The notes under the pieces: model-generated
Databases searched by the model: none
What the model was told of the DNA's origin: nothing
What the model saw: the letters and a program-made list of their open reading frames with translations, nothing else
From: an uncultured Gammaproteobacteria bacterium
GTDB lineage: Bacteria; Patescibacteriota; Patescibacteriia; UBA11705
Direction of reading: 5' to 3'
Length of the DNA: 63,549 bases
NCBI GenBank assembly: GCA_964413735.1
Contig: CAYPSS010000001.1
Location: 246,149-309,697, forward strand
Made by a program: the position numbers and the translations under genes
Shown here: positions 1 to 63,549 of the stretch, in pieces
How the letters are laid out: each line of letters begins with the position of its first letter
How positions within the stretch are numbered: the first letter of the stretch is position 1

Positions 1-225
1 GTTTGCTCGCTTCAGCCATTATAATGATAAAAAATGGTCGGGCTGAGAGGACTTGGTCGCGCCTCTCATCTCGTTCCCTCGACTCGGGCTGACCACCGCC
101 TCGCGACTTCGCTCGCCCAATTGCTCGCTACGTATCGCTCCGGCGTTCAACTCCTCACGCGAGCAAAACTGTTTGCTCGCTTCAGCCATTATAATGATAA
201 AAAATGGTCGGGCTGAGAGGACTTG
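1..225. repeat. 55-bp direct repeat (1-55 = 171-225, period 170 bp) containing the 21-nt 3' end of tRNA-Pro
   Basis: Identical gtttgctcgcttcagccattataatgataaaaaatggtcgggctgagaggacttg at both positions; the first copy is cut by the window edge. Confidence 0.95.
159..180 (-). terminator. Hairpin downstream of tRNA-Pro
   Basis: gcgagcaaa-actg-tttgctcgc, perfect 9-bp stem. Confidence 0.55.
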
Positions 226-280
226 AACCTCCGGCCTCATCGTCCCGAACGATGCGCGCTACCAACTGCGCTACAGCCCG
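205..280 (-). tRNA. tRNA-Pro(CGG)
   Basis: Reverse complement CGGGCTGTAGCGCAGTTGGTAGCGCGCATCGTTCGGGACGATGAGGCCGGAGGTTCAAGTCCTCTCAGCCCGACCA folds as a cloverleaf; anticodon CGG, encoded CCA. Confidence 0.97.
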
Positions 281-355
281 CCGAAATATTTCTCACTAGA
301 TTATAGCAGAAAATATATTTTTTTCAAGGTTAAAAGATAGATTCCAAAAGGGGTT

Positions 356-1639
356 TCACTTAGAGAAATATTTTTTTTCCAGCTCGGAACGAAGGAGGTT
401 ACGCACCTTGTTTCTTAGCCAAAAAGGGGTTGGTAAAATATCTATCACTTCTTGGCCCTCTCTGACTTTGGTAATAGCTTGAGCGATTTGTTTGGCATCT
501 TGATTTTCCACTGAATATTCAAATAATAAAATAATCTCAATCAATTCATCTAAGTTTTTGGCGCGCTGGCATTTTTTTTCTAACCGAGATTGTGATTCAA
601 AAATTGTTTCAGTTTCCGTTAAACGAAAGTTTTCATATCTGGTGATTAGATTCATAACTGCAGTTCGTAAACCGCCAGCGGTGGTAATGGCCGTTAATCG
701 CAACACACTGCTTCTTACATAGTTGATAATTTTTTTTAAGAAAACAGTGGGAAATTCCTGGGTGCTTCCGGTTATTGTTTTCGTTTGGTCAAGCATAGTG
801 AAAAGTTCCGGAAAGCTTTTGGCTTGAGTGAAATCAGGTATAGCTTCTGATGTTTCAGATTCGGCTGATTCAGATAGCCTTAATCTTTCAATATCGTAAA
901 TTAATAAAGTACGATTATCCGGTTTACCGCTATGATCGATCATCATATTTTGTGTAGCCTCGGCAATTATTTCCATGGCTTGGACAGGTGTTTTGCCATG
1001 AAGCAGTTCGACTAGCTCTTCGTTATCAAGATTATCAGTTATGCCATCAGATGCCACGATAATACGATCACCAATTTCAATGTAGGTGCGACTAATCGTG
1101 GTTCGACCAAAATCAGATCCTTGTACACAGTTGTACACTGAATGTCCTTGCCCCTCATCTCTGGTAGTAAATTTTATTTCATCGTTTTTATTAATAATTA
1201 AGAGCCTGACATCACCGGCTTGAACAATTTCCATTTCTGTATCTTTAATTCTAAATGCAATATAACAAGCGCCATTACGACCCAAATTACTTTTTTTCAT
1301 TAATTGGGCTGCGCGGTGTTGAATTTCTTTGAATGTTAAATTGGATACAAAACCACTTTGCAATTGTTCGGCCAAAATTTGGGCGGCTTGATCGCCAAAG
1401 TCATAACCTCCCATGCCATCAATCACTGCAAAAGCATTTTTATTGGTATTAATTACTAAACGATCTTCATTGCGATTTTTGTAATTGAATCCCTCATCAG
1501 TTCCGAAAATTAAAGAGCCATTTTCCCCCTGTATTAAACGAGGTTCATTCATTCGATCAAATGGAATATCGTTAAAATTGTCAAATAAAGATATTTTTTC
1601 TTTTTTTGGGGTATTTGCTGGAGGTTGTTCATGTGGCAT
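356..1639 (-). CDS. PP2C/PrpC-family Ser/Thr phosphatase with a C-terminal twice-repeated helical domain
   Basis: PP2C motifs AVIDGMGG, QAGDVR, IIVASDGITD, DNRT; about 150-aa C-terminal extension with two related segments. Confidence 0.8.
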   Translation of the reverse strand: MPHEQPPANTPKKEKISLFDNFNDIPFDRMNEPRLIQGENGSLIFGTDEGFNYKNRNEDRLVINTNKNAFAVIDGMGGYDFGDQAAQILAEQLQSGFVSNLTFKEIQHRAAQLMKKSNLGRNGACYIAFRIKDTEMEIVQAGDVRLLIINKNDEIKFTTRDEGQGHSVYNCVQGSDFGRTTISRTYIEIGDRIIVASDGITDNLDNEELVELLHGKTPVQAMEIIAEATQNMMIDHSGKPDNRTLLIYDIERLRLSESAESETSEAIPDFTQAKSFPELFTMLDQTKTITGSTQEFPTVFLKKIINYVRSSVLRLTAITTAGGLRTAVMNLITRYENFRLTETETIFESQSRLEKKCQRAKNLDELIEIILLFEYSVENQDAKQIAQAITKVREGQEVIDILPTPFWLRNKVRNLLRSELEKKYFSK

Positions 1640-1737
1640 AAATTTATGGTTAGATATTTACATTTTAGCGCAAATTTAAGTTTTTGTTAATTATTTTCAT
1701 AAAATAAAAAAGCCCCGATGAAGGGGCTGATTTTCTA

Positions 1738-2331
1738 TTACTCGGTTAACCCGTCTAAATTTACATCGTAAAGAATTTGTTCTTGGACTAATCGGTAATT
1801 GACAATTTCTTCCGGTTTAAACCACAAATTAATTTCTCTTTCCGCTTCACTTACTTGATCGGAGCAATGGATTAAATTTCGAACGGCGCGTTCATCAAAT
1901 CCGGCTAATTGATACGAATCTAAGGTTAAATCACCGCGAATGGTTCCTACATCTGAAGTTAAAGGTTCAGTTCCACCAACAATTTTTTTCACAATTCCAA
2001 CCGCTTGATTGCCTTCAATCACCATGGCCAATACCGGGCCGGAAGTCATGAATTTCACTAATTGATTGATAATATCTTTGCCATATTCAAGGGCTGATTT
2101 TTCAATCGGTTGTCCGGCGGATTGACGATTTTCAATAATTTTTGCGCCTTTGCTTTCAAACCAAGTGTTATCTTTATTATAATGTTTCCAACAAAGATCT
2201 TCCGATGGAATAATGAATTTAAATCCCACAAATTTCAACCCTACTCTTTCAAAACGTTTGATAATTTCTCCAACCAGAGAGCGTTGAATGCCATCCGGTT
2301 TAATGGCCACAAAAGTTCTTTCTTTTTTCAT
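1738..2331 (-). CDS. ndk: Nucleoside diphosphate kinase
   Basis: RTFVAIKPDG, FMTSGPV, GTIRGD, RNLIHCSD motifs. Confidence 0.95.
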   Translation of the reverse strand: MKKERTFVAIKPDGIQRSLVGEIIKRFERVGLKFVGFKFIIPSEDLCWKHYNKDNTWFESKGAKIIENRQSAGQPIEKSALEYGKDIINQLVKFMTSGPVLAMVIEGNQAVGIVKKIVGGTEPLTSDVGTIRGDLTLDSYQLAGFDERAVRNLIHCSDQVSEAEREINLWFKPEEIVNYRLVQEQILYDVNLDGLTE

Positions 2332-2389
2332 ACTTTAATGATTATTATTTTGTCCAAATTATAGCACAAAAAATGGTTTTGTAAAGTGA

Positions 2390-3232
2390 TTAATTTACGG
2401 GTAAAAATATTTTTTCACTGTCGCTTTTCAGGGTGATTGTAGCGCTGTTTATGGTGTTAAAGATTTTTATATTATATCTTTCTAATCTTCTAACAGTAAT
2501 TAAATGCGGATGGTTAAAAGAATTATCCTGTCCGGCACTGATAATAGCATATTGCGGTTGAACTATTTTAATAAATTCTTCGCTGGTTGAACTTTTTGAT
2601 CCATGGTGTCCGATTTTGATCACATTTGATTGTAATTCGAAGTTTTGATTTAATAATTCCTCTTCTACCGGTGTTTCAGCATCGCCCATAAATAAAAATT
2701 TTGTATTCCCATAAGTCAATAAGTTTACAATTGACGTATTGTTTAATTCTTCTGCTTTTTTGAAACTGAAATCTTGTAGAGGATAAAGAAAATCCAATAA
2801 AATATTATTATCTAAAAGCAAATTAATTGGTTTAGTCACCAGGATGGTTTTTATTTGTTGATTTTCAACTTCTTTCAACCAAGCTAAATAATCGGGCGCG
2901 GTATGTAAAACTCCGGTATGATAAATTGTTTTTACATTATAACGACGCAAGACCTCGACTAAGCCAACTACATGATCAGCATGCGGATGGGTCAAGATCA
3001 TTATATCAATGTTATGATCCCAAAAAGGCATGACTTGGCCCAGCTCATTTAAGATTTTGTTGTTCGGCCCGCCATCAATTAAAATTTTGGTATTTTGCGG
3101 TGTGGTTATAAAAATGGCATCCCCTTGATCAACATCGAGAAAATGAATGGTCAAATTTTCATTGTCATAATTAACGGTGCAACCACAAAAAGTGAAACAA
3201 ATAACAATTAGTAAAAGTAATATTTTTTTCAT
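2390..3232 (-). CDS. ComEC/Rec2-type metallo-beta-lactamase-fold protein, probable lipoprotein
   Basis: FLDVDQGDA, IDGGP, THPHADH, FMGDAE, KIGHHGS motifs; N-terminal signal ending FCGC. Confidence 0.9.
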   Translation of the reverse strand: MKKILLLLIVICFTFCGCTVNYDNENLTIHFLDVDQGDAIFITTPQNTKILIDGGPNNKILNELGQVMPFWDHNIDIMILTHPHADHVVGLVEVLRRYNVKTIYHTGVLHTAPDYLAWLKEVENQQIKTILVTKPINLLLDNNILLDFLYPLQDFSFKKAEELNNTSIVNLLTYGNTKFLFMGDAETPVEEELLNQNFELQSNVIKIGHHGSKSSTSEEFIKIVQPQYAIISAGQDNSFNHPHLITVRRLERYNIKIFNTINSATITLKSDSEKIFLPVN

Positions 3233-4575
3233 AAATTAATTGAGGAAAATTCAAATTGAGCTAAAAAATTAACTATTGTAATTATATATTGTAATACCGT
3301 ATAAGTTAAATATCCAAAGGTTGTTCCTATGGGGATCCAAAACATGCCTAAAATTACTTGGATAAAGCCGAGGAGCATTGCCAAGGGTATGGCCGGTAAA
3401 ATTAGAATGTTAGTTATCGGGGCAATCAAAGAGATGCGCCCAAATTGATAAATTATCAATGGGGCGGTTAAAATTGTGGCCGATAGGGTGGAAACCAAGT
3501 TTTCTTGCAAAGAGAAAAATTTAGGGACAAATTCAAAGTATGGTTTAATTTTTTCACTTAAATAAATTAATCCTATGGTAGCCAAAAAAGACAGTTGAAA
3601 ACCAACATCGAATTTTAAAATTAGGGGATTGTGTAAAAGCATAACAAAAGCGGTTAAAGCTAAGACATTGTTTATTTTTGCCGGTCGCCCGATTTGTTTG
3701 GCCAATAAAACAATTATTCCCATAATCGCGGAACGAACTACCGCCGCACTCATGCCAACAAAAATCGTGAAAATGGTGATACCAAGCACCATGAATTTGA
3801 ACGCCTTTTTGCGATTAATATTAAATCCCAAACAAATATTCATAAACATGGTGGCAATAATGGTTATGTTATAACCGGAAATGGCAATAATATGAGTAAC
3901 GCCATTGCGATTGAAGCTTTCCATTAAATTATTGGGAATTCCTTTGCGTGCGCCAATTAACAAACCTGACAAAAAAGCGGCGTGTGGTTCGGTAATGGTT
4001 TTATTGATTGTTTGTTGGGTATGCTTTTTGAATTGCAGAATCCACTTCATAATAAGGTTGCCTTGATTGAGCTCTAAAACCTCAATTTTGGGAGAATAGC
4101 AAACGGAATAAACATTATAACGTGCCAAATATTGCCCATAATCAAAGTCATCAATTTTGTTTGGTGTTTTAAGAAAACAGGATATTTTTATTTTTGTTCC
4201 ATATTCATAACTTGGATAAAGCGGAGTTTTAACCAGTACTTTGCCTTGCCAAGGAGTTTGAGTGTTAATTGTTAATTTGGTATGATCTAGTCTTTCGTCA
4301 ATTTCAGTAATAATGGCGATAAATTCAGTTTTATTTTCATTGGCATAATAGATGTGGTTGGCAGGTAATGGTTCGTTGATGATTGCCAGTCGCCATAATC
4401 CGAAAAATAAAAAAAATATGATTAGTAAGATAATTTCTCGAGTGAGTAAATATAATGGAAAACATATGAAAATAATAATTAAGCATATTAATGGGTTTAA
4501 GAATAAAAAACCATTTAGAAAAACACCTAATATAAAAGCGGTTAAACAAAGAAATAGTTTTTTTGATTTTGGCAT
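3229..4575 (-). CDS. comEC: ComEC competence membrane channel (DUF4131 plus Competence domain)
   Basis: GVTHIIAISGYNI, AAVVRSAIM, DVGFQLSFLAT motifs; multi-TM; overlaps the MBL gene by 4 nt. Confidence 0.92.
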   Translation of the reverse strand: MPKSKKLFLCLTAFILGVFLNGFLFLNPLICLIIIFICFPLYLLTREIILLIIFFLFFGLWRLAIINEPLPANHIYYANENKTEFIAIITEIDERLDHTKLTINTQTPWQGKVLVKTPLYPSYEYGTKIKISCFLKTPNKIDDFDYGQYLARYNVYSVCYSPKIEVLELNQGNLIMKWILQFKKHTQQTINKTITEPHAAFLSGLLIGARKGIPNNLMESFNRNGVTHIIAISGYNITIIATMFMNICLGFNINRKKAFKFMVLGITIFTIFVGMSAAVVRSAIMGIIVLLAKQIGRPAKINNVLALTAFVMLLHNPLILKFDVGFQLSFLATIGLIYLSEKIKPYFEFVPKFFSLQENLVSTLSATILTAPLIIYQFGRISLIAPITNILILPAIPLAMLLGFIQVILGMFWIPIGTTFGYLTYTVLQYIITIVNFLAQFEFSSINL

Positions 4576-4726
4576 TTTAAATAAACTCCATTATAAATAC
4601 ATTTTAATAATAAAAAAATGGATATTCTATATTTTTGTTATCCACTTTTGAAAAATATTTACTTATTATTAAATTATTTGTAATTTATCACAAAAGAATT
4701 GTTGAGCAAATATAACATCATAATAT

Positions 4727-4843
4727 AAAAAATCGCCAGTCAATGGCGTTTTAATTGATACGAAGAATCAAAGTCGCGCTGTTTATCGGCCAATTAAGCA
4801 TGGGCGGACAAATTTGCGACTTGACCCTTCATATCATTGGAAA
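4727..4843 (-). ncRNA. Candidate stand-alone small RNA (about 113 nt, long rod-like hairpin)
   Basis: Consensus TTGACA-16-TATAAT promoter directly upstream, 79-nt irregular hairpin 4757-4835, terminator 4727-4752, no ORF. Confidence 0.5.
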
Positions 4844-4845
4844 CG

Positions 4846-4873
4846 ATTATAGCAAATAAAAAATATTTGTCAA
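4846..4873 (-). promoter_or_regulatory. sigma70 promoter, TTGACA-N16-TATAAT
   Basis: Plus strand tgtcaa 4868-4873 and attata 4846-4851. Confidence 0.75.
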
Positions 4874-4876
4874 GAG

Positions 4877-5884
4877 TCAAGATTTGAGATTTCTCATGAA
4901 TCGATAAATCCCATAAATAACCGGTGAATAAATCTTCTCATAAGTCCCCAAATACTCGGTAATTTCCGCGTTAGGGGAAAATCCCATTTTGAATTTGGTA
5001 AAGCCAAACCAGTTTTGTTCTCGGCCGGTAGCATCGGGTGGAGCCGCGCCCCAGAAGTCATAGTCCCAATAATCATTTTGTTTGGCGTCTTTGATGGCCG
5101 ACCATTGTAACAGATGAGGCGCCATTATAGCTCGAAATTCATAATCAGAGGCACCAAACAGGTAAGTGGCGGTATGATTCCAGAAGATCATAATATTGGC
5201 CGCAATATATTGTCCGTTATATTTTGCTAAATATAGATTAACAAAAGGTAGGTTTAGAAGTTCTTTGAAATATTTTTCTCCAAAAAGAGTTATTTGTTGG
5301 CGATCAGTAGTTTTTTTTAATAGCTCATTGAATTCTTTGAATTTCGTGTTATCAATTTCAATGACTACGCCTTTTTTTTCCGCTAAACGAATATTGTAAC
5401 GTGTTTTGGGATGCATTTGATTTAATAATTCTTCAGTTGATTTATGTAAATTCAAAATCAAAGTATGACGCGGTTGAATATCGCGAGCGGATTTCTCAAA
5501 ACCCAAGTAATTATATGTTTCCAGCATCTGAAAATTATTTGTTTGTGGGTCGCATTGAAAATAAATGGCTTTTTCTTGTTTTGCCAGTTTATTTATTTCT
5601 GACATTATTAATTCAAAAGTTTTTTTGATTGGAGCATTGTCAGATAATACCGGACCTTTGGGAGCGTAAAGAATTTTGAAATTACCTTTTATTTTTGATA
5701 CAAACAAAAAAACAACCGCTTGCCAGTGATTGTCATTTTCCACCACTAAACGATAAATTTTTTCTTTTTGCGTGGCCATGAAATCAGCCCAGTCCCAAGA
5801 TTGCAAAAATGTTCCGGTTTCATTTTTCTTGATAAATTTGTTCCAATTTGATTGATCCTGTGTGGTTGCTTGTCTAATCATCAT
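4877..5884 (-). CDS. FemABX-family peptidoglycan bridge aminoacyltransferase (lipid II:amino acid ligase)
   Basis: FLQSWDW, YAPKGPV, KTRYNIRLAEKKGV, TYLFGAS, YDFWG, FTKFKMGF motifs. Confidence 0.9.
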   Translation of the reverse strand: MMIRQATTQDQSNWNKFIKKNETGTFLQSWDWADFMATQKEKIYRLVVENDNHWQAVVFLFVSKIKGNFKILYAPKGPVLSDNAPIKKTFELIMSEINKLAKQEKAIYFQCDPQTNNFQMLETYNYLGFEKSARDIQPRHTLILNLHKSTEELLNQMHPKTRYNIRLAEKKGVVIEIDNTKFKEFNELLKKTTDRQQITLFGEKYFKELLNLPFVNLYLAKYNGQYIAANIMIFWNHTATYLFGASDYEFRAIMAPHLLQWSAIKDAKQNDYWDYDFWGAAPPDATGREQNWFGFTKFKMGFSPNAEITEYLGTYEKIYSPVIYGIYRFMRNLKS

Positions 5885-5887
5885 AAA

Positions 5888-6466
5888 TTAATGACTGAGA
5901 AATTTTAAGGCTTCACGAACGCGTTCTTCCAGTTTATTGATATCAGGAGAAACTTTTTTCAGGGCCTCACGCGCTTGGTTAGCCGGATAGCCCAAAGAGG
6001 TGAGTGCTTCCATGGCATCGCTATCAATGGTTAATTCATCTTTTGATTTTATATTAATACCCACCAAGCCCTCAAGTTTGTTTTTCAGTTCCAAAACAAT
6101 GCGATCGGCGGTTTTACCACCAATGCCGGAAACTTTTTTCAAAATTGACGAATCACCATGAATAATAGCAGACTTAATGTCATTACCGGAAGCTTCGGAG
6201 AAAATTGCTAGCGCGGTTTTCGGTCCTACACCGGAAACGGAAATTAATTTTTCAAAAAGTTGTAAATCCGCCAGATCAACAAAACCAAAAAGATCGCGTG
6301 CATCCTCTTTGATATTTTCAAAAGTGAAAAGTTCGATATTGTCATTTAATTGACTCTCATATAAAACTTTTTTGCTAACAAAAACTTTGTAACCCAAGTC
6401 AGCGTTTTTAATTATCACAGAAGATTCATTTTTGGCGATAATTTCGCCTTTAATATACGCAATCAT
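5888..6466 (-). CDS. ruvA: Holliday junction branch migration protein RuvA
   Basis: MIAYIKG, LFGF, LISVSGVGPKTAL, GIGGKTADRIVLELK, ALTSLGY. Confidence 0.96.
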   Translation of the reverse strand: MIAYIKGEIIAKNESSVIIKNADLGYKVFVSKKVLYESQLNDNIELFTFENIKEDARDLFGFVDLADLQLFEKLISVSGVGPKTALAIFSEASGNDIKSAIIHGDSSILKKVSGIGGKTADRIVLELKNKLEGLVGINIKSKDELTIDSDAMEALTSLGYPANQAREALKKVSPDINKLEERVREALKFLSH

Positions 6467-6505
6467 ATATTAATATTTTACTTGATAATGAAAAACAAAA
6501 CAACT

Positions 6506-7714
6506 TTATTTTATTTTTCGTCGAATAATACTCATGGGTGGGAGTTTTTCTTTGAGCGGAATTAGAACTTCGGTAATTTGTCCGCCATGTGCTTCGGTTA
6601 GTGGCTGTTGTTTGCTATCAAGTAAATTGGTAAGCCAATGAGTAATAGTTTTGCCGTGTGGCACAATAATTTCCAAGTGATCATTAAGTCTGATAGTATT
6701 GTGAACGCGAACACGAGCTTGACCATGATCATAAGACAAAACCTCACCACAAAATTCCCACGGCACATTTTCATGGGCTGAATTAATTCTTTGTTCTACA
6801 GTTTCTTTTCCTAAAATAAATCCAGTGGTAAAGCCACGATATTGGGCTTTTTTTAATTCTTCTACTAATAGTTTTTTGTTGCTTCGTGGATTATCCATTG
6901 CTTGGCGATAAGCGTGAATCGTATTGGCTAAATAATAAATACTTTTGGCCCGACCTTCAATTTTAAAAGACGAGACACCAGCTTTTTTTAATTGTTCCAA
7001 ATATTCAATTAAACAAAGATCCTTGGAGTTCATGATATAGGTTCCGTGTTGATCTTCTTCAATCGGGAAATGTGCGCCCGGGCGATTGGTTTCTTCCAAA
7101 TAAACATTATAATCCCAGCGACAAGGTTGTGAACAATCCCCAAGGTTGGCGCTACGATCGGTCAGCCATTTGGACAAAATACAACGACCGGAATAAGCCA
7201 TGCACATGGCTCCATGCACAAAAGTTTCCAACTCCACTTTGGGAACTTTTTTATGAATTTCTTTGATGTCTTCCAGCGTGGTTTCGCGGGCTAAAATAAT
7301 TCTTTTTACTCCTTGATCAAACCAGAATTTAGCTGATTGCCAATTGGTACAGTTGGCTTGAGTGGACAAATGAATAATGGCTTTGGGCCAATATTTTTTT
7401 ATGACCAACAAAATGCCGGGATCCGAAACTATGAGAGCGTCCGGTTGTAAATCTTTTAATTTTTTTATGTAAGTCGGCAGTTTGTTTAAATGTTTTTTAT
7501 GCGGATAAATATTGATGGTCACATATACTTTTTTCTTTTGGGCGTGCGCCAAAATAATGCCTTTTTTCAAGTCATTAAGAGTAAAATCATTGATGCGATA
7601 ACGCAAAGAAAAATCCGGTAAACCGCAGTAAATCGCATCAGCGCCATAAGCCAATGCATATTTAAATTTTTTCAAATTGCCGGCCGGGGCCAACAGCTCG
7701 GGTTTTTTTGTCAT
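6506..7714 (-). CDS. Peptidase U32 family protein (TrhP/YegQ-like, tRNA hydroxylation type)
   Basis: PELLAPAG, HLSTQAN, FVHGAMCMAYSGRC, CSQPCRW, MNSKDLC, KIEGR. Confidence 0.9.
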   Translation of the reverse strand: MTKKPELLAPAGNLKKFKYALAYGADAIYCGLPDFSLRYRINDFTLNDLKKGIILAHAQKKKVYVTINIYPHKKHLNKLPTYIKKLKDLQPDALIVSDPGILLVIKKYWPKAIIHLSTQANCTNWQSAKFWFDQGVKRIILARETTLEDIKEIHKKVPKVELETFVHGAMCMAYSGRCILSKWLTDRSANLGDCSQPCRWDYNVYLEETNRPGAHFPIEEDQHGTYIMNSKDLCLIEYLEQLKKAGVSSFKIEGRAKSIYYLANTIHAYRQAMDNPRSNKKLLVEELKKAQYRGFTTGFILGKETVEQRINSAHENVPWEFCGEVLSYDHGQARVRVHNTIRLNDHLEIIVPHGKTITHWLTNLLDSKQQPLTEAHGGQITEVLIPLKEKLPPMSIIRRKIK

Positions 7715-7873
7715 ATAATAGACTAATTCTACAAAAAATTTATGGTTTTGGCAATAGCCATATTATTGTCTAAATATCTCTAATTTTAGACAAAAAAAAC
7801 AATTTTATCTAAAATTAGCCAATTTACCCTTGACTTTTTTCTTGAAACATGATAATATTATTGGTTCGCTTGG

Positions 7874-7886
7874 TGTTCTTTTACAA
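7874..7886 (+). promoter_or_regulatory. boxA-like leader motif (TGTTCTTTTACAA) between promoter and GGAGG
   Basis: Follows TTGACT-17-TAATAT; followed by a small hairpin and GGAGG; one of about 18 similar sites. Confidence 0.55.
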
Positions 7887-7912
7887 AGGCTTGAAAGCCT
7901 GGGAGGTTAATA

Positions 7913-10033
7913 ATGATTGATTATTCCAATCCGAATAATGAATATGTTTTGGTGACGCATAGTCAGGGTGATGTTGATTGTATTGTGGGGGTGTATCGCT
8001 TTCTTCACGCTGTTGGGATTTCGGTTTTGGATGCATTGCTTGGAAAGCGAGTGCGTTTTGAATTTGTTTATCCGGGTGACAAAATTGAAGATAATCGGAC
8101 CGATGAAGTGGTAATTCACATTGATACTGGTGGTAAGTTTGATCCGGAGAATGGTTTTTTTGATCATCATTTCGAAGGTATAATGCAATACAGTGCAACT
8201 CATTTAATTGATGAATATTTTCAAGGAGATAGCTTTATTGTTTTCCCAGATGATTTGTATGCTGTTATCCCAAACTCAAAGTATTTGATGGAATGGATTG
8301 AAAGAGATACGGAACAAGTTTTGGATTTTTATTTGATGCAGGATAAAAATGTGCATGATGCTGTTAAAAAAAACCCAATCCTTCGTAAGTGGTTGATCTC
8401 TACAATTCGTTCTAATTTTATAGAGAAATTCCTGTGTAAATTGAATTCAAGTAAGGCAGAATGGTTGGAGGATTTGACAGTCTCTATTACTGTAAAATCA
8501 GAGACTCTCCCGAGTTTTGTTTTGAATGAAATTCAATCAATTGTTGAGTATAGATGTGAGTTAATGAAATCACAGGCTCGTTCAATGTTTTTGCATCAAT
8601 CCCTTGAAGGAAAAAAATCAACAAATCCTGAATGGCTGAATGATTTGGTGGAATATGCGAATCTGGTTGATTCGCCGGCTACTTATCCCAAGTTGTCCGA
8701 AGAAAGCTATGCGTTTATTCGGGAAACCAATGAACGCGTGGTTGAGGAAATTGGGGATCTTGGTCGTTTTTCACCTCAGTATGCCGGTCCGACGGATTTC
8801 GCGAAGTTGGTGCGCCAATTTCCGGGAAATATGTCGGATGTGGATCGGATGAAGCTGGGACTCGTGACTTTGGAATCTTGTTTGACGATGATGAGAAATA
8901 ATGAAGAAAATGCGGAAGAGGATGATGCTCTGGCCGAAGTGAAGATGTTGTTGGATTCAAAGGAAAAAGAAACGCGAATTCCGGAACAGACTTTCACGGC
9001 TGATAGTGAATTTTTCGGCGAGCTGGGTCGGATGCAAAATCGACTCTTGTTCGTCCTGCCTTATTCACCCATGGCCGTGGAAATTCTGGCGATTAAGCTG
9101 TTGCTTCACATTCGTAGAATTCCGATTAATTCAAATAATGTGGAATTTGTGTTTGTGGATGAGAAGGAACAATTTTTCAGTGATAAATATGGTGATGATT
9201 GGGCAGTAATTCATTTGAATTGCGGTCGGGTTTGGAATCCGAAGTCGTTGCACTTGGATACCAATGCGGAGAATTGTCCGTTTGATAATATCGTTCAGGC
9301 GATTTACGCGTTGGCTTTCCACAATGACAATCGGACGCCGAATTATATTCGTAATTTGGTGACCTACATGAATTTCTATCAATCTGATTTGAGTGAGATG
9401 GTCATTTGTGAGGCCGATTGGGACAAGTTGAATGCCTATCATCGCGAACTGGAAGAAAAGGTTCCGCGACCGGTGCGATTCAATTTAAACTTTCGGGCGC
9501 CGGTGCATTTGCCCAGAGTAATTGATGATTTGCCTTCGTATTTGAGCGATCAGCAAATGATGCAGATTGGCTTACAGTTGTTTGATGGATTTTTTGAAGA
9601 AATGAATACGCGGACTTCGGTGTTTAACCATTTGGAGCTCAGTCAGCGGGAAACCGGCAACGGTTTGACCATGGCTTGCATTCCTCCTAATGGTTTTAAC
9701 ACCAAGACTTTGCGGGGGATTTTGCGGAAGAAGTTCAGGCAAGAGCTTGATGTGTATGTGGCGGAGTTTGAAACGGATGAAACCGATAATGATCGGAATG
9801 CCCGTTTCTGCGTCACGACGGTCATCAATTCGGCCGAGGTGGCAGGTATGGATGAGCTGATGGAACGCTTGTACCGGCTCGATCCGGAACTGCGTCGTCC
9901 GTCGGGTGGTATGCAGGGAGACATTTACCTGCATCACAGCGCATTCGTGCTGTACATCAATGGCCGAACCAGCCTGAAGCTGGCGCAGGTGTGGGAGACT
10001 ACTCTCAAGACTTTGCGTCGGGTGACTCAATAG
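7913..10033 (+). CDS. 706-aa protein with a MYG1/DHH-like phosphoesterase domain and a degenerate second copy
   Basis: VTHSQGDVD and HIDTGGKFDPENGFFDHH resemble MYG1-type motifs; internal repeat VIHLNCGRVWNPKSLHLDTN. Confidence 0.55.
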   Translation: MIDYSNPNNEYVLVTHSQGDVDCIVGVYRFLHAVGISVLDALLGKRVRFEFVYPGDKIEDNRTDEVVIHIDTGGKFDPENGFFDHHFEGIMQYSATHLIDEYFQGDSFIVFPDDLYAVIPNSKYLMEWIERDTEQVLDFYLMQDKNVHDAVKKNPILRKWLISTIRSNFIEKFLCKLNSSKAEWLEDLTVSITVKSETLPSFVLNEIQSIVEYRCELMKSQARSMFLHQSLEGKKSTNPEWLNDLVEYANLVDSPATYPKLSEESYAFIRETNERVVEEIGDLGRFSPQYAGPTDFAKLVRQFPGNMSDVDRMKLGLVTLESCLTMMRNNEENAEEDDALAEVKMLLDSKEKETRIPEQTFTADSEFFGELGRMQNRLLFVLPYSPMAVEILAIKLLLHIRRIPINSNNVEFVFVDEKEQFFSDKYGDDWAVIHLNCGRVWNPKSLHLDTNAENCPFDNIVQAIYALAFHNDNRTPNYIRNLVTYMNFYQSDLSEMVICEADWDKLNAYHRELEEKVPRPVRFNLNFRAPVHLPRVIDDLPSYLSDQQMMQIGLQLFDGFFEEMNTRTSVFNHLELSQRETGNGLTMACIPPNGFNTKTLRGILRKKFRQELDVYVAEFETDETDNDRNARFCVTTVINSAEVAGMDELMERLYRLDPELRRPSGGMQGDIYLHHSAFVLYINGRTSLKLAQVWETTLKTLRRVTQ

Positions 10034-10038
10034 ATTTT

Positions 10039-10061
10039 AACGAAGCTCAATGAGCTTCGTT
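10039..10061 (+). terminator. Intrinsic terminator hairpin
   Basis: aacgaagctc-aat-gagcttcgtt plus T-tract just after the TAG. Confidence 0.8.
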
Positions 10062-10130
10062 TTTCATTTTTAAAATTGCGATTATTGAATAAATAAAGTA
10101 AAATGAAGGTAATAAAATAACCAAATACTT

Positions 10131-10670
10131 ATGAAAATTATTGGAATTTGCGGGAGTCTTCGTACGGCATCATTTAATCGTAAAGTGTTGCAGTATTGCT
10201 TGGAACATGGTAAGAAATTAGGCCATCAAACACAAGAAATTGATTTGGCAAAAATTTCTTTACCGATTTTTAATGAAGATTTGGAGGCTGATTTCCCGGA
10301 ACAAGCGTTACTGGCAAAAAAGCAAATTGAAGATAGTGACTTGGTGGTTATTGTTTCTCCGGAGTACAATCATTCTCTTCCCGGTGGCTTGAAAAATTTT
10401 ATTGATTGGATGACACGAGGTGAAAAAAATTCTTGGGACAAAAAAACGGCTGTAATCATGGGTTTTTCTAACGGTGTTTATGGAACGGTTCGAATGCAAC
10501 GCCATTTGCGTGAAGTGTTGGCCGCTGTTAATGTTATAGTTCTTCCTCAACCTCAAGTTTTAATCGGTCAAGTTGAAGGGAATTTTGATGAGTCTGGTAA
10601 TTTTATTAATGAAAAAATGAAAAATAAAATCAAGCAATTGATTGATCAATCGTTATTAAATGTTAAGTAA
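10131..10670 (+). CDS. NADPH-dependent FMN reductase (SsuE/ChrR family)
   Basis: GSLRTASFN, SPEYNHSLPGGLKNFIDW. Confidence 0.92.
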   Translation: MKIIGICGSLRTASFNRKVLQYCLEHGKKLGHQTQEIDLAKISLPIFNEDLEADFPEQALLAKKQIEDSDLVVIVSPEYNHSLPGGLKNFIDWMTRGEKNSWDKKTAVIMGFSNGVYGTVRMQRHLREVLAAVNVIVLPQPQVLIGQVEGNFDESGNFINEKMKNKIKQLIDQSLLNVK

Positions 10671-10671
10671 T

Positions 10672-11136
10672 ATGTTGCAAATAAATGATCGAGCACCGGC
10701 TTTTACTTTGCCGGATCAAAACAATAAAAAACATAAATTAAGTGATTATCAAGGACAGTGGGTCTTGCTTTATTTTTATCCCAAGGATAATACACCTGGT
10801 TGTACGAAAGAGGCTTGTGCCGTGCGAGATAATTATTCTGATTTTAAAAAAATTAAAGCCGTGGTGCTTGGCGTGAGCGCTGATTCAGCGGCCAGTCACA
10901 AAAAATTTGAAACTGATCACAGTTTGCCTTTCCCTTTATTGTCCGATAGTGGACGAAAAGTTTTAGAAAAGTATGGTGTTTGGCAATTAAAAATAAATTT
11001 TGGAAAAAAATATTATGGGATTAAACGAATGTCCTTTTTGATCAATCCGCAAGGGAAAATTGTTAAAATTTATAAAGCCGTTAAACCGGCGGAACATGCT
11101 CTGCAAGTTTTGAATGATATAAAAAAGTTTTATTAA
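10672..11136 (+). CDS. bcp: Thioredoxin-dependent peroxiredoxin Bcp
   Basis: YFYPKDNTPGCTKEAC; ATG 10672 chosen over 10660. Confidence 0.93.
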   Translation: MLQINDRAPAFTLPDQNNKKHKLSDYQGQWVLLYFYPKDNTPGCTKEACAVRDNYSDFKKIKAVVLGVSADSAASHKKFETDHSLPFPLLSDSGRKVLEKYGVWQLKINFGKKYYGIKRMSFLINPQGKIVKIYKAVKPAEHALQVLNDIKKFY

Positions 11137-11137
11137 T

Positions 11138-12142
11138 ATGGATTTTCAACAATTAAATGAAATTATAAAAAACGAACCGGCTTTTCGACAAAAGCAAGTT
11201 TTTGAATTTATTTTTCAGAAAAATATTATTGATTGGAATGAAGCAACCAGTTTACCAAAAACTTTACGACAACAATTAATTCATGAAGTTGATTTAGATG
11301 TTGATCATCAGCTTTTTACTGATCCGAAAAGTAAAACCACCAAAGCGTTAATAACTTTAAATGATGGTTTGTCCATTGAAACGGTTTTGATGCGTCACAG
11401 TGATATTCATAATACGGTTTGTGTTTCGACGCAAGTTGGTTGTCCGGCCGGTTGTCTGTTTTGCGCTACCGGGCAAATGGGGTTTAAACGAAATTTATCT
11501 GCCGAAGAAATGGTGGAGCAAGTTTTGTTATTTTCGCGTTTGTTAAAAGCGGAAAATCAACGCGTTTCCCATGTGGTATTTATGGGAATGGGGGAGCCAT
11601 TTTTGAATCAAGAAAATGTTTTTCAGGCAATTGAAATTCTAAATAACAAGAAATATTTTAATATTGGCAGTCGGCGGATTTCCATTTCGACCGTGGGCGT
11701 GGTTGAAGGCATTGAGGCTCTGATGAATTATCCTAAGGAAATAAATTTGGCGATTTCACTTCATGCACCCAATGATCAATTACGCAGTGAAATAATTCCG
11801 TTTAATAAAAAATATTCTTTGGCGAAAATTTTATCAGCGGTTGATCGTTATATCGAAAAAACACATCGCAAGGTGATGTTTGAATATGTTTTAATAAAAG
11901 GAATAAATGATTCTTTGACAGAAGCCAAACAGTTGGTTGATTTATTGAGAGGGAAGTTATGTATGGTTAATTTGATTGTTTATAACAAAACGCAAAATTA
12001 TGAGCCCACGAATAGTGAACAAGTAATTAGGTTCAAAAATTATTTGCAGGCACATGGTTTAGAGGTTACTCAGCGATTGAGTTATGGTAATGAAATTACC
12101 GCGGCTTGCGGTCAGCTCGCCACCGGAAAAATAAGTAAGTAA
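11138..12142 (+). CDS. rlmN: 23S rRNA m2A2503/tRNA methyltransferase RlmN
   Basis: CVSTQVGCPAGCLFC, MGMGEP, ISTVG, SLHAP, AACGQL. Confidence 0.95.
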   Translation: MDFQQLNEIIKNEPAFRQKQVFEFIFQKNIIDWNEATSLPKTLRQQLIHEVDLDVDHQLFTDPKSKTTKALITLNDGLSIETVLMRHSDIHNTVCVSTQVGCPAGCLFCATGQMGFKRNLSAEEMVEQVLLFSRLLKAENQRVSHVVFMGMGEPFLNQENVFQAIEILNNKKYFNIGSRRISISTVGVVEGIEALMNYPKEINLAISLHAPNDQLRSEIIPFNKKYSLAKILSAVDRYIEKTHRKVMFEYVLIKGINDSLTEAKQLVDLLRGKLCMVNLIVYNKTQNYEPTNSEQVIRFKNYLQAHGLEVTQRLSYGNEITAACGQLATGKISK

Positions 12143-12143
12143 T

Positions 12144-12180
12144 AAAATGTCATGCTTCGACAGGCTCAGCATGACATTTT
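12144..12180. repeat. Palindromic REP-like element
   Basis: aaaatgtcatgct-tcgacaggctc-agcatgacatttt, perfect 13-bp stem with an 11-nt loop. Confidence 0.65.
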
Positions 12181-12195
12181 AATTGTTATTAAAAA

Positions 12196-12214
12196 ACCAC
12201 GACTTTGTCGTGGT
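12196..12214 (-). terminator. Hairpin ending the minus-strand orphan cassette
   Basis: accacgac-ttt-gtcgtggt with an adjacent A-tract. Confidence 0.7.
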
Positions 12215-12221
12215 AATTTTA

Positions 12222-12674
12222 TTAAGAGATTTCATTTTTGAACATTATATAGCGCAAAGCATGAACGGTTTCTTCATAAGTCATTCGTTTCAGTTTAGCT
12301 AGCATATAGATGAATTCTCGGATTAGATCGGGATTGCAATCTTGGAAATTCATTACTAAGTCTGGTAACCCATTGTCATTTTGATTTTCATTTTCTTCTA
12401 AATGTTGTAATAACAAGTCGGTAATTCGATCTAATTCTTCTTGTGATAATTGCCGAGCACGCAATTGTTGGGGGGTAAGATTTAAGAAAAAACAATTGTG
12501 ACAAAGTTCTTGAGCCGTTTCCAGCGCAACATTGTCCCACTCTGAAGAATCAACTTTTCTTAAAGAATCTAGGGTAGGTTTTAATTCCTCGGTTACCTAT
12601 TCATAACAATATTTCAAATATGAATTACAATCATCAACCATTTGTTCACCACTAATTCTGACTTCTTCGCTCAT
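12222..12674 (-). pseudogene. 150-codon orphan gene interrupted by one in-frame TAG (12597-12599); paralog of 12756-13145
   Basis: ATG 12674 with GAGGGTG RBS is in frame with the 12222-12464 ORF; MSEEVRISGEQMVDDCNSYLKYCYE*VTEELKP...; shares C.F..LTP..L..R..S with its neighbour. Confidence 0.7.
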
Positions 12675-12755
12675 AGTCACCCTCAAAAAGAACTGACTTT
12701 ATCTTGCCACAGTTTAAAGTCATTGTCAATAAAAAAACCGCGATGTGATCGCGGT

Positions 12756-13145
12756 TCAATTTGGAGCATTTGGCATGGAAATCATTTTTAGATCCAGCGC
12801 GTTTAATCCGGCCAAACGATATTTATCAAACATTTGCTTACTGAGAAGCGGAACGATTTGTTGATTATAACCGGCTTTTTCTCGATTGGCTAAAATAAAG
12901 ATTCTGGATGCTTCTTCAAAACAAAATTGACGCAGATCTCGGATGTCGGTTTCGGAAAATGGTCGTTGATTTAATTCATCAGGAGTTAATTGATGAAATT
13001 CACAACAACTTAGTAAAATTTGTAATAAGCAAGCAATTCTTTTTTGTTTTAATGCCGGATTTTCTCCATGATGAGAAAAATGATTTTCCACCCAAGTGGC
13101 TTTGTCAAGGCACATTTGAATTAAAATTGACTTTTCCGGCAACAT
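12756..13145 (-). CDS. Hypothetical protein (paralog of the adjacent pseudogene)
   Basis: Open frame with GAGGTG RBS before ATG 13145; terminator 12736-12756. Confidence 0.7.
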   Translation of the reverse strand: MLPEKSILIQMCLDKATWVENHFSHHGENPALKQKRIACLLQILLSCCEFHQLTPDELNQRPFSETDIRDLRQFCFEEASRIFILANREKAGYNQQIVPLLSKQMFDKYRLAGLNALDLKMISMPNAPN

Positions 13146-13254
13146 GATGCACCTCATTGCTTCAATTAATTAAAGCATATCATTTCCTTTTATGGTTTGA
13201 CAATTAAATTAAATAATGATAAATATTAATATTCCCTAACCAATGGGAGGGAAT

Positions 13255-13605
13255 GTGGAAATTGCAGTTGTGGATAGGTGTTATTGTCGGTATGCGGTGG
13301 AAATTGAATGGCGTAGAAGTAATCGTCCCAGCCAATTGTTCATTTTTAATCTTTCTGATAATGATGTCCCCAGATTTATTTTCGAGGAATTTGAAGGTAA
13401 AGGTTTTCATGAAATGATGGATCGTTATGCTCAGTATGTGGCAATGGAATTTTTGAGTCACCATAATCCTTTGATTCACAATCGTGGCAATGCTTATGTC
13501 CGAAGAGTCTTTCGCGTGGAAGAATTGGTGACGAATCAAAAAGATGTCACCAGAGTCGTATTCAATGTTGACACAACGGATATTACGCCGAAGAAGCAAG
13601 GCTGA
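13255..13605 (+). CDS. Hypothetical protein
   Basis: GGGAGGG RBS before GTG 13255; open frame. Confidence 0.65.
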   Translation: MEIAVVDRCYCRYAVEIEWRRSNRPSQLFIFNLSDNDVPRFIFEEFEGKGFHEMMDRYAQYVAMEFLSHHNPLIHNRGNAYVRRVFRVEELVTNQKDVTRVVFNVDTTDITPKKQG

Positions 13606-13623
13606 TTTTAAGGAGGAGTGGAC

Positions 13624-13962
13624 ATGCGAACCCATAAATATTGTTTAAGAATTTCTTGGAAATCTGATCCCACTAAGACGCATGAATTTTTCTTTTGTGT
13701 TGATGAAGGGGATGTTTTTGATAGCTTGTGGAAGAAGTTTCCAAATGATCGTCAAAAAGCGATTAATGAATATGCCAGAGGATTGGCTAAAGAATTTTTG
13801 GCTCGTGGCTCGGTTCTTCTGCCGAAGCATGGGGAGTTTGATGTTATCGGATTTTTCCATGTTGTTGGTTATAAGAATCTTGACTATGCTGAGCAGGGAC
13901 ATGAGAATGGTGGTTATGAGTTGGAATATTTTATGAGAGAATTGGAGAGGATTGATTGTTAA
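13624..13962 (+). CDS. Hypothetical protein
   Basis: AGGAGG RBS before ATG 13624; terminator 13971-13991. Confidence 0.7.
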   Translation: MRTHKYCLRISWKSDPTKTHEFFFCVDEGDVFDSLWKKFPNDRQKAINEYARGLAKEFLARGSVLLPKHGEFDVIGFFHVVGYKNLDYAEQGHENGGYELEYFMRELERIDC

Positions 13963-14067
13963 AATAATTTACCATCGTTAATAACGGTGGTTTTTTGATT
14001 GACAAAATATATTTATTATGATAATTTGCAGTATTAGTCCTTTAACAACCCTTTAGGGAGGGGAAAC

Positions 14068-14820
14068 ATGCAAGAATTGGAAATGAGTCGAAAATCATGG
14101 GTATTTCGTGGTGGTTTGCTGGGTTGGTATATGGTTAATTTTGATAAACTGGATGAAATTATTAGTAATCCAGATTCGCCGCATAGAATCAAAAGTCATA
14201 AGAATCGTGATTTTACCACTTGTGATTTGTTCTGGGGATGGGTTTTAAATCTTGTTTTTTGGTGGTGGGCTATGACTTTTATGGTAATTTTTATTTCCGG
14301 TATTTTGTTTGCCTTTAGCATGCTTTTTGATATTAGTAGATTTTTGCTTGGTTATCGTCCGAAGTGGGAATTTTTCTTGATGATCAAAAATATTTTCTCG
14401 AAAGATTTTTCTATGGATTATGAGGTTTTCAGTTTTGATAATGCTCGCCCATTGTTTCGAGGAATGAAAAATAGGTTCTTGTATTTGCGTCCGGTTTATT
14501 TGTTGTGTTGGGGGGTGTTTTTGTATGGTATTTTTGTTGATCCGCATTTTGTTGTTCCTTCAATGCCGAGTTTTAGTAATATGCATAATTTTGTTTTTAC
14601 TTTCTCTTTTTTGGTGGTTGTGTTGACGGGAGCATATTTGGTCGGAACATTATGTCGTGAATTAAAAAATTGGATTAATTTGCGACGCTATCTGAAGACG
14701 GCGGCGAAACCTGATTATTCTGAGAATAGGTCTGGAGTTGGTAAAGCTAGGAGTGAGTTGGGGATTATTTGGCGAGCGTTTCATGATCGAACATGTATTA
14801 AGATTAAGGTGACGGATTAA
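14068..14820 (+). CDS. Hypothetical membrane protein (paralog A)
   Basis: Own promoter, leader, RBS and terminator; hydrophobic segments; SRKSW N-terminus and H..TC C-terminus shared with 14950-15660. Confidence 0.8.
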   Translation: MQELEMSRKSWVFRGGLLGWYMVNFDKLDEIISNPDSPHRIKSHKNRDFTTCDLFWGWVLNLVFWWWAMTFMVIFISGILFAFSMLFDISRFLLGYRPKWEFFLMIKNIFSKDFSMDYEVFSFDNARPLFRGMKNRFLYLRPVYLLCWGVFLYGIFVDPHFVVPSMPSFSNMHNFVFTFSFLVVVLTGAYLVGTLCRELKNWINLRRYLKTAAKPDYSENRSGVGKARSELGIIWRAFHDRTCIKIKVTD

Positions 14821-14949
14821 TGTTTTTAAAACCACAGCAAAGTCTGTGGTTTTTTATTTTTAAATGTTATTCTGGAGCATTATTGACAAGATTATGGTTT
14901 TATGATAATTTACGGGGTCAGTCCTTTAACAACCCTTAAGGAGGGGAAA

Positions 14950-15660
14950 ATGAAAAGCATTCAAATCAGTCGTAAATCATGGTTGTTTCGATTGGCGCTG
15001 TGGGGATTTTATGGGTGGAATTGGAATTTGATTGATGAGATCATTGATGATGTTAATCATAAGAAACGATGGTCTTTTCATCGAGGAAGAAACTTCAGTA
15101 CGTGTGACTTGGTTTATGGATTTTTTGCAAGTTTTATTCAGGCTTTTATTCATTTGATTGAACTTATTTTAGTTATATTGATTCTTGTTATTGGGAATGT
15201 AATTTGTTTGGTGATGGATGTTGGGAGGGTATTGTTTGGATATAAGCCGGCTTGGGGTAATATTATATTCACCAAAGATATTTTTAGTAATAATGATAAT
15301 CCAGTTAATGATAGATTTGAATATACTGATGATTGGTTGATGTGGCGTAGCAAGATTTTGGATCTGCGGCCAATTCATGTTTTGGCGGGAGGTTACTTTC
15401 TTTATTTGAAGTATTTTGATAGTAATCCGGGTTATTTCAATCCGCAGAGTATTATCTTGGGAGGATGGGTAGCTTTATTTGCTGGACTTATTTTTTATAT
15501 AACGTTATTTGGTTTGGTAGTTTCTATCATTTATGCTGTGATTATAAAGTATCGTAAGAATCATCCGAAAAAAGTTGCAGAAAACTCACCTTCACTTGTT
15601 AAGGTGGTTTTGCAGTCAGTGCATGAAAAGACTTGTCGGCAGTTGGAAATCAAGGATTAA
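14950..15660 (+). CDS. Hypothetical membrane protein (paralog B)
   Basis: GGAGGGG RBS before ATG 14950; upstream 70 bp similar to those of 14068. Confidence 0.8.
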   Translation: MKSIQISRKSWLFRLALWGFYGWNWNLIDEIIDDVNHKKRWSFHRGRNFSTCDLVYGFFASFIQAFIHLIELILVILILVIGNVICLVMDVGRVLFGYKPAWGNIIFTKDIFSNNDNPVNDRFEYTDDWLMWRSKILDLRPIHVLAGGYFLYLKYFDSNPGYFNPQSIILGGWVALFAGLIFYITLFGLVVSIIYAVIIKYRKNHPKKVAENSPSLVKVVLQSVHEKTCRQLEIKD

Positions 15661-15724
15661 TCTAAAACTCCAGTAAACACTGGAGCTTTTTTAATTTAAT
15701 TAATAATAATTTTATGACCCGCTT

Positions 15725-15857
15725 GTCATTGCGAGGAGCGCAGCAACGTGGCAATCTAAAGGACTCATGGGCAAAACTTTCTCTTAGATTGCCACGAGAT
15801 TTCACTGTGTGAAATCTCTCTCGCAATGAGAAGGGGACCCCCTGAACCTCGCAATGA
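15725..15857. repeat. Nested palindromic repeat element (RPE/REP-like, GTCATTGCGAG...TCGCAATGA)
   Basis: tcattgcga/tcgcaatga outer stem, 13-bp cgtggcaatctaa/ttagattgccacg stem, 10-bp gagatttcac/gtgaaatctc stem, second ctcgcaatga at 15848. Confidence 0.75.
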
Positions 15858-15913
15858 TCGGTTGGGTGTTACTTCTCGCAATTTAGGGGTGTTATGGTCG
15901 CCCGGCCAAATTA

Positions 15914-16924
15914 TTACCAATCCAATGAACCGCCGGACTTGTATTCATTGACCCGCGTTTCAAAAAAGTTTTTTTCTTTTTTCAGGTCAATGATTTCACT
16001 CATCCAAGGGAATGGATTTCCGGCCCCAAAGACTTTTGGCAATCCGATTCTTTCCAGTCGACGATCAGCAATGTGTTCCAAATATTCGCGAATGATATTA
16101 ACATTTAATCCCATAATACCGGTTGGTAAAGCGTCTTTGGCATAAGCGGTTTCCAACTCTACCGCTTTTTTTATTTTTTGCACGATGGATTCTCGAAATT
16201 CCGGTGTCCAAATTTCCGGGTTTTCTTCTACAATGGTATTAATGAGATCCGCCCCAAACGCCAAGTGAGTTGTTTCATCACGCAAAATGTATTGGAATTG
16301 TTCGCCCACACCAATCATTCGATTTTGACGAAGCAAAGATAACATCATGGCAAATCCGGCATAAAAAAATATGCCTTCCATAATGATATAATACCCAACC
16401 AAATCATGAACAAATTTTTGAATATTTTCCACTGAATCGGTTTTGAAGTTTGGATCCAAAATCGATTCTGTCATTTGGGTGACAAAATCATCTTTGTCTT
16501 TGATGCTGGGAATGGTTAAGTACATATTGTAAACTTCTTCCGGATCAAGCCCAAGTGAATCGCAAATATAAATAAAAGTGTCGGTATGGACTGCTTCTTC
16601 GTAAGCTTGGCGCAGTAAATATTGTCGCGCTTCCGGATTGGTTACATGACGATAAATTGATAGTACAATATTATTGGCGGTTAAACTTTCAGCCGTGGAA
16701 AAAAATCCCAAGTTCCAAATTATCATTCGTTTTTCTTCGGCCGTTAACGCGCCAATTCCTTGTTTGCTCCAAAGTTCAATATCTTGTTGCATTGGTACTT
16801 CTTCTGGAGTCCAATTATTCGCCACGCCGGTTTTGTAATGTAATCTGGCCCAAGGATATTGAAAAGGCAAAATTTTATTGGGATCGGTAATATTACAATT
16901 AATAATTTGTTTTTTATAACTCAT
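15914..16924 (-). CDS. nrdB: Ribonucleotide reductase beta subunit, class Ic (Mn/Fe) type
   Basis: NLGFFSTAESL (Glu first ligand), EEAVHTDTF (Phe at the radical-Tyr position), MEGIFFYAGF, RDETTH, KNFFETRVNEY. Confidence 0.93.
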   Translation of the reverse strand: MSYKKQIINCNITDPNKILPFQYPWARLHYKTGVANNWTPEEVPMQQDIELWSKQGIGALTAEEKRMIIWNLGFFSTAESLTANNIVLSIYRHVTNPEARQYLLRQAYEEAVHTDTFIYICDSLGLDPEEVYNMYLTIPSIKDKDDFVTQMTESILDPNFKTDSVENIQKFVHDLVGYYIIMEGIFFYAGFAMMLSLLRQNRMIGVGEQFQYILRDETTHLAFGADLINTIVEENPEIWTPEFRESIVQKIKKAVELETAYAKDALPTGIMGLNVNIIREYLEHIADRRLERIGLPKVFGAGNPFPWMSEIIDLKKEKNFFETRVNEYKSGGSLDW

Positions 16925-16944
16925 ATTTTTTTTTATTTAATTTT

Positions 16945-19755
16945 TTATTGGCAAGCTTCACAATCAGGGTCGGCAATTTTGCATAATTTGACCGGTTGAA
17001 AAGGCGCCTCTTCTTTTGCGGGGGTAGGGGGAATATTTTTAGAAGTTGGTGAGACAGAACTAAAATCATTGCGAGAATTTATTTTTTGTTGATTTAGCGC
17101 TACCGTACTTTTTTCAATACCGGAGGCAGCTAAGGTTCGCAAATAATAAGTGGTTTTCAATCCCATTGCCCAAGCATATTGATAAACTTCGGCCAGTCGT
17201 TTGCCGGAAGTGGTTTTTAGGAAAATATTCAGTGCTTGACTTTGGTCAATCCATTTTCCGCGATGGGCCGCTGATTTGATCAGCCATTCGGCATCAATGG
17301 CAAAAGTTTCCTTGTATTTGTTGCGCAGGTTAGCCGGGATGGCATTGATTTGGCTAATGTCTCCATCATGACTTTTTATTTGTTCAAGCATTTGTTGATT
17401 CCAGAGATTGATTTTTTTTAAGTCTTCAATCAAATATTTATTAACAATGGTAAATTCACCACTCATGTTGGATTTTACATAAATATTTTTGTAAATCGGT
17501 TCAATTGATGGTAGACAGTCGGCAATATTGGAAATCGTGGCGGTTGGAGCAATGGCCAAGCAATTGGAATTTCTCAGTCCATATTTTTTTATATCTTGAC
17601 GCAGAGTGTCCCAATCCAATCGAGTGATTTTATCAATGGCGATTTTTTGTCCTCGCTCATTTTCCAGCAGTTCAATGGTGTCAAAGGGTAATATGCCTCG
17701 TTCCCATTTTGAGCCGGAGAAACTTTGATAAGCGCCTTTTTCTTTGGCCAAATTAACAGATTCATTGATTGCGTAATAAGAAATGAATTCCATTGATTCA
17801 TCGGCAAATTGAACTGCCTCTTGGCTGTCAAAGTTTATATTCATTTGATAAAGAGCGTCTTGGAATCCCATTATTCCCAGTCCAATGGGTCGATGTTTAA
17901 GATTGGAATTTTTTGCTTCGACGGTTGGATAAAAATTTATATCAATTACATTATCCAGCATGCGCATGGCCGTGGTGATGGTTTGGCGCAATTTGTCATA
18001 GTCTAATTGTTGGTTGATAATATGTTTGGCCAAATTGATTGATCCCAAATTACATACCGCGGTTTCTTGAGCGGAAGTGTTTAGGGTGATTTCCGTACAC
18101 AAATTGGAATTGTGAATTACGCCGACATGATCTTGGGGAGAACGTACATTGCAGGGGTCTTTGAAAGTAATCCATGGATGTCCGGTTTCAAAAAGCATAG
18201 TCAACATTTTACGCCATAATTCTTGAGCTTTGATTTTTCGAAAAACTTTTATTTTTCCCGTTTCTGCCAATTTTTCATATTCCAAATATTTTTCCTCGAA
18301 TTTTTTGCCATAAATATGATGTAATTCCGGTGTCTCATGAGGAGAGAAAAATGTCCAGTCGGAGTCAGCGATTACTCTTTTCATAAATAAATCAGGCACC
18401 CAAGCAGCGGTATTCATGTCATGAGTGCGACGTCTTTCATCACCGGTATTGCGACGCAGTTCCAAAAAATCCTCAAAGTCATAATGCCAGGCTTCCAAAT
18501 AAGCACAAGTAGCGCCACGGCGACGACCGCTTCGATTGATGGCGACGGTGGTATCATTGGCGATTTTCAGAAAAGGGATTACTCCTTGACTTTCCACGCG
18601 TGTGCCTTTGATCAAGGAGCCCATACCGCGAATATTGGTCCAATCATTGCCAATGCCGCCGGACCATTTGGCCAGTTGAGCATTATCACCGATAGATTTA
18701 AAAATGTGTTCTAGAGAATCTTCAACAGTTGTCAAATAGCAAGAACTTAATTGCGGATGAACAGTCCCGGCATGAAATAAAGTTGGGGTGGAAGGAATAT
18801 AGTGTAAATTGGACATGATATTATAAAATTCAATAGCGCGCTCGTCGCGATTTTCTTCGTTGATAGCTATTCCCATGGCTACCCGCATCCAGAAAATTTG
18901 CGGCGTTTCCAATAATTGTTGGTTTTCCGGCAAACGCAATAAATATCGGTCAGACAAAGTTTGCAGTCCCAAATAATGAAAATTATTATCACGACTAATA
19001 TCCAGCTCTTGGCTGAGTTTATCCAAGTCAAATAATAAAATTTTAATATCCAAAATATTTTTTTGGACCGCGGTTTTAATGTTTTGAATAAAAGTTTGAC
19101 GATGCGCTTGAGTTAAATTTTGGGTATTAAAGTTTTCCGCCAAGGCCTCTTTGTAAATGGTATTATTTAATACTTTGGCGGCTAATAGGGAATAAGCCGG
19201 ATCTTGTTCAATTCGACTGCGTAAGGCTAAAATAATGGCTTCTTGAATTTTTTTGGTTTCAATTCCGTCATACAGTTCTTTTTGAACTTGGTAGGTAATG
19301 GTGTCAATGTCAATAATTTGATTTTCTTTTTCAATAAATAGGCTGAGAAATTTTTTGACTTTTTCCGGGGAAAATATTTCTTGGCGACCGTCGCGTTTGG
19401 TCACTTGCAATTGGTTTTGTTCCACTTTCTCCAATGTTTGCTTTTTATTTTGTTCGCGAATTTGGCGATGTTCATAACGATAGAGGATATACGCTTTGGC
19501 CGTTAGAAAAAGTTTATGATCCATTAAGTTTTTTTCCACAAAATTTTGCACATCTTCTACCGTGGGTATTTGTTCAATGGTGGAGAATGTCTTTTCCAAT
19601 TCCATGACAATATTTTGAGTGACATTGTTTAAAACTTGATCGGTAATTGGTTCGCTACAGGCTTGGCCGGCTTTTTGAATCGCTAACTTTATTTTGTTTT
19701 GATCAAAATCCACAATTTGTTGGTTTCTTTTTTTTATTTTAGTGAGGATAGACAT
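16945..19755 (-). CDS. nrdA: Ribonucleotide reductase alpha subunit with two N-terminal ATP-cone domains
   Basis: PSTPTLFHAG, QLSSCYL, SNLCTEI, AIAPTATIS, KTTYYLRT, C-terminal CxxxxxxCEACQ; cones begin KIKKRN and VTKRDG. Confidence 0.95.
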   Translation of the reverse strand: MSILTKIKKRNQQIVDFDQNKIKLAIQKAGQACSEPITDQVLNNVTQNIVMELEKTFSTIEQIPTVEDVQNFVEKNLMDHKLFLTAKAYILYRYEHRQIREQNKKQTLEKVEQNQLQVTKRDGRQEIFSPEKVKKFLSLFIEKENQIIDIDTITYQVQKELYDGIETKKIQEAIILALRSRIEQDPAYSLLAAKVLNNTIYKEALAENFNTQNLTQAHRQTFIQNIKTAVQKNILDIKILLFDLDKLSQELDISRDNNFHYLGLQTLSDRYLLRLPENQQLLETPQIFWMRVAMGIAINEENRDERAIEFYNIMSNLHYIPSTPTLFHAGTVHPQLSSCYLTTVEDSLEHIFKSIGDNAQLAKWSGGIGNDWTNIRGMGSLIKGTRVESQGVIPFLKIANDTTVAINRSGRRRGATCAYLEAWHYDFEDFLELRRNTGDERRRTHDMNTAAWVPDLFMKRVIADSDWTFFSPHETPELHHIYGKKFEEKYLEYEKLAETGKIKVFRKIKAQELWRKMLTMLFETGHPWITFKDPCNVRSPQDHVGVIHNSNLCTEITLNTSAQETAVCNLGSINLAKHIINQQLDYDKLRQTITTAMRMLDNVIDINFYPTVEAKNSNLKHRPIGLGIMGFQDALYQMNINFDSQEAVQFADESMEFISYYAINESVNLAKEKGAYQSFSGSKWERGILPFDTIELLENERGQKIAIDKITRLDWDTLRQDIKKYGLRNSNCLAIAPTATISNIADCLPSIEPIYKNIYVKSNMSGEFTIVNKYLIEDLKKINLWNQQMLEQIKSHDGDISQINAIPANLRNKYKETFAIDAEWLIKSAAHRGKWIDQSQALNIFLKTTSGKRLAEVYQYAWAMGLKTTYYLRTLAASGIEKSTVALNQQKINSRNDFSSVSPTSKNIPPTPAKEEAPFQPVKLCKIADPDCEACQ

Positions 19756-19819
19756 AATTTAGAGTGAAAATAATATACGTATATCATAATACGCATATTA
19801 TTTAAATTTTATTTTTTAT

Positions 19820-20398
19820 TTAAAGCACTTTGAGGACATTCCACCAAGCTTGAATATAATCTGGTCGTTTGTTTTGATACTTCAGGTAGTATGCATGTTC
19901 CCAGACATCAAGATTAAAGATCGGTTCATGACCTATTTCATACGGAGTGTCTTGGTTGGGCAATGAATACACTTTTAATTCTTGATTTTCATCGCGAACC
20001 AACCATGCCCAGCCACTGCCAAATTGCGATTTGGCCACAGTAATAAATTTTTCTTTGAATTCTTCCATTGAACCAAAGCTTTGAATGATTTCTGCTTGTA
20101 AACCCTCATTAATTTGTTTTTTTGCCGATAAATTTTCCCAAAAAATATTATGATTGATATAACCGCCACCAAAGTTACGAATAAGTTGGCGATCAGTTTC
20201 TTCTACCGGTAAGGTTTTTAACTCGCGAAAAATTTTTTCCAAAGGCCAGGCGGTTAATTCCGGATATTTGCCTAAGACTTCGTTGAATTTGTCAGCGTAA
20301 GCTTGATGATGCTTGGTGTAATGGATTTCCATAGTTTGCGCATCGATGTGTGGTTCGAGATCATTGAATGAATAATTGAGTTCGGGTAATTTAAACAT
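19820..20398 (-). CDS. sod: Fe/Mn superoxide dismutase
   Basis: LEPHID..TMEIHYTKHH, FGSGWAWL, DVWEHAYYL. Confidence 0.96.
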   Translation of the reverse strand: MFKLPELNYSFNDLEPHIDAQTMEIHYTKHHQAYADKFNEVLGKYPELTAWPLEKIFRELKTLPVEETDRQLIRNFGGGYINHNIFWENLSAKKQINEGLQAEIIQSFGSMEEFKEKFITVAKSQFGSGWAWLVRDENQELKVYSLPNQDTPYEIGHEPIFNLDVWEHAYYLKYQNKRPDYIQAWWNVLKVL

Positions 20399-20418
20399 AG
20401 GATTTGTTTTATTAATAA

Positions 20419-21003
20419 TTATATTTTTCCCACTAAATTAATTCCCGGTTTCAAGGTTTGTTCTCCCGGTTGCCAATTAGCTGGGCAAACTTCTCCGCCA
20501 TGTTGGCGCACAAAGATTGCGGCTTGCAGTTTTCGTAAGGTTTCCGAAGCACTACGACCAATATTATTGTCATGAATTTCCATGGTTCTAATTATTCCAT
20601 CAGGATCAATGATAAAAGTTCCTCGCAAAGACAATCCTTCCTTTGGCAGATAAGTACCAAAAAATTGGCAAACATCTCCGGTTGGATCAGCTACCATAGG
20701 GAATTCCACATTTTTGATTGCTTCCGAATGATCATGCCAAGCTTTGTGCACAAAAGCGGTATCGGTGCTGACACTGAGAACTTCAGCTCCCAGTTCTTGA
20801 AACTTGGAATAATTTTGGGCCATTTCCTTTAATTCCGTTGGACAAACAAAAGTAAAGTCTGCCGGGTAAAAAAATAAAATCACCCATTGTCCCAAGTATG
20901 ATTGCAGGTTAACTTTCTTAAATTGGTTTTCATGATAAATTTCCACCTCCAGATCAGGCATTTTTTTGCCGATCAGTGGTTGTCTGAATTGTTTTTCTTC
21001 CAT
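20419..21003 (-). CDS. ahpC: 2-Cys peroxiredoxin AhpC
   Basis: YPADFTFVCPTE and VCPANW; ATG 21003 chosen. Confidence 0.95.
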   Translation of the reverse strand: MEEKQFRQPLIGKKMPDLEVEIYHENQFKKVNLQSYLGQWVILFFYPADFTFVCPTELKEMAQNYSKFQELGAEVLSVSTDTAFVHKAWHDHSEAIKNVEFPMVADPTGDVCQFFGTYLPKEGLSLRGTFIIDPDGIIRTMEIHDNNIGRSASETLRKLQAAIFVRQHGGEVCPANWQPGEQTLKPGINLVGKI

Positions 21004-21016
21004 AAAAATATGATTA

Positions 21017-21415
21017 TTATTTACATTGATGACAAACCCCATATACTTTGCAAATACTGATATGCGGTGTGCCGTATTTTTTTAATTTTTGACGATTGAG
21101 ATAATTGGTATCCATAATATCCATGATTTGTCCGCAGCGCTCGCAAATAAAGTGAATATGATCACCATTGTTACCATCATAATGAGTTTTATCATCTTCG
21201 GTGTGAAGTTGAATAATATAGTGGTGATCAACCAGAAATTTTAAGTTACGATATACAGTTCCGAGGCTGATGTTGGGAATTTGCTTACGAACTTGGGCGT
21301 AAATGGTTTGAGCGGTAGGGTGGGAAGTCACTTGACGTAAATAATTCAAAATAATTAACCGTTGTTTGGTTAGTCGTTTCCCGCAATCATTTAGTTGATC
21401 TCTTAAGTTCAGCAT
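21017..21415 (-). CDS. perR: Fur-family repressor, PerR-like
   Basis: HPTA, SLGTVYRNL, YDGNNGDHIHFICERCG, C-terminal CxxC; sits upstream of ahpC and sod. Confidence 0.85.
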   Translation of the reverse strand: MLNLRDQLNDCGKRLTKQRLIILNYLRQVTSHPTAQTIYAQVRKQIPNISLGTVYRNLKFLVDHHYIIQLHTEDDKTHYDGNNGDHIHFICERCGQIMDIMDTNYLNRQKLKKYGTPHISICKVYGVCHQCK

Positions 21416-21429
21416 GGTTTTTAGATTAT

Positions 21430-21444
21430 CAGTAATCATTACTA
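21430..21444. promoter_or_regulatory. Fur/PerR-type 7-1-7 operator
   Basis: cAGTAAT-c-ATTACTa palindrome overlapping the predicted perR transcription start; resembles the Bacillus Per box TTATAATnATTATAA. Confidence 0.65.
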
Positions 21445-21596
21445 ATAATATAATACGCAGAGAATTTCTTGTAAATACTATATGTTGTGGATAAGTTGAT
21501 TTTTTATCTACTAGATACAGGCAAAGTTGCTAAAAAATTAAAATAGCTTAATTACGTGCAAAAATTTAATTATTTTGATATAATACCGGTGAAAAT

Positions 21597-22247
21597 ATGA
21601 GCAAGAACAATATAAAATTAGTAGCCTTTGATGTGGATGGTGTTTTGTTAAGGGTTAATAAGGGCGGTTTTAAAGAAGTGGCCGAGTTTTTGGGTAAGGG
21701 TGATGCGGTTAAGGAGATTCACAAGGAATATGAACGTAAGAAAAATCAAGGTCCGTGGGGCCTGGTGGAATTGGCGCAACTGTATGCCGGCTTTAAGGAA
21801 AAATATTTATTGCAAATTGCCAATGGTTATGTGGAAACTCATTTGATGCCCGGAGCGGAAAAATTAATTTCTTGGTTAAAAAAACAAGATATTAAAGTGA
21901 TTGCCATTAGTTCCAATCCCCATTTTATTTTGGATGTCTTGGCCAAAAAATTAAAATTGGATTTTGTGAAAGGTAATGAATTGGAATATGTTGATGGTGT
22001 GGCTACTGGGAAAATATCTCAAGAAATGAATCGTCACATGAAGGCGAAGGTTTTACAAAACAAAATTAATGAATGGAGTATTGAAAAAAGTGAAATCGCT
22101 ATTGTTGGAGAATCAGTGACTGATTTGCCAATGTCTGAATTGGCGAATTTGTTTATTGGATTTAATCCTAACAGTGAAATAATGAACAAGGTTGATTTTT
22201 GGGTGAAAGCTGATGATTTGCGGGCGGTTTATGGTTTTTTGGTTTAA
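21597..22247 (+). CDS. HAD-IB hydrolase, phosphoserine-phosphatase-like
   Basis: FDVDGVL motif I, ISSN motif II, K in motif III, GESVTD variant of motif IV. Confidence 0.8.
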   Translation: MSKNNIKLVAFDVDGVLLRVNKGGFKEVAEFLGKGDAVKEIHKEYERKKNQGPWGLVELAQLYAGFKEKYLLQIANGYVETHLMPGAEKLISWLKKQDIKVIAISSNPHFILDVLAKKLKLDFVKGNELEYVDGVATGKISQEMNRHMKAKVLQNKINEWSIEKSEIAIVGESVTDLPMSELANLFIGFNPNSEIMNKVDFWVKADDLRAVYGFLV

Positions 22248-22249
22248 TT

Positions 22250-23047
22250 ATGATTAAATTAATTGAATTTAAAAATCAAAAAAAAGAAATTTTGCGCGGT
22301 TTATTAAACCCGGCTGATTCTGATCAAGCGGTGGTTTTTGTTCATGGGTTTGAGCGCACTAGCATTGAGATGAAGTTCAAGAATATTGTTGATCGGTTAA
22401 AGGATGAAATGGTTTTGTGGCGCTTTGATTTTTCCGGTTGCGGCTTGTCTGATGGTAATTTTACTGATGTTACGGTGGAAAAAATGGCTCAGGAATTAAA
22501 TTGTGCTCTTAAGACTTTAATAAAATATTATCCTAAAATAAAAAAAATAATTTTGGTGGGGCATAGTCTTGCCGGTTGTGTGATAATTGATTTCTTAACT
22601 AAATTTGATCTTCCAATTCATAAAGTGGTATTGTTTGGTCCGGCGTGGAATCAACAACAATTATTACGTTATTACTTTGTTCGAGCAATGTACAAGGATA
22701 GACAATCAATTAATTGGGATAATTGGCCAGATTTTTTTCGAGAAATAGATTTTAATCGTTGGTTAAATTCAAAAAATAAAATGCACAAAGCGCATATGAT
22801 TAACAATCAGTATTTCCGTGAAAATGAAAATCGTGATTATGGTTCTGGGTTGGATAATATTAATTTTCCTTTGGATAAAATGTTGTTAATACTTGGTGGT
22901 CAAGATGACAAGGTGCCGCCGGCGAGTTTAGGTCAATTGTCGAGGCACATTAAAAAAATTATTGTTAAACAAGCTGATCATGATTTCGAACGACCGGATG
23001 TGGTAAAAAAATATTTGCCATTATTATTAAAATTTATTCGAATTTGA
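22250..23047 (+). CDS. Alpha/beta hydrolase
   Basis: VFVHGF, RFDFSGCGLSDG, GHSLAG nucleophile elbow, DDKVP, ADHDF. Confidence 0.88.
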   Translation: MIKLIEFKNQKKEILRGLLNPADSDQAVVFVHGFERTSIEMKFKNIVDRLKDEMVLWRFDFSGCGLSDGNFTDVTVEKMAQELNCALKTLIKYYPKIKKIILVGHSLAGCVIIDFLTKFDLPIHKVVLFGPAWNQQQLLRYYFVRAMYKDRQSINWDNWPDFFREIDFNRWLNSKNKMHKAHMINNQYFRENENRDYGSGLDNINFPLDKMLLILGGQDDKVPPASLGQLSRHIKKIIVKQADHDFERPDVVKKYLPLLLKFIRI

Positions 23048-23052
23048 TTTTT

Positions 23053-23481
23053 ATGTTGCAGGGTTGGAAAAAATATTTTACTTGGGGTTTTATTTGGCAT
23101 TATGCGAAGAATAACAGGCGTGAATTGTTGCGTTATCTTTTCGTGGGTTTAATGGGATTGGTGATTGACTTTACTTTGTTTTTTGTTTTGGTGCATTTGA
23201 CTGTGCCGGTAATGGTAGCGCAATGGTTTGCTTCATTGTCAGGTTTTTCTCACAACCATTTATGGCAACATTTCAAAATTTTTAATCATAATCAATCGTT
23301 CAAAAGAACTTATACTTTGGGAATGTTGTTATCCATTATCAGTATTATGATTTCCGGGCCATTGTTGGTTTTTATCCATCACTATTTACCGATTTTATGG
23401 TTGAGTAAAGTTTTGATGCTGGGAATTTTAACTTTAATTCAATATATAATTAGGAAAAAGTATATTTTCATTAATCGTTAA
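23053..23481 (+). CDS. GtrA-family membrane protein
   Basis: LRYLFVG....IDFTLF pattern, 4 TM segments, K.YIF C-terminus. Confidence 0.75.
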   Translation: MLQGWKKYFTWGFIWHYAKNNRRELLRYLFVGLMGLVIDFTLFFVLVHLTVPVMVAQWFASLSGFSHNHLWQHFKIFNHNQSFKRTYTLGMLLSIISIMISGPLLVFIHHYLPILWLSKVLMLGILTLIQYIIRKKYIFINR

Positions 23482-23496
23482 ATTTTTTAAATGAAA

Positions 23497-23702
23497 ATCC
23501 GCCTATCATTGAGGCGGTTTTTTGATTTTTGTTTTAATAAGTTGTGGTGTGATTGGGATAGCGGTTAAAAGAACATTGCGAATAGAACTAAGAACATGGG
23601 TTTTGGGAACAAGAACAACACTTATAAAAAGTGAAAAAAAGGGATACAGGGTGGCAAATGGCGCCACATTCATATTATAATGAACTTAATTATAAAAATC
23701 AA
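23497..23702 (-). other. Promoter-to-terminator unit with five GUUC motifs (candidate sRNA or 55-aa peptide)
   Basis: TTGATT-17-TATAAT (23697-23702 and 23674-23679), hairpin 23499-23517, gaac at 23571, 23585, 23592, 23607, 23613 on the plus strand. Confidence 0.35.
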
Positions 23703-23804
23703 ATAGCAGTTGACAGAATTATATTTTTTGCTAAAGTAATTGATTCATTGCACCTTGATAATCATACCAAACGATTTTTGCCAACCCTTCAAAAGGAGAA
23801 ATAA

Positions 23805-24023
23805 ATGGAATTATTTATCGCCTTTCTTGTGGTTGTGATGTATGTTGTTGTTGGGTTTATTGTTGCTTTGTTACTCAAGGAATCAATTAATGAAGCTAAA
23901 CAATTGGACATTCCATTGATTAAGTCGCCTTTATTTTGTATTACTTCCATTGTTGCCTTGATTCTGATTGTTTTAGTGGTTAAATTTATCTATGCTTCTT
24001 TTGTGTACTTTTCTGGTGGTTAG
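23805..24023 (+). CDS. Small 2-TM protein (KSPLF family)
   Basis: AGGAG RBS; two hydrophobic helices around LIKSPLF. Confidence 0.75.
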   Translation: MELFIAFLVVVMYVVVGFIVALLLKESINEAKQLDIPLIKSPLFCITSIVALILIVLVVKFIYASFVYFSGG

Positions 24024-24044
24024 CTATAACCGGGGAGGAGAGAA

Positions 24045-24278
24045 ATGGATACATTTATCAATTGGCTTTTTATTGTTCTTATGTTGCTTGTTTCTTTATT
24101 TATTGTTTATTTCATGATTAGGACTATCAGTTTTATGATTAAACAAGAGAAAAAAACAACAACCTCAATTTTGAAATCCCCGTTATTTTGGTTGGGTATG
24201 TTTATTTGCACACTATCGGCAATCGCTGTGCTTAAGGGTCTAGGTAGTTTATTAGCATCTTACTTGAATATCGGGTAA
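24045..24278 (+). CDS. Small 2-TM protein (KSPLF family)
   Basis: GGAGG RBS; ILKSPLF motif. Confidence 0.75.
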   Translation: MDTFINWLFIVLMLLVSLFIVYFMIRTISFMIKQEKKTTTSILKSPLFWLGMFICTLSAIAVLKGLGSLLASYLNIG

Positions 24279-24300
24279 TCCTTTAACCGGAGAAAGGAAG

Positions 24301-24516
24301 ATGTTGAAAACCATTTTGTTTTTGTTTGCATTGACTGTTGTAGGTGGAATGTTGTTTATGGTTTTTAACAGTATTCGTCAAGATTCAAAAAGTGGGGTTG
24401 TGTATATTTTCAAAAATCCGAATTTTTATTTGCTGGTCATTATCTTTTTATTTTGGCTTTATGGGGTATTTACTGTAATTCAAGATTTGGTAGCGTATTT
24501 TTTAAGGGTAAGTTAA
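24301..24516 (+). CDS. Small 2-TM protein (KSPLF family)
   Basis: RBS; IFKNPNF motif; terminator 24521-24541. Confidence 0.75.
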   Translation: MLKTILFLFALTVVGGMLFMVFNSIRQDSKSGVVYIFKNPNFYLLVIIFLFWLYGVFTVIQDLVAYFLRVS

Positions 24517-24613
24517 TTTGAAGTCTGATAACATCAGACTTTTTTTATTTTGGCTTAATTGACAATTTTTATGATTATGGTAAATTAACGGGCGGTCGTA
24601 TGGAGAGTCAGCC

Positions 24614-24874
24614 ATGAGCCAAGAATTTTGGTTTTGGTTTATCACAGTATTTCAGCTAATATCTTTTGTTCTTTTAATTTCATTGATTATCATTCAAAAG
24701 CTTTTAATTGCAGAGATGGGAAAGCCGGATCAAAATTCATTGAACAGAGTGAAAAAATTGAATAAATGGTTAGGCGTTATTCTGATTTTATTTTCGATAT
24801 TTTGGCTTATTAATCTTTGTATCTTTGCTCGCTACTATTTTGTTGGAATAACGATTTTTTCTCCCCCAACATAA
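24614..24874 (+). CDS. Small 2-TM protein
   Basis: Own TTGACA promoter, GGAG RBS, two TM segments. Confidence 0.7.
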   Translation: MSQEFWFWFITVFQLISFVLLISLIIIQKLLIAEMGKPDQNSLNRVKKLNKWLGVILILFSIFWLINLCIFARYYFVGITIFSPPT

Positions 24875-24884
24875 GGAGGAGTCA

Positions 24885-25130
24885 ATGGAGCCGTGTACGC
24901 TTTGTTTGGTTGGGAAAATTTTACTGACCTGCGGGATGATGATTTTGTTCGGTCTTTTAATTGTTCATTACATTAAGTTATTTAAAAACATGTTGGCGGC
25001 CATTAAAGGTCGCCATGAAGATTATCCGGCTTTGGTGCAAAAAGTGATTAATCGAAGCGCTATTTTGGCAGTTATTTTGGCGGTGATTTCTTGGGTTTTG
25101 AATATTGTTCTTTCTTCTGGAGGTGGCTGA
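24885..25130 (+). CDS. Small 2-TM protein
   Basis: AGGAGG RBS; N-terminal CxxC (MEPCTLC). Confidence 0.7.
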   Translation: MEPCTLCLVGKILLTCGMMILFGLLIVHYIKLFKNMLAAIKGRHEDYPALVQKVINRSAILAVILAVISWVLNIVLSSGGG

Positions 25131-25384
25131 TGGAAGCGATTTTTGGCAATATCTTATATCAACAGATTATTTTCTGTGCGATTGCTGTTCTAGCTTTGGT
25201 AAGCTTGGGGTTAGTGTTGAGGGTGTATGTTAAATTGTGTAAGAGGATTTGCTTGATTACCAAACCAGGTACCAAAAATCGTAGAAAGCATGTAATTAAT
25301 TTAGCAGTGATTGGATTGTTGATTTTTGGGATGACTGTTTTTGCTGGTTATATAATTGTTGTGGAGTTTATAAAATTGTTTTGA
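25130..25384 (+). CDS. Small 2-TM protein
   Basis: TGATG overlap with the upstream gene and GGAGG; terminator 25389-25409. Confidence 0.7.
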   Translation: MEAIFGNILYQQIIFCAIAVLALVSLGLVLRVYVKLCKRICLITKPGTKNRRKHVINLAVIGLLIFGMTVFAGYIIVVEFIKLF

Positions 25385-25548
25385 TTAGTGGACTGATAAT
25401 ATCAGTCCATTTTTATTTTGCGTGTTTGTTTTTGTCGGGTATTTTTTAAATTTTATAGGATTTTGATTTTTAAAGGCTGATAACAGTAAACTTGACAATC
25501 TCAATATTTATGATATACTGTTCATGCCTTACGGGAATGGAGGCCTCT

Positions 25549-25824
25549 ATGACTGTGAATATTGGGAATCATTTTTTATTTGTATTTGTTGTTGTAAATT
25601 TGCAGATTTTGATTCTTTTGGTGTTTGGGATGACCCTGAAAAAATTCTTTCCTGTTATTAGAAAAGCTTGGAGTTCGTTATCTTTGAAGACATTGGATGT
25701 AAAGAAAATTGTTTTGTTGATTACGCTGGTTTTGCTGGCTTTGGATATGGGGGTAATCATTGGGATTTATCTTTTTGATATTGAATATCAACTTGCATCG
25801 AGAATTATCTCAAAACTGTTTTAA
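25549..25824 (+). CDS. Small 2-TM protein
   Basis: TTGACA promoter at 25492, GGAGG before ATG 25549; terminator 25831-25851. Confidence 0.7.
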   Translation: MTVNIGNHFLFVFVVVNLQILILLVFGMTLKKFFPVIRKAWSSLSLKTLDVKKIVLLITLVLLALDMGVIIGIYLFDIEYQLASRIISKLF

Positions 25825-27108
25825 TTGTTTAAGCCTGATAACATCAGGTTTTTTTATTTTCCGCGTTTGTTTTTGATAATTAATCGCAAAGCGATGTGCT
25901 TCATCGCGTACTTGAATCAAAAGAGTTTTATTTTTTTCAATAAAATGTTGAATGGTTCTGGTGGAAACATGAAATTCATTTTTTTTGCGTTTTATTCCTT
26001 TGGCAATGCCAATTACTGGGCGATCAACATTTTTTTCTTTTAGTAAAGCAATAATTTTATTGATTTGTGGTTTACCGCCGTCAATTAGAAAATAGTCGGG
26101 AAGAGGCCAGTCATGATGTTTTAGTCGTCGTTCAATAACTTGAGCCAAAGCATCAACATCGCTTGGTTTGTTAAAATTGCGTACTTTAAATTTACGATAA
26201 TCTTTTTTAATCGGACCATTTTGATCGAAAACCACCATCGATCCAACAATGTTAGTGGTCCCAAGATTGGAAATATCATAACCTTCAATTCGGATCATCT
26301 TTGTGGTTTTCGATCCGCTTCGCCCGCGAAGTGAGGCGAGCAAGCCCGAACCGACATTATCGAAAAATGATTTATCGATTAAGGATAAGTCGTGGATTTT
26401 TTTCAGATTGTTTATTTGATCGCGTAGTTGTCCGGCTTCCTCAAAGAAGTTATTTTTTGATTTTTCCTTCATTAATTTGTTTAAGTCGGATATAACTTGT
26501 TTTTTTCGACCGGACAAAAATAAGGTGAGTGGTTTAATTACGCGGCGTTGGTATTCTATGGAAGAAATTTCACCGGTACAAACACCATCGCATTGTCGCA
26601 TTTGATAATACATACATGGTCGGCCAATATTAGGTTTGCAGGTGGAATAATGAAAAAGCCGGCGTAATATTTTTAATATTTCCGTGGTGCGAAGTTGGGG
26701 AAATGGGCCAAAGGCTTTGGCAAAACGTTTTTTTTGTTCCGCGACTGATAATTGTTGCCAGTCGTGCATGCGGATAGTTTGCAGTTGCGGATAATCTTCT
26801 TTGGTGAGCACCAAATAATTCCAACTTTTATCATCCTTGCCAATGACATTGTATTTGGGTTGGTGTTTTTTAATTTCCAGGGCTTCTAAAATAATAGCTT
26901 CTAAGACTGACTTCGTAGTCCGCCACTTAATATCATGTACTTGTTCAATTAATTCTTCGATCGGACGAAAGGTTTTTTGTCCATGAAAATAACTGCGTAC
27001 GCGTGATTTGAGCGCAGTGGCTTTGCCAATATAAATAATGTCCTTGGTTTGATTAAGGAAATAGTAAACTCCAGGTTTAGCGGGTATTTTTTTTAATATT
27101 GATTGCAT
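25810..27108 (-). CDS. uvrC: Excinuclease ABC subunit C (no C-terminal HhH domain)
   Basis: GIY-YIG (PGVYYF..IIYIGKA), UVR domain, RIEGYDISN, FLIDGGKPQ, VRDEAHRFA. Confidence 0.9.
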   Translation of the reverse strand: MQSILKKIPAKPGVYYFLNQTKDIIYIGKATALKSRVRSYFHGQKTFRPIEELIEQVHDIKWRTTKSVLEAIILEALEIKKHQPKYNVIGKDDKSWNYLVLTKEDYPQLQTIRMHDWQQLSVAEQKKRFAKAFGPFPQLRTTEILKILRRLFHYSTCKPNIGRPCMYYQMRQCDGVCTGEISSIEYQRRVIKPLTLFLSGRKKQVISDLNKLMKEKSKNNFFEEAGQLRDQINNLKKIHDLSLIDKSFFDNVGSGLLASLRGRSGSKTTKMIRIEGYDISNLGTTNIVGSMVVFDQNGPIKKDYRKFKVRNFNKPSDVDALAQVIERRLKHHDWPLPDYFLIDGGKPQINKIIALLKEKNVDRPVIGIAKGIKRKKNEFHVSTRTIQHFIEKNKTLLIQVRDEAHRFAINYQKQTRKIKKPDVIRLKQLKQF

Positions 27109-27185
27109 AATATTAATATAACATGAAATTGACAGCTGTTTAATTACTTGTTAAATTTTAAGTGTTCTTTTCAATGAGGTCAAGC

Positions 27186-27536
27186 ATGTCTGACGCTGAA
27201 AATTTTGATGATGTTCTTGGAACTAAACCGCGACCAACCGTTGTTCCTGATTTTAAATGTCGAGTTTGTGGTTATCATTATTATCGTCCGATTTATCAAG
27301 CGATTGAACCAATAGTTTGTGGCCGTAATAAATGGCGATTGATTGATTATGAGTGTTGTGATTGTAAAACTCGTTTTAGTAATCCACGAAGCTTTTCTTT
27401 AGTTAAGAAAGCTTATAGCAATCCATTTTTAGTTGAGGTTGGTGGTCGGCCGGTCAATGATTCAGTGGCACGAGATTTCTTGCAACGGCAAGCATATCTT
27501 TTGCAGAAAAGTCTTATGCCTCGAAGAAAGCGTTGA
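27186..27536 (+). CDS. Zinc-ribbon protein (paralog A)
   Basis: CRVCG...CCDC; GAGGT RBS before ATG 27186. Confidence 0.75.
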   Translation: MSDAENFDDVLGTKPRPTVVPDFKCRVCGYHYYRPIYQAIEPIVCGRNKWRLIDYECCDCKTRFSNPRSFSLVKKAYSNPFLVEVGGRPVNDSVARDFLQRQAYLLQKSLMPRRKR

Positions 27537-27672
27537 ATAATGATTTGTCAATCAAATCTACTTGCCAGCCACGACTGGTATTTTTTATTTGCAGTTTTTA
27601 TTGCTGATAAAAAATTGACAAAGAAACTATTAATTGTTAAATTGAAAGCGTTCTTTCCAAATGAGGGTAGTA

Positions 27673-28071
27673 ATGGCTGACTCAACAGATTTTGATGCTT
27701 TGTTTGGTGAAAAACCAAAGGGGATTGAATTTCCTGATTTCCGTTGTCGTGTTTGCGGTCATGATAAATACTTTCCGATTCATGAAGTAGTGGGACCAGT
27801 GGTCTTGGGGCGTAATACTTGGAAAGTTTCTGGTTATGAGTGTTGTAAATGTAGTTCTCGATTTGCTGATCCGCGAAAATTCAGTTGGCCAGTTGAAGGT
27901 CAACATGATTCCGGAGATGAGTCAGTAGTTGATATTTTGGTCGATGGTGAGTTTGATCCGAAGGAGCATGATCAAATTGCTCAGGAAATTAAAGCTTCTC
28001 CATCGGGAAATTTGCGCGAGCGTTTGGGGCGAGCTAAACCAAAGTTAGGGAAAACAGAAATTGAAGATTAA
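27673..28071 (+). CDS. Zinc-ribbon protein (paralog B)
   Basis: CRVCG...CCKC; GAGGG RBS before ATG 27673; terminator 28083-28103. Confidence 0.75.
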   Translation: MADSTDFDALFGEKPKGIEFPDFRCRVCGHDKYFPIHEVVGPVVLGRNTWKVSGYECCKCSSRFADPRKFSWPVEGQHDSGDESVVDILVDGEFDPKEHDQIAQEIKASPSGNLRERLGRAKPKLGKTEIED

Positions 28072-28208
28072 TGAAAACTTTTAATACCAGAAAATCTGGT
28101 ATTTTTTATTTCAGGCAATTATTTCAACATTTGAGAAAATCGCACATGATTGACTTTTATTGTAATTAATTATAATATGGCAATGCTCTAGTCTTTGTGG
28201 GGGTCAGA

Positions 28209-28754
28209 ATGAAAAGAAGTATCAGTTTGGTTTTGTTGGTGGGAGTGATTGTTCTTTTATTGCCTTTTTCATCACAAGCTTGGTTGAATGCGGAAGGGGA
28301 TTTGCTGGATTGGCAGGATTCGAGTCATGAATGCTGGCCGGATCATATTCAAAATAGCATTGTTGACTTTGATTTTTGGTTGAATAATGTTTATTCTCCG
28401 TATGCTCGAAAGTTGGCGGTTGGCAAGTTTGTTGATTTTGAATGGACGCCGGATGGTTGGGCGGATACTTGTGGAGAAAATTGTTACTGGTTATTTGTGG
28501 CTGATGCTGATGGAGTTTTGTCTTTCTATGTCTCGAGTGGTGATAATCAACCGCTTCCTCCTGGTCGAACCATTTATACTACGCCGACCTTGAATCATTT
28601 TGAGCTTTTCCAAGGAATGGTGGTGACGGATATTAATTTTCGGCAATTTTTTTTCTTGGGATTTGAATCAGATCAAGCATTAGTGCAAGAGTTGGTAGAT
28701 ATTTTGAATGTTCAAATGCCTTTTGTTCGTTTGGAAACCGTTTATATTTTTTAG
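28209..28754 (+). CDS. Hypothetical secreted protein
   Basis: Signal peptide MKRSISLVLLVGVIVLLLPFSSQA; terminator 28761-28781. Confidence 0.72.
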   Translation: MKRSISLVLLVGVIVLLLPFSSQAWLNAEGDLLDWQDSSHECWPDHIQNSIVDFDFWLNNVYSPYARKLAVGKFVDFEWTPDGWADTCGENCYWLFVADADGVLSFYVSSGDNQPLPPGRTIYTTPTLNHFELFQGMVVTDINFRQFFFLGFESDQALVQELVDILNVQMPFVRLETVYIF

Positions 28755-28783
28755 TGGAATAATACCAGAAAATCTGGTATTTT

Positions 28784-31366
28784 TTATTTTAAATAACGGC
28801 GTAAATATTTTCCTGTTTCACTGAATCCATTGCGGGCAATATCAGCCGGTGTGCCAATGGCGACAACTTGCCCACCTTCTTGGCCACCGCCCGGCCCCAA
28901 GTCAATAATCCAATCCGCACATTTAATGACATCCAAATTATGTTCAATCACCATTACCGTATTGCCTTGAGAAGTTAATTGTTGGAGAACATCAATTAAT
29001 TTTTTCACATCTTCATAATGCAAGCCGGTAGTTGGCTCATCAAGCAAATATAAAGTTTTAGTGGTGCCGCGTTTGGCCAGTTCTTTGCTCAGTTTGGTGC
29101 GTTGGGCTTCACCACCTGAGAGTGTTTTGGCTGATTGTCCCAAAGTTAAATAATCCAACCCAACATTATTCAAGATTTTTAATTTTTCATAAATAAACGG
29201 AATGTCGCGAAAAAAAATTTCCGCTTCGGCAATGGTCATGTTTAATACATCGGCAATATTTTTATTTTTGTAATGAACTTGCAAGGTTTCTTTGTTAAAT
29301 CTTTTGCCTTTGCAAATTTCACATTGCACCTCTACGCTTGGAAGAAAATGCATTTCAATTTCCAAGGAACCGCGCCCCTCGCAATGTTCACAGCGTCCAC
29401 CGGCGCGATTAAAACTAAAACGACCGGGACGATAACCGCGAATGCGCGCTTCCGGTGTACTGGCAAAAAGTTCACGAATATAACTCCAAACACCGGTATA
29501 GGTGGCCGGATTGGAACGCGGGGTGCGACCAATTGGATTTTGATCGATTTTAATCACTTTATCCAAATATTCCAGTCCTTTTATTTCCCGATGCGTTCCA
29601 ACTGGTCGGCGTAAACGGAATAATTTATTTTTTAGTGCTTGATACAAAATATCATGCATTAAAGTTGATTTTCCTGACCCCGATACTCCAGTTAAACAAA
29701 CTAGGCGCTTCAAAGGAATTTCCACATTAATATTTTTTAAGTTATGTTCTTTGGCGCCTAAAATTTTCAATTTCAAAGTTTTGTCTGTGACACTACGAGT
29801 TTCTTTTGGCAGAGGAATTCTGATTTCATTTCGTAAATATTTGCCGGTCAAAGAATTTTTCGGATCGCCAATGATTTGAGTGGTGATTGATTTTTCGGAA
29901 TTATTTTTCTTAGGATTTAATAAATAATCAAGTGGTCCGGAATAAACTACTTGACCCCCGTTAACACCAGCGCCCGGACCAATATCCACGATCCAATCAC
30001 TGGTTAAAATTGTGTCTTCATCATGTTCCACCACAATGATGGTGTTACCAATATCACATAGATTGCGCAAGGTATTAACCAGTTGCTCATTGTCTTTTTG
30101 ATGTAGTCCAATCGTGGGTTCATCGAGAATATACATCGCGCCAACTAATCTTTGACCAATTTGTGAGGCCAAACGAATACGTTGTGCTTCACCACCGGAA
30201 AGAGTGCCTGATTTGCGATTTAAAGTTAAATAATGCAAACCAACATCAAACATAAAATTCAAACGATTGCGAATTTCGTTGATAATCACATCGGCAATTT
30301 CATGTTGTTGAGCGTTTAGATGATTTTGAAGATTTTCAAAAAATTCACGACTTTGTTTAACTGTTAGGGCGGTTAATTCCCAGATGTTTTTATTGTTGAT
30401 TTTTACACTTAGAGCATTTTTGTTTAATCGTTTTCCTTCACAAACCGGACAAACTTCATCACTAAATAGATCTTTGGTTCCCAGCCCCGTACATTGTTCA
30501 CAATATCCATAAGGACTGTTAAAACTGAATAAGCGCGGTTCAATTTCCGGAAAACTAAAACCATCGATTGGGCAAGAGTATTCAGTGCTAAAAGTTTTTT
30601 CTTCTCCATCGGGTAAAATCGTTGTACATAAACCATTGGCCAAATCAATGGCTTTTTCAATGGCTTCGGCCAAGCGCATTTCACTGCCTTTTTTCATCCC
30701 TTCCACTTGAAACTCTTCCAAACGATATTTATCAATGACAATTTCGATAGTGTGTTTTTTGTGTCGTGCCAAATCAATTCGATTTTGTAATTTATAAAAT
30801 TTCCCATCAATGCGCGCTTCCAAAAATCCGGAATTGTAAATATCATAAAGCATTTGGTAATATTCGCCCTTGCGACCACGAACCATGGGGGATAAAATAA
30901 TAATTTCATTGTTTGGTTGGTTCTGGTTTTTGTTGATTTCTTGTAAAATAAAATCGGTCATCTCTTGGCTGGTAGACTTTTCCAGTTTGGTGCCATCCTT
31001 TGGACAATGTGGGGTACCGATTTTAGCAAACAAGACGCGCAAATAGTCGTAAATTTCCGTAATGGTGGCAACCGTTGATCGTGGATTGGAGCTATGTGCT
31101 TTTTGATCAATGGAAATAGCGGGCGATAATCCGGAAATTTCGTCCACATTGGGTTTTTGCAGTCCGCCCAAAAATTGTCGGGCGTAAGCCGATAAACTTT
31201 CCAAATATCGTCTTTGGCCTTCGGCAAAAATCGTGTCAAAAGCCAAGCTCGATTTGCCTGAACCTGATAGTCCGGTGAAGACAATCATTTTGTTTCTTGG
31301 CAATTCCAAATCAATATTTTTCAAGTTATGTTCTCGCGCACCTTTGATAATAATTTTATCTTGCAT
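28784..31366 (-). CDS. uvrA: Excinuclease ABC subunit A (860 aa, insertion domain largely deleted)
   Basis: GAREHNLK, two Walker A motifs (GLSGSGKS, GVSGSGKS), LSGGEAQR twice, LDEPT twice. Confidence 0.97.
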   Translation of the reverse strand: MQDKIIIKGAREHNLKNIDLELPRNKMIVFTGLSGSGKSSLAFDTIFAEGQRRYLESLSAYARQFLGGLQKPNVDEISGLSPAISIDQKAHSSNPRSTVATITEIYDYLRVLFAKIGTPHCPKDGTKLEKSTSQEMTDFILQEINKNQNQPNNEIIILSPMVRGRKGEYYQMLYDIYNSGFLEARIDGKFYKLQNRIDLARHKKHTIEIVIDKYRLEEFQVEGMKKGSEMRLAEAIEKAIDLANGLCTTILPDGEEKTFSTEYSCPIDGFSFPEIEPRLFSFNSPYGYCEQCTGLGTKDLFSDEVCPVCEGKRLNKNALSVKINNKNIWELTALTVKQSREFFENLQNHLNAQQHEIADVIINEIRNRLNFMFDVGLHYLTLNRKSGTLSGGEAQRIRLASQIGQRLVGAMYILDEPTIGLHQKDNEQLVNTLRNLCDIGNTIIVVEHDEDTILTSDWIVDIGPGAGVNGGQVVYSGPLDYLLNPKKNNSEKSITTQIIGDPKNSLTGKYLRNEIRIPLPKETRSVTDKTLKLKILGAKEHNLKNINVEIPLKRLVCLTGVSGSGKSTLMHDILYQALKNKLFRLRRPVGTHREIKGLEYLDKVIKIDQNPIGRTPRSNPATYTGVWSYIRELFASTPEARIRGYRPGRFSFNRAGGRCEHCEGRGSLEIEMHFLPSVEVQCEICKGKRFNKETLQVHYKNKNIADVLNMTIAEAEIFFRDIPFIYEKLKILNNVGLDYLTLGQSAKTLSGGEAQRTKLSKELAKRGTTKTLYLLDEPTTGLHYEDVKKLIDVLQQLTSQGNTVMVIEHNLDVIKCADWIIDLGPGGGQEGGQVVAIGTPADIARNGFSETGKYLRRYLK

Positions 31367-31696
31367 ATTTCGAATTGTTATTTTATTAGTTATAAATTAC
31401 GAATTATCTTTTTTGTATGGATGATTGATGAAAAGTAATCATTAAAATATGAAATCCATTATACGTAATACGTTATACAAATTATATTTTAGAATTTAAT
31501 TTTTATAATTAATCGTTTCTTTTACTCTTTATAAGCCAAAATGCCCGCCTAAAGCTTTTTATTAGGGGGGTAGTAAAGGGGTTAATTGTCTGATCAGCAT
31601 AACATGGAGTTTTAAAAATGTAAATGGCCCTAATCTTGACATTTATGAAAACATGGGATAAAATATTTATTTGTATTCCTTAAACAGGAGAAGCAA

Positions 31697-32017
31697 ATGC
31701 TTGGTTCTTCGAAAAATACATTGAAAGATGAAATGACGGTTGAATATGTTAATCCTTTTTCGCACAAGGTGGGTGAATTTTTCTTTGTCTTGGTTTCCAC
31801 GTCAGTGTTGTTTTTCATGTTGCTGTTTGGTGTGCCTCAGATCGGTTTGCCGGTTTTGATTGTTGGTATTTTGTTGTATTTGGTCCCGGGTTTTTTGAGT
31901 AATTGGACTTTTTCACCAATCACTTTTCTGCTCATTTATTTGGGAGTTATTTGGTTAGTGACAATGGGGTATGTCTTTTGGCGTTGGTATCATTATGGTA
32001 AGGGGCCTTGTTTGTAA
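31697..32017 (+). CDS. Hypothetical membrane protein
   Basis: TTGACA promoter, CAGGAG RBS, 3 TM segments, terminator 32023-32049. Confidence 0.72.
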   Translation: MLGSSKNTLKDEMTVEYVNPFSHKVGEFFFVLVSTSVLFFMLLFGVPQIGLPVLIVGILLYLVPGFLSNWTFSPITFLLIYLGVIWLVTMGYVFWRWYHYGKGPCL

Positions 32018-32087
32018 AAAATAAAATCGTTGTTAATGACAACGATTTTTTGTATAAAAAAATCACCATATTATGGTGATTGCATTA

Positions 32088-32543
32088 TTAGGCTTTTTGC
32101 GCTAAACGCAGGAAAATCAGAAAAACTTTTTCCGGCAAGTCCCAACCATGTAAAAAATGGAAGAACTGGGCACGCAATGAACGCGGAATGAATTCAATAT
32201 CAACTTCGTTGTCTTGTTCGTTGAGTAGCATGAAGTTTAATTCATGATTGACACAAAGTGAATAGCGGGTACTTTTTCTCGGAGATGGGTCATTGAAACA
32301 AACCAATTCCACATAGCTACGATTTCTGGTTCCTTGTTTTTGCCATAATTCCTTCCAGAGGATATCAAATTCCGGACATTCGCTCAATAATGTTCCCAGA
32401 ATTATCGATGCTTTGACTTTGACATTGTCAAAATTCAAGAAAACATTGGATTTGGGTAAAAGTGTTTCTGGCGGTTGATTTTCATTTTTTACCATAAATC
32501 TCATTCGCGTAAAAACTTCAGACAAAGTAATATTACGACACAT
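32088..32543 (-). CDS. Hypothetical protein
   Basis: AGGAGA RBS; directly follows the Cof gene; terminator 32061-32081. Confidence 0.65.
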   Translation of the reverse strand: MCRNITLSEVFTRMRFMVKNENQPPETLLPKSNVFLNFDNVKVKASIILGTLLSECPEFDILWKELWQKQGTRNRSYVELVCFNDPSPRKSTRYSLCVNHELNFMLLNEQDNEVDIEFIPRSLRAQFFHFLHGWDLPEKVFLIFLRLAQKA

Positions 32544-32552
32544 TTTCTCTCC

Positions 32553-33365
32553 TTACTTGGTTAGTGATCTTAATTTGTCTGCCACTTCAAAGGGAGTAAT
32601 GATTTGATCGGCTAATTGCTGAACTCGGGGTGATTCGTCTTCATTATTGAGTACCGCAATTTTCAGGCCAACGGGCAATTCAAACATTTCCAGATCATTG
32701 TCCCCATGACCGAAAACCGCCACGTCACTAAGAGATATCCTCAAATCTGACGCTAATTGAACAATGCCTGAGCCTTTGTTAACTCGCGGTGTGACAACAT
32801 CATAAAGACGAGTATGTCGAAAAATAGTTGAATAAAACTTCATTCCATCTTCAAATTGCAATTGATTGAGTGCATGCCTCATGATAATGTAAATTCTGCA
32901 CATTTGATATCCAAATAACCAAACACCAAACTGATCTAGATCACTGGTATATTGATAGTGAATGTTTGGATTTTTGGCAGGTAAATATTTACGGCGCTCT
33001 TGATCATCGGTGAAAAAGTGAAAGACAAAATTCGGGTTTTCGATCGGTGAAAAACCAATTACAGCGATACAGGGATTTTTTGCTATGCTCAAAATGAATC
33101 GTTTGATTTCACCGGTTATCGGATTAGAGAATTTGATTTGTCCGGTATCGGTTACAATTAATCCACCATTTTCCAAAATCAGTGGCCCGGAAAAAGATTC
33201 ACTGTGTAAATATCGTTCAACATGAATTAAACTGCGACCGGTGGCTACGGTGGTCAAAATGCCTCGACGGCGTAAATCTTTGAAAGCCAGAAAGTTTTGA
33301 TAATCCGGTAGCAAAAGACCTTCGATTACTCCATCAATATCACTCACTACTAATTTTATTCCCAT
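32553..33365 (-). CDS. Cof-type HAD-IIB hydrolase
   Basis: VSDIDG, VATGRS, ILENGG, VNKGSG, VFGHGDNDLEM. Confidence 0.88.
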   Translation of the reverse strand: MGIKLVVSDIDGVIEGLLLPDYQNFLAFKDLRRRGILTTVATGRSLIHVERYLHSESFSGPLILENGGLIVTDTGQIKFSNPITGEIKRFILSIAKNPCIAVIGFSPIENPNFVFHFFTDDQERRKYLPAKNPNIHYQYTSDLDQFGVWLFGYQMCRIYIIMRHALNQLQFEDGMKFYSTIFRHTRLYDVVTPRVNKGSGIVQLASDLRISLSDVAVFGHGDNDLEMFELPVGLKIAVLNNEDESPRVQQLADQIITPFEVADKLRSLTK

Positions 33366-33459
33366 TTTCACTCCTTATGTTTTAAGGAACCGCCATAATA
33401 GTAATATTTTTTTTTAATTTCGTCAATGAAAAAGACTTGCGGTGCGCAAGTCTGATTGG

Positions 33460-34518
33460 TTAATTGATTTTAGGGTCTTCAATATTGAATTCTTCAAAGC
33501 GGCCTTTAATAAAGGGTAAAATTTCATAAGCACCATACAATTTGATACTTTCGTCGTTTAATTCACAAGTTCGGTATAAGTGCATAACTTCAGAATCAGT
33601 CATTAGACAAAGGAAAAGCAGAGCTAATTCATCATCTTTGAAATATTGCCAAAGGAGTTCAGAAACTATACGGAGAATTATGGGGGCATTTTTTTGATTG
33701 CACTTGTCGTAAATCGTATACATTAAACGTTTTAAGATTGCAAACTGCTGAGCGGTTTCCGAAGTTTTGAAAAGCACTTTATTTGCTTTAGCTGATTCTT
33801 CGCATAAAGCATTTACACAAGTGGCGATTCGTTCGCGTTGCGTTGCCCCGAAAAACTTTAATAATTCATTGATTCCCGGATAACTTTCAATTGATAGTTT
33901 CTGCCAGCGCTCAAAGATATCATTAATATCAGCAAAAACATAAGCGATTTTATCTGCATACATAACCAGATTCGCTTCCATCGGAGTACCATCAAAAACA
34001 ATATCTAAATCTCCGGCCCCGCGTGAATGCAGCAAAATACCTTGTAATACTTGTCTGGTTAAATTTAATCCTTTTCCTTGTCTCTCAATCATTTGACAAA
34101 TAACAACACCAAATTTTTCATGCCGAAAATCAATACCATGACTTTCGCTGATGAAATTTTCTCCCGCATGACCAAAGGGAACGTGTCCTAAGTCATGTCC
34201 CAAAGCCATGGCAAAAGCCAGATCAGTATTTAATCCCAAATTTTCTGCTATTGCACATGCAACATTAGCTACTTCCAAGGTGTGTGTTAGGCGATTACGA
34301 ATATGCATATTCAAAAATCCGGTAAAAACTTGGGTTTTGTTTTCCAGTCGCCGAACAGCTTTACTGGGCATAATTTTATGAACAGCATCAACGAAAAATG
34401 GACGCTGATTGATTGGCGTAAGGGATTCATCAATATCCGATTCAATATACGTTCGTTTTGCTTCTTCATCGGGGAAAGCAAATTCTTTCAAAGCTTGAAA
34501 ATATGAAGGTTTACTCAT
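33460..34518 (-). CDS. HD-domain dNTP triphosphohydrolase (Dgt-like)
   Basis: RRLENKTQVF, RNRLTHTLEV, GHDLGHVPFGHAGE, YADKIAY; GGAGG before ATG 34518. Confidence 0.85.
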   Translation of the reverse strand: MSKPSYFQALKEFAFPDEEAKRTYIESDIDESLTPINQRPFFVDAVHKIMPSKAVRRLENKTQVFTGFLNMHIRNRLTHTLEVANVACAIAENLGLNTDLAFAMALGHDLGHVPFGHAGENFISESHGIDFRHEKFGVVICQMIERQGKGLNLTRQVLQGILLHSRGAGDLDIVFDGTPMEANLVMYADKIAYVFADINDIFERWQKLSIESYPGINELLKFFGATQRERIATCVNALCEESAKANKVLFKTSETAQQFAILKRLMYTIYDKCNQKNAPIILRIVSELLWQYFKDDELALLFLCLMTDSEVMHLYRTCELNDESIKLYGAYEILPFIKGRFEEFNIEDPKIN

Positions 34519-34624
34519 TTTTCCTCCTTGGTTGATAAAGAACAATGTGTTCTAAGGTTAATAAAAAAATTAAATTTTGTCAAAATAAAAAACATTTGTT
34601 AAACGCAAATGTTTTTATTGTAAA

Positions 34625-36655
34625 TTATTTTTTTGCTTTGAGAACCGTGATTTCATCGCGCAGAATGGCCGCTAGTTCAAATTCCAAATTTTTTGCCGCT
34701 TGTTTCATTAATTTTTCTTTCTCGGTAATTATTTCTTTTATCGAACGTTTGTCAGCTTGTAATTCCAATTTAAGATTTTCTCTGGCTAAATTACGACGAT
34801 AGGATTGGCCGGATACTTTTTTGGTTTCTGGAAGAGTTAACCCGAAATCTGCTAAAATGTTTTTTATTTGTTTTTCAATGGTTTTTGGTGTGATTCCATG
34901 TTTTTTATTATAAGCCAGTTGTTTGGTGCGTCGGCGGTCAGTTTCTTGCAGGGCATTTTTTATCGAGGTGGTAATGACATCAGCATAAAGCAAAACCCGA
35001 CCATCAACATTACGCGCCGCGCGACCGATCGTTTGAATTAAACTGGTTTCATTGCGCAAAAATCCTTCTTTGTCCGCATCTAAAATCGCCACCAGTGATA
35101 CTTCGGGAATGTCCAAGCCTTCTCGTAATAAATTTACGCCAACAATCACATCAATCACTCCTTTTCTCAAATCAGTAATAATCTGAATTCGTTCGAGCGT
35201 TTCAATGTCCGAATGAATATAAGTGACTTTGATCTTTTTTTCTTTTAAATAATCGGATAAATCTTCGGCCATGCGTTTGGTTAAAGTGGTGACTAAGGTT
35301 CGCTTATTGTTCTTTACTTGTAATTCAATTTCTTTGATTAGATCGTCAATTTGAGAAGTATTTTTCTTGGTGGCAATAATCGGTCGTACAATAACCTTTG
35401 GATCCACCAATCCGGTGGGACGAACGATTTGCTCCACAATTTGCTCACTGACGGTCAATTCATAATCAGCCGGTGTGGCAGAAGTGTAAATTACTTTTTT
35501 TGTTTTTTGGTCAAACTCTTCAAAAGTTAAAGGTCGATTATCGCGAGCGCTTGGTAAACGAAAACCATGTTCAATTAAAGATTGTTTACGTGATTGATCG
35601 CCATGATACATGGCGCGAATTTGCGGGATAGTGACATGTGACTCATCTATGACTGTTAGGAAATTCGGATCGCAGAAATTAAAATATTCCAGTAATGAAT
35701 AAGGCGGTTCGTGATTGGTGCGTCCTTCGAAATGAGCGGAATAATTTTCAATGCCATTGCAATAACCGATATTTTCGATCATTTCCAAATCATAATTGGT
35801 GCGTTGTTTTAATCTTTCATATTCTAAAGTTTTTCCTTGTTTCTTGAATTGGGCCAATTGATTTTTTAGTTCATTTTTAATGGCTGACAAGGCGCGTTTT
35901 TTATTTGGTTCACTTAAAACATAATGTTTGGCCGGAAAAAGCCAAAGATCGGGTTGTTCACCGATAATTTTACGTGATACAGGTTCAATTTTTTTGATGT
36001 TGTCGATTTGCTCAGTAACTTCTAGACGGTAGATATTTTCTTCATTGACGGGCATAATTTCTAATACTTGTCCGGTTTTTCGGAAATAACCACGCTTTAA
36101 ATCCGCATTGGTGCGTTCGTAATACATCCCGGTAAGTTTTTCAATTACGGCCAAATGATTTAGCTTTTGCCCTACAGCAAAATGAAGTACTTCGTTTTCA
36201 TATTCACGCGGATTACCCAAGGCGTAAATTGCGGATACCGAAGCTACAACAATGACATCTTTTCGTGATAGTAAAGCTTGAGTACAAGCGTGGCGCAAGC
36301 GATCGATTTCTTGATTAATGGAAGACTCTTTCTCTATGTAAGTATCTGAATTTGGTAAGTAAGCTTCTGGTTGATAATAATCGTAATAGGAAACAAAATA
36401 TTCCACCGCATTGTCTGGAAAAAACTCACGGAATTCATTACAAAGTTGGGCGGCCAAGGTTTTGTTGTGGGCAATTACTAAAGTGGGTTTTTGTACTTGT
36501 TCAATAACATTGGCAATGGTAAAAGTTTTCCCTGAACCGGTAACGCCAAGTAAGGTTTGTTTGGCCAAACCTTTTTTTAACCCGGAAACCAATTCTTTAA
36601 TCGCTGTTGGTTGATCACCGGCCGGTTGATATTTTGCTTGTAGTTTGAATTTCAT
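34625..36655 (-). CDS. uvrB: Excinuclease ABC subunit B
   Basis: GDQPTAI, LGVTGSGKTF, YYDYYQPEAY, DESH, NLLREGLD, C-terminal UVR domain. Confidence 0.98.
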   Translation of the reverse strand: MKFKLQAKYQPAGDQPTAIKELVSGLKKGLAKQTLLGVTGSGKTFTIANVIEQVQKPTLVIAHNKTLAAQLCNEFREFFPDNAVEYFVSYYDYYQPEAYLPNSDTYIEKESSINQEIDRLRHACTQALLSRKDVIVVASVSAIYALGNPREYENEVLHFAVGQKLNHLAVIEKLTGMYYERTNADLKRGYFRKTGQVLEIMPVNEENIYRLEVTEQIDNIKKIEPVSRKIIGEQPDLWLFPAKHYVLSEPNKKRALSAIKNELKNQLAQFKKQGKTLEYERLKQRTNYDLEMIENIGYCNGIENYSAHFEGRTNHEPPYSLLEYFNFCDPNFLTVIDESHVTIPQIRAMYHGDQSRKQSLIEHGFRLPSARDNRPLTFEEFDQKTKKVIYTSATPADYELTVSEQIVEQIVRPTGLVDPKVIVRPIIATKKNTSQIDDLIKEIELQVKNNKRTLVTTLTKRMAEDLSDYLKEKKIKVTYIHSDIETLERIQIITDLRKGVIDVIVGVNLLREGLDIPEVSLVAILDADKEGFLRNETSLIQTIGRAARNVDGRVLLYADVITTSIKNALQETDRRRTKQLAYNKKHGITPKTIEKQIKNILADFGLTLPETKKVSGQSYRRNLARENLKLELQADKRSIKEIITEKEKLMKQAAKNLEFELAAILRDEITVLKAKK

Positions 36656-36660
36656 ATAGT

Positions 36661-36905
36661 TGGGGAATAGGGAATAGGGATTAGGGATGAAAAATGTTGT
36701 TATTATGTATTTATTGTTCCTTTCTTGCTTGTCTAACTTGTCACGCTTGTCTTACTCGTCTTACTTTTCTTGCTTATCATTTCCTCCAATAATTCGTACA
36801 TTCGTAGCAATTCGTAATTCGTAGTCTTAGTGTTTCTCGCTTTCTTACTTACTACTTTAATACTTGTCTTACTTACTACTTCTTTCGCTTATCTCGCTTC
36901 CTTCC
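36661..36905. repeat. Patch of short tandem repeats (gggaata/gggatta; ttcgta-core; cttact/cttgtc types)
   Basis: ggggaatagggaatagggattaggga; ttcgtacattcgtagcaattcgtaattcgtag; many tcttact/cttactt copies; strongly strand-biased. Confidence 0.75.
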
Positions 36906-37014
36906 AATTTTATCACATTAATATAAGTCAGTCATTTGTTTTGTGCAAGTCTGCCTATTGATTAAGATTAAAAATATTGATAAATTGCTTTATTCTCCAT
37001 AACGGAGGAGGAGA

Positions 37015-37353
37015 ATGATCGTAGCAATTGCGATTTTGGGTGGAGCGGCTATGTTTTTCCTTTTCCTAAGTCTGATTTCATTAATTTTAACAATTTCCAT
37101 TCGTGATTTGAATCAAGTTGGTTTGATAGGCTTCGGTATTGCGGTTTGTATTTCTGTTGTTCTTTTAATTCCGGTTTATGTTTTAGCTATTTCTGCTGGT
37201 GCCAGTTTGTGGACTATTATTATTGGTGCTTTTGCTATGGCCACTCCGATTTTTTTGCTTTTACTTAATTTTACTGGATGGGTTTTTCCCTTGTTCCTTG
37301 TGGGCTATCTGGCTCAAATTACTTTGTTTGTTTTAGCTCTATTGAAGGTGTAG
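37015..37353 (+). CDS. Hypothetical 4-TM membrane protein
   Basis: GGAGGAGG RBS; almost entirely hydrophobic; terminator 37364-37386. Confidence 0.75.
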   Translation: MIVAIAILGGAAMFFLFLSLISLILTISIRDLNQVGLIGFGIAVCISVVLLIPVYVLAISAGASLWTIIIGAFAMATPIFLLLLNFTGWVFPLFLVGYLAQITLFVLALLKV

Positions 37354-37452
37354 TTATAAATTCACAATCGCTTAATAAGCGATTGTTTTTTTTGTATAAA
37401 AAAAACCACTCAATTTGAGTGGTAACTTTGTAGTTGTTATAACTGTATGAAG

Positions 37453-37929
37453 TTAGTTTAATTCTCCCTTAATAAAATTGTTTGAAGTGTCTACAGCTTC
37501 CCCAAGGTGAACAATCTGAGCCATGGTAGCCAGCGCTTTGGGTGTTTTTGATTTAATCCTGATATTTTTGTTTGGAGTAATTTTTACCGCAATCCAGTAA
37601 ACAGTGTCACCACCAATCAAAGGGCTTCTCTTTTCTGTTTGATAAAAAACAACTTTCCAAGCAGTATTATCGGAGATTCGAATGAATTTTTCGCCAACTT
37701 GGCAACTACCAGGAACCAAAACTCGTTCGCATGGTTCATTGATTCCGGTACCAAAGGGTAGGCAATCTCTGGGCCATGGTTGTCTTTCGTATCCAAACGC
37801 ATCTAACAAAGTATTAACAGCCGTAAAATTAATTGTCCAAATTTCGGTATTTTTTGCTTGTAGGCGGTTAATCATTCTGTCATAAGCATCCTTGATATCA
37901 ACAATTGGTGTATTTGTTTTACGGGGCAT
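37453..37929 (-). CDS. Hypothetical protein
   Basis: AGGAGG before ATG 37929; terminator 37405-37423. Confidence 0.72.
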   Translation of the reverse strand: MPRKTNTPIVDIKDAYDRMINRLQAKNTEIWTINFTAVNTLLDAFGYERQPWPRDCLPFGTGINEPCERVLVPGSCQVGEKFIRISDNTAWKVVFYQTEKRSPLIGGDTVYWIAVKITPNKNIRIKSKTPKALATMAQIVHLGEAVDTSNNFIKGELN

Positions 37930-38085
37930 AAGACCTCCTTGTTTTAAGGAACAGAGAATAGTTAAAGTTAACAATTTTAAAACTTTTTGTCAAGGATTTA
38001 GATTGTTGTTTTTATGATTCTTATTTCTTTAATAATTTGGTCGAGAATTTTTAATAAAAAAACCACTCAATTTGAGTGGTTGGGT

Positions 38086-38412
38086 TCATTCTGGTTCAGG
38101 AACATTCAACCCTCGGGCGTAGAGGGTGAGCGTTCCCAGATTATCTGGCAAAGTGATGATGACTTTTTCCATCGAAAAATCGATTTCCAAGTCATCTTTA
38201 TCAACTTCGATAGTCCCCACATCATTTTCGAACGATTCCCAGCGCTTGGTACGCCGGTTGAATCTCTCGGAATATGAGGTGGAGAATTCCAGATGTTCCC
38301 CATGATCCGCAATCGCACACAGCGGACCGCGGAAAATATCACCATCTTCAATCAAAATCATCATTCCACCAATGAAATTCATGCAATTTTCCATCATTTT
38401 GTGCCAGGCCAT
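38086..38412 (-). CDS. Hypothetical protein, four-member tandem family
   Basis: G.M..E...FRGPL...W...KD...P..G pattern; GAGGG RBS. Confidence 0.75.
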   Translation of the reverse strand: MAWHKMMENCMNFIGGMMILIEDGDIFRGPLCAIADHGEHLEFSTSYSERFNRRTKRWESFENDVGTIEVDKDDLEIDFSMEKVIITLPDNLGTLTLYARGLNVPEPE

Positions 38413-38508
38413 ATGACCCTCACTTGCTTGGGGAAAGGGACTATTTAATATACACTATTATTATTTATTTGTCAATAGCAAAAAACATCGCTTGGCGATG
38501 TTTGTTTT

Positions 38509-38853
38509 TTAATAACGTTGGGCTAATGCTGTTTGTTGTTCAGCCGGAAGTTTATTTCTGGGAATAATGATAGCACTACCATAATAGGGAGCAGCAATGC
38601 GAATTCGACCATTAGGCATCTCATGACAGGCAAAGAAATCCTTGGCAATCGCAATGGCAATTGCCGGTTTTTCAAAAAACTCCCATTGTCTTTTGGCGCT
38701 ATTCAAGACTTCACTCCACTGCAATTTGATTTTAATTACAGTGCGATTGGTTTCAACCCCACCAATCAACGCGCGGTAAATTGTGCTACCTTCAGAATAT
38801 TGAATAATACCACCGGCCAAATTTTGATTTTCAATAAATTCATTGGTTGTCAT
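38509..38853 (-). CDS. Hypothetical protein, four-member tandem family
   Basis: MTTNEF..., AKDFF, PYYG; GGAGGG RBS before ATG 38853. Confidence 0.78.
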   Translation of the reverse strand: MTTNEFIENQNLAGGIIQYSEGSTIYRALIGGVETNRTVIKIKLQWSEVLNSAKRQWEFFEKPAIAIAIAKDFFACHEMPNGRIRIAAPYYGSAIIIPRNKLPAEQQTALAQRY

Positions 38854-38865
38854 GTTCCCTCCGAT

Positions 38866-39385
38866 AGTTGGAGAACTAGGTAGTTTATAAAATATATAAT
38901 TATTTGTCAATCATAATGAAAAAACATCGCTTGGCGATGTTAATTATTTTATGGTTGTTTCATGTGGTCTTGCATTTGTGGTGAAAGGCTTGCCAGTTTG
39001 GTAACTTTTACGCTTCCCAGGTGAGGAATGGCAAAGGTCAGTTGTCCCTTTTCATTAATGCTACAAACAAAGAAATCCTTGGCCACAGCAATTACCAGGG
39101 GGTTTCCGGAACTTCTGTGCCATAATTCATTCTTAGAGTCTGGCACTTCCACCCAGCGCAACTTAATGGTGATAATACCTCTTTTACAGGAAATTTCAGC
39201 AATTGGTCCGCGATAGGTAATCCCAAATTCGTTATAGACCATTAACGCTCCAATTAACTCACGATCTTTCAAAAATTCATCAGCTGTCATTATTTCCCTC
39301 CGTTGGTTGGAGAACTTTGTAGTTTATGAAATATTTAATTTTTTGTCAACCATAATGAAAAAACATCGCTTGGCGATGTTAATTA
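38866..39385. repeat. Duplicated 80-bp intergenic module (terminator, promoter, leader); partial third copy at 38470-38503
   Basis: gttggagaact...ttgtcaa.cataatgaaaaaacatcgcttggcgatgttaatta at 38866-38945 and 39305-39385. Confidence 0.88.
38949..39290 (-). CDS. Hypothetical protein, four-member tandem family
   Basis: MTADEF..., YRGPI, VAKDFF, IPHLG. Confidence 0.78.
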   Translation of the reverse strand: MTADEFLKDRELIGALMVYNEFGITYRGPIAEISCKRGIITIKLRWVEVPDSKNELWHRSSGNPLVIAVAKDFFVCSINEKGQLTFAIPHLGSVKVTKLASLSPQMQDHMKQP

Positions 39386-39386
39386 A

Positions 39387-39695
39387 CTAAATATTTTTAC
39401 TGCTAAACGTAGCAATTCCAATATGGGGAATACTAATAATGATTTTATGACCTTCAACACGTGGTTGAGAAAAGTCTTTGGCTACAGAAAATTCTTTGGT
39501 AATAGAATTTTTGGTGGTAACTGACGCTCTCTCTTCAATTTTTTGGGATTGTGTCCTACTGCGTCCCACAATAGTAATAATGCCATTGTGCTCAGTGATT
39601 TCAGTTAATAGATAAGCGGTGGTCTTCCCGTTTTCTTCCCAAAGAAATGCTTGATGGCGTAAAGCTTTATTATCAATCAATTCTTGCCAAGTCAT
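39387..39695 (-). CDS. Hypothetical protein, four-member tandem family
   Basis: GIITI, VAKDF, IPHIG shared with its neighbours. Confidence 0.75.
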   Translation of the reverse strand: MTWQELIDNKALRHQAFLWEENGKTTAYLLTEITEHNGIITIVGRSRTQSQKIEERASVTTKNSITKEFSVAKDFSQPRVEGHKIIISIPHIGIATFSSKNI

Positions 39696-39809
39696 CTTCC
39701 TTCCTTTTGTTAAAGAATATTGATAAATTAACTCATATTTCCATATTTGTCAATGCTGTCTGTTCCATACATATGATATAATTAATATATAAATAATAAT
39801 TGAAATAAA

Positions 39810-40028
39810 ATGAAGTTAGGTCAATATCAACATTACAAAGGTAAAATGTATGAAGTTTTTGGGGTAGCTAAACATAGCGAAACTTTGGAAGATATGGTGA
39901 TTTATCAAGCGTTGTATGATTCACCGGAGTTTGGAGATCAGGCGCTGTGGGTTCGGCCATTGCATGAATTTATTGAAAAAGTGCGATCGGGAAATAAGCA
40001 AGTGCCACGCTTTAAATTTATTAAATAA
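39810..40028 (+). CDS. DUF1653-family protein
   Basis: G.YQHYKG.MYEV.GVAKHSET.E.MVIYQALY...LWVRP..EF. Confidence 0.88.
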   Translation: MKLGQYQHYKGKMYEVFGVAKHSETLEDMVIYQALYDSPEFGDQALWVRPLHEFIEKVRSGNKQVPRFKFIK

Positions 40029-40080
40029 AAAAACTCCTCTATTCTTTAAATTTGATGAACAGGGGAGTGTTTTTATTAAG

Positions 40081-40251
40081 TTAAACTTTGGCCAAATTCT
40101 TCAAACAGCGAGTGCAAAGTCGTTGTTTTTTGCCATCAATTTTCTTTGATTGTAAATTGATGTTCAGCGTTCTTTTGGTCGCGACTTTGGAATGACTGAC
40201 AGATACTGATGATTTTGGGCCTCGGCCACATTTATCGCAAACTTTTGACAT
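40081..40251 (-). CDS. rpmB: 50S ribosomal protein L28 (56 aa; absent from the ORF track)
   Basis: Manual translation MSKVCDKCGRGPKSSVSVSHSKVATKRTLNINLQSKKIDGKKQRLCTRCLKNLAKV. Confidence 0.92.
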   Translation of the reverse strand: MSKVCDKCGRGPKSSVSVSHSKVATKRTLNINLQSKKIDGKKQRLCTRCLKNLAKV

Positions 40252-40362
40252 ATTTTTTGATTATTTATTGCAATAAAAACAGTCTATCATACTTGTTGAA
40301 ATCAATCAAGTATTATATAATTATTGAGCGATCATTTATTTTTTTTCATAACTAATATAATT

Positions 40363-41004
40363 ATGATATTGGGAACTTTATTTTCTGATCCTCTAATTTT
40401 TATCGCTTGGTTGACTGCGATTTTAATTGTTTTGTCGGTTCATGAATTTGCGCATGCCTGGGCCAGCCATTTGATGGGTGATGATACGGCGCGAAATCAG
40501 GGTCGATTAACTTTGAATCCGGTTTCTCATGTTAGTGGTTGGGGCTTGTTAATGCTCTTATTCGTTGGTTTTGGTTGGGGCAAACCGGTGCCTTTTAATC
40601 CTTATAATTTGAAAAATAAACGCTTAGGATTGGCAATCATTGCCATCGCCGGTCCATTATCAAATTTATTATTAGCCATTGTTACCGGAGTGATATTGCA
40701 CTTATTGGTAGCTTATAATGTTTTTTTACCCACTAATTTGCTGATTCAATTTTTAACCATTTTGGTGATTTTGAATGTGGTTTTAATGGTTTTTAATTTA
40801 ATTCCCATTCCTCCGTTAGATGGTTCAAAACTGCTTTTTGCGTTTTTACGTGATGAAAGATACCAAAGTCTTGTTTACCTGTTGGAAACAAGGGGTCCAA
40901 TGCTTTTGCTTTTTTTGCTAATTTTAGATAATATTATTGGGATAAATATTTTTGGTAATTTTTTCCAAGGGATTATCTCTTTTGTGTATAAATTAATCTT
41001 TTGA
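40363..41004 (+). CDS. Site-2 protease family (M50) metalloprotease
   Basis: HEFAH, LTLNP..H, GWGKPVP, AGPLSN, FNLIPIPPLDGSK. Confidence 0.92.
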   Translation: MILGTLFSDPLIFIAWLTAILIVLSVHEFAHAWASHLMGDDTARNQGRLTLNPVSHVSGWGLLMLLFVGFGWGKPVPFNPYNLKNKRLGLAIIAIAGPLSNLLLAIVTGVILHLLVAYNVFLPTNLLIQFLTILVILNVVLMVFNLIPIPPLDGSKLLFAFLRDERYQSLVYLLETRGPMLLLFLLILDNIIGINIFGNFFQGIISFVYKLIF

Positions 41005-41133
41005 TTTGTCTTGACTTGTTTTTAAAATAATGATAAACTGCCAACACATTTATTATAAGTTAGCAATAAAACTAAATTCATTGACCATTTGATCATTTCA
41101 AGATCGATGATCAATTCTTTTTGTGTAATAATT

Positions 41134-41559
41134 ATGCCAACAATCAATCAGTTAACTAGAAAAAAACGAACCAGTAAGAAAAATAAATCAAAATCACCGG
41201 CATTACAAACGGTGATGGATACGATTCGTCGCAAATCCAGTACTTTACCTGGTGGAGCGCCGTTTAAACGAGGTGTTTGTTTGAAAGTAACCACTACTAC
41301 TCCTAAAAAACCAAACTCCGCTTTGCGGAAAATCGCTCGTGTGCGTTTAAGTAATGGTCAAGAAGTGACCGCTTATATTCCGGGTGAGGGCCATAATTTG
41401 CAAGAACATTCTATTGTCATGATTCGTGGTGGTCGACGTAAAGATTTACCTGGTGTGCGTTATCAGATTGTGCGCGGTGTTTTTGATACTCAAGGAGTTG
41501 AAGCTCGAAGACAAGGTCGTTCACGATATGGTTCCAAGCGTCCAAAAGCCGCTAAATAA
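41134..41559 (+). CDS. rpsL: 30S ribosomal protein S12
   Basis: [29 protein letters not shown]. Confidence 0.98.
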
Positions 41560-41582
41560 TTTAAATAATTTTATATTGTAAT

Positions 41583-42074
41583 ATGCGAGGTAAAAAAGCT
41601 CCCAAGAGAAAAATTAAACCAGATGTAAAATACGGAAGTACCGTAGTGGAAAAGTTTATTAATTATATTATGAAGCGCGGGAAAAAGACCGTGGCGCAAA
41701 ATGTGGTTTACAGAGCGTTTGAAAAAATCGATGTTGTCATTAAAGCGAAAAAAGTTGAGGTTGAAGCGGAAAATGCGTTGCAAGTTTTTGATTTGGCGGT
41801 TAAAAATGTTACTCCGCAAATTGAGGTTCGCGGTACGCGAATTGGCGGGGCAAACTATCAAGTCCCTTATCCGGTAAGAGGTGAAAGAAAATACGCTTTG
41901 GCTTTTCGTTGGTTAATTAATGCAGCGCGTGCTAAAAAGGGTCGTTCTATGAGTGAAAAATTAGCTGATGAATTATTGGCTGCCTATAATAATGAAGGTG
42001 ATGCAATTAAGAAAAAATCAGATGTTCATCGAATGGCTGAGGCTAATCGCGCGTTTGCTCATTTTGCTCGTTAA
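41583..42074 (+). CDS. rpsG: 30S ribosomal protein S7
   Basis: GGANYQVP, HRMAEANRAFAHF. Confidence 0.98.
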   Translation: MRGKKAPKRKIKPDVKYGSTVVEKFINYIMKRGKKTVAQNVVYRAFEKIDVVIKAKKVEVEAENALQVFDLAVKNVTPQIEVRGTRIGGANYQVPYPVRGERKYALAFRWLINAARAKKGRSMSEKLADELLAAYNNEGDAIKKKSDVHRMAEANRAFAHFAR

Positions 42075-42143
42075 TTAAATTATTAAAATAAATAAAATGA
42101 TTGTGCAATTTAATATTGACAGTCAATATTGCAAAATAGATGT

Positions 42144-44222
42144 ATGCCACGGGAATATTCATTAGAAAAAACTAGAAATATTGGTATTATCGCTCATATT
42201 GACGCCGGGAAAACCACAGTTTCCGAGCGTATTTTGTTTTATACTGGAAAAAAACATAAATTAGGTGAAGTTCACGAAGGTGAAGCAACGATGGATTGGA
42301 TGGAACAAGAACGCGAACGCGGAATTACCATTACTTCAGCGGCCACCACTTGTTTTTGGCGCGATTGTCGTTTGAATTTAATTGATACTCCAGGTCACGT
42401 GGATTTTACCGCCGAAGTGGAACGATCTTTGCGTGTATTAGATGGCGGTGTGGTTATTTTTGATGGCGTGGCCGGTGTTGAATCACAATCAGAAACCGTT
42501 TGGCATCAAGCGGATAAATATCATGTACCACGGATTGCATTTATCAATAAAATGGATCGCATGGGTGCGGATTTTTATTATGACATGGGCACGATTCATG
42601 ATCGTTTGACCAAAACCGCGCACCCGGTTCAATTACCGATTGGCGCAGCGGAGACTTTTAAGGGAATTATTGATTTGTTTACTCGTCGCGCTTTTATTTA
42701 TAATGATGATTTGGGTATGAATATTGAGGAAACTGATGTGCCGGAAGATATGAAGGATCAAGTAGAAGAATATCGTGGTAAATTGGTGGAAGCGATTGTG
42801 GAAAATGACGAAAATTTAATGAATAAATATTTGGCCGGTGAAGAAATTGCCGTTGAAGATTTGAAAAAAGTATTACGTAAGGCGGTAATTAATAATAAAA
42901 TTGTGCCGATTTTGTGTGGTTCAGCTTTAAAAAATAAAGGTGTTCAAAAATTATTGGATGCGGTTACGGAATATTTGCCTTCACCTTTGGATGTTCCTCC
43001 AATTATTGCTCAAATGGCTGATGATCCGGAAAAAAACATGGAAATTACTCCTAAAGATGATGCGAAATTTGTAGGTTTGGCATTTAAGATTGCCACCGAC
43101 CCTTATGTTGGTAAATTATGTTTTTTTCGTGTTTATCAAGGGGTTTTAACTTCAGGTTCATATGTGGTTAATACCACTACTGGTGAACGAGAAAGAATCG
43201 GACGAATTGTGCGAATGCACGCAAATCATCGTGAAGAAGTTAATGAAATTTATGCCGGAGAAATTGCGGCGGCTATTGGTTTGAAAAATACTTTTACCGG
43301 GCATACTTTATGTGATGAGTCCTTGAAGGTAGTTTTGGAAAACATTACCTTCCCGGAACCGGTTATTTCTATTGCCATTGAACCAAAAACCAAAGCTGAT
43401 CAAGAAAAAATGGGTGTGGCTTTGCAAAAATTAGCCGAAGAAGACCCGACTTTTCAAGTTCGTACCGATGAAGAAACCACTCAAACCATTATTTCCGGTA
43501 TGGGTGAATTGCATTTGGAAATTTTGGTTGATCGTATGAAACGAGAATTTAATGTTGAGGCTAATACTGGTAAACCACAGGTGGCTTATCGTGAAACCAT
43601 TAAGAAAATGGCAGAAGCCGAAGGAAAATATATTCGTCAATCAGGTGGTCGTGGTCAATATGGCCATTGTTGGCTTCGAGTTGAACCGCAAGATCGTGGT
43701 AAAGGTTTTGAATTTGTTGATGAAATTAAGGGTGGTGTTGTCCCACGTGAATATGTCCCTGCTATTCAAAAAGGTGTGAAGGAAGCTTTGGATAAAGGTA
43801 TTATCGCCGGTTATCCGGTGGTGGATGTGAAGGTAGCGGTATATGATGGTTCATATCATGAAGTTGACTCTTCGGAAGCGGCATTTAAAATTGCGGGTTC
43901 ATTTGCGGTGCAGGAAGGTGTGAAAAAAGCCAGTCCGGTTTTGTTAGAACCAATTGAAAAAGTGGAAGTGGTCACACCAGAAGAATATATGGGTGATGTG
44001 GTTGGTGATTTGAATTCACGTCGTGGTCAAATTAAGGAAATGCGCGATCGTTCCAATTTGAAAGTTATAGAAGCGGAAGTACCGTTAGCGGAAATGTTTG
44101 GTTATGCCACACAATTGCGTAGTATGACTCAGGGACGAGCCAGTTATTCAATGGAATTTTTACAATATTCTGAAGTACCGAATAATATTTTAGAAAAAAT
44201 CAAAGGAGAAAAAGCCAAATAA
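42144..44222 (+). CDS. fusA: Elongation factor G
   Basis: [35 protein letters not shown]. Confidence 0.98.
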
Positions 44223-44234
44223 TATTTAATTTTT

Positions 44235-44552
44235 ATGGCGATTAATTTTGAACAAATTATCAGGTTAATGAAAAAAACCGGTGAAAAGTTTATTTTTAAT
44301 CAAAATGATGAGAATTTTATTGTTTTGACCTTGGATGAGTATGAGAAATTATTGTCTAAGCAAGATGATATACGGCCGGTTGGTGATTTAACAGAGGATG
44401 AATTGGTCGATAAAATTAATCGAGAAATTGCTCAATGGCGCACCACTCAAACCAATGAAATTGAATCTGATTTTTTTGAAGCGGAAAATGATCTCGTCAA
44501 TTCAGCAAAAAATGAAGAGGATGATCAGTATTATTTGGAACCGGTAGATTAG
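44235..44552 (+). CDS. Acidic hypothetical protein between fusA and tuf
   Basis: Open frame, 12 nt after fusA; acidic C-terminus ending YYLEPVD. Confidence 0.75.
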   Translation: MAINFEQIIRLMKKTGEKFIFNQNDENFIVLTLDEYEKLLSKQDDIRPVGDLTEDELVDKINREIAQWRTTQTNEIESDFFEAENDLVNSAKNEEDDQYYLEPVD

Positions 44553-44746
44553 CTAAAATAAGCCAAATATTGTCAATAATGATGAAAATGGCGTTAGACC
44601 TTGCATATTTTTAATAATCTGCTATAATATTTCGTGAATTAATATTTTAATAAAAATAATAAATTATTAACTAATTGTGGTTGGCTAAAACCTGAATCTG
44701 CAATAAAATAACGCGATTCTGGGCCACAAAACAGGAGAATAAAAAC

Positions 44747-45934
44747 ATGGCTGGCGTATTTGAACGAACAAAACCACATGTTAATGTGGGAACAATTGGT
44801 CACGTTGACCACGGTAAAACAACTTTAACCGCGGCTATTTTGGCTTATTTATCAACTCAAGGTAAAGCTAAGGCCCGTTCAGTGGATGCAATTGATGTTG
44901 CTCCCGAAGAAAAACAACGCGGTATTACTATTAACACCTCTCATGTTGAATATGAAACCGACAAGCGTCATTATGCGCACGTAGATTGTCCGGGTCATGC
45001 TGATTATGTGAAAAACATGATTACCGGTGCCGCTCAAATGGACGGTGCGATTTTGGTGGTGGCTGCTACTGATGGTCCAATGCCTCAAACTCGAGAACAT
45101 ATTTTGCTTGCTAGACAGGTAGGTGTTCCTTATATCGTAGTATTTTTGAATAAGTGCGATATGGTTGAGGAAAAAGAATTGATTGATTTGGTAGAAGAAG
45201 AAGTCCGTGAATTATTGAAAAAACAAGAATACCCAGGAGATGATGCTCCGGTGGTTCGTGGTTCAGCATTAAAGGCTTTGGAAAACCTAACTGACCCTGA
45301 AGCAATTAAACCAATTCAAGAGTTAATGGATGCGTTAGATGCTAAGGTTCCGGAACCGACTCGTGATACTGATAAACCTTTCTTAATGCCGGTTGAAGAT
45401 GTATTTTCTATTGAAGGTCGTGGAACTGTAGTGACTGGTAGAATTGAACGCGGTATGATCAAATTAAACGATGAAGTTGAAATCGTTGGTTTGAAAGATA
45501 CTACCAAAACTGTTGTTACCGGAATTGAAATGTTTAACAAGACCTTAGGTGAGGGGCAATCTGGTGATAATGCCGGTTTGTTGCTTCGCGGTACCAAAAA
45601 AGAAGATGTTGAACGCGGTCAAGTTTTGGCTCAACCGGGAACCGTTACTCCTCATTCAGAATTTGAAGGTGAAGTTTATGTTTTGACCAAAGATGAAGGT
45701 GGACGACATAAACCGTTTTTCAAAGGTTATAAGCCCCAATTTTATATTCGAACTACCGATGTTACCGGTGAAGTGACTTTGCCGGAAGGCGTAGAAATGG
45801 TTATGCCGGGTGACACGATTACTTTTAAAGTAAAATTGATTACTCCGGTAGCTTTGGAAGAACAACAACGATTTGCTATTCGTGAAGGTGGCCGAACCAT
45901 TGGTGCTGGCGTGGTAACCAAGATTATTAATTAA
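44747..45934 (+). CDS. tuf: Elongation factor Tu
   Basis: [33 protein letters not shown]. Confidence 0.99.
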
Positions 45935-45945
45935 TCCCAAAAGAC

Positions 45946-46275
45946 ATGTCAGACGTAAAAGATAAAAATGCCAGCCAACGAATTCGAATCAAAATTCGTG
46001 CTTATGATAGCAAGATCATTGATCAATCTTGCAAGACTATTTTAGAAGCCAGTGAACGTACCGGTGCGGAAGTTTCCGGTCCGATTCCTTTGCCGGTTGA
46101 AAAAAAGAAAATAACTGTTAATCGTTCAACCTTTGTGCACAAGGATGCTCGTGATCAATATGAAATGCGTATTCATAAGCGATTGATTGATATTATTAAT
46201 CCGACCCCGCAGACAATTGATTCTTTGACGAATTTAAATCTGCCGGCCGGTGTCGATGTAGAAATTAAAATGTAA
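45946..46275 (+). CDS. rpsJ: 30S ribosomal protein S10
   Basis: [24 protein letters not shown]. Confidence 0.98.
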
Positions 46276-46402
46276 GTTTTGCGTGCCTGAGATAATAACC
46301 GTTTCATTTAGAAGCGAAGTGTTAATTCCGGCATTCATCACTAAGGAATTGAAAATTGGGATTATAGGACTAATTTATTAAAATGACTTAAGATATTCCG
46401 GT

Positions 46403-46432
46403 AAAGAGCCGGGCGTTAAGTCCCGGCTCTTT
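46403..46432 (+). terminator. Strong hairpin between rpsJ and rplC
   Basis: aaagagccggg-cgttaagt-cccggctcttt, 11-bp stem followed by attttc. Confidence 0.55.
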
Positions 46433-46450
46433 ATTTTCCGCTAAATATAT

Positions 46451-47275
46451 ATGAAATTCATTCTAGGTAAAAAATTAAACATGACACAACGGTTTCAAGA
46501 AAATGGAACGGTTGTTCCGGTAACAGCGATTAAGGTTGGTACTTGTTTGGTAGTGCAAAAGAAAACCATGGAAAAAGATGGTTATACGGCTGTTAAATGT
46601 GCTTATCAAGAAAAGAACAAGGTTAGTCAAGCATTGCGAGGGATTTTTAGTAAATTCGGGAAAACAAATTACCAATATTTGCGTGAATTTCGTTTGACGG
46701 AAAATGATCCGATGTATAGTAAGCTAAATGAAGGTGATGTGATTACCATTGATTCTTTTGTGGTTGGTGATCAAGTTACGGTACAAGGTTATTCCAAAGG
46801 TAAAGGTTTCCAAGGTGTGGTGAAACGACATGGTTTTGGTGGTGGTCGTAAATCACATGGTAATAAAGATCAGTTACGAATGCCCGGTTCAGCCGGGGCG
46901 ACCGGTCCGGCCCATGTTTTTAAGGGTATGCGAATGGGTGGTCGAATGGGTTTTGATTTGGTCACAGTCAAGGGCTTGGAAGTTATTGAAATTAATAAAG
47001 AAGAAAATATTGTTTATTTAAAAGGTGCTGTTCCGGGAGCGCGTAACGGTGTTATCTCTTTGGTGACTGATGGTGAGTTTGAGGTGGTTAAACCCATTAT
47101 CGAAGCAGAAAACAAAGTTGAACCAGTTTCGGTTGAAGCGGAAAATATTTCGACAGCGTCGGCAGAACCAGAACAAGTTGAAGAAACACCGGCTGTAGAA
47201 GTGAAAGAATCAACTGACGAAATTTCAGTCAGTGAGCCAGTAGCAGCTGATAGTATTACAGAAGAAAAAAAATAA
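46451..47275 (+). CDS. rplC: 50S ribosomal protein L3 with an acidic C-terminal tail
   Basis: GKGFQGVVKRHGF, RMPGS, LKGAVPG. Confidence 0.97.
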   Translation: MKFILGKKLNMTQRFQENGTVVPVTAIKVGTCLVVQKKTMEKDGYTAVKCAYQEKNKVSQALRGIFSKFGKTNYQYLREFRLTENDPMYSKLNEGDVITIDSFVVGDQVTVQGYSKGKGFQGVVKRHGFGGGRKSHGNKDQLRMPGSAGATGPAHVFKGMRMGGRMGFDLVTVKGLEVIEINKEENIVYLKGAVPGARNGVISLVTDGEFEVVKPIIEAENKVEPVSVEAENISTASAEPEQVEETPAVEVKESTDEISVSEPVAADSITEEKK

Positions 47276-47305
47276 TATAGATTACTACTTATTTATCAAA
47301 GATAT

Positions 47306-48019
47306 ATGTCACATAAAGTAAAGGTATACAATGAAAAAGGTGAAGCGGTGAAAGACATTGAATTGTCTCCGGCTGTTTTTTCCGTGAAAATTAACCCATC
47401 GGTTATTCATCAAGTTATTTTGGCTTTACAAGCTAATAGTCGCTTGAATTTGGCCCACACCAAAGATCGTAGTGAAGTTCGTGGTGGTGGTCGTAAACCA
47501 TGGAAACAAAAAGGTACCGGTCGAGCACGACACGGATCTATTCGTTCTCCTTTGTGGGTTGGTGGTGGTGTGACATTTGGCCCACGCAATGATCGAAATT
47601 TTTCTCAGAAAATAAACAAGAAGATGAAGCGTAAAGCTTTGTGTATGAGTTTAAGCGATCGAGCGCAGTCAGGTATGTTAAAAGTTTTGGAAATGATTGA
47701 TTTTAATGAATTTAAGACAAATCGAGTAGTTAATTTATTAAAAAAATTAGATTTAACTAAAAGTGTATTAATTGTTAGTGACAAGGCGAATTTGAAATTG
47801 GTAAAATCAGTAGCTAATCTGCCAAAGGTGGAAATGATTGAAGCGCGAAATTTAAATGTTTTAGAAGTGGCCAAATATCAAAATTTATTGATTATGGAAG
47901 GGGCTTTGGAAAAAATTGAAAAAACATTTTTAGATAATAAAAAGGAAAAAGTTGAAATTAAGAAAAAAGAAGATAAAGTGATGGTAAAAAAAGCAGTTAA
48001 AAAATCAAGTAAAAAGTAA
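47306..48019 (+). CDS. rplD: 50S ribosomal protein L4
   Basis: GGGRKPWKQKGTGRARHGSIRSP. Confidence 0.97.
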   Translation: MSHKVKVYNEKGEAVKDIELSPAVFSVKINPSVIHQVILALQANSRLNLAHTKDRSEVRGGGRKPWKQKGTGRARHGSIRSPLWVGGGVTFGPRNDRNFSQKINKKMKRKALCMSLSDRAQSGMLKVLEMIDFNEFKTNRVVNLLKKLDLTKSVLIVSDKANLKLVKSVANLPKVEMIEARNLNVLEVAKYQNLLIMEGALEKIEKTFLDNKKEKVEIKKKEDKVMVKKAVKKSSKK

Positions 48020-48033
48020 GATAAACCAAATAT

Positions 48034-48507
48034 ATGGGTTTGATTAAAAACATTTTCAAAAATGAAAGCGACAAAGATCAGAAAAATACAGTGGCTCAAT
48101 CAGGTGCTGTTCAATCTGATGCAGTTTCAGTTGACAATGATGTGACTGAGAATAAAAATGTTTCCGGTAACAAGAAACAAACTAAAGTCGTAGCAAGTAA
48201 TAATAAGAAGAAGAAACAAGATTCTGATGCTTTTCGAATTTTGTCTGCTCCGGTAATTACGGAAAAGGCGACTGATTTGGCGCAGGTCGGTAAATATATT
48301 TTTGCGGTTCCGGTAAAAGCAACCAAATCACAAGTAATTGAAAAAATTGAAAATGTTTATGGTGTTTCCCCATTAAAAGTAAATATGATTTATGTGACTG
48401 GGAAAAAGGTTCGTCGTGGTCGACAATGGGGTAAACGCAATGACTGGAAAAAAGCCATTGTTACATTACCGGCTGGAGAAAAATTAGAAATTTACGAAGG
48501 TGTATAA
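48034..48507 (+). CDS. rplW: 50S ribosomal protein L23 with an N-terminal extension
   Basis: PVITEKAT, WKKAIVTL. Confidence 0.93.
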   Translation: MGLIKNIFKNESDKDQKNTVAQSGAVQSDAVSVDNDVTENKNVSGNKKQTKVVASNNKKKKQDSDAFRILSAPVITEKATDLAQVGKYIFAVPVKATKSQVIEKIENVYGVSPLKVNMIYVTGKKVRRGRQWGKRNDWKKAIVTLPAGEKLEIYEGV

Positions 48508-48532
48508 TAAAGAAATCAATTAGCAATTATAT

Positions 48533-49372
48533 ATGGGTATTAAAGTTTATAAACCAATTAGCAATGCGCGACGCCAAATGAGTGTCGACACCTTTTCCGA
48601 TATTACGAAGAAAAAACCGGAAAAATCATTAATTGTAATTAAAAAGAAAACCGGTGGCCGCAATGCCAGTGGAAAGGTTACGGTTCGTCATATTGGTGGC
48701 GGTAACAAGCAATATGTGCGCGTAATTGATTTTAAACGCGATAAATTTGATATCCCGGGTAAAGTCGTGAGTATTGAGTATGATCCAAATCGTAATTGTC
48801 GAATTGCCTTAGTTAATTATCCGGATGGAGAAAAACGTTATATTCTTGTTCCAGCTGATTTGAAAATCGGCGATCAAATTATTTCATCTCGCAAGCCGGT
48901 AGAAATTAAATCAGGTAATACAACGGCAATTGAAAATATCCCGGTTGGCATGATGATTTATAATATTGAATTATCGGTTGGTCAAGGAGGAAAAATCGTA
49001 CGTTCAGCTGGAGCGCAAGCTAAATTAATGGCTATTGAAGGTAGATACGCACAAGTGAAATTACCGTCATCGGAAATTCGATTGATTCCTCGTGAATGTT
49101 TGGCAACCATGGGACAAGTTGGTAATGCGGAAATTCGACATATTAAGGTTGGCAAAGCTGGTCGGAAGAGACACATGGGTATTAAGCCGACGGTTCGCGG
49201 TAAGGCGATGAATCCGGTTGATCATCCTCATGGTGGTGGTGAAGGTCGTAATCCGATTGGTTTGAAGCGTCCGAAAACTCCGTGGGGTAAGATTGCTTTG
49301 GGTGGTAAAACCAGAAAAAACAAGAAAACCGATAAATTCATAATTCAAAGACGCAAAAAGCGTAGTCGCTAA
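48533..49372 (+). CDS. rplB: 50S ribosomal protein L2
   Basis: [19 protein letters not shown]. Confidence 0.98.
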
Positions 49373-49394
49373 GTTAATAAGATTATAATATAAT

Positions 49395-49679
49395 ATGGCA
49401 AGAAGTATTAAAAAGGGACCAAATATTGATGAAAGACTTTTAAAAAAGCTTATCAGTTTAAAGCCGGGCGATCGGGTTAAAACTTGGTCTCGAAGTGCGA
49501 CAATCACTCCGGAAATGGTTGGTTTTACATTTTTGGTGCATAATGGTAAAGATTTTTTAGAAGTTCGAGTAGTTGAAAATATGGTTGGTCATAAATTGGG
49601 AGAATTTGCTCCAACGCGAAAGTTTTTCCGTCATGGTGGAAAAATGCAAAAAGAAATCGAAAAAAAAGCCAATAACTAA
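49395..49679 (+). CDS. rpsS: 30S ribosomal protein S19
   Basis: [22 protein letters not shown]. Confidence 0.97.
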
Positions 49680-49711
49680 TTGAATAATAGATAAATAAAT
49701 AAATTTAATAT

Positions 49712-50302
49712 ATGGAAGTTTCCGCCAAATTAAAGTATAGTCGAATCGCCCCGCGTAAATCACGGTTAGTGGTTAATGTTGTTCGCGGTATGGCGGTAGA
49801 GTCGGCGCTTGATCAATTGAAATCCATGAATTTGAAAGCAGCGGGTTTGATTTTGAAATTATTAAAATCAGCGATTGCCAATGCGGAAAATAATTTTAGT
49901 TTGCAACGCTCTAATTTGTTTATTAAAGCTATTACTGTAGGTGAAGGTCCGATTTTATATCGTTGGATGCCTAAAGCTATGGGCCGAGCGACTCCGATTC
50001 GAAAGAAAACTTCACATATTGAAATTGTTTTAGCGGAAAAAAATCCCACTCAAGATAATAAAGCAAAATCAAAAAAATCGGCAAAAGTTTCCGCAAAGCT
50101 GGATAGCGCTCCTGCCACTGTTGAACCGGAAAAAGTTAAAAATATTGATGAAAAAATCAGTGAAGAACAAGAACAACAACACGGTAAGGAAATTTTTGAT
50201 AAAGCTATGGTTGGTAAACATCGACATAATGAAAATTTAGATAAAAAAAATAAGAAAGGCAAAGGTTTTCTGAAGAAAGTATTTCAAAGAAAATCTGTTT
50301 AA
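49712..50302 (+). CDS. rplV: 50S ribosomal protein L22 with a long C-terminal extension
   Basis: APRKSRLV, SAIANAE, KTSHI. Confidence 0.95.
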   Translation: MEVSAKLKYSRIAPRKSRLVVNVVRGMAVESALDQLKSMNLKAAGLILKLLKSAIANAENNFSLQRSNLFIKAITVGEGPILYRWMPKAMGRATPIRKKTSHIEIVLAEKNPTQDNKAKSKKSAKVSAKLDSAPATVEPEKVKNIDEKISEEQEQQHGKEIFDKAMVGKHRHNENLDKKNKKGKGFLKKVFQRKSV

Positions 50303-50308
50303 TATTTT

Positions 50309-51010
50309 ATGGGAAAAAAGATTAATCCAAAAGTTTTTCGCCTCAAGAATGTGATCAATTGGGAATCGCGATGGTTTGCCGATAAAGATTTTGATAAACG
50401 TTTGAAAGAAGATGTTCAAACAAAAGATTATTTGCGTAAAAAGTTGCTTGAAGCTTCAGTTTCCAAGATTGAAATTGAACGATCTGCCAAAGAAGTTAAT
50501 GTTATTATTCATTCCGCTCGCCCGGGAGTAATTATTGGTAAGGGCGGAGTAGGCGCGGAAGATTTGCGTAAACATATCAGCCGTCAATTTATTAAGAACA
50601 AAAATGTTAAAGTAAATATTAATATTAAGGAAGTTAGCAAACCAAATTTGGAAGCGGCTTTGGTAGCGCAAGGAATTAAGTTTGATATTGAAAAGCGTAT
50701 TCCTTTCCGTCGGGCCATGAAGCAGGCGATTCAAAAAGTGGAACGAGCCGGAGCATTGGGAGTTAAGGTTATTGTGGGTGGGCGATTAAATGGTTCGGAA
50801 ATTGCTCGTTCAGAAATGTTGGTAAGCGGCAAGTTGCCTTTACATACCATCCGTGCCGATATCAATTATGCGGAAGAAAAAGCATTTACCACTTATGGCG
50901 TAATTGGTGTCAAAGTTTGGATTTATCGCGGTGATGTATTCAAAAGTCGTCGTGTTGAAACCAAAGAAGATAATAAAGAAAAGTCCAATGTTAAAGTTAA
51001 TGTAAAATAA
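50309..51010 (+). CDS. rpsC: 30S ribosomal protein S3
   Basis: MGKKINP, RPGVIIGK, GRLNGSEIAR, TYGVIGVKVWI. Confidence 0.97.
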   Translation: MGKKINPKVFRLKNVINWESRWFADKDFDKRLKEDVQTKDYLRKKLLEASVSKIEIERSAKEVNVIIHSARPGVIIGKGGVGAEDLRKHISRQFIKNKNVKVNINIKEVSKPNLEAALVAQGIKFDIEKRIPFRRAMKQAIQKVERAGALGVKVIVGGRLNGSEIARSEMLVSGKLPLHTIRADINYAEEKAFTTYGVIGVKVWIYRGDVFKSRRVETKEDNKEKSNVKVNVK

Positions 51011-51013
51011 TAT

Positions 51014-51436
51014 ATGTTAATTCCGAAAAAAGTAAAACATCGAAAATGGCAAAAGGGGCGAGGACGTTTTCGCGCCAAAGTGGCCACTACTTTAATCAAT
51101 TTGGATTATGGTGATTTTGGTTTAAAAGCGACAACCGCCGGTTGGGTAAATTCCAGACAAATTGAAGCTGCTCGTCGATCCATTGTTCGATATTTGAAAA
51201 AGGGTGGCAAGTTGTGGATTCGTATTTTCCCGGATAAACCAATTACTTCCAAAGGGACTCATTTTACCATGGGATCAGGAAAAGGATCACCGGAATATTA
51301 TGTGGCGGTGGTTAAACCGGGAACAGTATTGTTTGAAATGAGTGGCATTAGTCGGGACTTGGCGCAAGAATGTTTATTGGCAGCAGCTCATAAATTGCCG
51401 GTTAAATGTCGTTTTATTGAGTTTAATGAAATTTAA
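51014..51436 (+). CDS. rplP: 50S ribosomal protein L16
   Basis: IEAARR, WIRIFPDKP, MGSGKG. Confidence 0.97.
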   Translation: MLIPKKVKHRKWQKGRGRFRAKVATTLINLDYGDFGLKATTAGWVNSRQIEAARRSIVRYLKKGGKLWIRIFPDKPITSKGTHFTMGSGKGSPEYYVAVVKPGTVLFEMSGISRDLAQECLLAAAHKLPVKCRFIEFNEI

Positions 51437-51451
51437 TTCTGGATAAAATAT

Positions 51452-51637
51452 ATGAAAATCAAAGAATTACGAGAAAAAAAACAGGCGGATTTGGAAAAAA
51501 TGCTTTTGGAATTAACACAAAAAATTCAGGATTTGAATTTTAAAGATGCCAATAAACAATTAAAAAATGTTCGTGAAATTCGTATGGTAAAAAAGACCAT
51601 TGCGAGAATCAAGACATTATTAAAAGAAAGTAAATAA
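51452..51637 (+). CDS. rpmC: 50S ribosomal protein L29
   Basis: KELR..., KKTIARIKT; position in the operon. Confidence 0.93.
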   Translation: MKIKELREKKQADLEKMLLELTQKIQDLNFKDANKQLKNVREIRMVKKTIARIKTLLKESK

Positions 51638-51638
51638 T

Positions 51639-51893
51639 ATGACCGTCAATAATGAAAAAAAATCACGCCGCTTACGAGGAATCGTTGTTAGCGATAAAAT
51701 GGACAAGACGGTTGTCGTGCGGATTGATGAAGTTAAAAATCATCCGGTATATGCTAAAAAAGTTACTCATAGCATCAAATTGAAAGCGCATGATGAAAAA
51801 AATGAATATAAAATTGATGATGTGGTAATTATTGAGGAATGCCGTCCGCTTAGCCGAGATAAAAAGTGGTTAGTGGTGGAAAAAGTTAAATAA
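51639..51893 (+). CDS. rpsQ: 30S ribosomal protein S17
   Basis: VVSDKMDKT, AHDE, ECRPLS. Confidence 0.96.
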   Translation: MTVNNEKKSRRLRGIVVSDKMDKTVVVRIDEVKNHPVYAKKVTHSIKLKAHDEKNEYKIDDVVIIEECRPLSRDKKWLVVEKVK

Positions 51894-51920
51894 TATATAA
51901 AGTGATAAGTTAAATATTAT

Positions 51921-52292
51921 ATGATACAACCGCGTACAATGCTACAGTCAGCCGATAATACGGGAGCAAAAAAGCTTCAATGTATTAAGGTTTACGGTGG
52001 TTATAAAAAACGTTATGCTCGATTAGGTGATATGATCACTTGTTCGATCAAAGAAGCTAAACCACATTCCGGAGTAAAAAAAGGTGAGGTGGTGCAGGCG
52101 GTTTTGGTTCGAGCGAAAAAAGAAACTCGTCGATCTAACGGTACTTATATTCGTTTTGATGAAAACGCGGTGGTTATTATTGACAAGAAAAGCGGTGAAC
52201 CAAAAGGGAGTCGTGTTTTTGGTCCTATCGCTCGAGAATTGCGAAAAAAAGGATTTAATAAAATAATTTCATTAGCCCCTGAGGTATTATAA
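51921..52292 (+). CDS. rplN: 50S ribosomal protein L14
   Basis: [22 protein letters not shown]. Confidence 0.98.
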
Positions 52293-52298
52293 AATAAT

Positions 52299-52664
52299 AT
52301 GGCACAAAAGATAAAAACGGGCGATAAAGTGCAAATCATTGCCGGTAAAGATCGCACCAAAAAAACCAGTAAAGGTGAAAAAACCGCCAAAGCTAACCAA
52401 GGCAAGGTGACTCAGGTTTTGATTAATGAAAATAAATTGGTCGTTGAAGGTTTGAATGTTCAATATAAACATTTACGACCGCGCAAAGCTGGTGAAAAGG
52501 GACAAAAAATTGAATATCCATCACCACTTGATATGTCCAATGTAATGCTGGTTTGTCCCAAATGTAATCAACCGGTTCGAGTGGGTTTCCAAATTTTAGA
52601 TGGTGAAAAAGGACAAAATAAAAAAGTGCGAGTTTGTAAAAAATGTCATCAAGTGATTGATTAA
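52299..52664 (+). CDS. rplX: 50S ribosomal protein L24
   Basis: GDKVQIIAGKDR KOW motif, VEGLN, SNVML. Confidence 0.95.
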   Translation: MAQKIKTGDKVQIIAGKDRTKKTSKGEKTAKANQGKVTQVLINENKLVVEGLNVQYKHLRPRKAGEKGQKIEYPSPLDMSNVMLVCPKCNQPVRVGFQILDGEKGQNKKVRVCKKCHQVID

Positions 52665-52688
52665 TAATTTCAATATAATTTATTTAGT

Positions 52689-53231
52689 ATGCAAGAGCTG
52701 AAAAAAATATACCGTGAACAAATCATTCCAAAATTAAAGGAAGATTTCGGTTATAAAAATAATTTGCAAGTGCCAAATCTGAAAAAGGTGGTGCTTAATG
52801 TTGGAATCGGCGCCGGATTAAAGGATGGTGATTTTGTCGAAACGGTACAAAATAATTTGGCTCGAATTTCCGGACAAAAACCAGTCAAAACTTTAGCGAA
52901 AAAAGCGATTTCTAGTTTCAAGATTCGTCAAGGAATGGTTGTGGGGGTAAAAGTTACTTTACGCGGTGATCGTATGTGGGATTTTGTGGAAAAACTGATT
53001 AAGATTACTTTGCCTCGTGTTAAGGATTTTCGTGGCATCAGCGATAAAGGTTTTGATGGCCAAGGAAATTTTTCTTTGGGATTTAAGGAACATTTACCTT
53101 TCCCGGAAATTAAACCTGATGAAGTTGAACGTATTCATGGCTTGGAACTATCTATTGCTACCAGTGCAAAAAATAATAAGGAAGCCAAAGCTTTTTTGGA
53201 ATATTTGGGCTTTCCATTTAAAAAAGATTAA
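52689..53231 (+). CDS. rplE: 50S ribosomal protein L5
   Basis: VVLNVG, FKIRQG, VTLRG, FPEI. Confidence 0.97.
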
Positions 53232-53244
53232 TCGAAATATATTT

Positions 53245-53430
53245 ATGGCAATTAAATCACAGATTGCAAAATCAAATAGAAAACCGAAATTTTCAACTCG
53301 AATCGTACGTCGTTGTTGGCGTTGTGGTCGTAATCACAGTTTTATTCGCCGTTTTGGTTTATGCCGCATTTGTTTTCGAGAACTGGCAGAGCGGGGTGAA
53401 ATTACAGGCGTAACTCGCAGTAGCTGGTAA
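53245..53430 (+). CDS. rpsN: 30S ribosomal protein S14 (zinc-binding type Z)
   Basis: ATG 53245; RCWRCGR...CRICFRE...SSW. Confidence 0.95.
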
Positions 53431-53475
53431 AATATCAAATAATTTATATCAATAAATGTTAAATAATGTAATATT

Positions 53476-53865
53476 ATGACAGATCCAATCGCTGACATGC
53501 TAACAAGAATTAGAAATGCCCAGATGGCAAGAAAATCTGAGGTATATATTCCATTTTCCAAAATTAAAATGGCGATTGCCGAAATAATGCAAAAGCACGG
53601 CTATATCAAATCAGTGGAAAAAGTGGAAAATCAATTTGCGGAAATTAAAGTGGTTTTGAAATATAATGAAAGTCGTTTACCGCAAATTCATAGTTTGAAA
53701 CGCGTAAGTAAGGCCGGTAGCCGAATTTATGTTAATAAGGATAGTATGAAGTCGGTTTTAGGCGGACGCGGGATTAGTATTGTTTCTACCTCCAAAGGGT
53801 TAATGACCAACAAAGAAGCGCGTCAAGCCGGTGTTGGTGGAGAATTAATTTGTGAAATTTATTAA
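53476..53865 (+). CDS. rpsH: 30S ribosomal protein S8
   Basis: MTDPIADMLTRIRNA, STSKG, GGELIC. Confidence 0.98.
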   Translation: MTDPIADMLTRIRNAQMARKSEVYIPFSKIKMAIAEIMQKHGYIKSVEKVENQFAEIKVVLKYNESRLPQIHSLKRVSKAGSRIYVNKDSMKSVLGGRGISIVSTSKGLMTNKEARQAGVGGELICEIY

Positions 53866-53870
53866 AAAAT

Positions 53871-54416
53871 ATGTCTAGAATAGGAAAAAATCCAATAATT
53901 ATTCCCGCCGGTGTGCAAGTAACATTGGATGCGTTGGAAATAAAGGTTAAGGGCCCAAAGGGCGAGTTGGCACAAGCATTACATCGTCAAGTTAAGGTTG
54001 AACAGCAAGAACAAAGTTTGATGGTAACGGTGAAAAACCCGGAAGATAAAAAACAACGTGCTTTGTGGGGTCTTTATCGTAGTTTAATTCAAAATATGGT
54101 CGTGGGTGTTAATGAAGGATACAAAAAAGAATTGGAAATTAACGGAGTTGGTTTTAAGGCGGAAGTACGTGGAAATGTTTTGGTGTTAAATGTTGGTTAT
54201 TCTCATCCGGTAGACTTTTCTATTCCGGCCGGAATTAAGATTGAAGTTAATAAGAATGTTATTGCCGTAACTGGGATTGATAAACAATTTGTTGGTGAAA
54301 TTGCCGCTAATATTCGTAAGATTCGCAAACCAGAACCATATAATGGGAAAGGTATTAAATATCTAGATGAAGTCATTAAGCGAAAAGTCGGTAAAACAGC
54401 CGGCAAAACCGAATAA
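53871..54416 (+). CDS. rplF: 50S ribosomal protein L6
   Basis: [23 protein letters not shown]. Confidence 0.98.
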
Positions 54417-54436
54417 TTGAATTGATAAAATATAAT

Positions 54437-54793
54437 ATGTTAAATTTGGAAAAAGCAAAATTAAATAAAGCGATTCGACGTAAAAATCGTACCCGAGCAA
54501 AAATTTCCGGAACGGCGATTAAGCCACGTGCCAGTGTTTTTCGTAGCGCTAAATATATTTATATCCAATTGATTGATGATCAATCAGGTAAAACATTGGT
54601 GTCTGCGTCAAGTCGTGAATTAAAAGCAAAAGGGAAACCCATGGAAATAGCAATGGAAGTGGGGAAATTACTGGGTAAAAAAGCAGCGGAGAAAAAGATT
54701 TTAGAAGTGGTTTTTGATCGTAATCGTTATAAATATCACGGTCGTGTTAAAGCATTGGCGGATGGAATGCGCGAAAGTGGTTTAAAATTTTAA
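54437..54793 (+). CDS. rplR: 50S ribosomal protein L18
   Basis: [24 protein letters not shown]. Confidence 0.96.
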
Positions 54794-54818
54794 TAATTGA
54801 ATTGAATTATATAATCTT

Positions 54819-55418
54819 ATGGTAAAAATGAAGCGCAAATCAGGCCCAAACGGCGCTGCGGAAAAAGAATTTGAGCAACGAATGATTGATATCGCGCGTG
54901 TTACTCGTGTTATGGCGGGTGGCAAACGTATGCGTTTTCGCGCGTGCGTAGCGATCGGCGATCGAAAAGGTCGTTGCGGTATTGGTTTGGCCAAAGGCGC
55001 TGATGTTACTTTGGCGATAAATAAAGCTGTTAATCAAGCGAAAAAAAACATGATTGAAATCCCGTTAATTAATGGGACGATTCCTCATCGTGTTTATATC
55101 AAGCATGGTGCAGCGAAAATTTTGTTAAAACCGGCTCCGCTTGGTACCGGTGTTAAAGCCGGAGGTGCGGTGCGGATGGTTTTGGAATTGGCCGGTGTTC
55201 CCAATATTGTGACAAAAATTTTAGGTACCAATAACAAAGTGAATAACGTTCGCGGTTTATTGGTGGCTTTGCAAAGTTTTGTGTTGACGGACAAGGATAA
55301 ACAATCAAAAGATAAAGTGGTAAAGGTTGAACCGAAAAAAGTTGAAAAATCAGAAATTAAAAAACCGGTGGTGAAAAAAGCCGTTGTTAAAAAATCAGAT
55401 GATAAGAAAAGTAAATAA
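54819..55418 (+). CDS. rpsE: 30S ribosomal protein S5 with a Lys-rich tail
   Basis: RVTRVMAGG, PAPLGTG.KAGG. Confidence 0.96.
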   Translation: MVKMKRKSGPNGAAEKEFEQRMIDIARVTRVMAGGKRMRFRACVAIGDRKGRCGIGLAKGADVTLAINKAVNQAKKNMIEIPLINGTIPHRVYIKHGAAKILLKPAPLGTGVKAGGAVRMVLELAGVPNIVTKILGTNNKVNNVRGLLVALQSFVLTDKDKQSKDKVVKVEPKKVEKSEIKKPVVKKAVVKKSDDKKSK

Positions 55419-55423
55419 TTTTT

Positions 55424-55909
55424 ATGAAAGTTGCATTAAATAAATTAAAAACCAATCGTAATTCCCGTAAACCGGCGAAAAGAGTGGGGCGTGGTAATGC
55501 TTCAGGTAAAGGGACTTATTCGGCGCGCGGTTTGAAGGGACAACGTTCTCGTTCCGGTGGAAAAAAAGGTTTGAAAGCTAAGGGTTTTCGTCAAAACTTA
55601 TTGAATTTCCCAAAATTCAAAGGCATGAAAAGTGGACGTATGATCAATGAAATAAGTTTGGCGACTCTAAATAAACATTTTATTGATGGGGATCAAGTCA
55701 CCCCTCAAACATTGAAAGAAAAGGCGATTATCGCTAAAATTGAATTAGGGGTGAAAATCATTGCCACCGGTGAACTGACTAAGAAATTAGAAGTGTCAGA
55801 TTGCCGTGTTTCAGCCGGAGCGCAAAAAGTAATTGAGAAGCTTGGTGGTAAGGTGAACCTCCCGGCTGTTGCTGAAAAATCGGAAAAAAAGACCGTTGCT
55901 AAAAAATAA
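55424..55909 (+). CDS. rplO: 50S ribosomal protein L15
   Basis: RVGRGNASGKG..S.RG.KGQRSRSG; no L30 gene between rpsE and rplO. Confidence 0.96.
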   Translation: MKVALNKLKTNRNSRKPAKRVGRGNASGKGTYSARGLKGQRSRSGGKKGLKAKGFRQNLLNFPKFKGMKSGRMINEISLATLNKHFIDGDQVTPQTLKEKAIIAKIELGVKIIATGELTKKLEVSDCRVSAGAQKVIEKLGGKVNLPAVAEKSEKKTVAKK

Positions 55910-55920
55910 ATAAAAAACAC

Positions 55921-57192
55921 ATGTTAGATAAATTAATGCAAATTTGGAAGGTGCGTGATCTTCGTAACAGCATTTTATTTATTTTGGGCGTGTTGGTGAT
56001 TTTTCGTTTAGCGGCCCATATTCCTATCCCCGGAGTCAACATTGAAAATCTACGATTATATTTTCAATCCAATCAGATATTAGGTTTAATGAATTTATTT
56101 TCCGGTGGTGGGATGATGAATTTCTCAATTGTAATGCTTGGTGTGGCTCCATACATCACTTCATCCATTATTTTCCAATTATTGGGGATGATTATTCCCA
56201 AACTTGAAGAAATGATGAAGGAAGAGGGAGGACGACAAACAATCAATCGATATACCAGAATTGCCACTGTACCATTGGCTTTTTTACAAGCTTATGGCAT
56301 GATTGCGATTTTACAACGGTCACCTCAACCGATTATTGAAGCTACCGGTATTACCAGTTTAATTTTGATGATGTTAACAATTACTGCCGGAACAATTTTT
56401 TTGATGTGGCTTGGAGAATTGATTTCTGAAAAGAAAATCGGCAATGGTATTTCTTTGTTGATTTTTGCCGGGATTGTTTCCGGTATTCCTTCGGCTTTAC
56501 AACAAGTAGCTATTAATTTCAGTAAAGATCAATTGATAACTTTATTGGTGTTTGCAGCGGTGGCCGTCATTACCGTTGTTGGAGTGGTGATTATTACCGA
56601 AGGGCAACGTAACATTCCCGTTTCTTACGCTAAACAAGTGCGTGGTAATCGTATGTATGGCGGAACTAATACTCATTTACCTTTACGTGTGAATCAAGCT
56701 GGTGTTATTCCTATTATCTTTGCAATTTCAATTATTATGGTGCCTCCGATGCTCGGTCAGTTTATGATGCGAGCGCAAACAACTTTTATTGCTAATTTAG
56801 GAAATTGGATGAGCACGGTTTTCCAAGACAATATTGTGTATGGTATTTTATATTTTGTTTTAGTATTTGCATTCACTTATTTTTATACCGCTGTAATTTT
56901 TCATCCTACGCAAATTGCGGATAATCTTCAGAAATCCGGTGGATTTATCCCTGGAATCAGACCTGGTGAGCAAACCTCCGGTTATTTGCAAAATACAATT
57001 GGTAAAATTACTTTGTTTGGAGCCTTGTTTTTAGCTTTAATTGCGGTATTACCTTTAATAATGCAAAATGCCATGGGTATGCAATCTATGGTGATTGGCG
57101 GTACCAGTATTTTGATTGTGGTGAGTGTGGTAATTGAAATGATCAAGCAAATCAATTCTCAATTAACCATGCGTGAATACGATGAAATTTAA
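55921..57192 (+). CDS. secY: Preprotein translocase SecY
   Basis: LGVAPYITSSII, GNGISLLIFAGI, GVIPIIFA, FIPGIRPG. Confidence 0.98.
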   Translation: MLDKLMQIWKVRDLRNSILFILGVLVIFRLAAHIPIPGVNIENLRLYFQSNQILGLMNLFSGGGMMNFSIVMLGVAPYITSSIIFQLLGMIIPKLEEMMKEEGGRQTINRYTRIATVPLAFLQAYGMIAILQRSPQPIIEATGITSLILMMLTITAGTIFLMWLGELISEKKIGNGISLLIFAGIVSGIPSALQQVAINFSKDQLITLLVFAAVAVITVVGVVIITEGQRNIPVSYAKQVRGNRMYGGTNTHLPLRVNQAGVIPIIFAISIIMVPPMLGQFMMRAQTTFIANLGNWMSTVFQDNIVYGILYFVLVFAFTYFYTAVIFHPTQIADNLQKSGGFIPGIRPGEQTSGYLQNTIGKITLFGALFLALIAVLPLIMQNAMGMQSMVIGGTSILIVVSVVIEMIKQINSQLTMREYDEI

Positions 57193-57216
57193 TTAAAATT
57201 TTCAATTGAATATATT

Positions 57217-57245
57217 GAGCGCCGTTTCATTGCGAAGCGGCGTTT
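57217..57245 (+). terminator. Hairpin after secY
   Basis: cgccgtttc-attgc-gaagcggcg followed by tttt. Confidence 0.6.
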
Positions 57246-57296
57246 TGACTGAAATAAGAAATTTTGTTATATTTACAAGAGAAAATAAAGTAAATT

Positions 57297-57944
57297 ATGA
57301 AAAAAGCTTATATTTTGATGGGTCCGCCCGGTTCGGGTAAAGGTACGCAAGCGGAATTATTAGCGGAAAAAAAGAAATTGACATTGATTCAGCCGGGTGT
57401 GTATTTGCGAGCAGAGGCGGAGAAAAAAACAAAATTAGCAAAAAAAATTAAACGATTGATTTCTCGAGGTGATATAGTGCCTGGCGAATTGGTTGATCGT
57501 ATGGTTTTTAATGCTATTAATCAAACAGCAAACAATGTATTATTTGATGGTTATCCACGAACGCCCAAGCAATCAGAAAAATTGTTTGATTATTTAATGA
57601 AACATAAAGTAAAAGTATATTTTATTGAAATATATTTAAGTGATGAACAGATAATTGAAAGAATTAATGGCCGTCGTAGTTGTCAATGCGGTGAAACGTA
57701 TCATGTGAAATATAATCCGTCGAAAAAGAAAGGAATTTGTGATAAATGCGGATCGCATTTATATATCAGAACGGATTCTAAAAAATCGGTAATTATTAAA
57801 AGAATAAAAGTTTATTATCAGCAAACCGCACCGGTATTGCAATATTTCAAACAAAATAATAATGAGAATATTAAGTTTGTCTTTATTGATGGTGATAAAC
57901 CGATAAAGCAAGTTTTTAATGAAGTGATAAAAAGCATTCAATGA
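57297..57944 (+). CDS. adk: Adenylate kinase (Cys-type LID)
   Basis: GPPGSGKGTQA, DGYPRT, GRRSCQCG..CDKCG. Confidence 0.93.
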   Translation: MKKAYILMGPPGSGKGTQAELLAEKKKLTLIQPGVYLRAEAEKKTKLAKKIKRLISRGDIVPGELVDRMVFNAINQTANNVLFDGYPRTPKQSEKLFDYLMKHKVKVYFIEIYLSDEQIIERINGRRSCQCGETYHVKYNPSKKKGICDKCGSHLYIRTDSKKSVIIKRIKVYYQQTAPVLQYFKQNNNENIKFVFIDGDKPIKQVFNEVIKSIQ

Positions 57945-58705
57945 TTACTTATAAATCAAAAGAAGAAATTGAATTGTTGCGTCAAGGCGGTAAAATATTA
58001 CATCAAATATTACATCAAACCGCTGATTTGGTGCGTCCGGGAGTCAGTACTTGGGAATTAGATCAATACGCGGAGCAAGCAATTCTGAAAGCCGGTGGAA
58101 TTCCGGCATTTAAACATTACGGCCGGCCGCCTTATCCGGCGACTTTGTGTACTTCGGTAAATGATGAAGTGGTTCATGGTATTCCGACCAAAGATCGAAT
58201 TTTGCAAAATGGTGATATCATCAGCTTGGATATTGGGATGCGTTACCCGGCAGCGGGAGGATTGTATACAGATATGGCAATTACCGTTTCGGTGGGTGAA
58301 ATTGATAAAAAAACCGAAAAATTAATTGAGGTTACGCGTAAATCATTGGAAATGATCGCTGATAATATTGGACCGGGAGTTGATTGGCAATATGTGGCCG
58401 GGAAAATTCAGCGATATATTGAAGCACATGGTTTTGGGATTGTGCGTTCTTTGGTGGGGCATGGTGTGGGACATGAGGTGCATGAAGATCCTCAATTACC
58501 AAATTATGTGATCAATGATTATCACTTAATATTAAAGCCGGGTATGGTGTTGGCTTTTGAGCCTATGGTCACAATGGGAAATTATAATGTGAAAACTTTA
58601 GATGATGAATGGACTGTTAGTACTACTGACGGCTCATTTGCGGCCCATTTTGAACATACAATGGCAATTACTGAACAAGGGGTGATTGTGATTACCGAAG
58701 CATAA
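57941..58705 (+). CDS. map: Methionine aminopeptidase type I
   Basis: SVNDEVVHGIP, GHGVG..VHEDP, EPMV, AHFEHT. Confidence 0.96.
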   Translation: MITYKSKEEIELLRQGGKILHQILHQTADLVRPGVSTWELDQYAEQAILKAGGIPAFKHYGRPPYPATLCTSVNDEVVHGIPTKDRILQNGDIISLDIGMRYPAAGGLYTDMAITVSVGEIDKKTEKLIEVTRKSLEMIADNIGPGVDWQYVAGKIQRYIEAHGFGIVRSLVGHGVGHEVHEDPQLPNYVINDYHLILKPGMVLAFEPMVTMGNYNVKTLDDEWTVSTTDGSFAAHFEHTMAITEQGVIVITEA

Positions 58706-58707
58706 AT

Positions 58708-58968
58708 ATGAAAATTGAGAAGAAAATTTGGCCGAAATATTTTGATAAAATTATTAGTGGTGATAAAAATTTTGAATTGAGGTTGGCAGATTGGGAGTGT
58801 GTGCCAGGAGACGTTTTGGTGTTACGGGAGTGGAGTCCTGAAACAAATTTATATACCGGACGAGTGGTGGAAAAACAAGTAACCTATGTTTTGAAAACCA
58901 AAGATATTGATATGTGGCCGTATGAAGATGTTGTTAAATACGGTTATCAGATTATTTCTTTTAAATAA
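58708..58968 (+). CDS. DUF3850/ASCH-like protein
   Basis: KKIWPKYF..I.SG.K.FELR......GD.L.LREW...YTGR. Confidence 0.8.
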   Translation: MKIEKKIWPKYFDKIISGDKNFELRLADWECVPGDVLVLREWSPETNLYTGRVVEKQVTYVLKTKDIDMWPYEDVVKYGYQIISFK

Positions 58969-58969
58969 T

Positions 58970-59362
58970 ATGGTTTTTTTGGGGATTGATTGGGGCAAAG
59001 CAAAAATTGGTTTAGCTATTGGATCAGACGAAGTTAAAATCGCCAGTCCTTTTATAATTTTAAATTATAGAAATATCGAAGAATTGATTATGGAACTGAA
59101 ACAAATAATAAAATCTGAATCGATAGATGTCTTGGTTGTGGGACAACCATTTAGCTTGCAAGGTCAAAAATCCATGGCAAAAAATTATCAAGAATTTGTG
59201 GAAAAATTGAGAGCAATTAACAAACCGATTTATTTTGAGGATGAAAGATTATCAACCAAATATGCCGCTAGCGTTAAGAAACAATCCCAGAATTTCAAGA
59301 AAATTGGTGATGATGATGTGGCGGCAGCGGCTATTTTACAAACCTTTTTTGATCGTTTATGA
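58970..59362 (+). CDS. yqgF: YqgF/RuvX RNase H-fold nuclease
   Basis: LGIDWG..KIGLA, VVGQP, DERLST, DDVAA..IL. Confidence 0.9.
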   Translation: MVFLGIDWGKAKIGLAIGSDEVKIASPFIILNYRNIEELIMELKQIIKSESIDVLVVGQPFSLQGQKSMAKNYQEFVEKLRAINKPIYFEDERLSTKYAASVKKQSQNFKKIGDDDVAAAAILQTFFDRL

Positions 59363-60084
59363 ATAAGACCTTTCGAACAATAGGAATTGTATTAAACAAA
59401 AAAGACTGGCGGGAAGCGGACAGTCTTTTTACTATTTATACCGCGGGTTATGGTAAGTTGGATTTGGTGGCGGTTGGTTGTCGAAAAATAAAAAGTAAAT
59501 TAATGGGTCATTTATCATCTTATGGTCTGGTTGATGTTATGGTGGCTAAGAGTAAAAGGATTGATAAATTGGCAACCGCCCGTTTGGTGGAAAAATTTAA
59601 CTTTGATATTGAGACGGATTTTTATTATTTTAATTTTTTATTTGAAGTGTTGGATAAAGCGGTCGGGATTGGTCAAAAAGATTTGGCGTTATGGCAACTT
59701 TTATTAAATTGCATTAAGTGGTTTTCCGGTACAAAAAATAAAGCGGAAAAAAATATTGTGATGGCGTATTTTGTTATTCAACTGATTAAAGAAATTGGCT
59801 ATACCCCCGAATTACGCAAATGTGGGAAATGTGGTGTTGATATGGAAAAGGTACAATTTTTTTCTTTACTTGATAATGGCGTTATTTGTAATTCATGTAT
59901 TGGCGAAAAAATTTCATTACCCTCGGAGATGATAAGGATGTTTCAATATTTATTATCTAATAATTTAGATGATTTTACCAAACAATCATGGAAGAATTCG
60001 ACTATTGAAAAATTGATATTTTTTATTAAACAGTGGAGTGAATTTGTTTTGGAAAAACCGATTAATACATTTAAATTTATTTAA
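59359..60084 (+). CDS. recO: DNA repair protein RecO
   Basis: GIVL..KDWREAD....YT..YGK, C-terminal CxxC...CxxC. Confidence 0.9.
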   Translation: MNKTFRTIGIVLNKKDWREADSLFTIYTAGYGKLDLVAVGCRKIKSKLMGHLSSYGLVDVMVAKSKRIDKLATARLVEKFNFDIETDFYYFNFLFEVLDKAVGIGQKDLALWQLLLNCIKWFSGTKNKAEKNIVMAYFVIQLIKEIGYTPELRKCGKCGVDMEKVQFFSLLDNGVICNSCIGEKISLPSEMIRMFQYLLSNNLDDFTKQSWKNSTIEKLIFFIKQWSEFVLEKPINTFKFI

Positions 60085-60125
60085 ATAAAAAAGTCCATTT
60101 TGGACATTTTTTTATTTTAAATTAA

Positions 60126-61412
60126 TTAAAGAGATTGCAAGTTGTTTCCGGCAATTGCTCTGGCGATACGGTCTTCTAACATTTGGTAGCTTTCTTCATT
60201 TTTGAATAGCCCATATTTTTGCCAAACGGTTTCATTTTCAAAAAATTTATTGGGATAAATTTTGTATAGTGGTCGAAATTTTGCGGGAGTTAAATTAAAC
60301 ATTAATGAGTTTGCGCCGGCTTTCAAAGCTTGAATTCGAGCATTTTCACCTCCCAGTGTTTCGAGAGCAGTGGAAACCGGGATGCGAGCTTGTTTCATCA
60401 TTAAACGAATAATCGCCATACTTTTAATAGTTAAATCAACGGTTCCACCGGTTTGATTTTCCAGAGGTGTTTTAGGGGTAGGAATAAATGGTCCTACCGA
60501 AGCCATATGGGACCATTTTACAGTTTGTAAGATATCATTTGCAACATCTTCAATTGTTTGATTCGGCAAACCAATAATTGATCCAGTTGCCACAAAATAG
60601 CCTAGTTTATGCAAAAATTCTAGATGATTAAAGCGTTCCTCCCAATTTTTACCGGTAGGATGAATTTTTTCAAAAAGTGTTTGGTTAGCTGTTTCAAAAC
60701 GAAATAAAACGCCTGAAGCCCCGGACTGATATAATTGTTTATAACTATTAAAATCTCGTTCGCCGATACTTAAAATTAAAAAAACTTGGTGATCTTTTTT
60801 TATTTCCCGAACAATTTTCATTAAAATTTCGGTAGTATAAAATGGGTCTTGGCCTGATTGTAAGACTAATAATTTATAGCCTTTTTCGATAATGGCATGC
60901 TGAGCGATTCTAATAATTTCCTTCGGTGATAAACGATATCGAATCAATTCTTTGTTGTTATTATTTAATCCGCAATAATGACAATCATTGGTGCAATAAT
61001 TGGAAAATTCAATAATGCCATGAATGCAAATAAAGTCTTTGATATAAGTTCGACGGAGACTGTCCGCTTTTGTTAGTAAAGCTTGATGTTCTTCACCTGT
61101 TGTATTTAATAAATAAACAACTTCCTGTTTGGTTAGAATTCTTTGTTCGCTTTGTTCAATAATTTGTTGAAATTGTGGGCTTAATTTCAATAAATTAATT
61201 TTTGAAGGGGTATTTTCCAGCAAAGTTAAAATTTCATGGGCCTCATCAGCGGGGATTTTTCGTAGTGCCAGTTCATTGATATATAAAATCCAGTCATTGA
61301 CTTGTAAATCATTGATTAAAGAATTTTTAATTTTTTTTTCACCATTAAAAGTTTCAATAATAACATCAGTATTTTTTATTGCTTTAACTTTTGCCGGGAT
61401 GGTTAGACACAT
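60126..61412 (-). CDS. HypC-like domain fused to a HydE/BioB-like radical SAM enzyme
   Basis: N-terminus MCLTIPAKV (HypC signature); EFSNYCTNDCHYCGL CxxxCxxC; GANSLMFNLTP...YKIYPNK HydE-like C-terminus. Confidence 0.8.
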   Translation of the reverse strand: MCLTIPAKVKAIKNTDVIIETFNGEKKIKNSLINDLQVNDWILYINELALRKIPADEAHEILTLLENTPSKINLLKLSPQFQQIIEQSEQRILTKQEVVYLLNTTGEEHQALLTKADSLRRTYIKDFICIHGIIEFSNYCTNDCHYCGLNNNNKELIRYRLSPKEIIRIAQHAIIEKGYKLLVLQSGQDPFYTTEILMKIVREIKKDHQVFLILSIGERDFNSYKQLYQSGASGVLFRFETANQTLFEKIHPTGKNWEERFNHLEFLHKLGYFVATGSIIGLPNQTIEDVANDILQTVKWSHMASVGPFIPTPKTPLENQTGGTVDLTIKSMAIIRLMMKQARIPVSTALETLGGENARIQALKAGANSLMFNLTPAKFRPLYKIYPNKFFENETVWQKYGLFKNEESYQMLEDRIARAIAGNNLQSL

Positions 61413-61419
61413 AAAATTT

Positions 61420-62109
61420 TTAAGAAAAACGCCTTAAAAATTCTTCACGATTAATAGTCATCATTTTTATTGGACGATTCTCTGTAGAAAAATGTTCGGC
61501 TTTAATATTTTCAGGGACATCTTGTATTTGAAATCCAAATGATTCTAGCATTGTGCTAAATGTTTTTGTTGCTAAAACCCATGAAGTACCGGTTATGAAT
61601 TTTATGCTTTCATCACTTTTCATGATTTGTGCCAGTTTTTTCATCGCATCAATGAACAATCCAGGTAAGTTTTCTTTCACTGAATATGATGGTGCAAGAT
61701 GAAGATGAACTGAGTCTTGATGCTTACCATAAGAAATTCTTTCATTAAGTGGAATAAATCCGGCTGTTTCCATCCAAGCTTGAGCTTCAATGTCTTCAAA
61801 AAGTTTTGTTTTTGTCAGTTTTAGGGTAATAATTGGTTTGAGGGCAGTTGTCATACATTCCATAAATTGTTTTTTGTCAGTAATAGTAGTACATTTTTGA
61901 ATTTGAGTGGAAAAAGTTTCAGGCGTAATATTAGGTAATTCAGCCGCAATTGTTGGATGTGCTAATATTCTTGATATTCCTTCTATTGTTTTATTTATTC
62001 TAGAAGGATCGGTCTGTAATTCCATATATAGATGTTCGAGAGTCTGATCAATTTGATCCTGAATTTTTTGGGCTAAGGTTTTAATGGTTGGTGGTTGTTC
62101 GAAATTCAT
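61420..62109 (-). CDS. Hypothetical protein
   Basis: Long open frame, 7 nt from the radical SAM gene; probably co-transcribed. Confidence 0.72.
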   Translation of the reverse strand: MNFEQPPTIKTLAQKIQDQIDQTLEHLYMELQTDPSRINKTIEGISRILAHPTIAAELPNITPETFSTQIQKCTTITDKKQFMECMTTALKPIITLKLTKTKLFEDIEAQAWMETAGFIPLNERISYGKHQDSVHLHLAPSYSVKENLPGLFIDAMKKLAQIMKSDESIKFITGTSWVLATKTFSTMLESFGFQIQDVPENIKAEHFSTENRPIKMMTINREEFLRRFS

Positions 62110-62186
62110 AAAATTGTATTATTTGCATTATTATATTACTTTATTTTTAGATAAAAATCAAAAATTCACTTAACAGTGAAATTTTA

Positions 62187-62263
<77 letters not shown>

Positions 62264-62407
62264 AAAAAATATTTTATTGAAATAATGAGCTTATTGTATC
62301 TTAAATTATACGTAATTTCAATATGATCATTTGGTTTGACTTTTGATAGGGATTGTGATAAAAATTATTGTTGTACCTTTTATTTGTTCTCCTAAGAGGA
62401 GGAGAGG

Positions 62408-63274
62408 ATGAAAAAGTTAAATAATCCAATTACAATTAAATCTCGGTTGTTGGCAGAAATTGATAAAACTTTGGGTCGTTTGCAAAGAGCCGAAGTACAA
62501 GTACGGACTTTATGGAACAAAAATTATCAGCGTTTTTTGAAAGCCACTGAATTTTTAGCAAATGCTCGCAATAACAAAACCAAGGCTTTTGCCAGGGCGG
62601 CAGAAATTGTTCGGCAATGGCGTTTGCAAAGTGAAAATTTGACCAAGCGACGTGATCAATATCGTGATGATATTAATCTTTGGCAAGATAAAAAGAAACA
62701 AGTGGAAGTGGAGTTGTCAGTTTTGCATGCTCAGTTAGAATCTCAGATTCGTGAAACTGATGGAATTGTTGATCAGGTTTTTGCCTTGAATGATTCGGTG
62801 GTGCAGGCTTTGGAAAGTCGGGATGCTTATGTGAGTAATCATGTGTATAGCCGTTTGTTTGATGATAAAGGCCATTTGCGTTCGCAAGTAACGATTGATA
62901 GTGCTGATGGTTTGCGTCGGGTTGTAGCCATGGTTAATACCATTACCAAGATTGAACCGGTTTTGGCGGCTGAGGCTTTACGTTTGATTGAATCGTTTTT
63001 TGCTAAATACCAGCAACAGTCGGAAGTTGATGCGGTGATTCGTTCTTGGATTGAAATAACTTCGGCTTTGCTGATCGAAAAGGTCTCCTTTAAGGTGGGG
63101 CCGAATTTGTATCGTTTCTTGGGTGTAGATATTGATTCTGATTTGTTGCCAGAATTGGCTCAGGCTCAAATGTTGTTGCGTAAGAGTTTGCGCAGTGAAA
63201 AAACCAATACGTATTTGCGTTTATATTGCCGGACGTCGCGCGTGGATAGGTGGATGCCGGTGCGCGTCAGTTAA
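62408..63274 (+). CDS. Hypothetical protein with an N-terminal coiled coil
   Basis: TTGACT promoter, GAGGAGG RBS, helical Q/E/K/R-rich N-half, terminator 63281-63299. Confidence 0.78.
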   Translation: MKKLNNPITIKSRLLAEIDKTLGRLQRAEVQVRTLWNKNYQRFLKATEFLANARNNKTKAFARAAEIVRQWRLQSENLTKRRDQYRDDINLWQDKKKQVEVELSVLHAQLESQIRETDGIVDQVFALNDSVVQALESRDAYVSNHVYSRLFDDKGHLRSQVTIDSADGLRRVVAMVNTITKIEPVLAAEALRLIESFFAKYQQQSEVDAVIRSWIEITSALLIEKVSFKVGPNLYRFLGVDIDSDLLPELAQAQMLLRKSLRSEKTNTYLRLYCRTSRVDRWMPVRVS

Positions 63275-63337
63275 TTGATAATCGTGGGAATCCCACGATT
63301 TTTTTATACAAAAAAACATGAAAGAATCATGTTTTTA

Positions 63338-63414
63338 TGGTGGGCGACAAAAGAGTCGAACTTTTGACCTCATCGACGTCAACGATGCGCTCTAACCAAC
63401 TGAGCTAGCCGCCC
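63338..63414 (-). tRNA. tRNA-Val(GAC)
   Basis: Reverse complement GGGCGGCTAGCTCAGTTGGTTAGAGCGCATCGTTGACGTCGATGAGGTCAAAAGTTCGACTCTTTTGTCGCCCACCA. Confidence 0.96.
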
Positions 63415-63549
63415 TAAATATAAACTGAATAATGATGGCTAGCGAATGTCTACACCAACTGCCTGCCCCGTATACGACGAAGTCGTTATGCGGGGAGCTA
63501 GCCGCCCTAAATATAAACTGAATAATGATGGCTAGCGAATGTCTACACC
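63402..63549. repeat. 55-bp direct repeat (63402-63456 = 63495-63549, period 93) with the tRNA-Val 5' end plus upstream DNA, flanking a 38-bp hairpin insert
   Basis: gagctagccgccctaaatataaactgaataatgatggctagcgaatgtctacacc twice; ccccgtatacgac-gaa-gtcgttatgcgggg between the copies. Confidence 0.92.

Follow-up and report, generated by a model that had tools for sequence, protein, structure and literature searches.

The 147 bp at positions 4873-4727, which lie on the minus strand between femX and comEC, are best read as a stand-alone, lineage-specific small RNA gene with a product of ~110 nt and with a hairpin and terminator that serve as the end of the femX operon as well; we give this reading a probability of about one half. 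Positions are those of the window, the whole 63,549-nt stretch of DNA analyzed. Along the minus strand the femX stop codon (4879-4877) is followed by a promoter, an 81-nt rod-shaped hairpin, a linker and an intrinsic terminator, an arrangement that points to transcription into an RNA that may be stable and may have a function. The module is present once, occurs in at least two diverged lineages and is independent of the gene that happens to lie downstream.

Results

Gene context and promoter

The sequence features that an earlier note had read from this DNA (a consensus promoter, a long hairpin with several G-U pairs and a terminator) are all present in the window on the minus strand where it had placed them, and its naming of the flanking genes is confirmed by Pfam. 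femX (4877-5884, minus strand) encodes a FemAB-family peptidoglycan bridge transferase and comEC (3229-4575, minus strand) a protein with DUF4131 and Competence domains. Pfam also identifies RuvA and a U32 peptidase upstream of femX and a separate metallo-β-lactamase-domain ORF downstream of comEC. The closest named relatives of FemX belong to Candidatus Falkowbacteria and other Patescibacteria, and metagenomes from anaerobic digesters, sludge, wastewater and landfill contain the DNA of the window.

ComEC itself is split in the window, its channel part (DUF4131 and Competence, 3229-4575) and its metallo-β-lactamase part (2390-3232) forming separate minus-strand ORFs that overlap by 4 nt. In two related loci (L048 and L049) other genes separate the two parts, and in both of these loci, as in the window (1738-2331), NDK lies just downstream of the metallo-β-lactamase gene.

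The promoter matches the σ70 consensus at 12 of 12 positions and has an extended −10 element. Its −35 hexamer, TTGACA (4868-4873, minus strand), is separated from the femX stop codon by 3 nt, and a 16-nt spacer connects it to the extended −10, TGcTATAAT (4846-4854, minus strand). When both strands of the 63.5-kb window were scanned this proved to be the sole 12/12 site; an estimate from base composition puts the chance occurrence of a 12/12 promoter with TG at ~0.14 per whole window. The promoter of tRNA-Pro, an 11/12 site, is alike in layout (TTGAAA-16-TGnTATAAT). From the promoter geometry, transcription is predicted to start at the A residues 8-9 nt past the −10 (4837-4838, minus strand), which leaves 1-2 unpaired nucleotides ahead of the rod.

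The promoter elements change little among the relatives that carry the module. The −35 is identical in the related loci L001 and L009 and unchanged in the allele of sequencing run X20, and the −10 of the divergent alleles is TATACT, the result of a single change at 4847. In the divergent lineage the −35, spacer, TG and −10 together carry 1 change in 28 nt versus ~16% in the adjoining 3' end of femX (p ~0.04, an estimate).

Predicted fold and terminator

In the predicted fold the 81-nt rod occupies 4756-4836 on the minus strand, with U4836-A4756 as its closing pair. From the base, a 16-bp helix is followed by the bulged U4772, by 5 bp and by a 3x4 internal loop; beyond this loop come 6 bp, a C4806.C4788 mismatch and 3 bp capped by an 11-nt loop. 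AAA/CAGC (A4815-A4813 / C4781-C4778) is the only internal loop in the fold. The apical loop (4792-4802, minus strand), which reads CAUGCUUAAUU and in which A4795 is replaced by U in divergent alleles, is the largest single-stranded segment; its complement has no above-chance match within the window. A 7-nt A/U-rich single-stranded linker, AUUAAAA (4749-4755, minus strand), joins the rod to the terminator. Loop and linker make up the free segments, and more than 70% of the nucleotides of the predicted transcript are in helix.

The fold is unusually stable for its composition. The 114-nt transcript has a minimum free energy of −44.9 kcal/mol (z = −6.4), and none of 200 shuffled sequences folds as well. 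The rod alone reaches −37.2 kcal/mol on the minus strand versus −28.1 kcal/mol on the opposite strand; the advantage of ~9 kcal/mol arises because all four wobble positions of the rod are G.U pairs on the minus strand, with no A.C pair among them.

The terminator, T1 (4727-4748, minus strand), has the stem-loop CGCCA-UUGAC-UGGCG (4748-4734) followed by A and six U residues (4733-4727), placing the predicted 3' end of the RNA at ~4728. Its stem of 5 bp compares with 6-10 bp in the other plausible gene-end terminators of the window, and it is weakened further in L001 by a change of G4734 to A. Since T1 is weak, with only a 5-bp stem, some read-through into comEC is likely.

Relation of the module to comEC

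This expected read-through bears on the rival reading that survives best, in which the promoter drives comEC and the metallo-β-lactamase-domain gene, the rod blocks 5'-end-dependent decay of the message and T1 acts with a second hairpin as a leaky attenuator. A gap of 37 nt divides the second hairpin (GUGGAUA-N14-UAUCCAU then U7, 4612-4646, minus strand) from the start of comEC, and a weak promoter-like sequence, TTCAAA-17-TAGAAT, at 4652-4624 overlaps the hairpin. Several features fit such a leader. T1 falls in the weakest terminator class of the window, is weaker still in L001 and is followed by a gene of the same orientation; between T1 and comEC the consensus scan finds promoter-like sites that reach only 9/12. 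The rod, beginning 1-2 nt from the predicted start, would also have the geometry of known 5' stabilizers, which include 5'-terminal stem-loops such as that of ompA.

The main argument against this reading comes from a strain variant. In L009 and in contigs of at least six runs (X4, X5, X7, X9, X12 and X13) the sequence matches the window across femX and all of the RNA unit, and the match breaks off at 4726/4727, where the T1 U-run has its final base. Past this junction the L009-type contigs continue with AATTGAAACAAAACACTATTTTTGCTACAAT, which reads TTGAAA-17-TGcTACAAT and leads into a different membrane-protein ORF, so that a good new promoter lies within 5 nt of the unit. The ORF in the variant segment, which was compared at L009 2200-2467, reads MKLFSFNKTQIYF..., and a search with its 76-aa N-terminus found no match in Pfam or the databases. 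The unit is accordingly found ahead of two different genes, comEC in strains of the window type and the membrane-protein ORF in those of the L009 type. Because homology in the variant strains stops at the last T of the terminator, the unit is a self-contained, discrete module that travels with femX and not with comEC; and because the L009-type strains carry a different promoter and gene after it, a role as comEC leader is disfavored.

The sequence on the other side of the junction agrees. The comEC-proximal spacer is ancestral and also found in L002, which lacks the unit: a 25-nt patch at 4660-4636, in the stretch of spacer that holds the second hairpin too, matches L002 3563-3587 at 21 of 25 positions, and the promoter-rod-terminator unit has no counterpart in the L002 spacer. 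Moreover the rod, at 81 nt, far exceeds the size that a stabilizer needs, inspection of the predicted fold reveals no alternative antiterminator pairing, and there is no match to a riboswitch or leader family. A riboswitch or other cis-acting leader of comEC was rejected, given the different gene and promoter after the unit in L009-type strains and the missing riboswitch match, and we regard the broader reading as leader or 5' stabilizer as unlikely. The reading as a stand-alone unit, which the earlier note had proposed, fits: the unit has its own consensus promoter and its own terminator, contains no conserved ORF and is bounded by a break in homology at the terminator's last T.

Distribution among relatives

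The unit was found only in close relatives whose FemX is at least 82% identical. It is 100% identical over 153 nt in L009 (FemX 96%) and 91% identical in L001 (FemX 82%), and a second divergent allele lies on a contig of run X20. After femX it is absent from L002, L003 and L049 (FemX 71%), from L004 and L005 (63%) and from L006 and L007 (61%). Approached from the other gene, the identity of ComEC relatives falls from 99% straight to 57% or less, and the unit is absent in the two examined ComEC relatives at that level. The lineage is sparsely sampled.

Wider searches gave no further homologue. FemX and a 25-mer had no match in genome contigs, a 20-mer had a single chance match in metagenome contigs, in an unrelated high-GC coding region (L008), and viral contigs gave only chance matches of 16-17 nt, on which a phage origin was rejected. 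A covariance model built from four alleles (R1) was searched against the window and 38 kb of related loci, and neither it nor blastn found another copy. The unit is single-copy, with one matching contig in metagenome X1. From these searches the host range of the candidate RNA appears restricted to a narrow Falkowbacteria-like CPR lineage. Long-term selection on the unit is unproven, as the genome, metagenome and viral collections hold no homologue beyond the close relatives.

The site after femX is occupied differently elsewhere. In L002, L003 and L049 femX and comEC are separated by a terminator and a Y1_Tnp gene, and in L002 and L004 a terminator hairpin directly follows femX. The Y1_Tnp gene (IS200-like, HUH tyrosine transposase fold; L002 3534-4133 and L049 1918-2421) abuts comEC as if it were a member of the same operon. 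In L006, a GC-rich element of ~130 nt follows femX (~2510-2640) in an otherwise AT-rich genome; it has a minimum free energy of −60 kcal/mol (z −4.3), no Rfam match and no sequence relation to the rod.

Allele comparison and the mosaic in L001

The alleles of the divergent relatives provide a view of how the rod changes. Relative to the window, pairing is kept by the stem changes A>G at 4834, G>A at 4825, A>G at 4822, A>G at 4821 and G>A at 4809 and broken by U>C at 4819 and A>U at 4783. L001 has two pair-breaking changes, and the allele in runs X8, X11 and X20 has one, A4822U, which the neighboring bulge absorbs in the fold; in the X20 allele on the contig, all four stem changes keep pairing. 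Across the four alleles 97% of the cells are paired and five pairs toggle between A-U and G-U, each by a one-sided change, with no double change. When changes with the same numbers of transitions and transversions were placed at random, the p values for the preservation of pairing were 0.08 (X20 allele) and 0.38 (L001). The earlier note had taken the G-U wobbles as a sign of selection at the RNA level. The toggles between A-U and G-U go in that direction; two-sided changes are missing among the four alleles, and neither p value is significant. Since roughly every second transition on the purine-rich 5' arm would leave pairing intact in any case, and the simulations are not significant, the signal of structural conservation is a weak one and only suggestive.

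The comparison with L001 is complicated by a mosaic. From comEC up to ~4783 the window and L001 are 99-100% identical, across the 5' half of the RNA, femX and ruvA (window 4783-6500) they are 63-86% identical, and in most of the U32 peptidase gene identity returns to 92-99%, apart from one 100-nt bin at 83%. The breakpoint, at ~4783-4795, lies inside the RNA gene and reflects either recombination or the joining of two sequences by the assembler in a stretch that they share. The invariant 3' arm was for this reason ruled out as a sign of constraint. By its identity profile the ruvA-femX block looks like an imported cell-wall allele or part of a strain-chimeric contig. The mosaic nonetheless shows that a lineage ~20% diverged in ruvA-femX also carries the RNA gene after femX.

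These comparisons bear most directly on a second rival, that the element has no RNA function of its own: it would chiefly form the 3' end of the femX operon and terminate it, or be the scar of a past insertion or rearrangement at a variable junction, with a promoter match that is fortuitous or recent. In L002 and L004 femX is directly followed by a terminator hairpin, and at this place the window has only the rod and T1. The junction is prone to rearrangement, to judge from Y1_Tnp in L002 and L049, the variant at 4726/4727 and the breakpoint within the rod, and the element is confined to its lineage and without covariation. Against this stand the promoter, expected at ~0.14 per window by chance, correctly placed and oriented and retained by the divergent lineage, and the wobble pairs, every one of which favors the promoter strand. 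The element also has no similarity to Y1_Tnp or its flanks, and as a single copy it is neither a MITE nor a REP. We consider this rival doubtful, and rank it after the comEC leader.

Known RNA families, ORFs and mobile elements

Rfam 15 covariance models were run at gathering thresholds on the window and, with the cutoff relaxed to E≤10, on 351 nt and 93 nt around the module. The gathering-threshold scan of the window returned two tRNAs only. At E≤10 neither stretch matched an SRP, 6S or riboswitch family, and chance-level matches to snoRNA, miRNA and viral UTR models were all that appeared. The earlier note had suggested such a comparison with 6S and SRP, and no family was matched even at this permissive setting. 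Its remark that the RNA lacks the SRP signature is borne out by the missing SRP model match at E≤10 and by the missing diagnostic loops. Its suggestion of a minimal 6S-like RNA fails, with no 6S model match at E≤10 over the 93-351 nt and no large central bubble in the rod.

The note had also described the unit as free of ORFs, which holds in so far as no ORF is conserved; a 12-codon AUG ORF does lie inside the rod. This ORF (MKGQVANLSAHA*) has no Shine-Dalgarno sequence, and a small peptide gene was rejected because the ORF loses its stop codon in two divergent alleles and its residues change by nonsynonymous substitution. On the plus strand a 34-codon ORF with a TTG start (LIRRIKVALFIGQLSMGGQICDLTLHIIGNDYSK) likewise has no Shine-Dalgarno sequence and is not membrane-like; a type I toxin-antitoxin pair was dismissed, as this ORF has no translation signals and does not resemble a toxin. 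A MITE or REP element was set aside on the single-copy status of the unit, and a Y1_Tnp relic or IS200-IS605 end was rejected for want of any tblastn or blastn similarity to the Y1_Tnp gene or its flanks in L002.

Read coverage in RNA-labeled runs

The three metatranscriptomes X25-27, the only genuine ones linked to a study whose samples contain the organism, include no sequence from it. Run X20, labeled 'METAGENOMIC RNA-Seq', covers the coding regions thinly, fragmentarily and with a uniformity like that of DNA; no reads fall on tRNA-Pro, and the RNA unit shows no enrichment.

Discussion

A model for the candidate RNA

In the reading that we prefer, that of a stand-alone small RNA gene, RNA polymerase with the housekeeping sigma factor would start at A4838 or A4837 from the consensus extended −10 promoter. 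The transcript would fold at once into the 81-nt rod, nearly flush with its 5' end, and would end at the short intrinsic terminator. Rod and T1 may at the same time serve as the terminator of the upstream U32-ruvA-femX operon, which otherwise has none. The product would most likely be an abundant, stable hairpin that binds a protein; pairing of the apical loop with a target is the less likely mode of action. Judged from the predicted fold, a protein-binding stable hairpin is most likely, ahead of a classical base-pairing small RNA, because more than 70% of the nucleotides would be locked in helix.

Comparison with known RNAs

The nearest likeness in gene organization is to stand-alone small RNA genes, including those of the CopA/RNA I type. 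Like these, the module has its own σ70 promoter, a product predicted at ~100 nt and an intrinsic terminator, lacks a conserved ORF and is phylogenetically narrow in range, and its exposed apical loop would allow a kissing interaction to begin. It differs in that the loop has no above-chance target in the window, there is no antisense partner gene and the stem is unusually long and regular. Compared with 5' stabilizers and leader attenuators, with which it has in common the hairpin 1-2 nt from the predicted 5' end and the weak terminator upstream of a same-strand gene, the rod is much longer and offers no alternative pairing, and the unit precedes two genes, one of which has its own promoter.

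In overall shape the rod recalls the SRP RNA (4.5S, RF00169), which binds the M domain of Ffh and is universal, with one copy per genome. Both form a single hairpin of ~80-115 nt with paired ends, a small internal loop and a one-nucleotide bulge on the 3' side, and SRP RNA is expressed as a stable RNA, as the rod may be. Helix 8 of 4.5S RNA has a GNRA-type tetraloop, a conserved symmetric loop and a 4-nt/1-nt asymmetric loop. The rod differs on each count: it has no RF00169 match, its 11-nt loop is not GNRA, AAA/CAGC is not the conserved symmetric loop, and in place of a 4-nt 5' asymmetric loop there is a single bulged U; and it is lineage-restricted, not universal. 6S RNA (ssrS, RF00013) is similarly a largely double-stranded non-coding RNA with a housekeeping promoter, and is abundant. 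The rod is half its length (6S being ~150-200 nt) and has no model match, and its largest internal loop, 3x4, is no equivalent of the central bubble by which 6S mimics an open promoter.

We rate two further readings as highly improbable. One is an abundant, essential, lineage-specific RNA of a ribonucleoprotein, either a non-canonical replacement of SRP RNA or an RNA partner of the femX pathway; the substrates of FemX-type transferases are the acceptor helices of aminoacyl-tRNAs. The other, which ranks last, is a highly divergent SRP (4.5S) RNA or a miniature 6S RNA: the rod has the shape and size of 4.5S RNA (a hairpin of 80-110 nt) and a strong promoter of the stable-RNA type, the 3' side of its internal loop, AAACAGC, faintly resembles the AAGCAGC in the E. 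coli 4.5S sequence (a lead only), and no canonical SRP or 6S RNA lies within the 63.5-kb window, but no SRP or 6S model matches even at E≤10 (93 and 351 nt), the 11-nt apex is not GNRA, the 4-nt/1-nt asymmetric loop and the large 6S bubble are missing, the unit is absent at the femX site in relatives of 71% FemX identity or less (unlike a universal RNA, although it could lie elsewhere in their genomes), and the window is a small part of the genome, so that the true ffs may lie elsewhere.

Significance

CPR bacteria are uncultivated and have reduced genomes, and many depend on other cells. The literature searched describes no small RNA, regulatory or structural, from CPR/Patescibacteria, and it is mainly for this reason that the candidate is of interest. 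It is otherwise an orphan of a familiar kind of gene, and its immediate impact is modest. As a candidate hairpin RNA between a cell-wall gene, femX, and the gene for the DNA-uptake channel, comEC, it is a concrete target for digester metatranscriptomes; if confirmed, it would mean that lineage-specific small RNAs arise even in minimal CPR genomes.

Additional features of the window

Three other regions of the window deserve mention. On the plus strand at 23805-25824 lies a tandem array of ~7 small predicted membrane proteins (71-110 aa), alike in length and hydrophobic pattern, in a 2-kb stretch that contains no large ORFs; an 11/12 promoter with TG, located at 25492, stands ahead of the last gene of the array. 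Also on the plus strand, a 706-aa ORF (7913-10033) has no Pfam domain and is followed by a strong 10-bp terminator at 10039-10061. Finally, ARAGORN calls a third tRNA, Val-GAC, at 63338-63414 on the minus strand, in addition to the two tRNAs of the Rfam gathering-threshold scan, from which it is absent.

Follow-up and report, generated by a model that had tools for sequence, protein, structure and literature searches.

Tandem paralogs that evolve by unequal homologous recombination are familiar from the vlp/vsp surface-protein families of Mycoplasma, and the lpl and ssl clusters of Staphylococcus aureus are reportedly tandem paralogs that evolve in the same way. Phage morons are said to be extra genes between conserved phage genes, each with its own promoter and factor-independent terminator. 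They reside in phages or prophages and usually have a deviant base composition. Integrons carry an IntI-type tyrosine recombinase beside an array of promoterless cassettes, all oriented alike downstream of one attI/Pc platform; their attC sites are imperfect palindromes of 57–141 nt with R''/L''–L'/R' boxes (RYYYAAC ... GTTRRRY) and extrahelical bases. REP/REPIN–RAYT systems combine many dispersed copies of a palindrome with a RAYT gene.

Here, we analyze a stretch of 63,549 nt (the window), about 20% of a 318,699-nt source contig, from a small uncultured bacterium of the Patescibacteria (CPR) related to Magasanikbacteria. Between its housekeeping genes lie about two dozen (24) fast-evolving orphan genes in units that run from promoter to terminator. 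The units occupy at least six separate sites among core genes, on both strands, and their core neighbors include ribosomal, Uvr, ribonucleotide reductase (RNR), and SOD genes. The window also contains a comEC gene. Searches of the orphans against Pfam, PHROG, and PADLOC returned no matches. The orphans appear to be real genes, judging from their dN/dS (0.21–0.71 where measurable), from an AlphaFold2 model of one product (P3, pLDDT 90.6), and from 52 remote representatives of the P family.

We consider it likely that these are autonomous transcription units of lineage-specific accessory genes, whose turnover is due to homologous recombination, both unequal and allelic. The arrays would owe most of their growth to tandem duplications of complete units. 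Divergence would then have reached saturation in the coding parts, with the regulatory modules remaining alike, and because they stayed similar the modules could serve as dispersed homology for unequal crossover of the RecA type, which would delete, duplicate, or swap entire units. Alleles would also be exchanged between strains, plausibly through natural transformation. A dedicated site-specific recombinase would be unnecessary; we infer that enzymes of homologous recombination act on the units. Their products probably act in the cell envelope or in interactions and are probably under diversifying selection.

Like the lpl/ssl and vlp/vsp clusters, the locus consists of adjacent diverged paralogs with conserved noncoding or 5' segments between them, and copy number and content vary among close strains, with hybrid junctions in repeated segments. 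Unlike in those clusters, each copy is a full promoter-to-terminator unit, the regulatory module is conserved rather than the coding sequence, the predicted products are a mixed set of membrane, secreted, and cytosolic proteins, the host belongs to the CPR, and no phase-variation element was seen.

Architecture of the units

A unit consists of a predicted sigma-70-type promoter, a leader with a pyrimidine box and a Shine–Dalgarno (SD) site, the ORF, and a predicted Rho-independent terminator, arranged as a single gene or a short operon. The TTGACA promoters, GGAGG sites, and hairpins with T-runs quoted in the original prediction were all found where it had placed them. Predicted promoters are near consensus (TTGACA, a spacer of 16–17 nt, a TAAATT-like -10 box, often with a TG extension) and lie 55–60 nt upstream of nearly every unit. 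The leader is about 20–35 nt long and opens with a pyrimidine box (GTTCTYY or TTCCTT) that can be paired with the GGAGG a few bases downstream. It may partially occlude the SD site or stabilize the 5' end; in minimum free energy, the leader hairpins do no better than shuffled sequences.

At the other end, a terminator scan found a GC-containing stem-loop and T-run directly 3' of the ORF in nearly every unit. There are 26 terminator-like sites between 12 and 32 kb (16.8±3.5 expected from shuffling) and 22 between 31.5 and 41.5 kb (8.6±3.4 expected). Promoter and terminator activity is predicted from these sequence features. The terminator, often common to a convergent core gene, would insulate a unit from its core neighbors. 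Short gaps from one hairpin to the next promoter are real, as had been noted: 13991 to 13999 and 24542 to 24559 on the plus strand, 12735 to 12729 and 38483 to 38475 on the minus strand.

Paralogy between neighboring units

The orphans had been described as unrelated. Most runs turn out to be diverged tandem paralogs, with strong matches for O5/O6 (E=2e-28), Z1/Z2 (E=7e-28), and P2/P3 (E=7e-21) and weaker ones for O3/O4, M1/M2/M3, and P1/P2. S1, T1, T2, P0, and the orphan g151 have no detectable paralog within the window. Between paralogs, intergenic and leader modules are 69–88% identical in nucleotides versus 44–55% for the coding parts (repeats D1, D5, and D6).

The leftmost units lie on the minus strand. 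O1 (12196..12729) has its -35 box TTGACA at 12729–12724, its ORF at 12684–12222, and a hairpin terminator (12214–12196) in common with a convergent rlmN-like gene. The ORF is broken by an in-frame TAG (12609–12607); relatives have TGG (Trp) in its place and an unbroken ORF of 150 aa. No Pfam family scored above threshold for O1. O2 (12735..13203) has the -35 box TTGTCA at 13203, the SD site GAGGTG, an ORF of 130 aa (13148–12756), and a terminator at 12757–12735; it has no match in Pfam, PHROG, or PADLOC.

On the plus strand follows the two-gene unit O3–O4 (13199..13991), with TTGACA at 13199 and a terminator at 13971–13991. O3 starts at 13243 or 13255 and ends at 13605; in the gene call of the relatives the start is a GTG after GGGAGGG. 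O4 (13624–13962) has AAGGAGGAG just ahead of it. O5 (13999..14853) has its promoter at 13999, an ORF for a membrane protein of 250 aa (14068–14820), a terminator at 14828–14853, and a leader in which AGTCCTTTAACAACCC is followed by GGGAGGGG (repeat D5). O6 (14883..15685; ORF 14950–15660, terminator 15668–15685) shares this promoter and leader module, and its product is 28% identical to that of O5.

The M units, all on the plus strand, encode small proteins. M1–M2–M3 (23710..24542; promoter at 23710, terminator 24520–24542) has an SD site for each of its ORFs, whose products of 71–77 aa resemble two-helix membrane proteins. Just 17 nt past its hairpin begins the promoter of M4–M5–M6 (24559..25411; promoter at 24559, terminator 25387–25411), with small membrane proteins of 81–86 aa. 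M7 (25435..25874) has its promoter at 25492, an ORF of 91 aa (25549–25824), and a terminator at 25831–25851. It is flanked by an imperfect direct repeat of 63 nt (25372–25434 and 25812–25874), which includes the hairpin and the final codons of the convergent uvrC.

Further along the plus strand, Z1 (27129..27580; promoter at 27129, terminator 27563–27580) encodes a Cys-rich protein of 116 aa with CxxC motifs (27186–27536), and Z2 (27615..28103; ORF 27673–28071, terminator 28083–28103) is 49% identical to it across 71 aa. S1 (28150..28781) has the promoter TTGACT at 28150, an ORF of 181 aa (28209–28754) whose product, read by eye from its hydrophobic N-terminus, may be secreted, and a terminator (28761–28781) that also ends the convergent uvrA. 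T1 and T2 encode membrane proteins of 106 and 112 aa. T1 (31636..32049) has its promoter at 31636, the leader TTCCTTAAACAGGAG, its ORF at 31697–32017, and a hairpin at 32023–32049, assigned to the coding strand from the sequence since the scan scored only the opposite strand. In T2 (36958..37386), the -35 box TTGATT at 36958 precedes the leader ATTCTCC..GGAGGAGG, the ORF (37015–37353), and the terminator (37364–37386).

The remaining units lie on the minus strand. P0 (37405..37993) has its -35 box at 37993, the leader TTCCTTAAAACAAGGAGG, an ORF of 158 aa (37929–37453), and a terminator at 37423–37405. Next to it stands the P family: P1 (38061..38475; ORF 38412–38086, 108 aa; terminator 38081–38061), P2 (38483..38910; ORF 38853–38509, 114 aa; terminator 38503–38483), P3 (38923..39349; ORF 39290–38949, 113 aa; terminator 38941–38923; period 439 nt), and P4 (39362..39752; -35 box 39752; ORF 39695–39387, 102 aa; terminator 39380–39362).

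Expression signals of orphans and core genes

The common architecture is more distinctive than the original prediction had it, because the SD site and the pyrimidine box set the orphans apart. A strong SD site precedes 22 of the 24 orphans and 4 of 55 core genes in the same window (p about 2e-13), and the leader pyrimidine box precedes 14 of 24 versus 5 of 55 (p=8e-6). Of the 42 occurrences of GGAGG, 16 stand no more than 15 nt ahead of a start codon, about 39-fold above expectation. This split between orphan and core genes is a new point to come out of the analysis; it was not seen in more distant relatives, and its presence is not explained by the recombination model.

One could argue that there is nothing special about the units, and that short monocistronic genes simply display how promoters, ribosome-binding sites, and terminators are normally arranged in this genome. 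Core units (tRNA-Pro, ndk, the S12 operon, adk, fur, and uvrC) indeed have sigma-70-type promoters as well, and hairpin terminators end core genes too. However, SD sites and pyrimidine boxes divide the two classes of genes, as described above. Orphans inside operons retain their SD sites, whereas promoter-proximal core genes do without, and the exact 30-nt repeats and a 94-nt alignment (87.5% identity) between units cannot be put down to chance. We therefore regard this explanation as very improbable.

Alternatively, the expression signals could differ from those of core genes because the units are foreign: moron-like modules acquired from phages, plasmids, or SD-using bacteria by transformation and homology-facilitated illegitimate recombination. 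The SD sites and strong promoters beside SD-less core genes would fit this origin, and so would the fact that no relative with about 70% UvrA identity has the units. Like morons, the units are self-contained, sit between conserved syntenic genes whose order is kept in distant relatives, and vary in presence among close relatives. Unlike morons, they lie in a bacterial chromosome beside ribosomal and DNA-repair genes rather than in a prophage, and most are local paralogs of their neighbors, not independent imports. Their composition equals that of the neighbors (GC 0.366 for orphans, 0.367 for core genes; RSCU correlation 0.80–0.89), and the searches for PHROG, PADLOC, and Pfam matches came back empty. 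The O5/O6 family forms 7 clusters among 5.8 billion proteins and is limited to this species-level population, and a word-indexed search likewise found 7 clusters for the P family. Import as the general origin of the units seems unlikely to us.

Repeated hairpins

Identical hairpins recur behind different genes, and the four sets that had been reported were all located: aataccagaaaatctggtatt at 28083 and 28761 (Z2 and S1), accactcaa(a)ttgagtggt at 37405 and 38062 (the same 21-nt stem-loop in P0 and P1; repeat D16), aacatcgc(c/t)..gcgatgtt at 38483, 38923, and 39362, and ctgataa(c/t)atcag at 24520, 25387, and 25831. Most of these repeats exist because neighboring units are diverged paralogs. A pair that would not easily be explained by simple duplication and divergence is Z2 and S1, whose terminators are 100% identical over 30 nt (28082–28111 and 28760–28789; repeat D20) and whose ORFs and promoters show no similarity.

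The recurrence of the hairpins had suggested an integron-like reservoir filled by an unknown route. A site-specific cassette system, with the hairpins as recombination sites and a recombinase encoded elsewhere, would account for units that are gained and lost whole and for identical hairpins behind ORFs that lack detectable similarity (Z2/S1 and P0/P1). Integron arrays resemble the locus in their small, mostly function-unassigned ORFs, split by short palindromes, and in their strain-variable content. Scanning every orphan and every other unannotated ORF against Pfam revealed no integrase, transposase, or recombinase domain, IntI-type tyrosine recombinases included; these scans covered the window, about a fifth of the contig, which leaves some room for a recombinase encoded elsewhere. 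The hairpins are near-perfect stems of 19–27 nt with loops of 3–7 nt and a T-run, straight after stop codons, and they lack the length, asymmetry, and GTTRRRY core of attC; read directly, stem ends such as TTAACATCG...CGATGTTTTTT do not fit GTTRRRY. They are thus predicted to be ordinary intrinsic (Rho-independent) terminators rather than attC-like sites. Nor did we find attI or a promoterless one-orientation array at a single platform: each unit has its own promoter, and the units lie at several loci in both orientations. As the window shows neither an integrase nor an attC site nor a shared platform, the integron analogy fails, and given that the mapped junctions are those of homologous recombination (see below) we find a cassette system scarcely credible.

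REP/REPIN elements likewise are short palindromes in intergenic positions, repeated after a variety of genes. Unlike them, the hairpins here have T-runs, occupy the 3' terminator position, and occur within the window in adjacent units only (2–3 copies, 439–680 nt apart), which also speaks against a cassette system. Domain scans of orphans and unannotated ORFs in the window revealed no RAYT-like domain. When JGI metagenomes were scanned for the hairpin of the P array, the only matches were single and unrelated.

Turnover among strains

The original prediction proposed to check whether units are present or absent as wholes, with breakpoints at the hairpins; the comparison is feasible because public assemblies of strains about 99% identical exist. 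The modular behavior was borne out. O5 is missing as a whole unit (884 nt) in strain SRR29243433 (L099), with the crossover within the common leader AGTCCTTTAACAACCC. M7 (440 nt) is missing in six samples whose left flank is 99.0–99.8% identical. P3 (439 nt) is missing in strain SRR19732722 (L081), where the surviving intergenic module is a hybrid, P4–P3-like on its 5' side and P3–P2-like on its 3' side. L081 also has an extra unit, Pa, an additional copy upstream of its P4 ortholog (about 81% nucleotide identity). On the other hand, most orphans are stably syntenic among the sampled strains (M1–M6, Z1, Z2, S1, T1, T2, and g151): M1–M2–M3 is 99–100% identical in nine Logan contigs from nine runs (L083–L091), Z1 is syntenic in six samples, and T2 is 100% identical in L081.

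As for the breakpoints, they do fall inside shared leader, terminator, or intergenic modules, but they are not tied to a hairpin. One of the three mapped junctions is in the leader, a second falls after the -10 box and before the leader, and the third is at the end of the 63-nt repeat, so that two of three are outside the hairpin, contrary to what a cassette system would produce. Hybrid-repeat junctions are what unequal crossover of the RecA type would be expected to leave. The M7 event may have been a gain or a loss: the single copy in relatives is of the "left" type throughout, and to delete the unit a crossover would have to fall within the final ~11 identical bases. A recombination tract of 99.6% identity ends right at the M7 insertion/deletion, which would suit a moron-like import. 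The same can be said of a 198-aa unit with promoter and terminator that relatives carry between ruvA and a U32 peptidase gene and that is absent from the window: it has 27% GC. Yet this sole clearly foreign-looking unit has no SD site.

Turnover by homologous recombination, the reading that we prefer, would also involve exchange of alleles. The strains form a mosaic of tracts with 99% identity or more and tracts of 74–94%, which fits frequent homologous exchange, as does the comEC gene in the window. Islands of 53–92% stand out from a background of 99.2%, and the boundaries of divergent alleles often lie inside genes. P0 is a divergent allele in a relative (83% nucleotide identity, dN/dS 0.28), and Z1 has a divergent allele in its 3' half (dN/dS 0.27). 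Over longer times, relatives with ~70% UvrA identity preserve the order uvrB–uvrA–uvrC. Each lineage has other genes in between, and in one relative (L064) uvrA and uvrC adjoin directly, differences that point to long-term turnover of the intervening genes.

Orphan genes and their products

CPR bacteria (Patescibacteria) have small genomes in which, even so, a large fraction of the genes cannot be assigned a function. Part of this "dark" gene set is here organized as insulated, individually promoted units. The orphans in these units, 24 fast-evolving ORFs between core genes, are real genes. Their dN/dS ratios lie between 0.2 and 0.7 where measurable, the structure of P3 is modeled confidently as a small beta-barrel (pLDDT 90.6), and a full profile scan with the P family found 52 remote representatives of about 100–130 amino acids. 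P0023, a remote homolog of the family, sits on a contig of 813 nt without usable context. In a word-indexed search of 5.8 billion proteins the P family and the O5/O6 family each gave seven clusters, those of O5/O6 being restricted to this species-level population.

Searches of the orphans against Pfam, PHROGs, and PADLOC returned nothing over threshold; a TnsA_C match of O1 (E = 0.0095) fell below the cut-off and was dismissed. With the P3 model as query, Foldseek found nothing in the PDB beyond weak matches to Sm/SH3-like barrels (best E = 0.04, TM-score <0.55). Judged by eye, the products of M1–M7 look like two-helix membrane proteins, those of O5/O6, T1, and T2 like polytopic membrane proteins, that of S1 like a secreted protein, those of Z1 and Z2 like cysteine-rich proteins, and those of the P family like cytosolic barrels.

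The original prediction treated the ORFs as mutually unrelated, which turned out to be wrong. All-against-all BLASTP shows that neighbors are diverged tandem paralogs: O5 and O6 (28% identity, E = 2e-28), Z1 and Z2 (49% identity across 71 amino acids), and P2 and P3 (33% identity), to which P1 and P4 also align. Matches are weaker for O3/O4 and for M1/M2/M3. No paralog of S1, T1, T2, P0, or g151 was detected in this comparison, and homology between M6 and M7 or between O1 and O2 was sought and not established. O1 itself is a 150-amino-acid ORF with an in-frame TAG at 12607–12609. In close strains the position reads TGG (Trp) and the gene is intact, which makes the O1 of this strain a recent nonsense pseudogene.

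Architecture of the units

The hairpins and spacings from which the cassette idea arose are all found in the window. The terminators of Z2 and S1 are identical over 30 nt (28082–28111 versus 28760–28789); those of P0 and P1 have identical 21-nt stem-loops and match at 91% across the surrounding 33 nt, and three M terminators are 76–82% alike. The hairpin AACATCGCCAAGCGATGTT is common to three units of the P array, where it lies within a 92-nt intergenic module that recurs every 439 nt. Terminator-like sites are more numerous than expected from shuffled sequence (26 observed versus 16.8 ± 3.5 expected, and 22 versus 8.6 ± 3.4). Near-consensus promoters (TTGACA-N16/17-TAnnnT) are predicted from the sequence 55–60 nt upstream of the start in almost all orphans.

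A scan of JGI metagenome contigs for AACATCGCCAAGCGATGTT produced 22 single matches on unrelated contigs of 35–63% GC. None of these contigs resembles the window, so the matches are due to chance. Hairpins with the same loop, TTCGACAGGCTCA, are located behind different genes at 12146–12176 of the window and at about 1255–1300 of the Logan contig L083. Their stems differ but compensate (ATGTCATGC/GCATGACAT in the window versus TTGTCACCC/GGGTGACAA in L083). A constant loop on a covarying stem suggests a small, putatively functional hairpin element.

Gain and loss of whole units between close strains

Logan assemblies from about 10 sequencing runs, reached via homology-search matches, contain close strains that are about 99.2–99.6% identical to the window apart from a few islands. 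Cassettes had been expected to be present or absent in such strains as whole units with breakpoints at the hairpins. This holds in part: O5, M7, and P3 are missing as wholes, whereas other units are stably syntenic and the junctions are not hairpin specific. Wherever a contig covers M1–M6, Z1, Z2, S1, T1, T2, or g151, the unit is there in syntenic order, in many cases at 99–100% identity.

O5 (884 nt) is absent from strain SRR29243433, where the O5 promoter is kept and the sequence switches to that of O6 within a shared 16-nt leader, AGTCCTTTAACAACCC. P3 (439 nt) is absent from SRR19732722; the surviving intergenic module resembles the P4–P3 module on its 5′ side and the P3–P2 module on its 3′ side. 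This strain also has an additional P-family unit, Pa, and its P4 ortholog has about 81% nucleotide identity. M7 (440 nt, 25435–25874) is absent from six samples in which the left flank is 99.0–99.8% identical. In the window it is flanked by an imperfect 63-nt direct repeat that includes both the terminator hairpin and the final codons of the convergent uvrC. The insertion/deletion coincides with a drop in identity from 99.6% to 94%, and hence M7 marks the end of a recombination tract.

UvrC (25810–27108) is only 432 amino acids long, similar to its length in CPR relatives. The last 14 or so uvrC codons overlap the hairpin that terminates the convergent M gene, and the M7 unit in this strain alters the UvrC C-terminus, which is about 10 residues longer than in close strains. 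Relatives carry a further unit in the gap between ruvA and the U32 peptidase gene, encoding 198 amino acids at 27% GC, with a TTGACT promoter and a terminator and no SD (Shine–Dalgarno) site. It looks like a moron-type foreign insertion. The window is without it, and the gap there measures only 39 nt (6467–6505).

Probable recombination at shared modules

Between paralogs, the regulatory modules are 69–88% identical, whereas the coding sequence is saturated at 44–55% nucleotide identity. The modules are so much more alike than the coding sequence that they must be kept so by selection, gene conversion, or both, and no other substantial homology links the units. Each of the three junctions mapped in the modules has its own position: one is inside the leader, one between the leader and the −10 box, and one where a terminator repeat ends. 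To judge from the sequences, this pattern is most probably the signature of homologous (unequal) recombination and not of a hairpin-specific enzyme. The regulatory modules would then serve also as recombination substrates, enabling the gain, loss, and swap of whole units.

The alternative is the integron-like reservoir first proposed. The absence of any integrase or transposase from the window, noted at that time, was borne out by domain scans of the orphans and unannotated ORFs. The window lacks every defining feature of an integron: it has no IntI and no attC, the units are not promoterless, they lie in more than one orientation, and there is no single platform. The integron-like reading is not supported. 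Nor do the units have the defining features of REP/RAYT elements. Functionally they are similar to phage morons and to clusters of tandem paralogs whose evolution proceeds by unequal crossover. Modular, recombining behavior is supported, and ordinary mechanisms explain it. Module homology offers a simple, enzyme-free route by which strains with about 99% identity can gain, lose, or swap genes, and a testable mechanism replaces an exotic reading.

Divergent alleles and accessory slots

Not all divergence follows the units. Islands of low identity extend over 27363–27562 (mid-Z1), 33562–34700 (an HD-domain gene), 37351–38243 (3′ end of T2 to mid-P1), and 38894–39908 (into a DUF1653 gene), and the points at which divergent alleles begin and end are not bound to the regulatory modules. 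Very divergent alleles of core-like genes (4796–6506, 8222–8633, and 33562–34700) are found in strains whose identity is about 99% elsewhere. In SRR29243433, femAB and ruvA have 77% nucleotide identity; the HD-domain gene has 74% identity in SRR19732722 versus 100% in SRR36368349; and a 706-amino-acid protein of unknown function contains a 410-nt internal insertion/deletion. Together these alleles and the insertion/deletion point to a population that recombines strongly. Frequent allelic exchange is consistent with the strain mosaic and with the presence of a ComEC gene. ComEC is split over two ORFs that overlap by 4 nt, a Competence/DUF4131 part (3229–4575) and a metallo-beta-lactamase part (2390–3232).

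Relatives at about 70% UvrA identity retain the order uvrB–uvrA–uvrC, but the genes in between differ lineage by lineage. They include lipoprotein-like ORFs and small pairs that we read as toxin–antitoxin; on contig L064 there is nothing between uvrA and uvrC. Since the uvr order is retained and the intervening genes are always different, the gaps between core genes are long-term accessory slots.

SD-led orphans and SD-less core genes

Two observations stand outside this explanation: the identical 30-nt terminator behind the dissimilar Z2 and S1, and a split in the use of SD sites. The latter, an SD-led accessory class next to SD-less core genes, is the part that deserves pursuit. For each start, pairing of the preceding 20 nt with the 16S anti-SD sequence was scored, the host's own 16S gene lying outside the window. 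Pairing at or below −6 kcal/mol is found in 22 of 24 orphans versus 4 of 55 annotated core genes (EF-Tu, L24, HAD272, and HD352; Fisher's exact p ~ 2e-13). GGAGG acts as a real SD site, because 16 of its 42 occurrences precede a start codon by no more than 15 nt, a 39-fold enrichment.

One could argue that the split merely reflects position within operons. However, the operon-internal orphans M2, M3, M5, M6, and O4 have SD sites, whereas the promoter-proximal core genes ndk, fur, uvrA, uvrB, uvrC, the RNR gene, rpmB, adk, and rpsL have none and carry AT-rich leaders or are probably leaderless. Operon position is hence no explanation. Nor is the architecture of the units merely the normal grammar of this genome. 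GC content (0.366 in orphans versus 0.367 in core genes) and codon usage (RSCU r = 0.80–0.89) are alike. Ribosomal-protein and other core genes, for example at 41107–57192, are almost all without SD, with EF-Tu and L24 among the exceptions. In several of them, fur and uvrC included, the −10 box lies 6–7 nt before the ATG, as expected for leaderless mRNAs.

Among the orphans, 14 of 24 have a pyrimidine box (TYCYYY, e.g., GTTCTCC or TTCCTT) a few bases upstream of the SD site, compared with 5 of 55 among the core genes (p = 8e-6). Two exact copies of the 12-mer TTCCTTAAAACA are present in the window, and each belongs to a pyrimidine-box leader (P0 and HAD272). The box is able to pair with the SD site and, by our reading, lies at the predicted 5′ end of the transcript. 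In minimum free energy, however, the leader hairpins do not outperform shuffled sequences (z from −1.7 to +0.9), so that occlusion of the SD or protection of the 5′ end is something we infer from the motif only.

In 11 loci of the relatives at about 70% UvrA identity the split was not reproduced (16% of conserved versus 13% of unique ORFs, from crude ORF calls). Given this low SD use in both classes of ORFs, the split appears to be specific to this lineage. Among the Parcubacteria 16S rRNA genes sampled in published work, about one in two has no detectable anti-SD motif (PMC9297842). A tentative and rather doubtful idea is that there are two regimes of translation initiation: an SD-less or leaderless core, including almost all ribosomal-protein genes, and an accessory set that is SD led and carries a 5′ pyrimidine "anti-SD" box. 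The shared promoter–leader–SD module would mark a separately controlled regulon and at the same time be the homology for whole-unit shuffling. Such a regulon could be gated, for example, through occlusion of the SD or through how much 16S anti-SD is available. The split bears on how ribosomes of Parcubacteria-type CPR bacteria choose their start sites.

The organism and other noncoding elements

The window is a portion of a 318,699-nt contig and has a GC content of about 36%. Its core content comprises a ribosomal-protein operon, the genes for EF-G, EF-Tu, RNR, SOD, Fur, and peroxiredoxin, uvrA, uvrB, uvrC, and the split ComEC. Among 185,579 species representatives the best UvrA matches, from Candidatus Magasanikbacteria and other Patescibacteria MAGs, are only 70–72% identical; the window therefore belongs to a CPR bacterium without a close species representative. 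Looked up as exact proteins, UvrC, Prx158, and the PP2C-like protein matched no contig, and g288 matched only contigs shorter than 1.6 kb. Exact 55-nt direct repeats adjoin tRNA genes at both ends of the window (1–55 = 171–225; 63402–63456 = 63495–63549), which looks like an assembly artefact of the k-mer size and not like biology.

The only RNA families that an Rfam scan recognized in the window were tRNAs. At 15700–15913, between the terminator of O6 and the stop codon that ends the RNR beta-subunit gene, there is a GC-richer element of about 214 nt, likewise without an Rfam match. Repeats of CTCGCAATGA occur within it, and it has a multi-stem fold (z = −5.2 on the plus strand and −4.8 on the minus strand). 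The element is present in the window and on contigs L084 and L085, and is replaced by a 45-nt hairpin in L083, where the flank is 99.5% identical. L084 and L085 both start within its sequence, which points to a repeat present in several copies, possibly a small mobile element or one that forms a structured RNA. A second noncoding stretch of about 300 nt (36660–36950), between the uvrB start and the T2 promoter, is conserved in a close strain. It has strong strand asymmetry and consists in part of short tandem repeats (GGGAATA ×3.6, TCTTACTTG ×5.9, and a 17-mer ×1.9).
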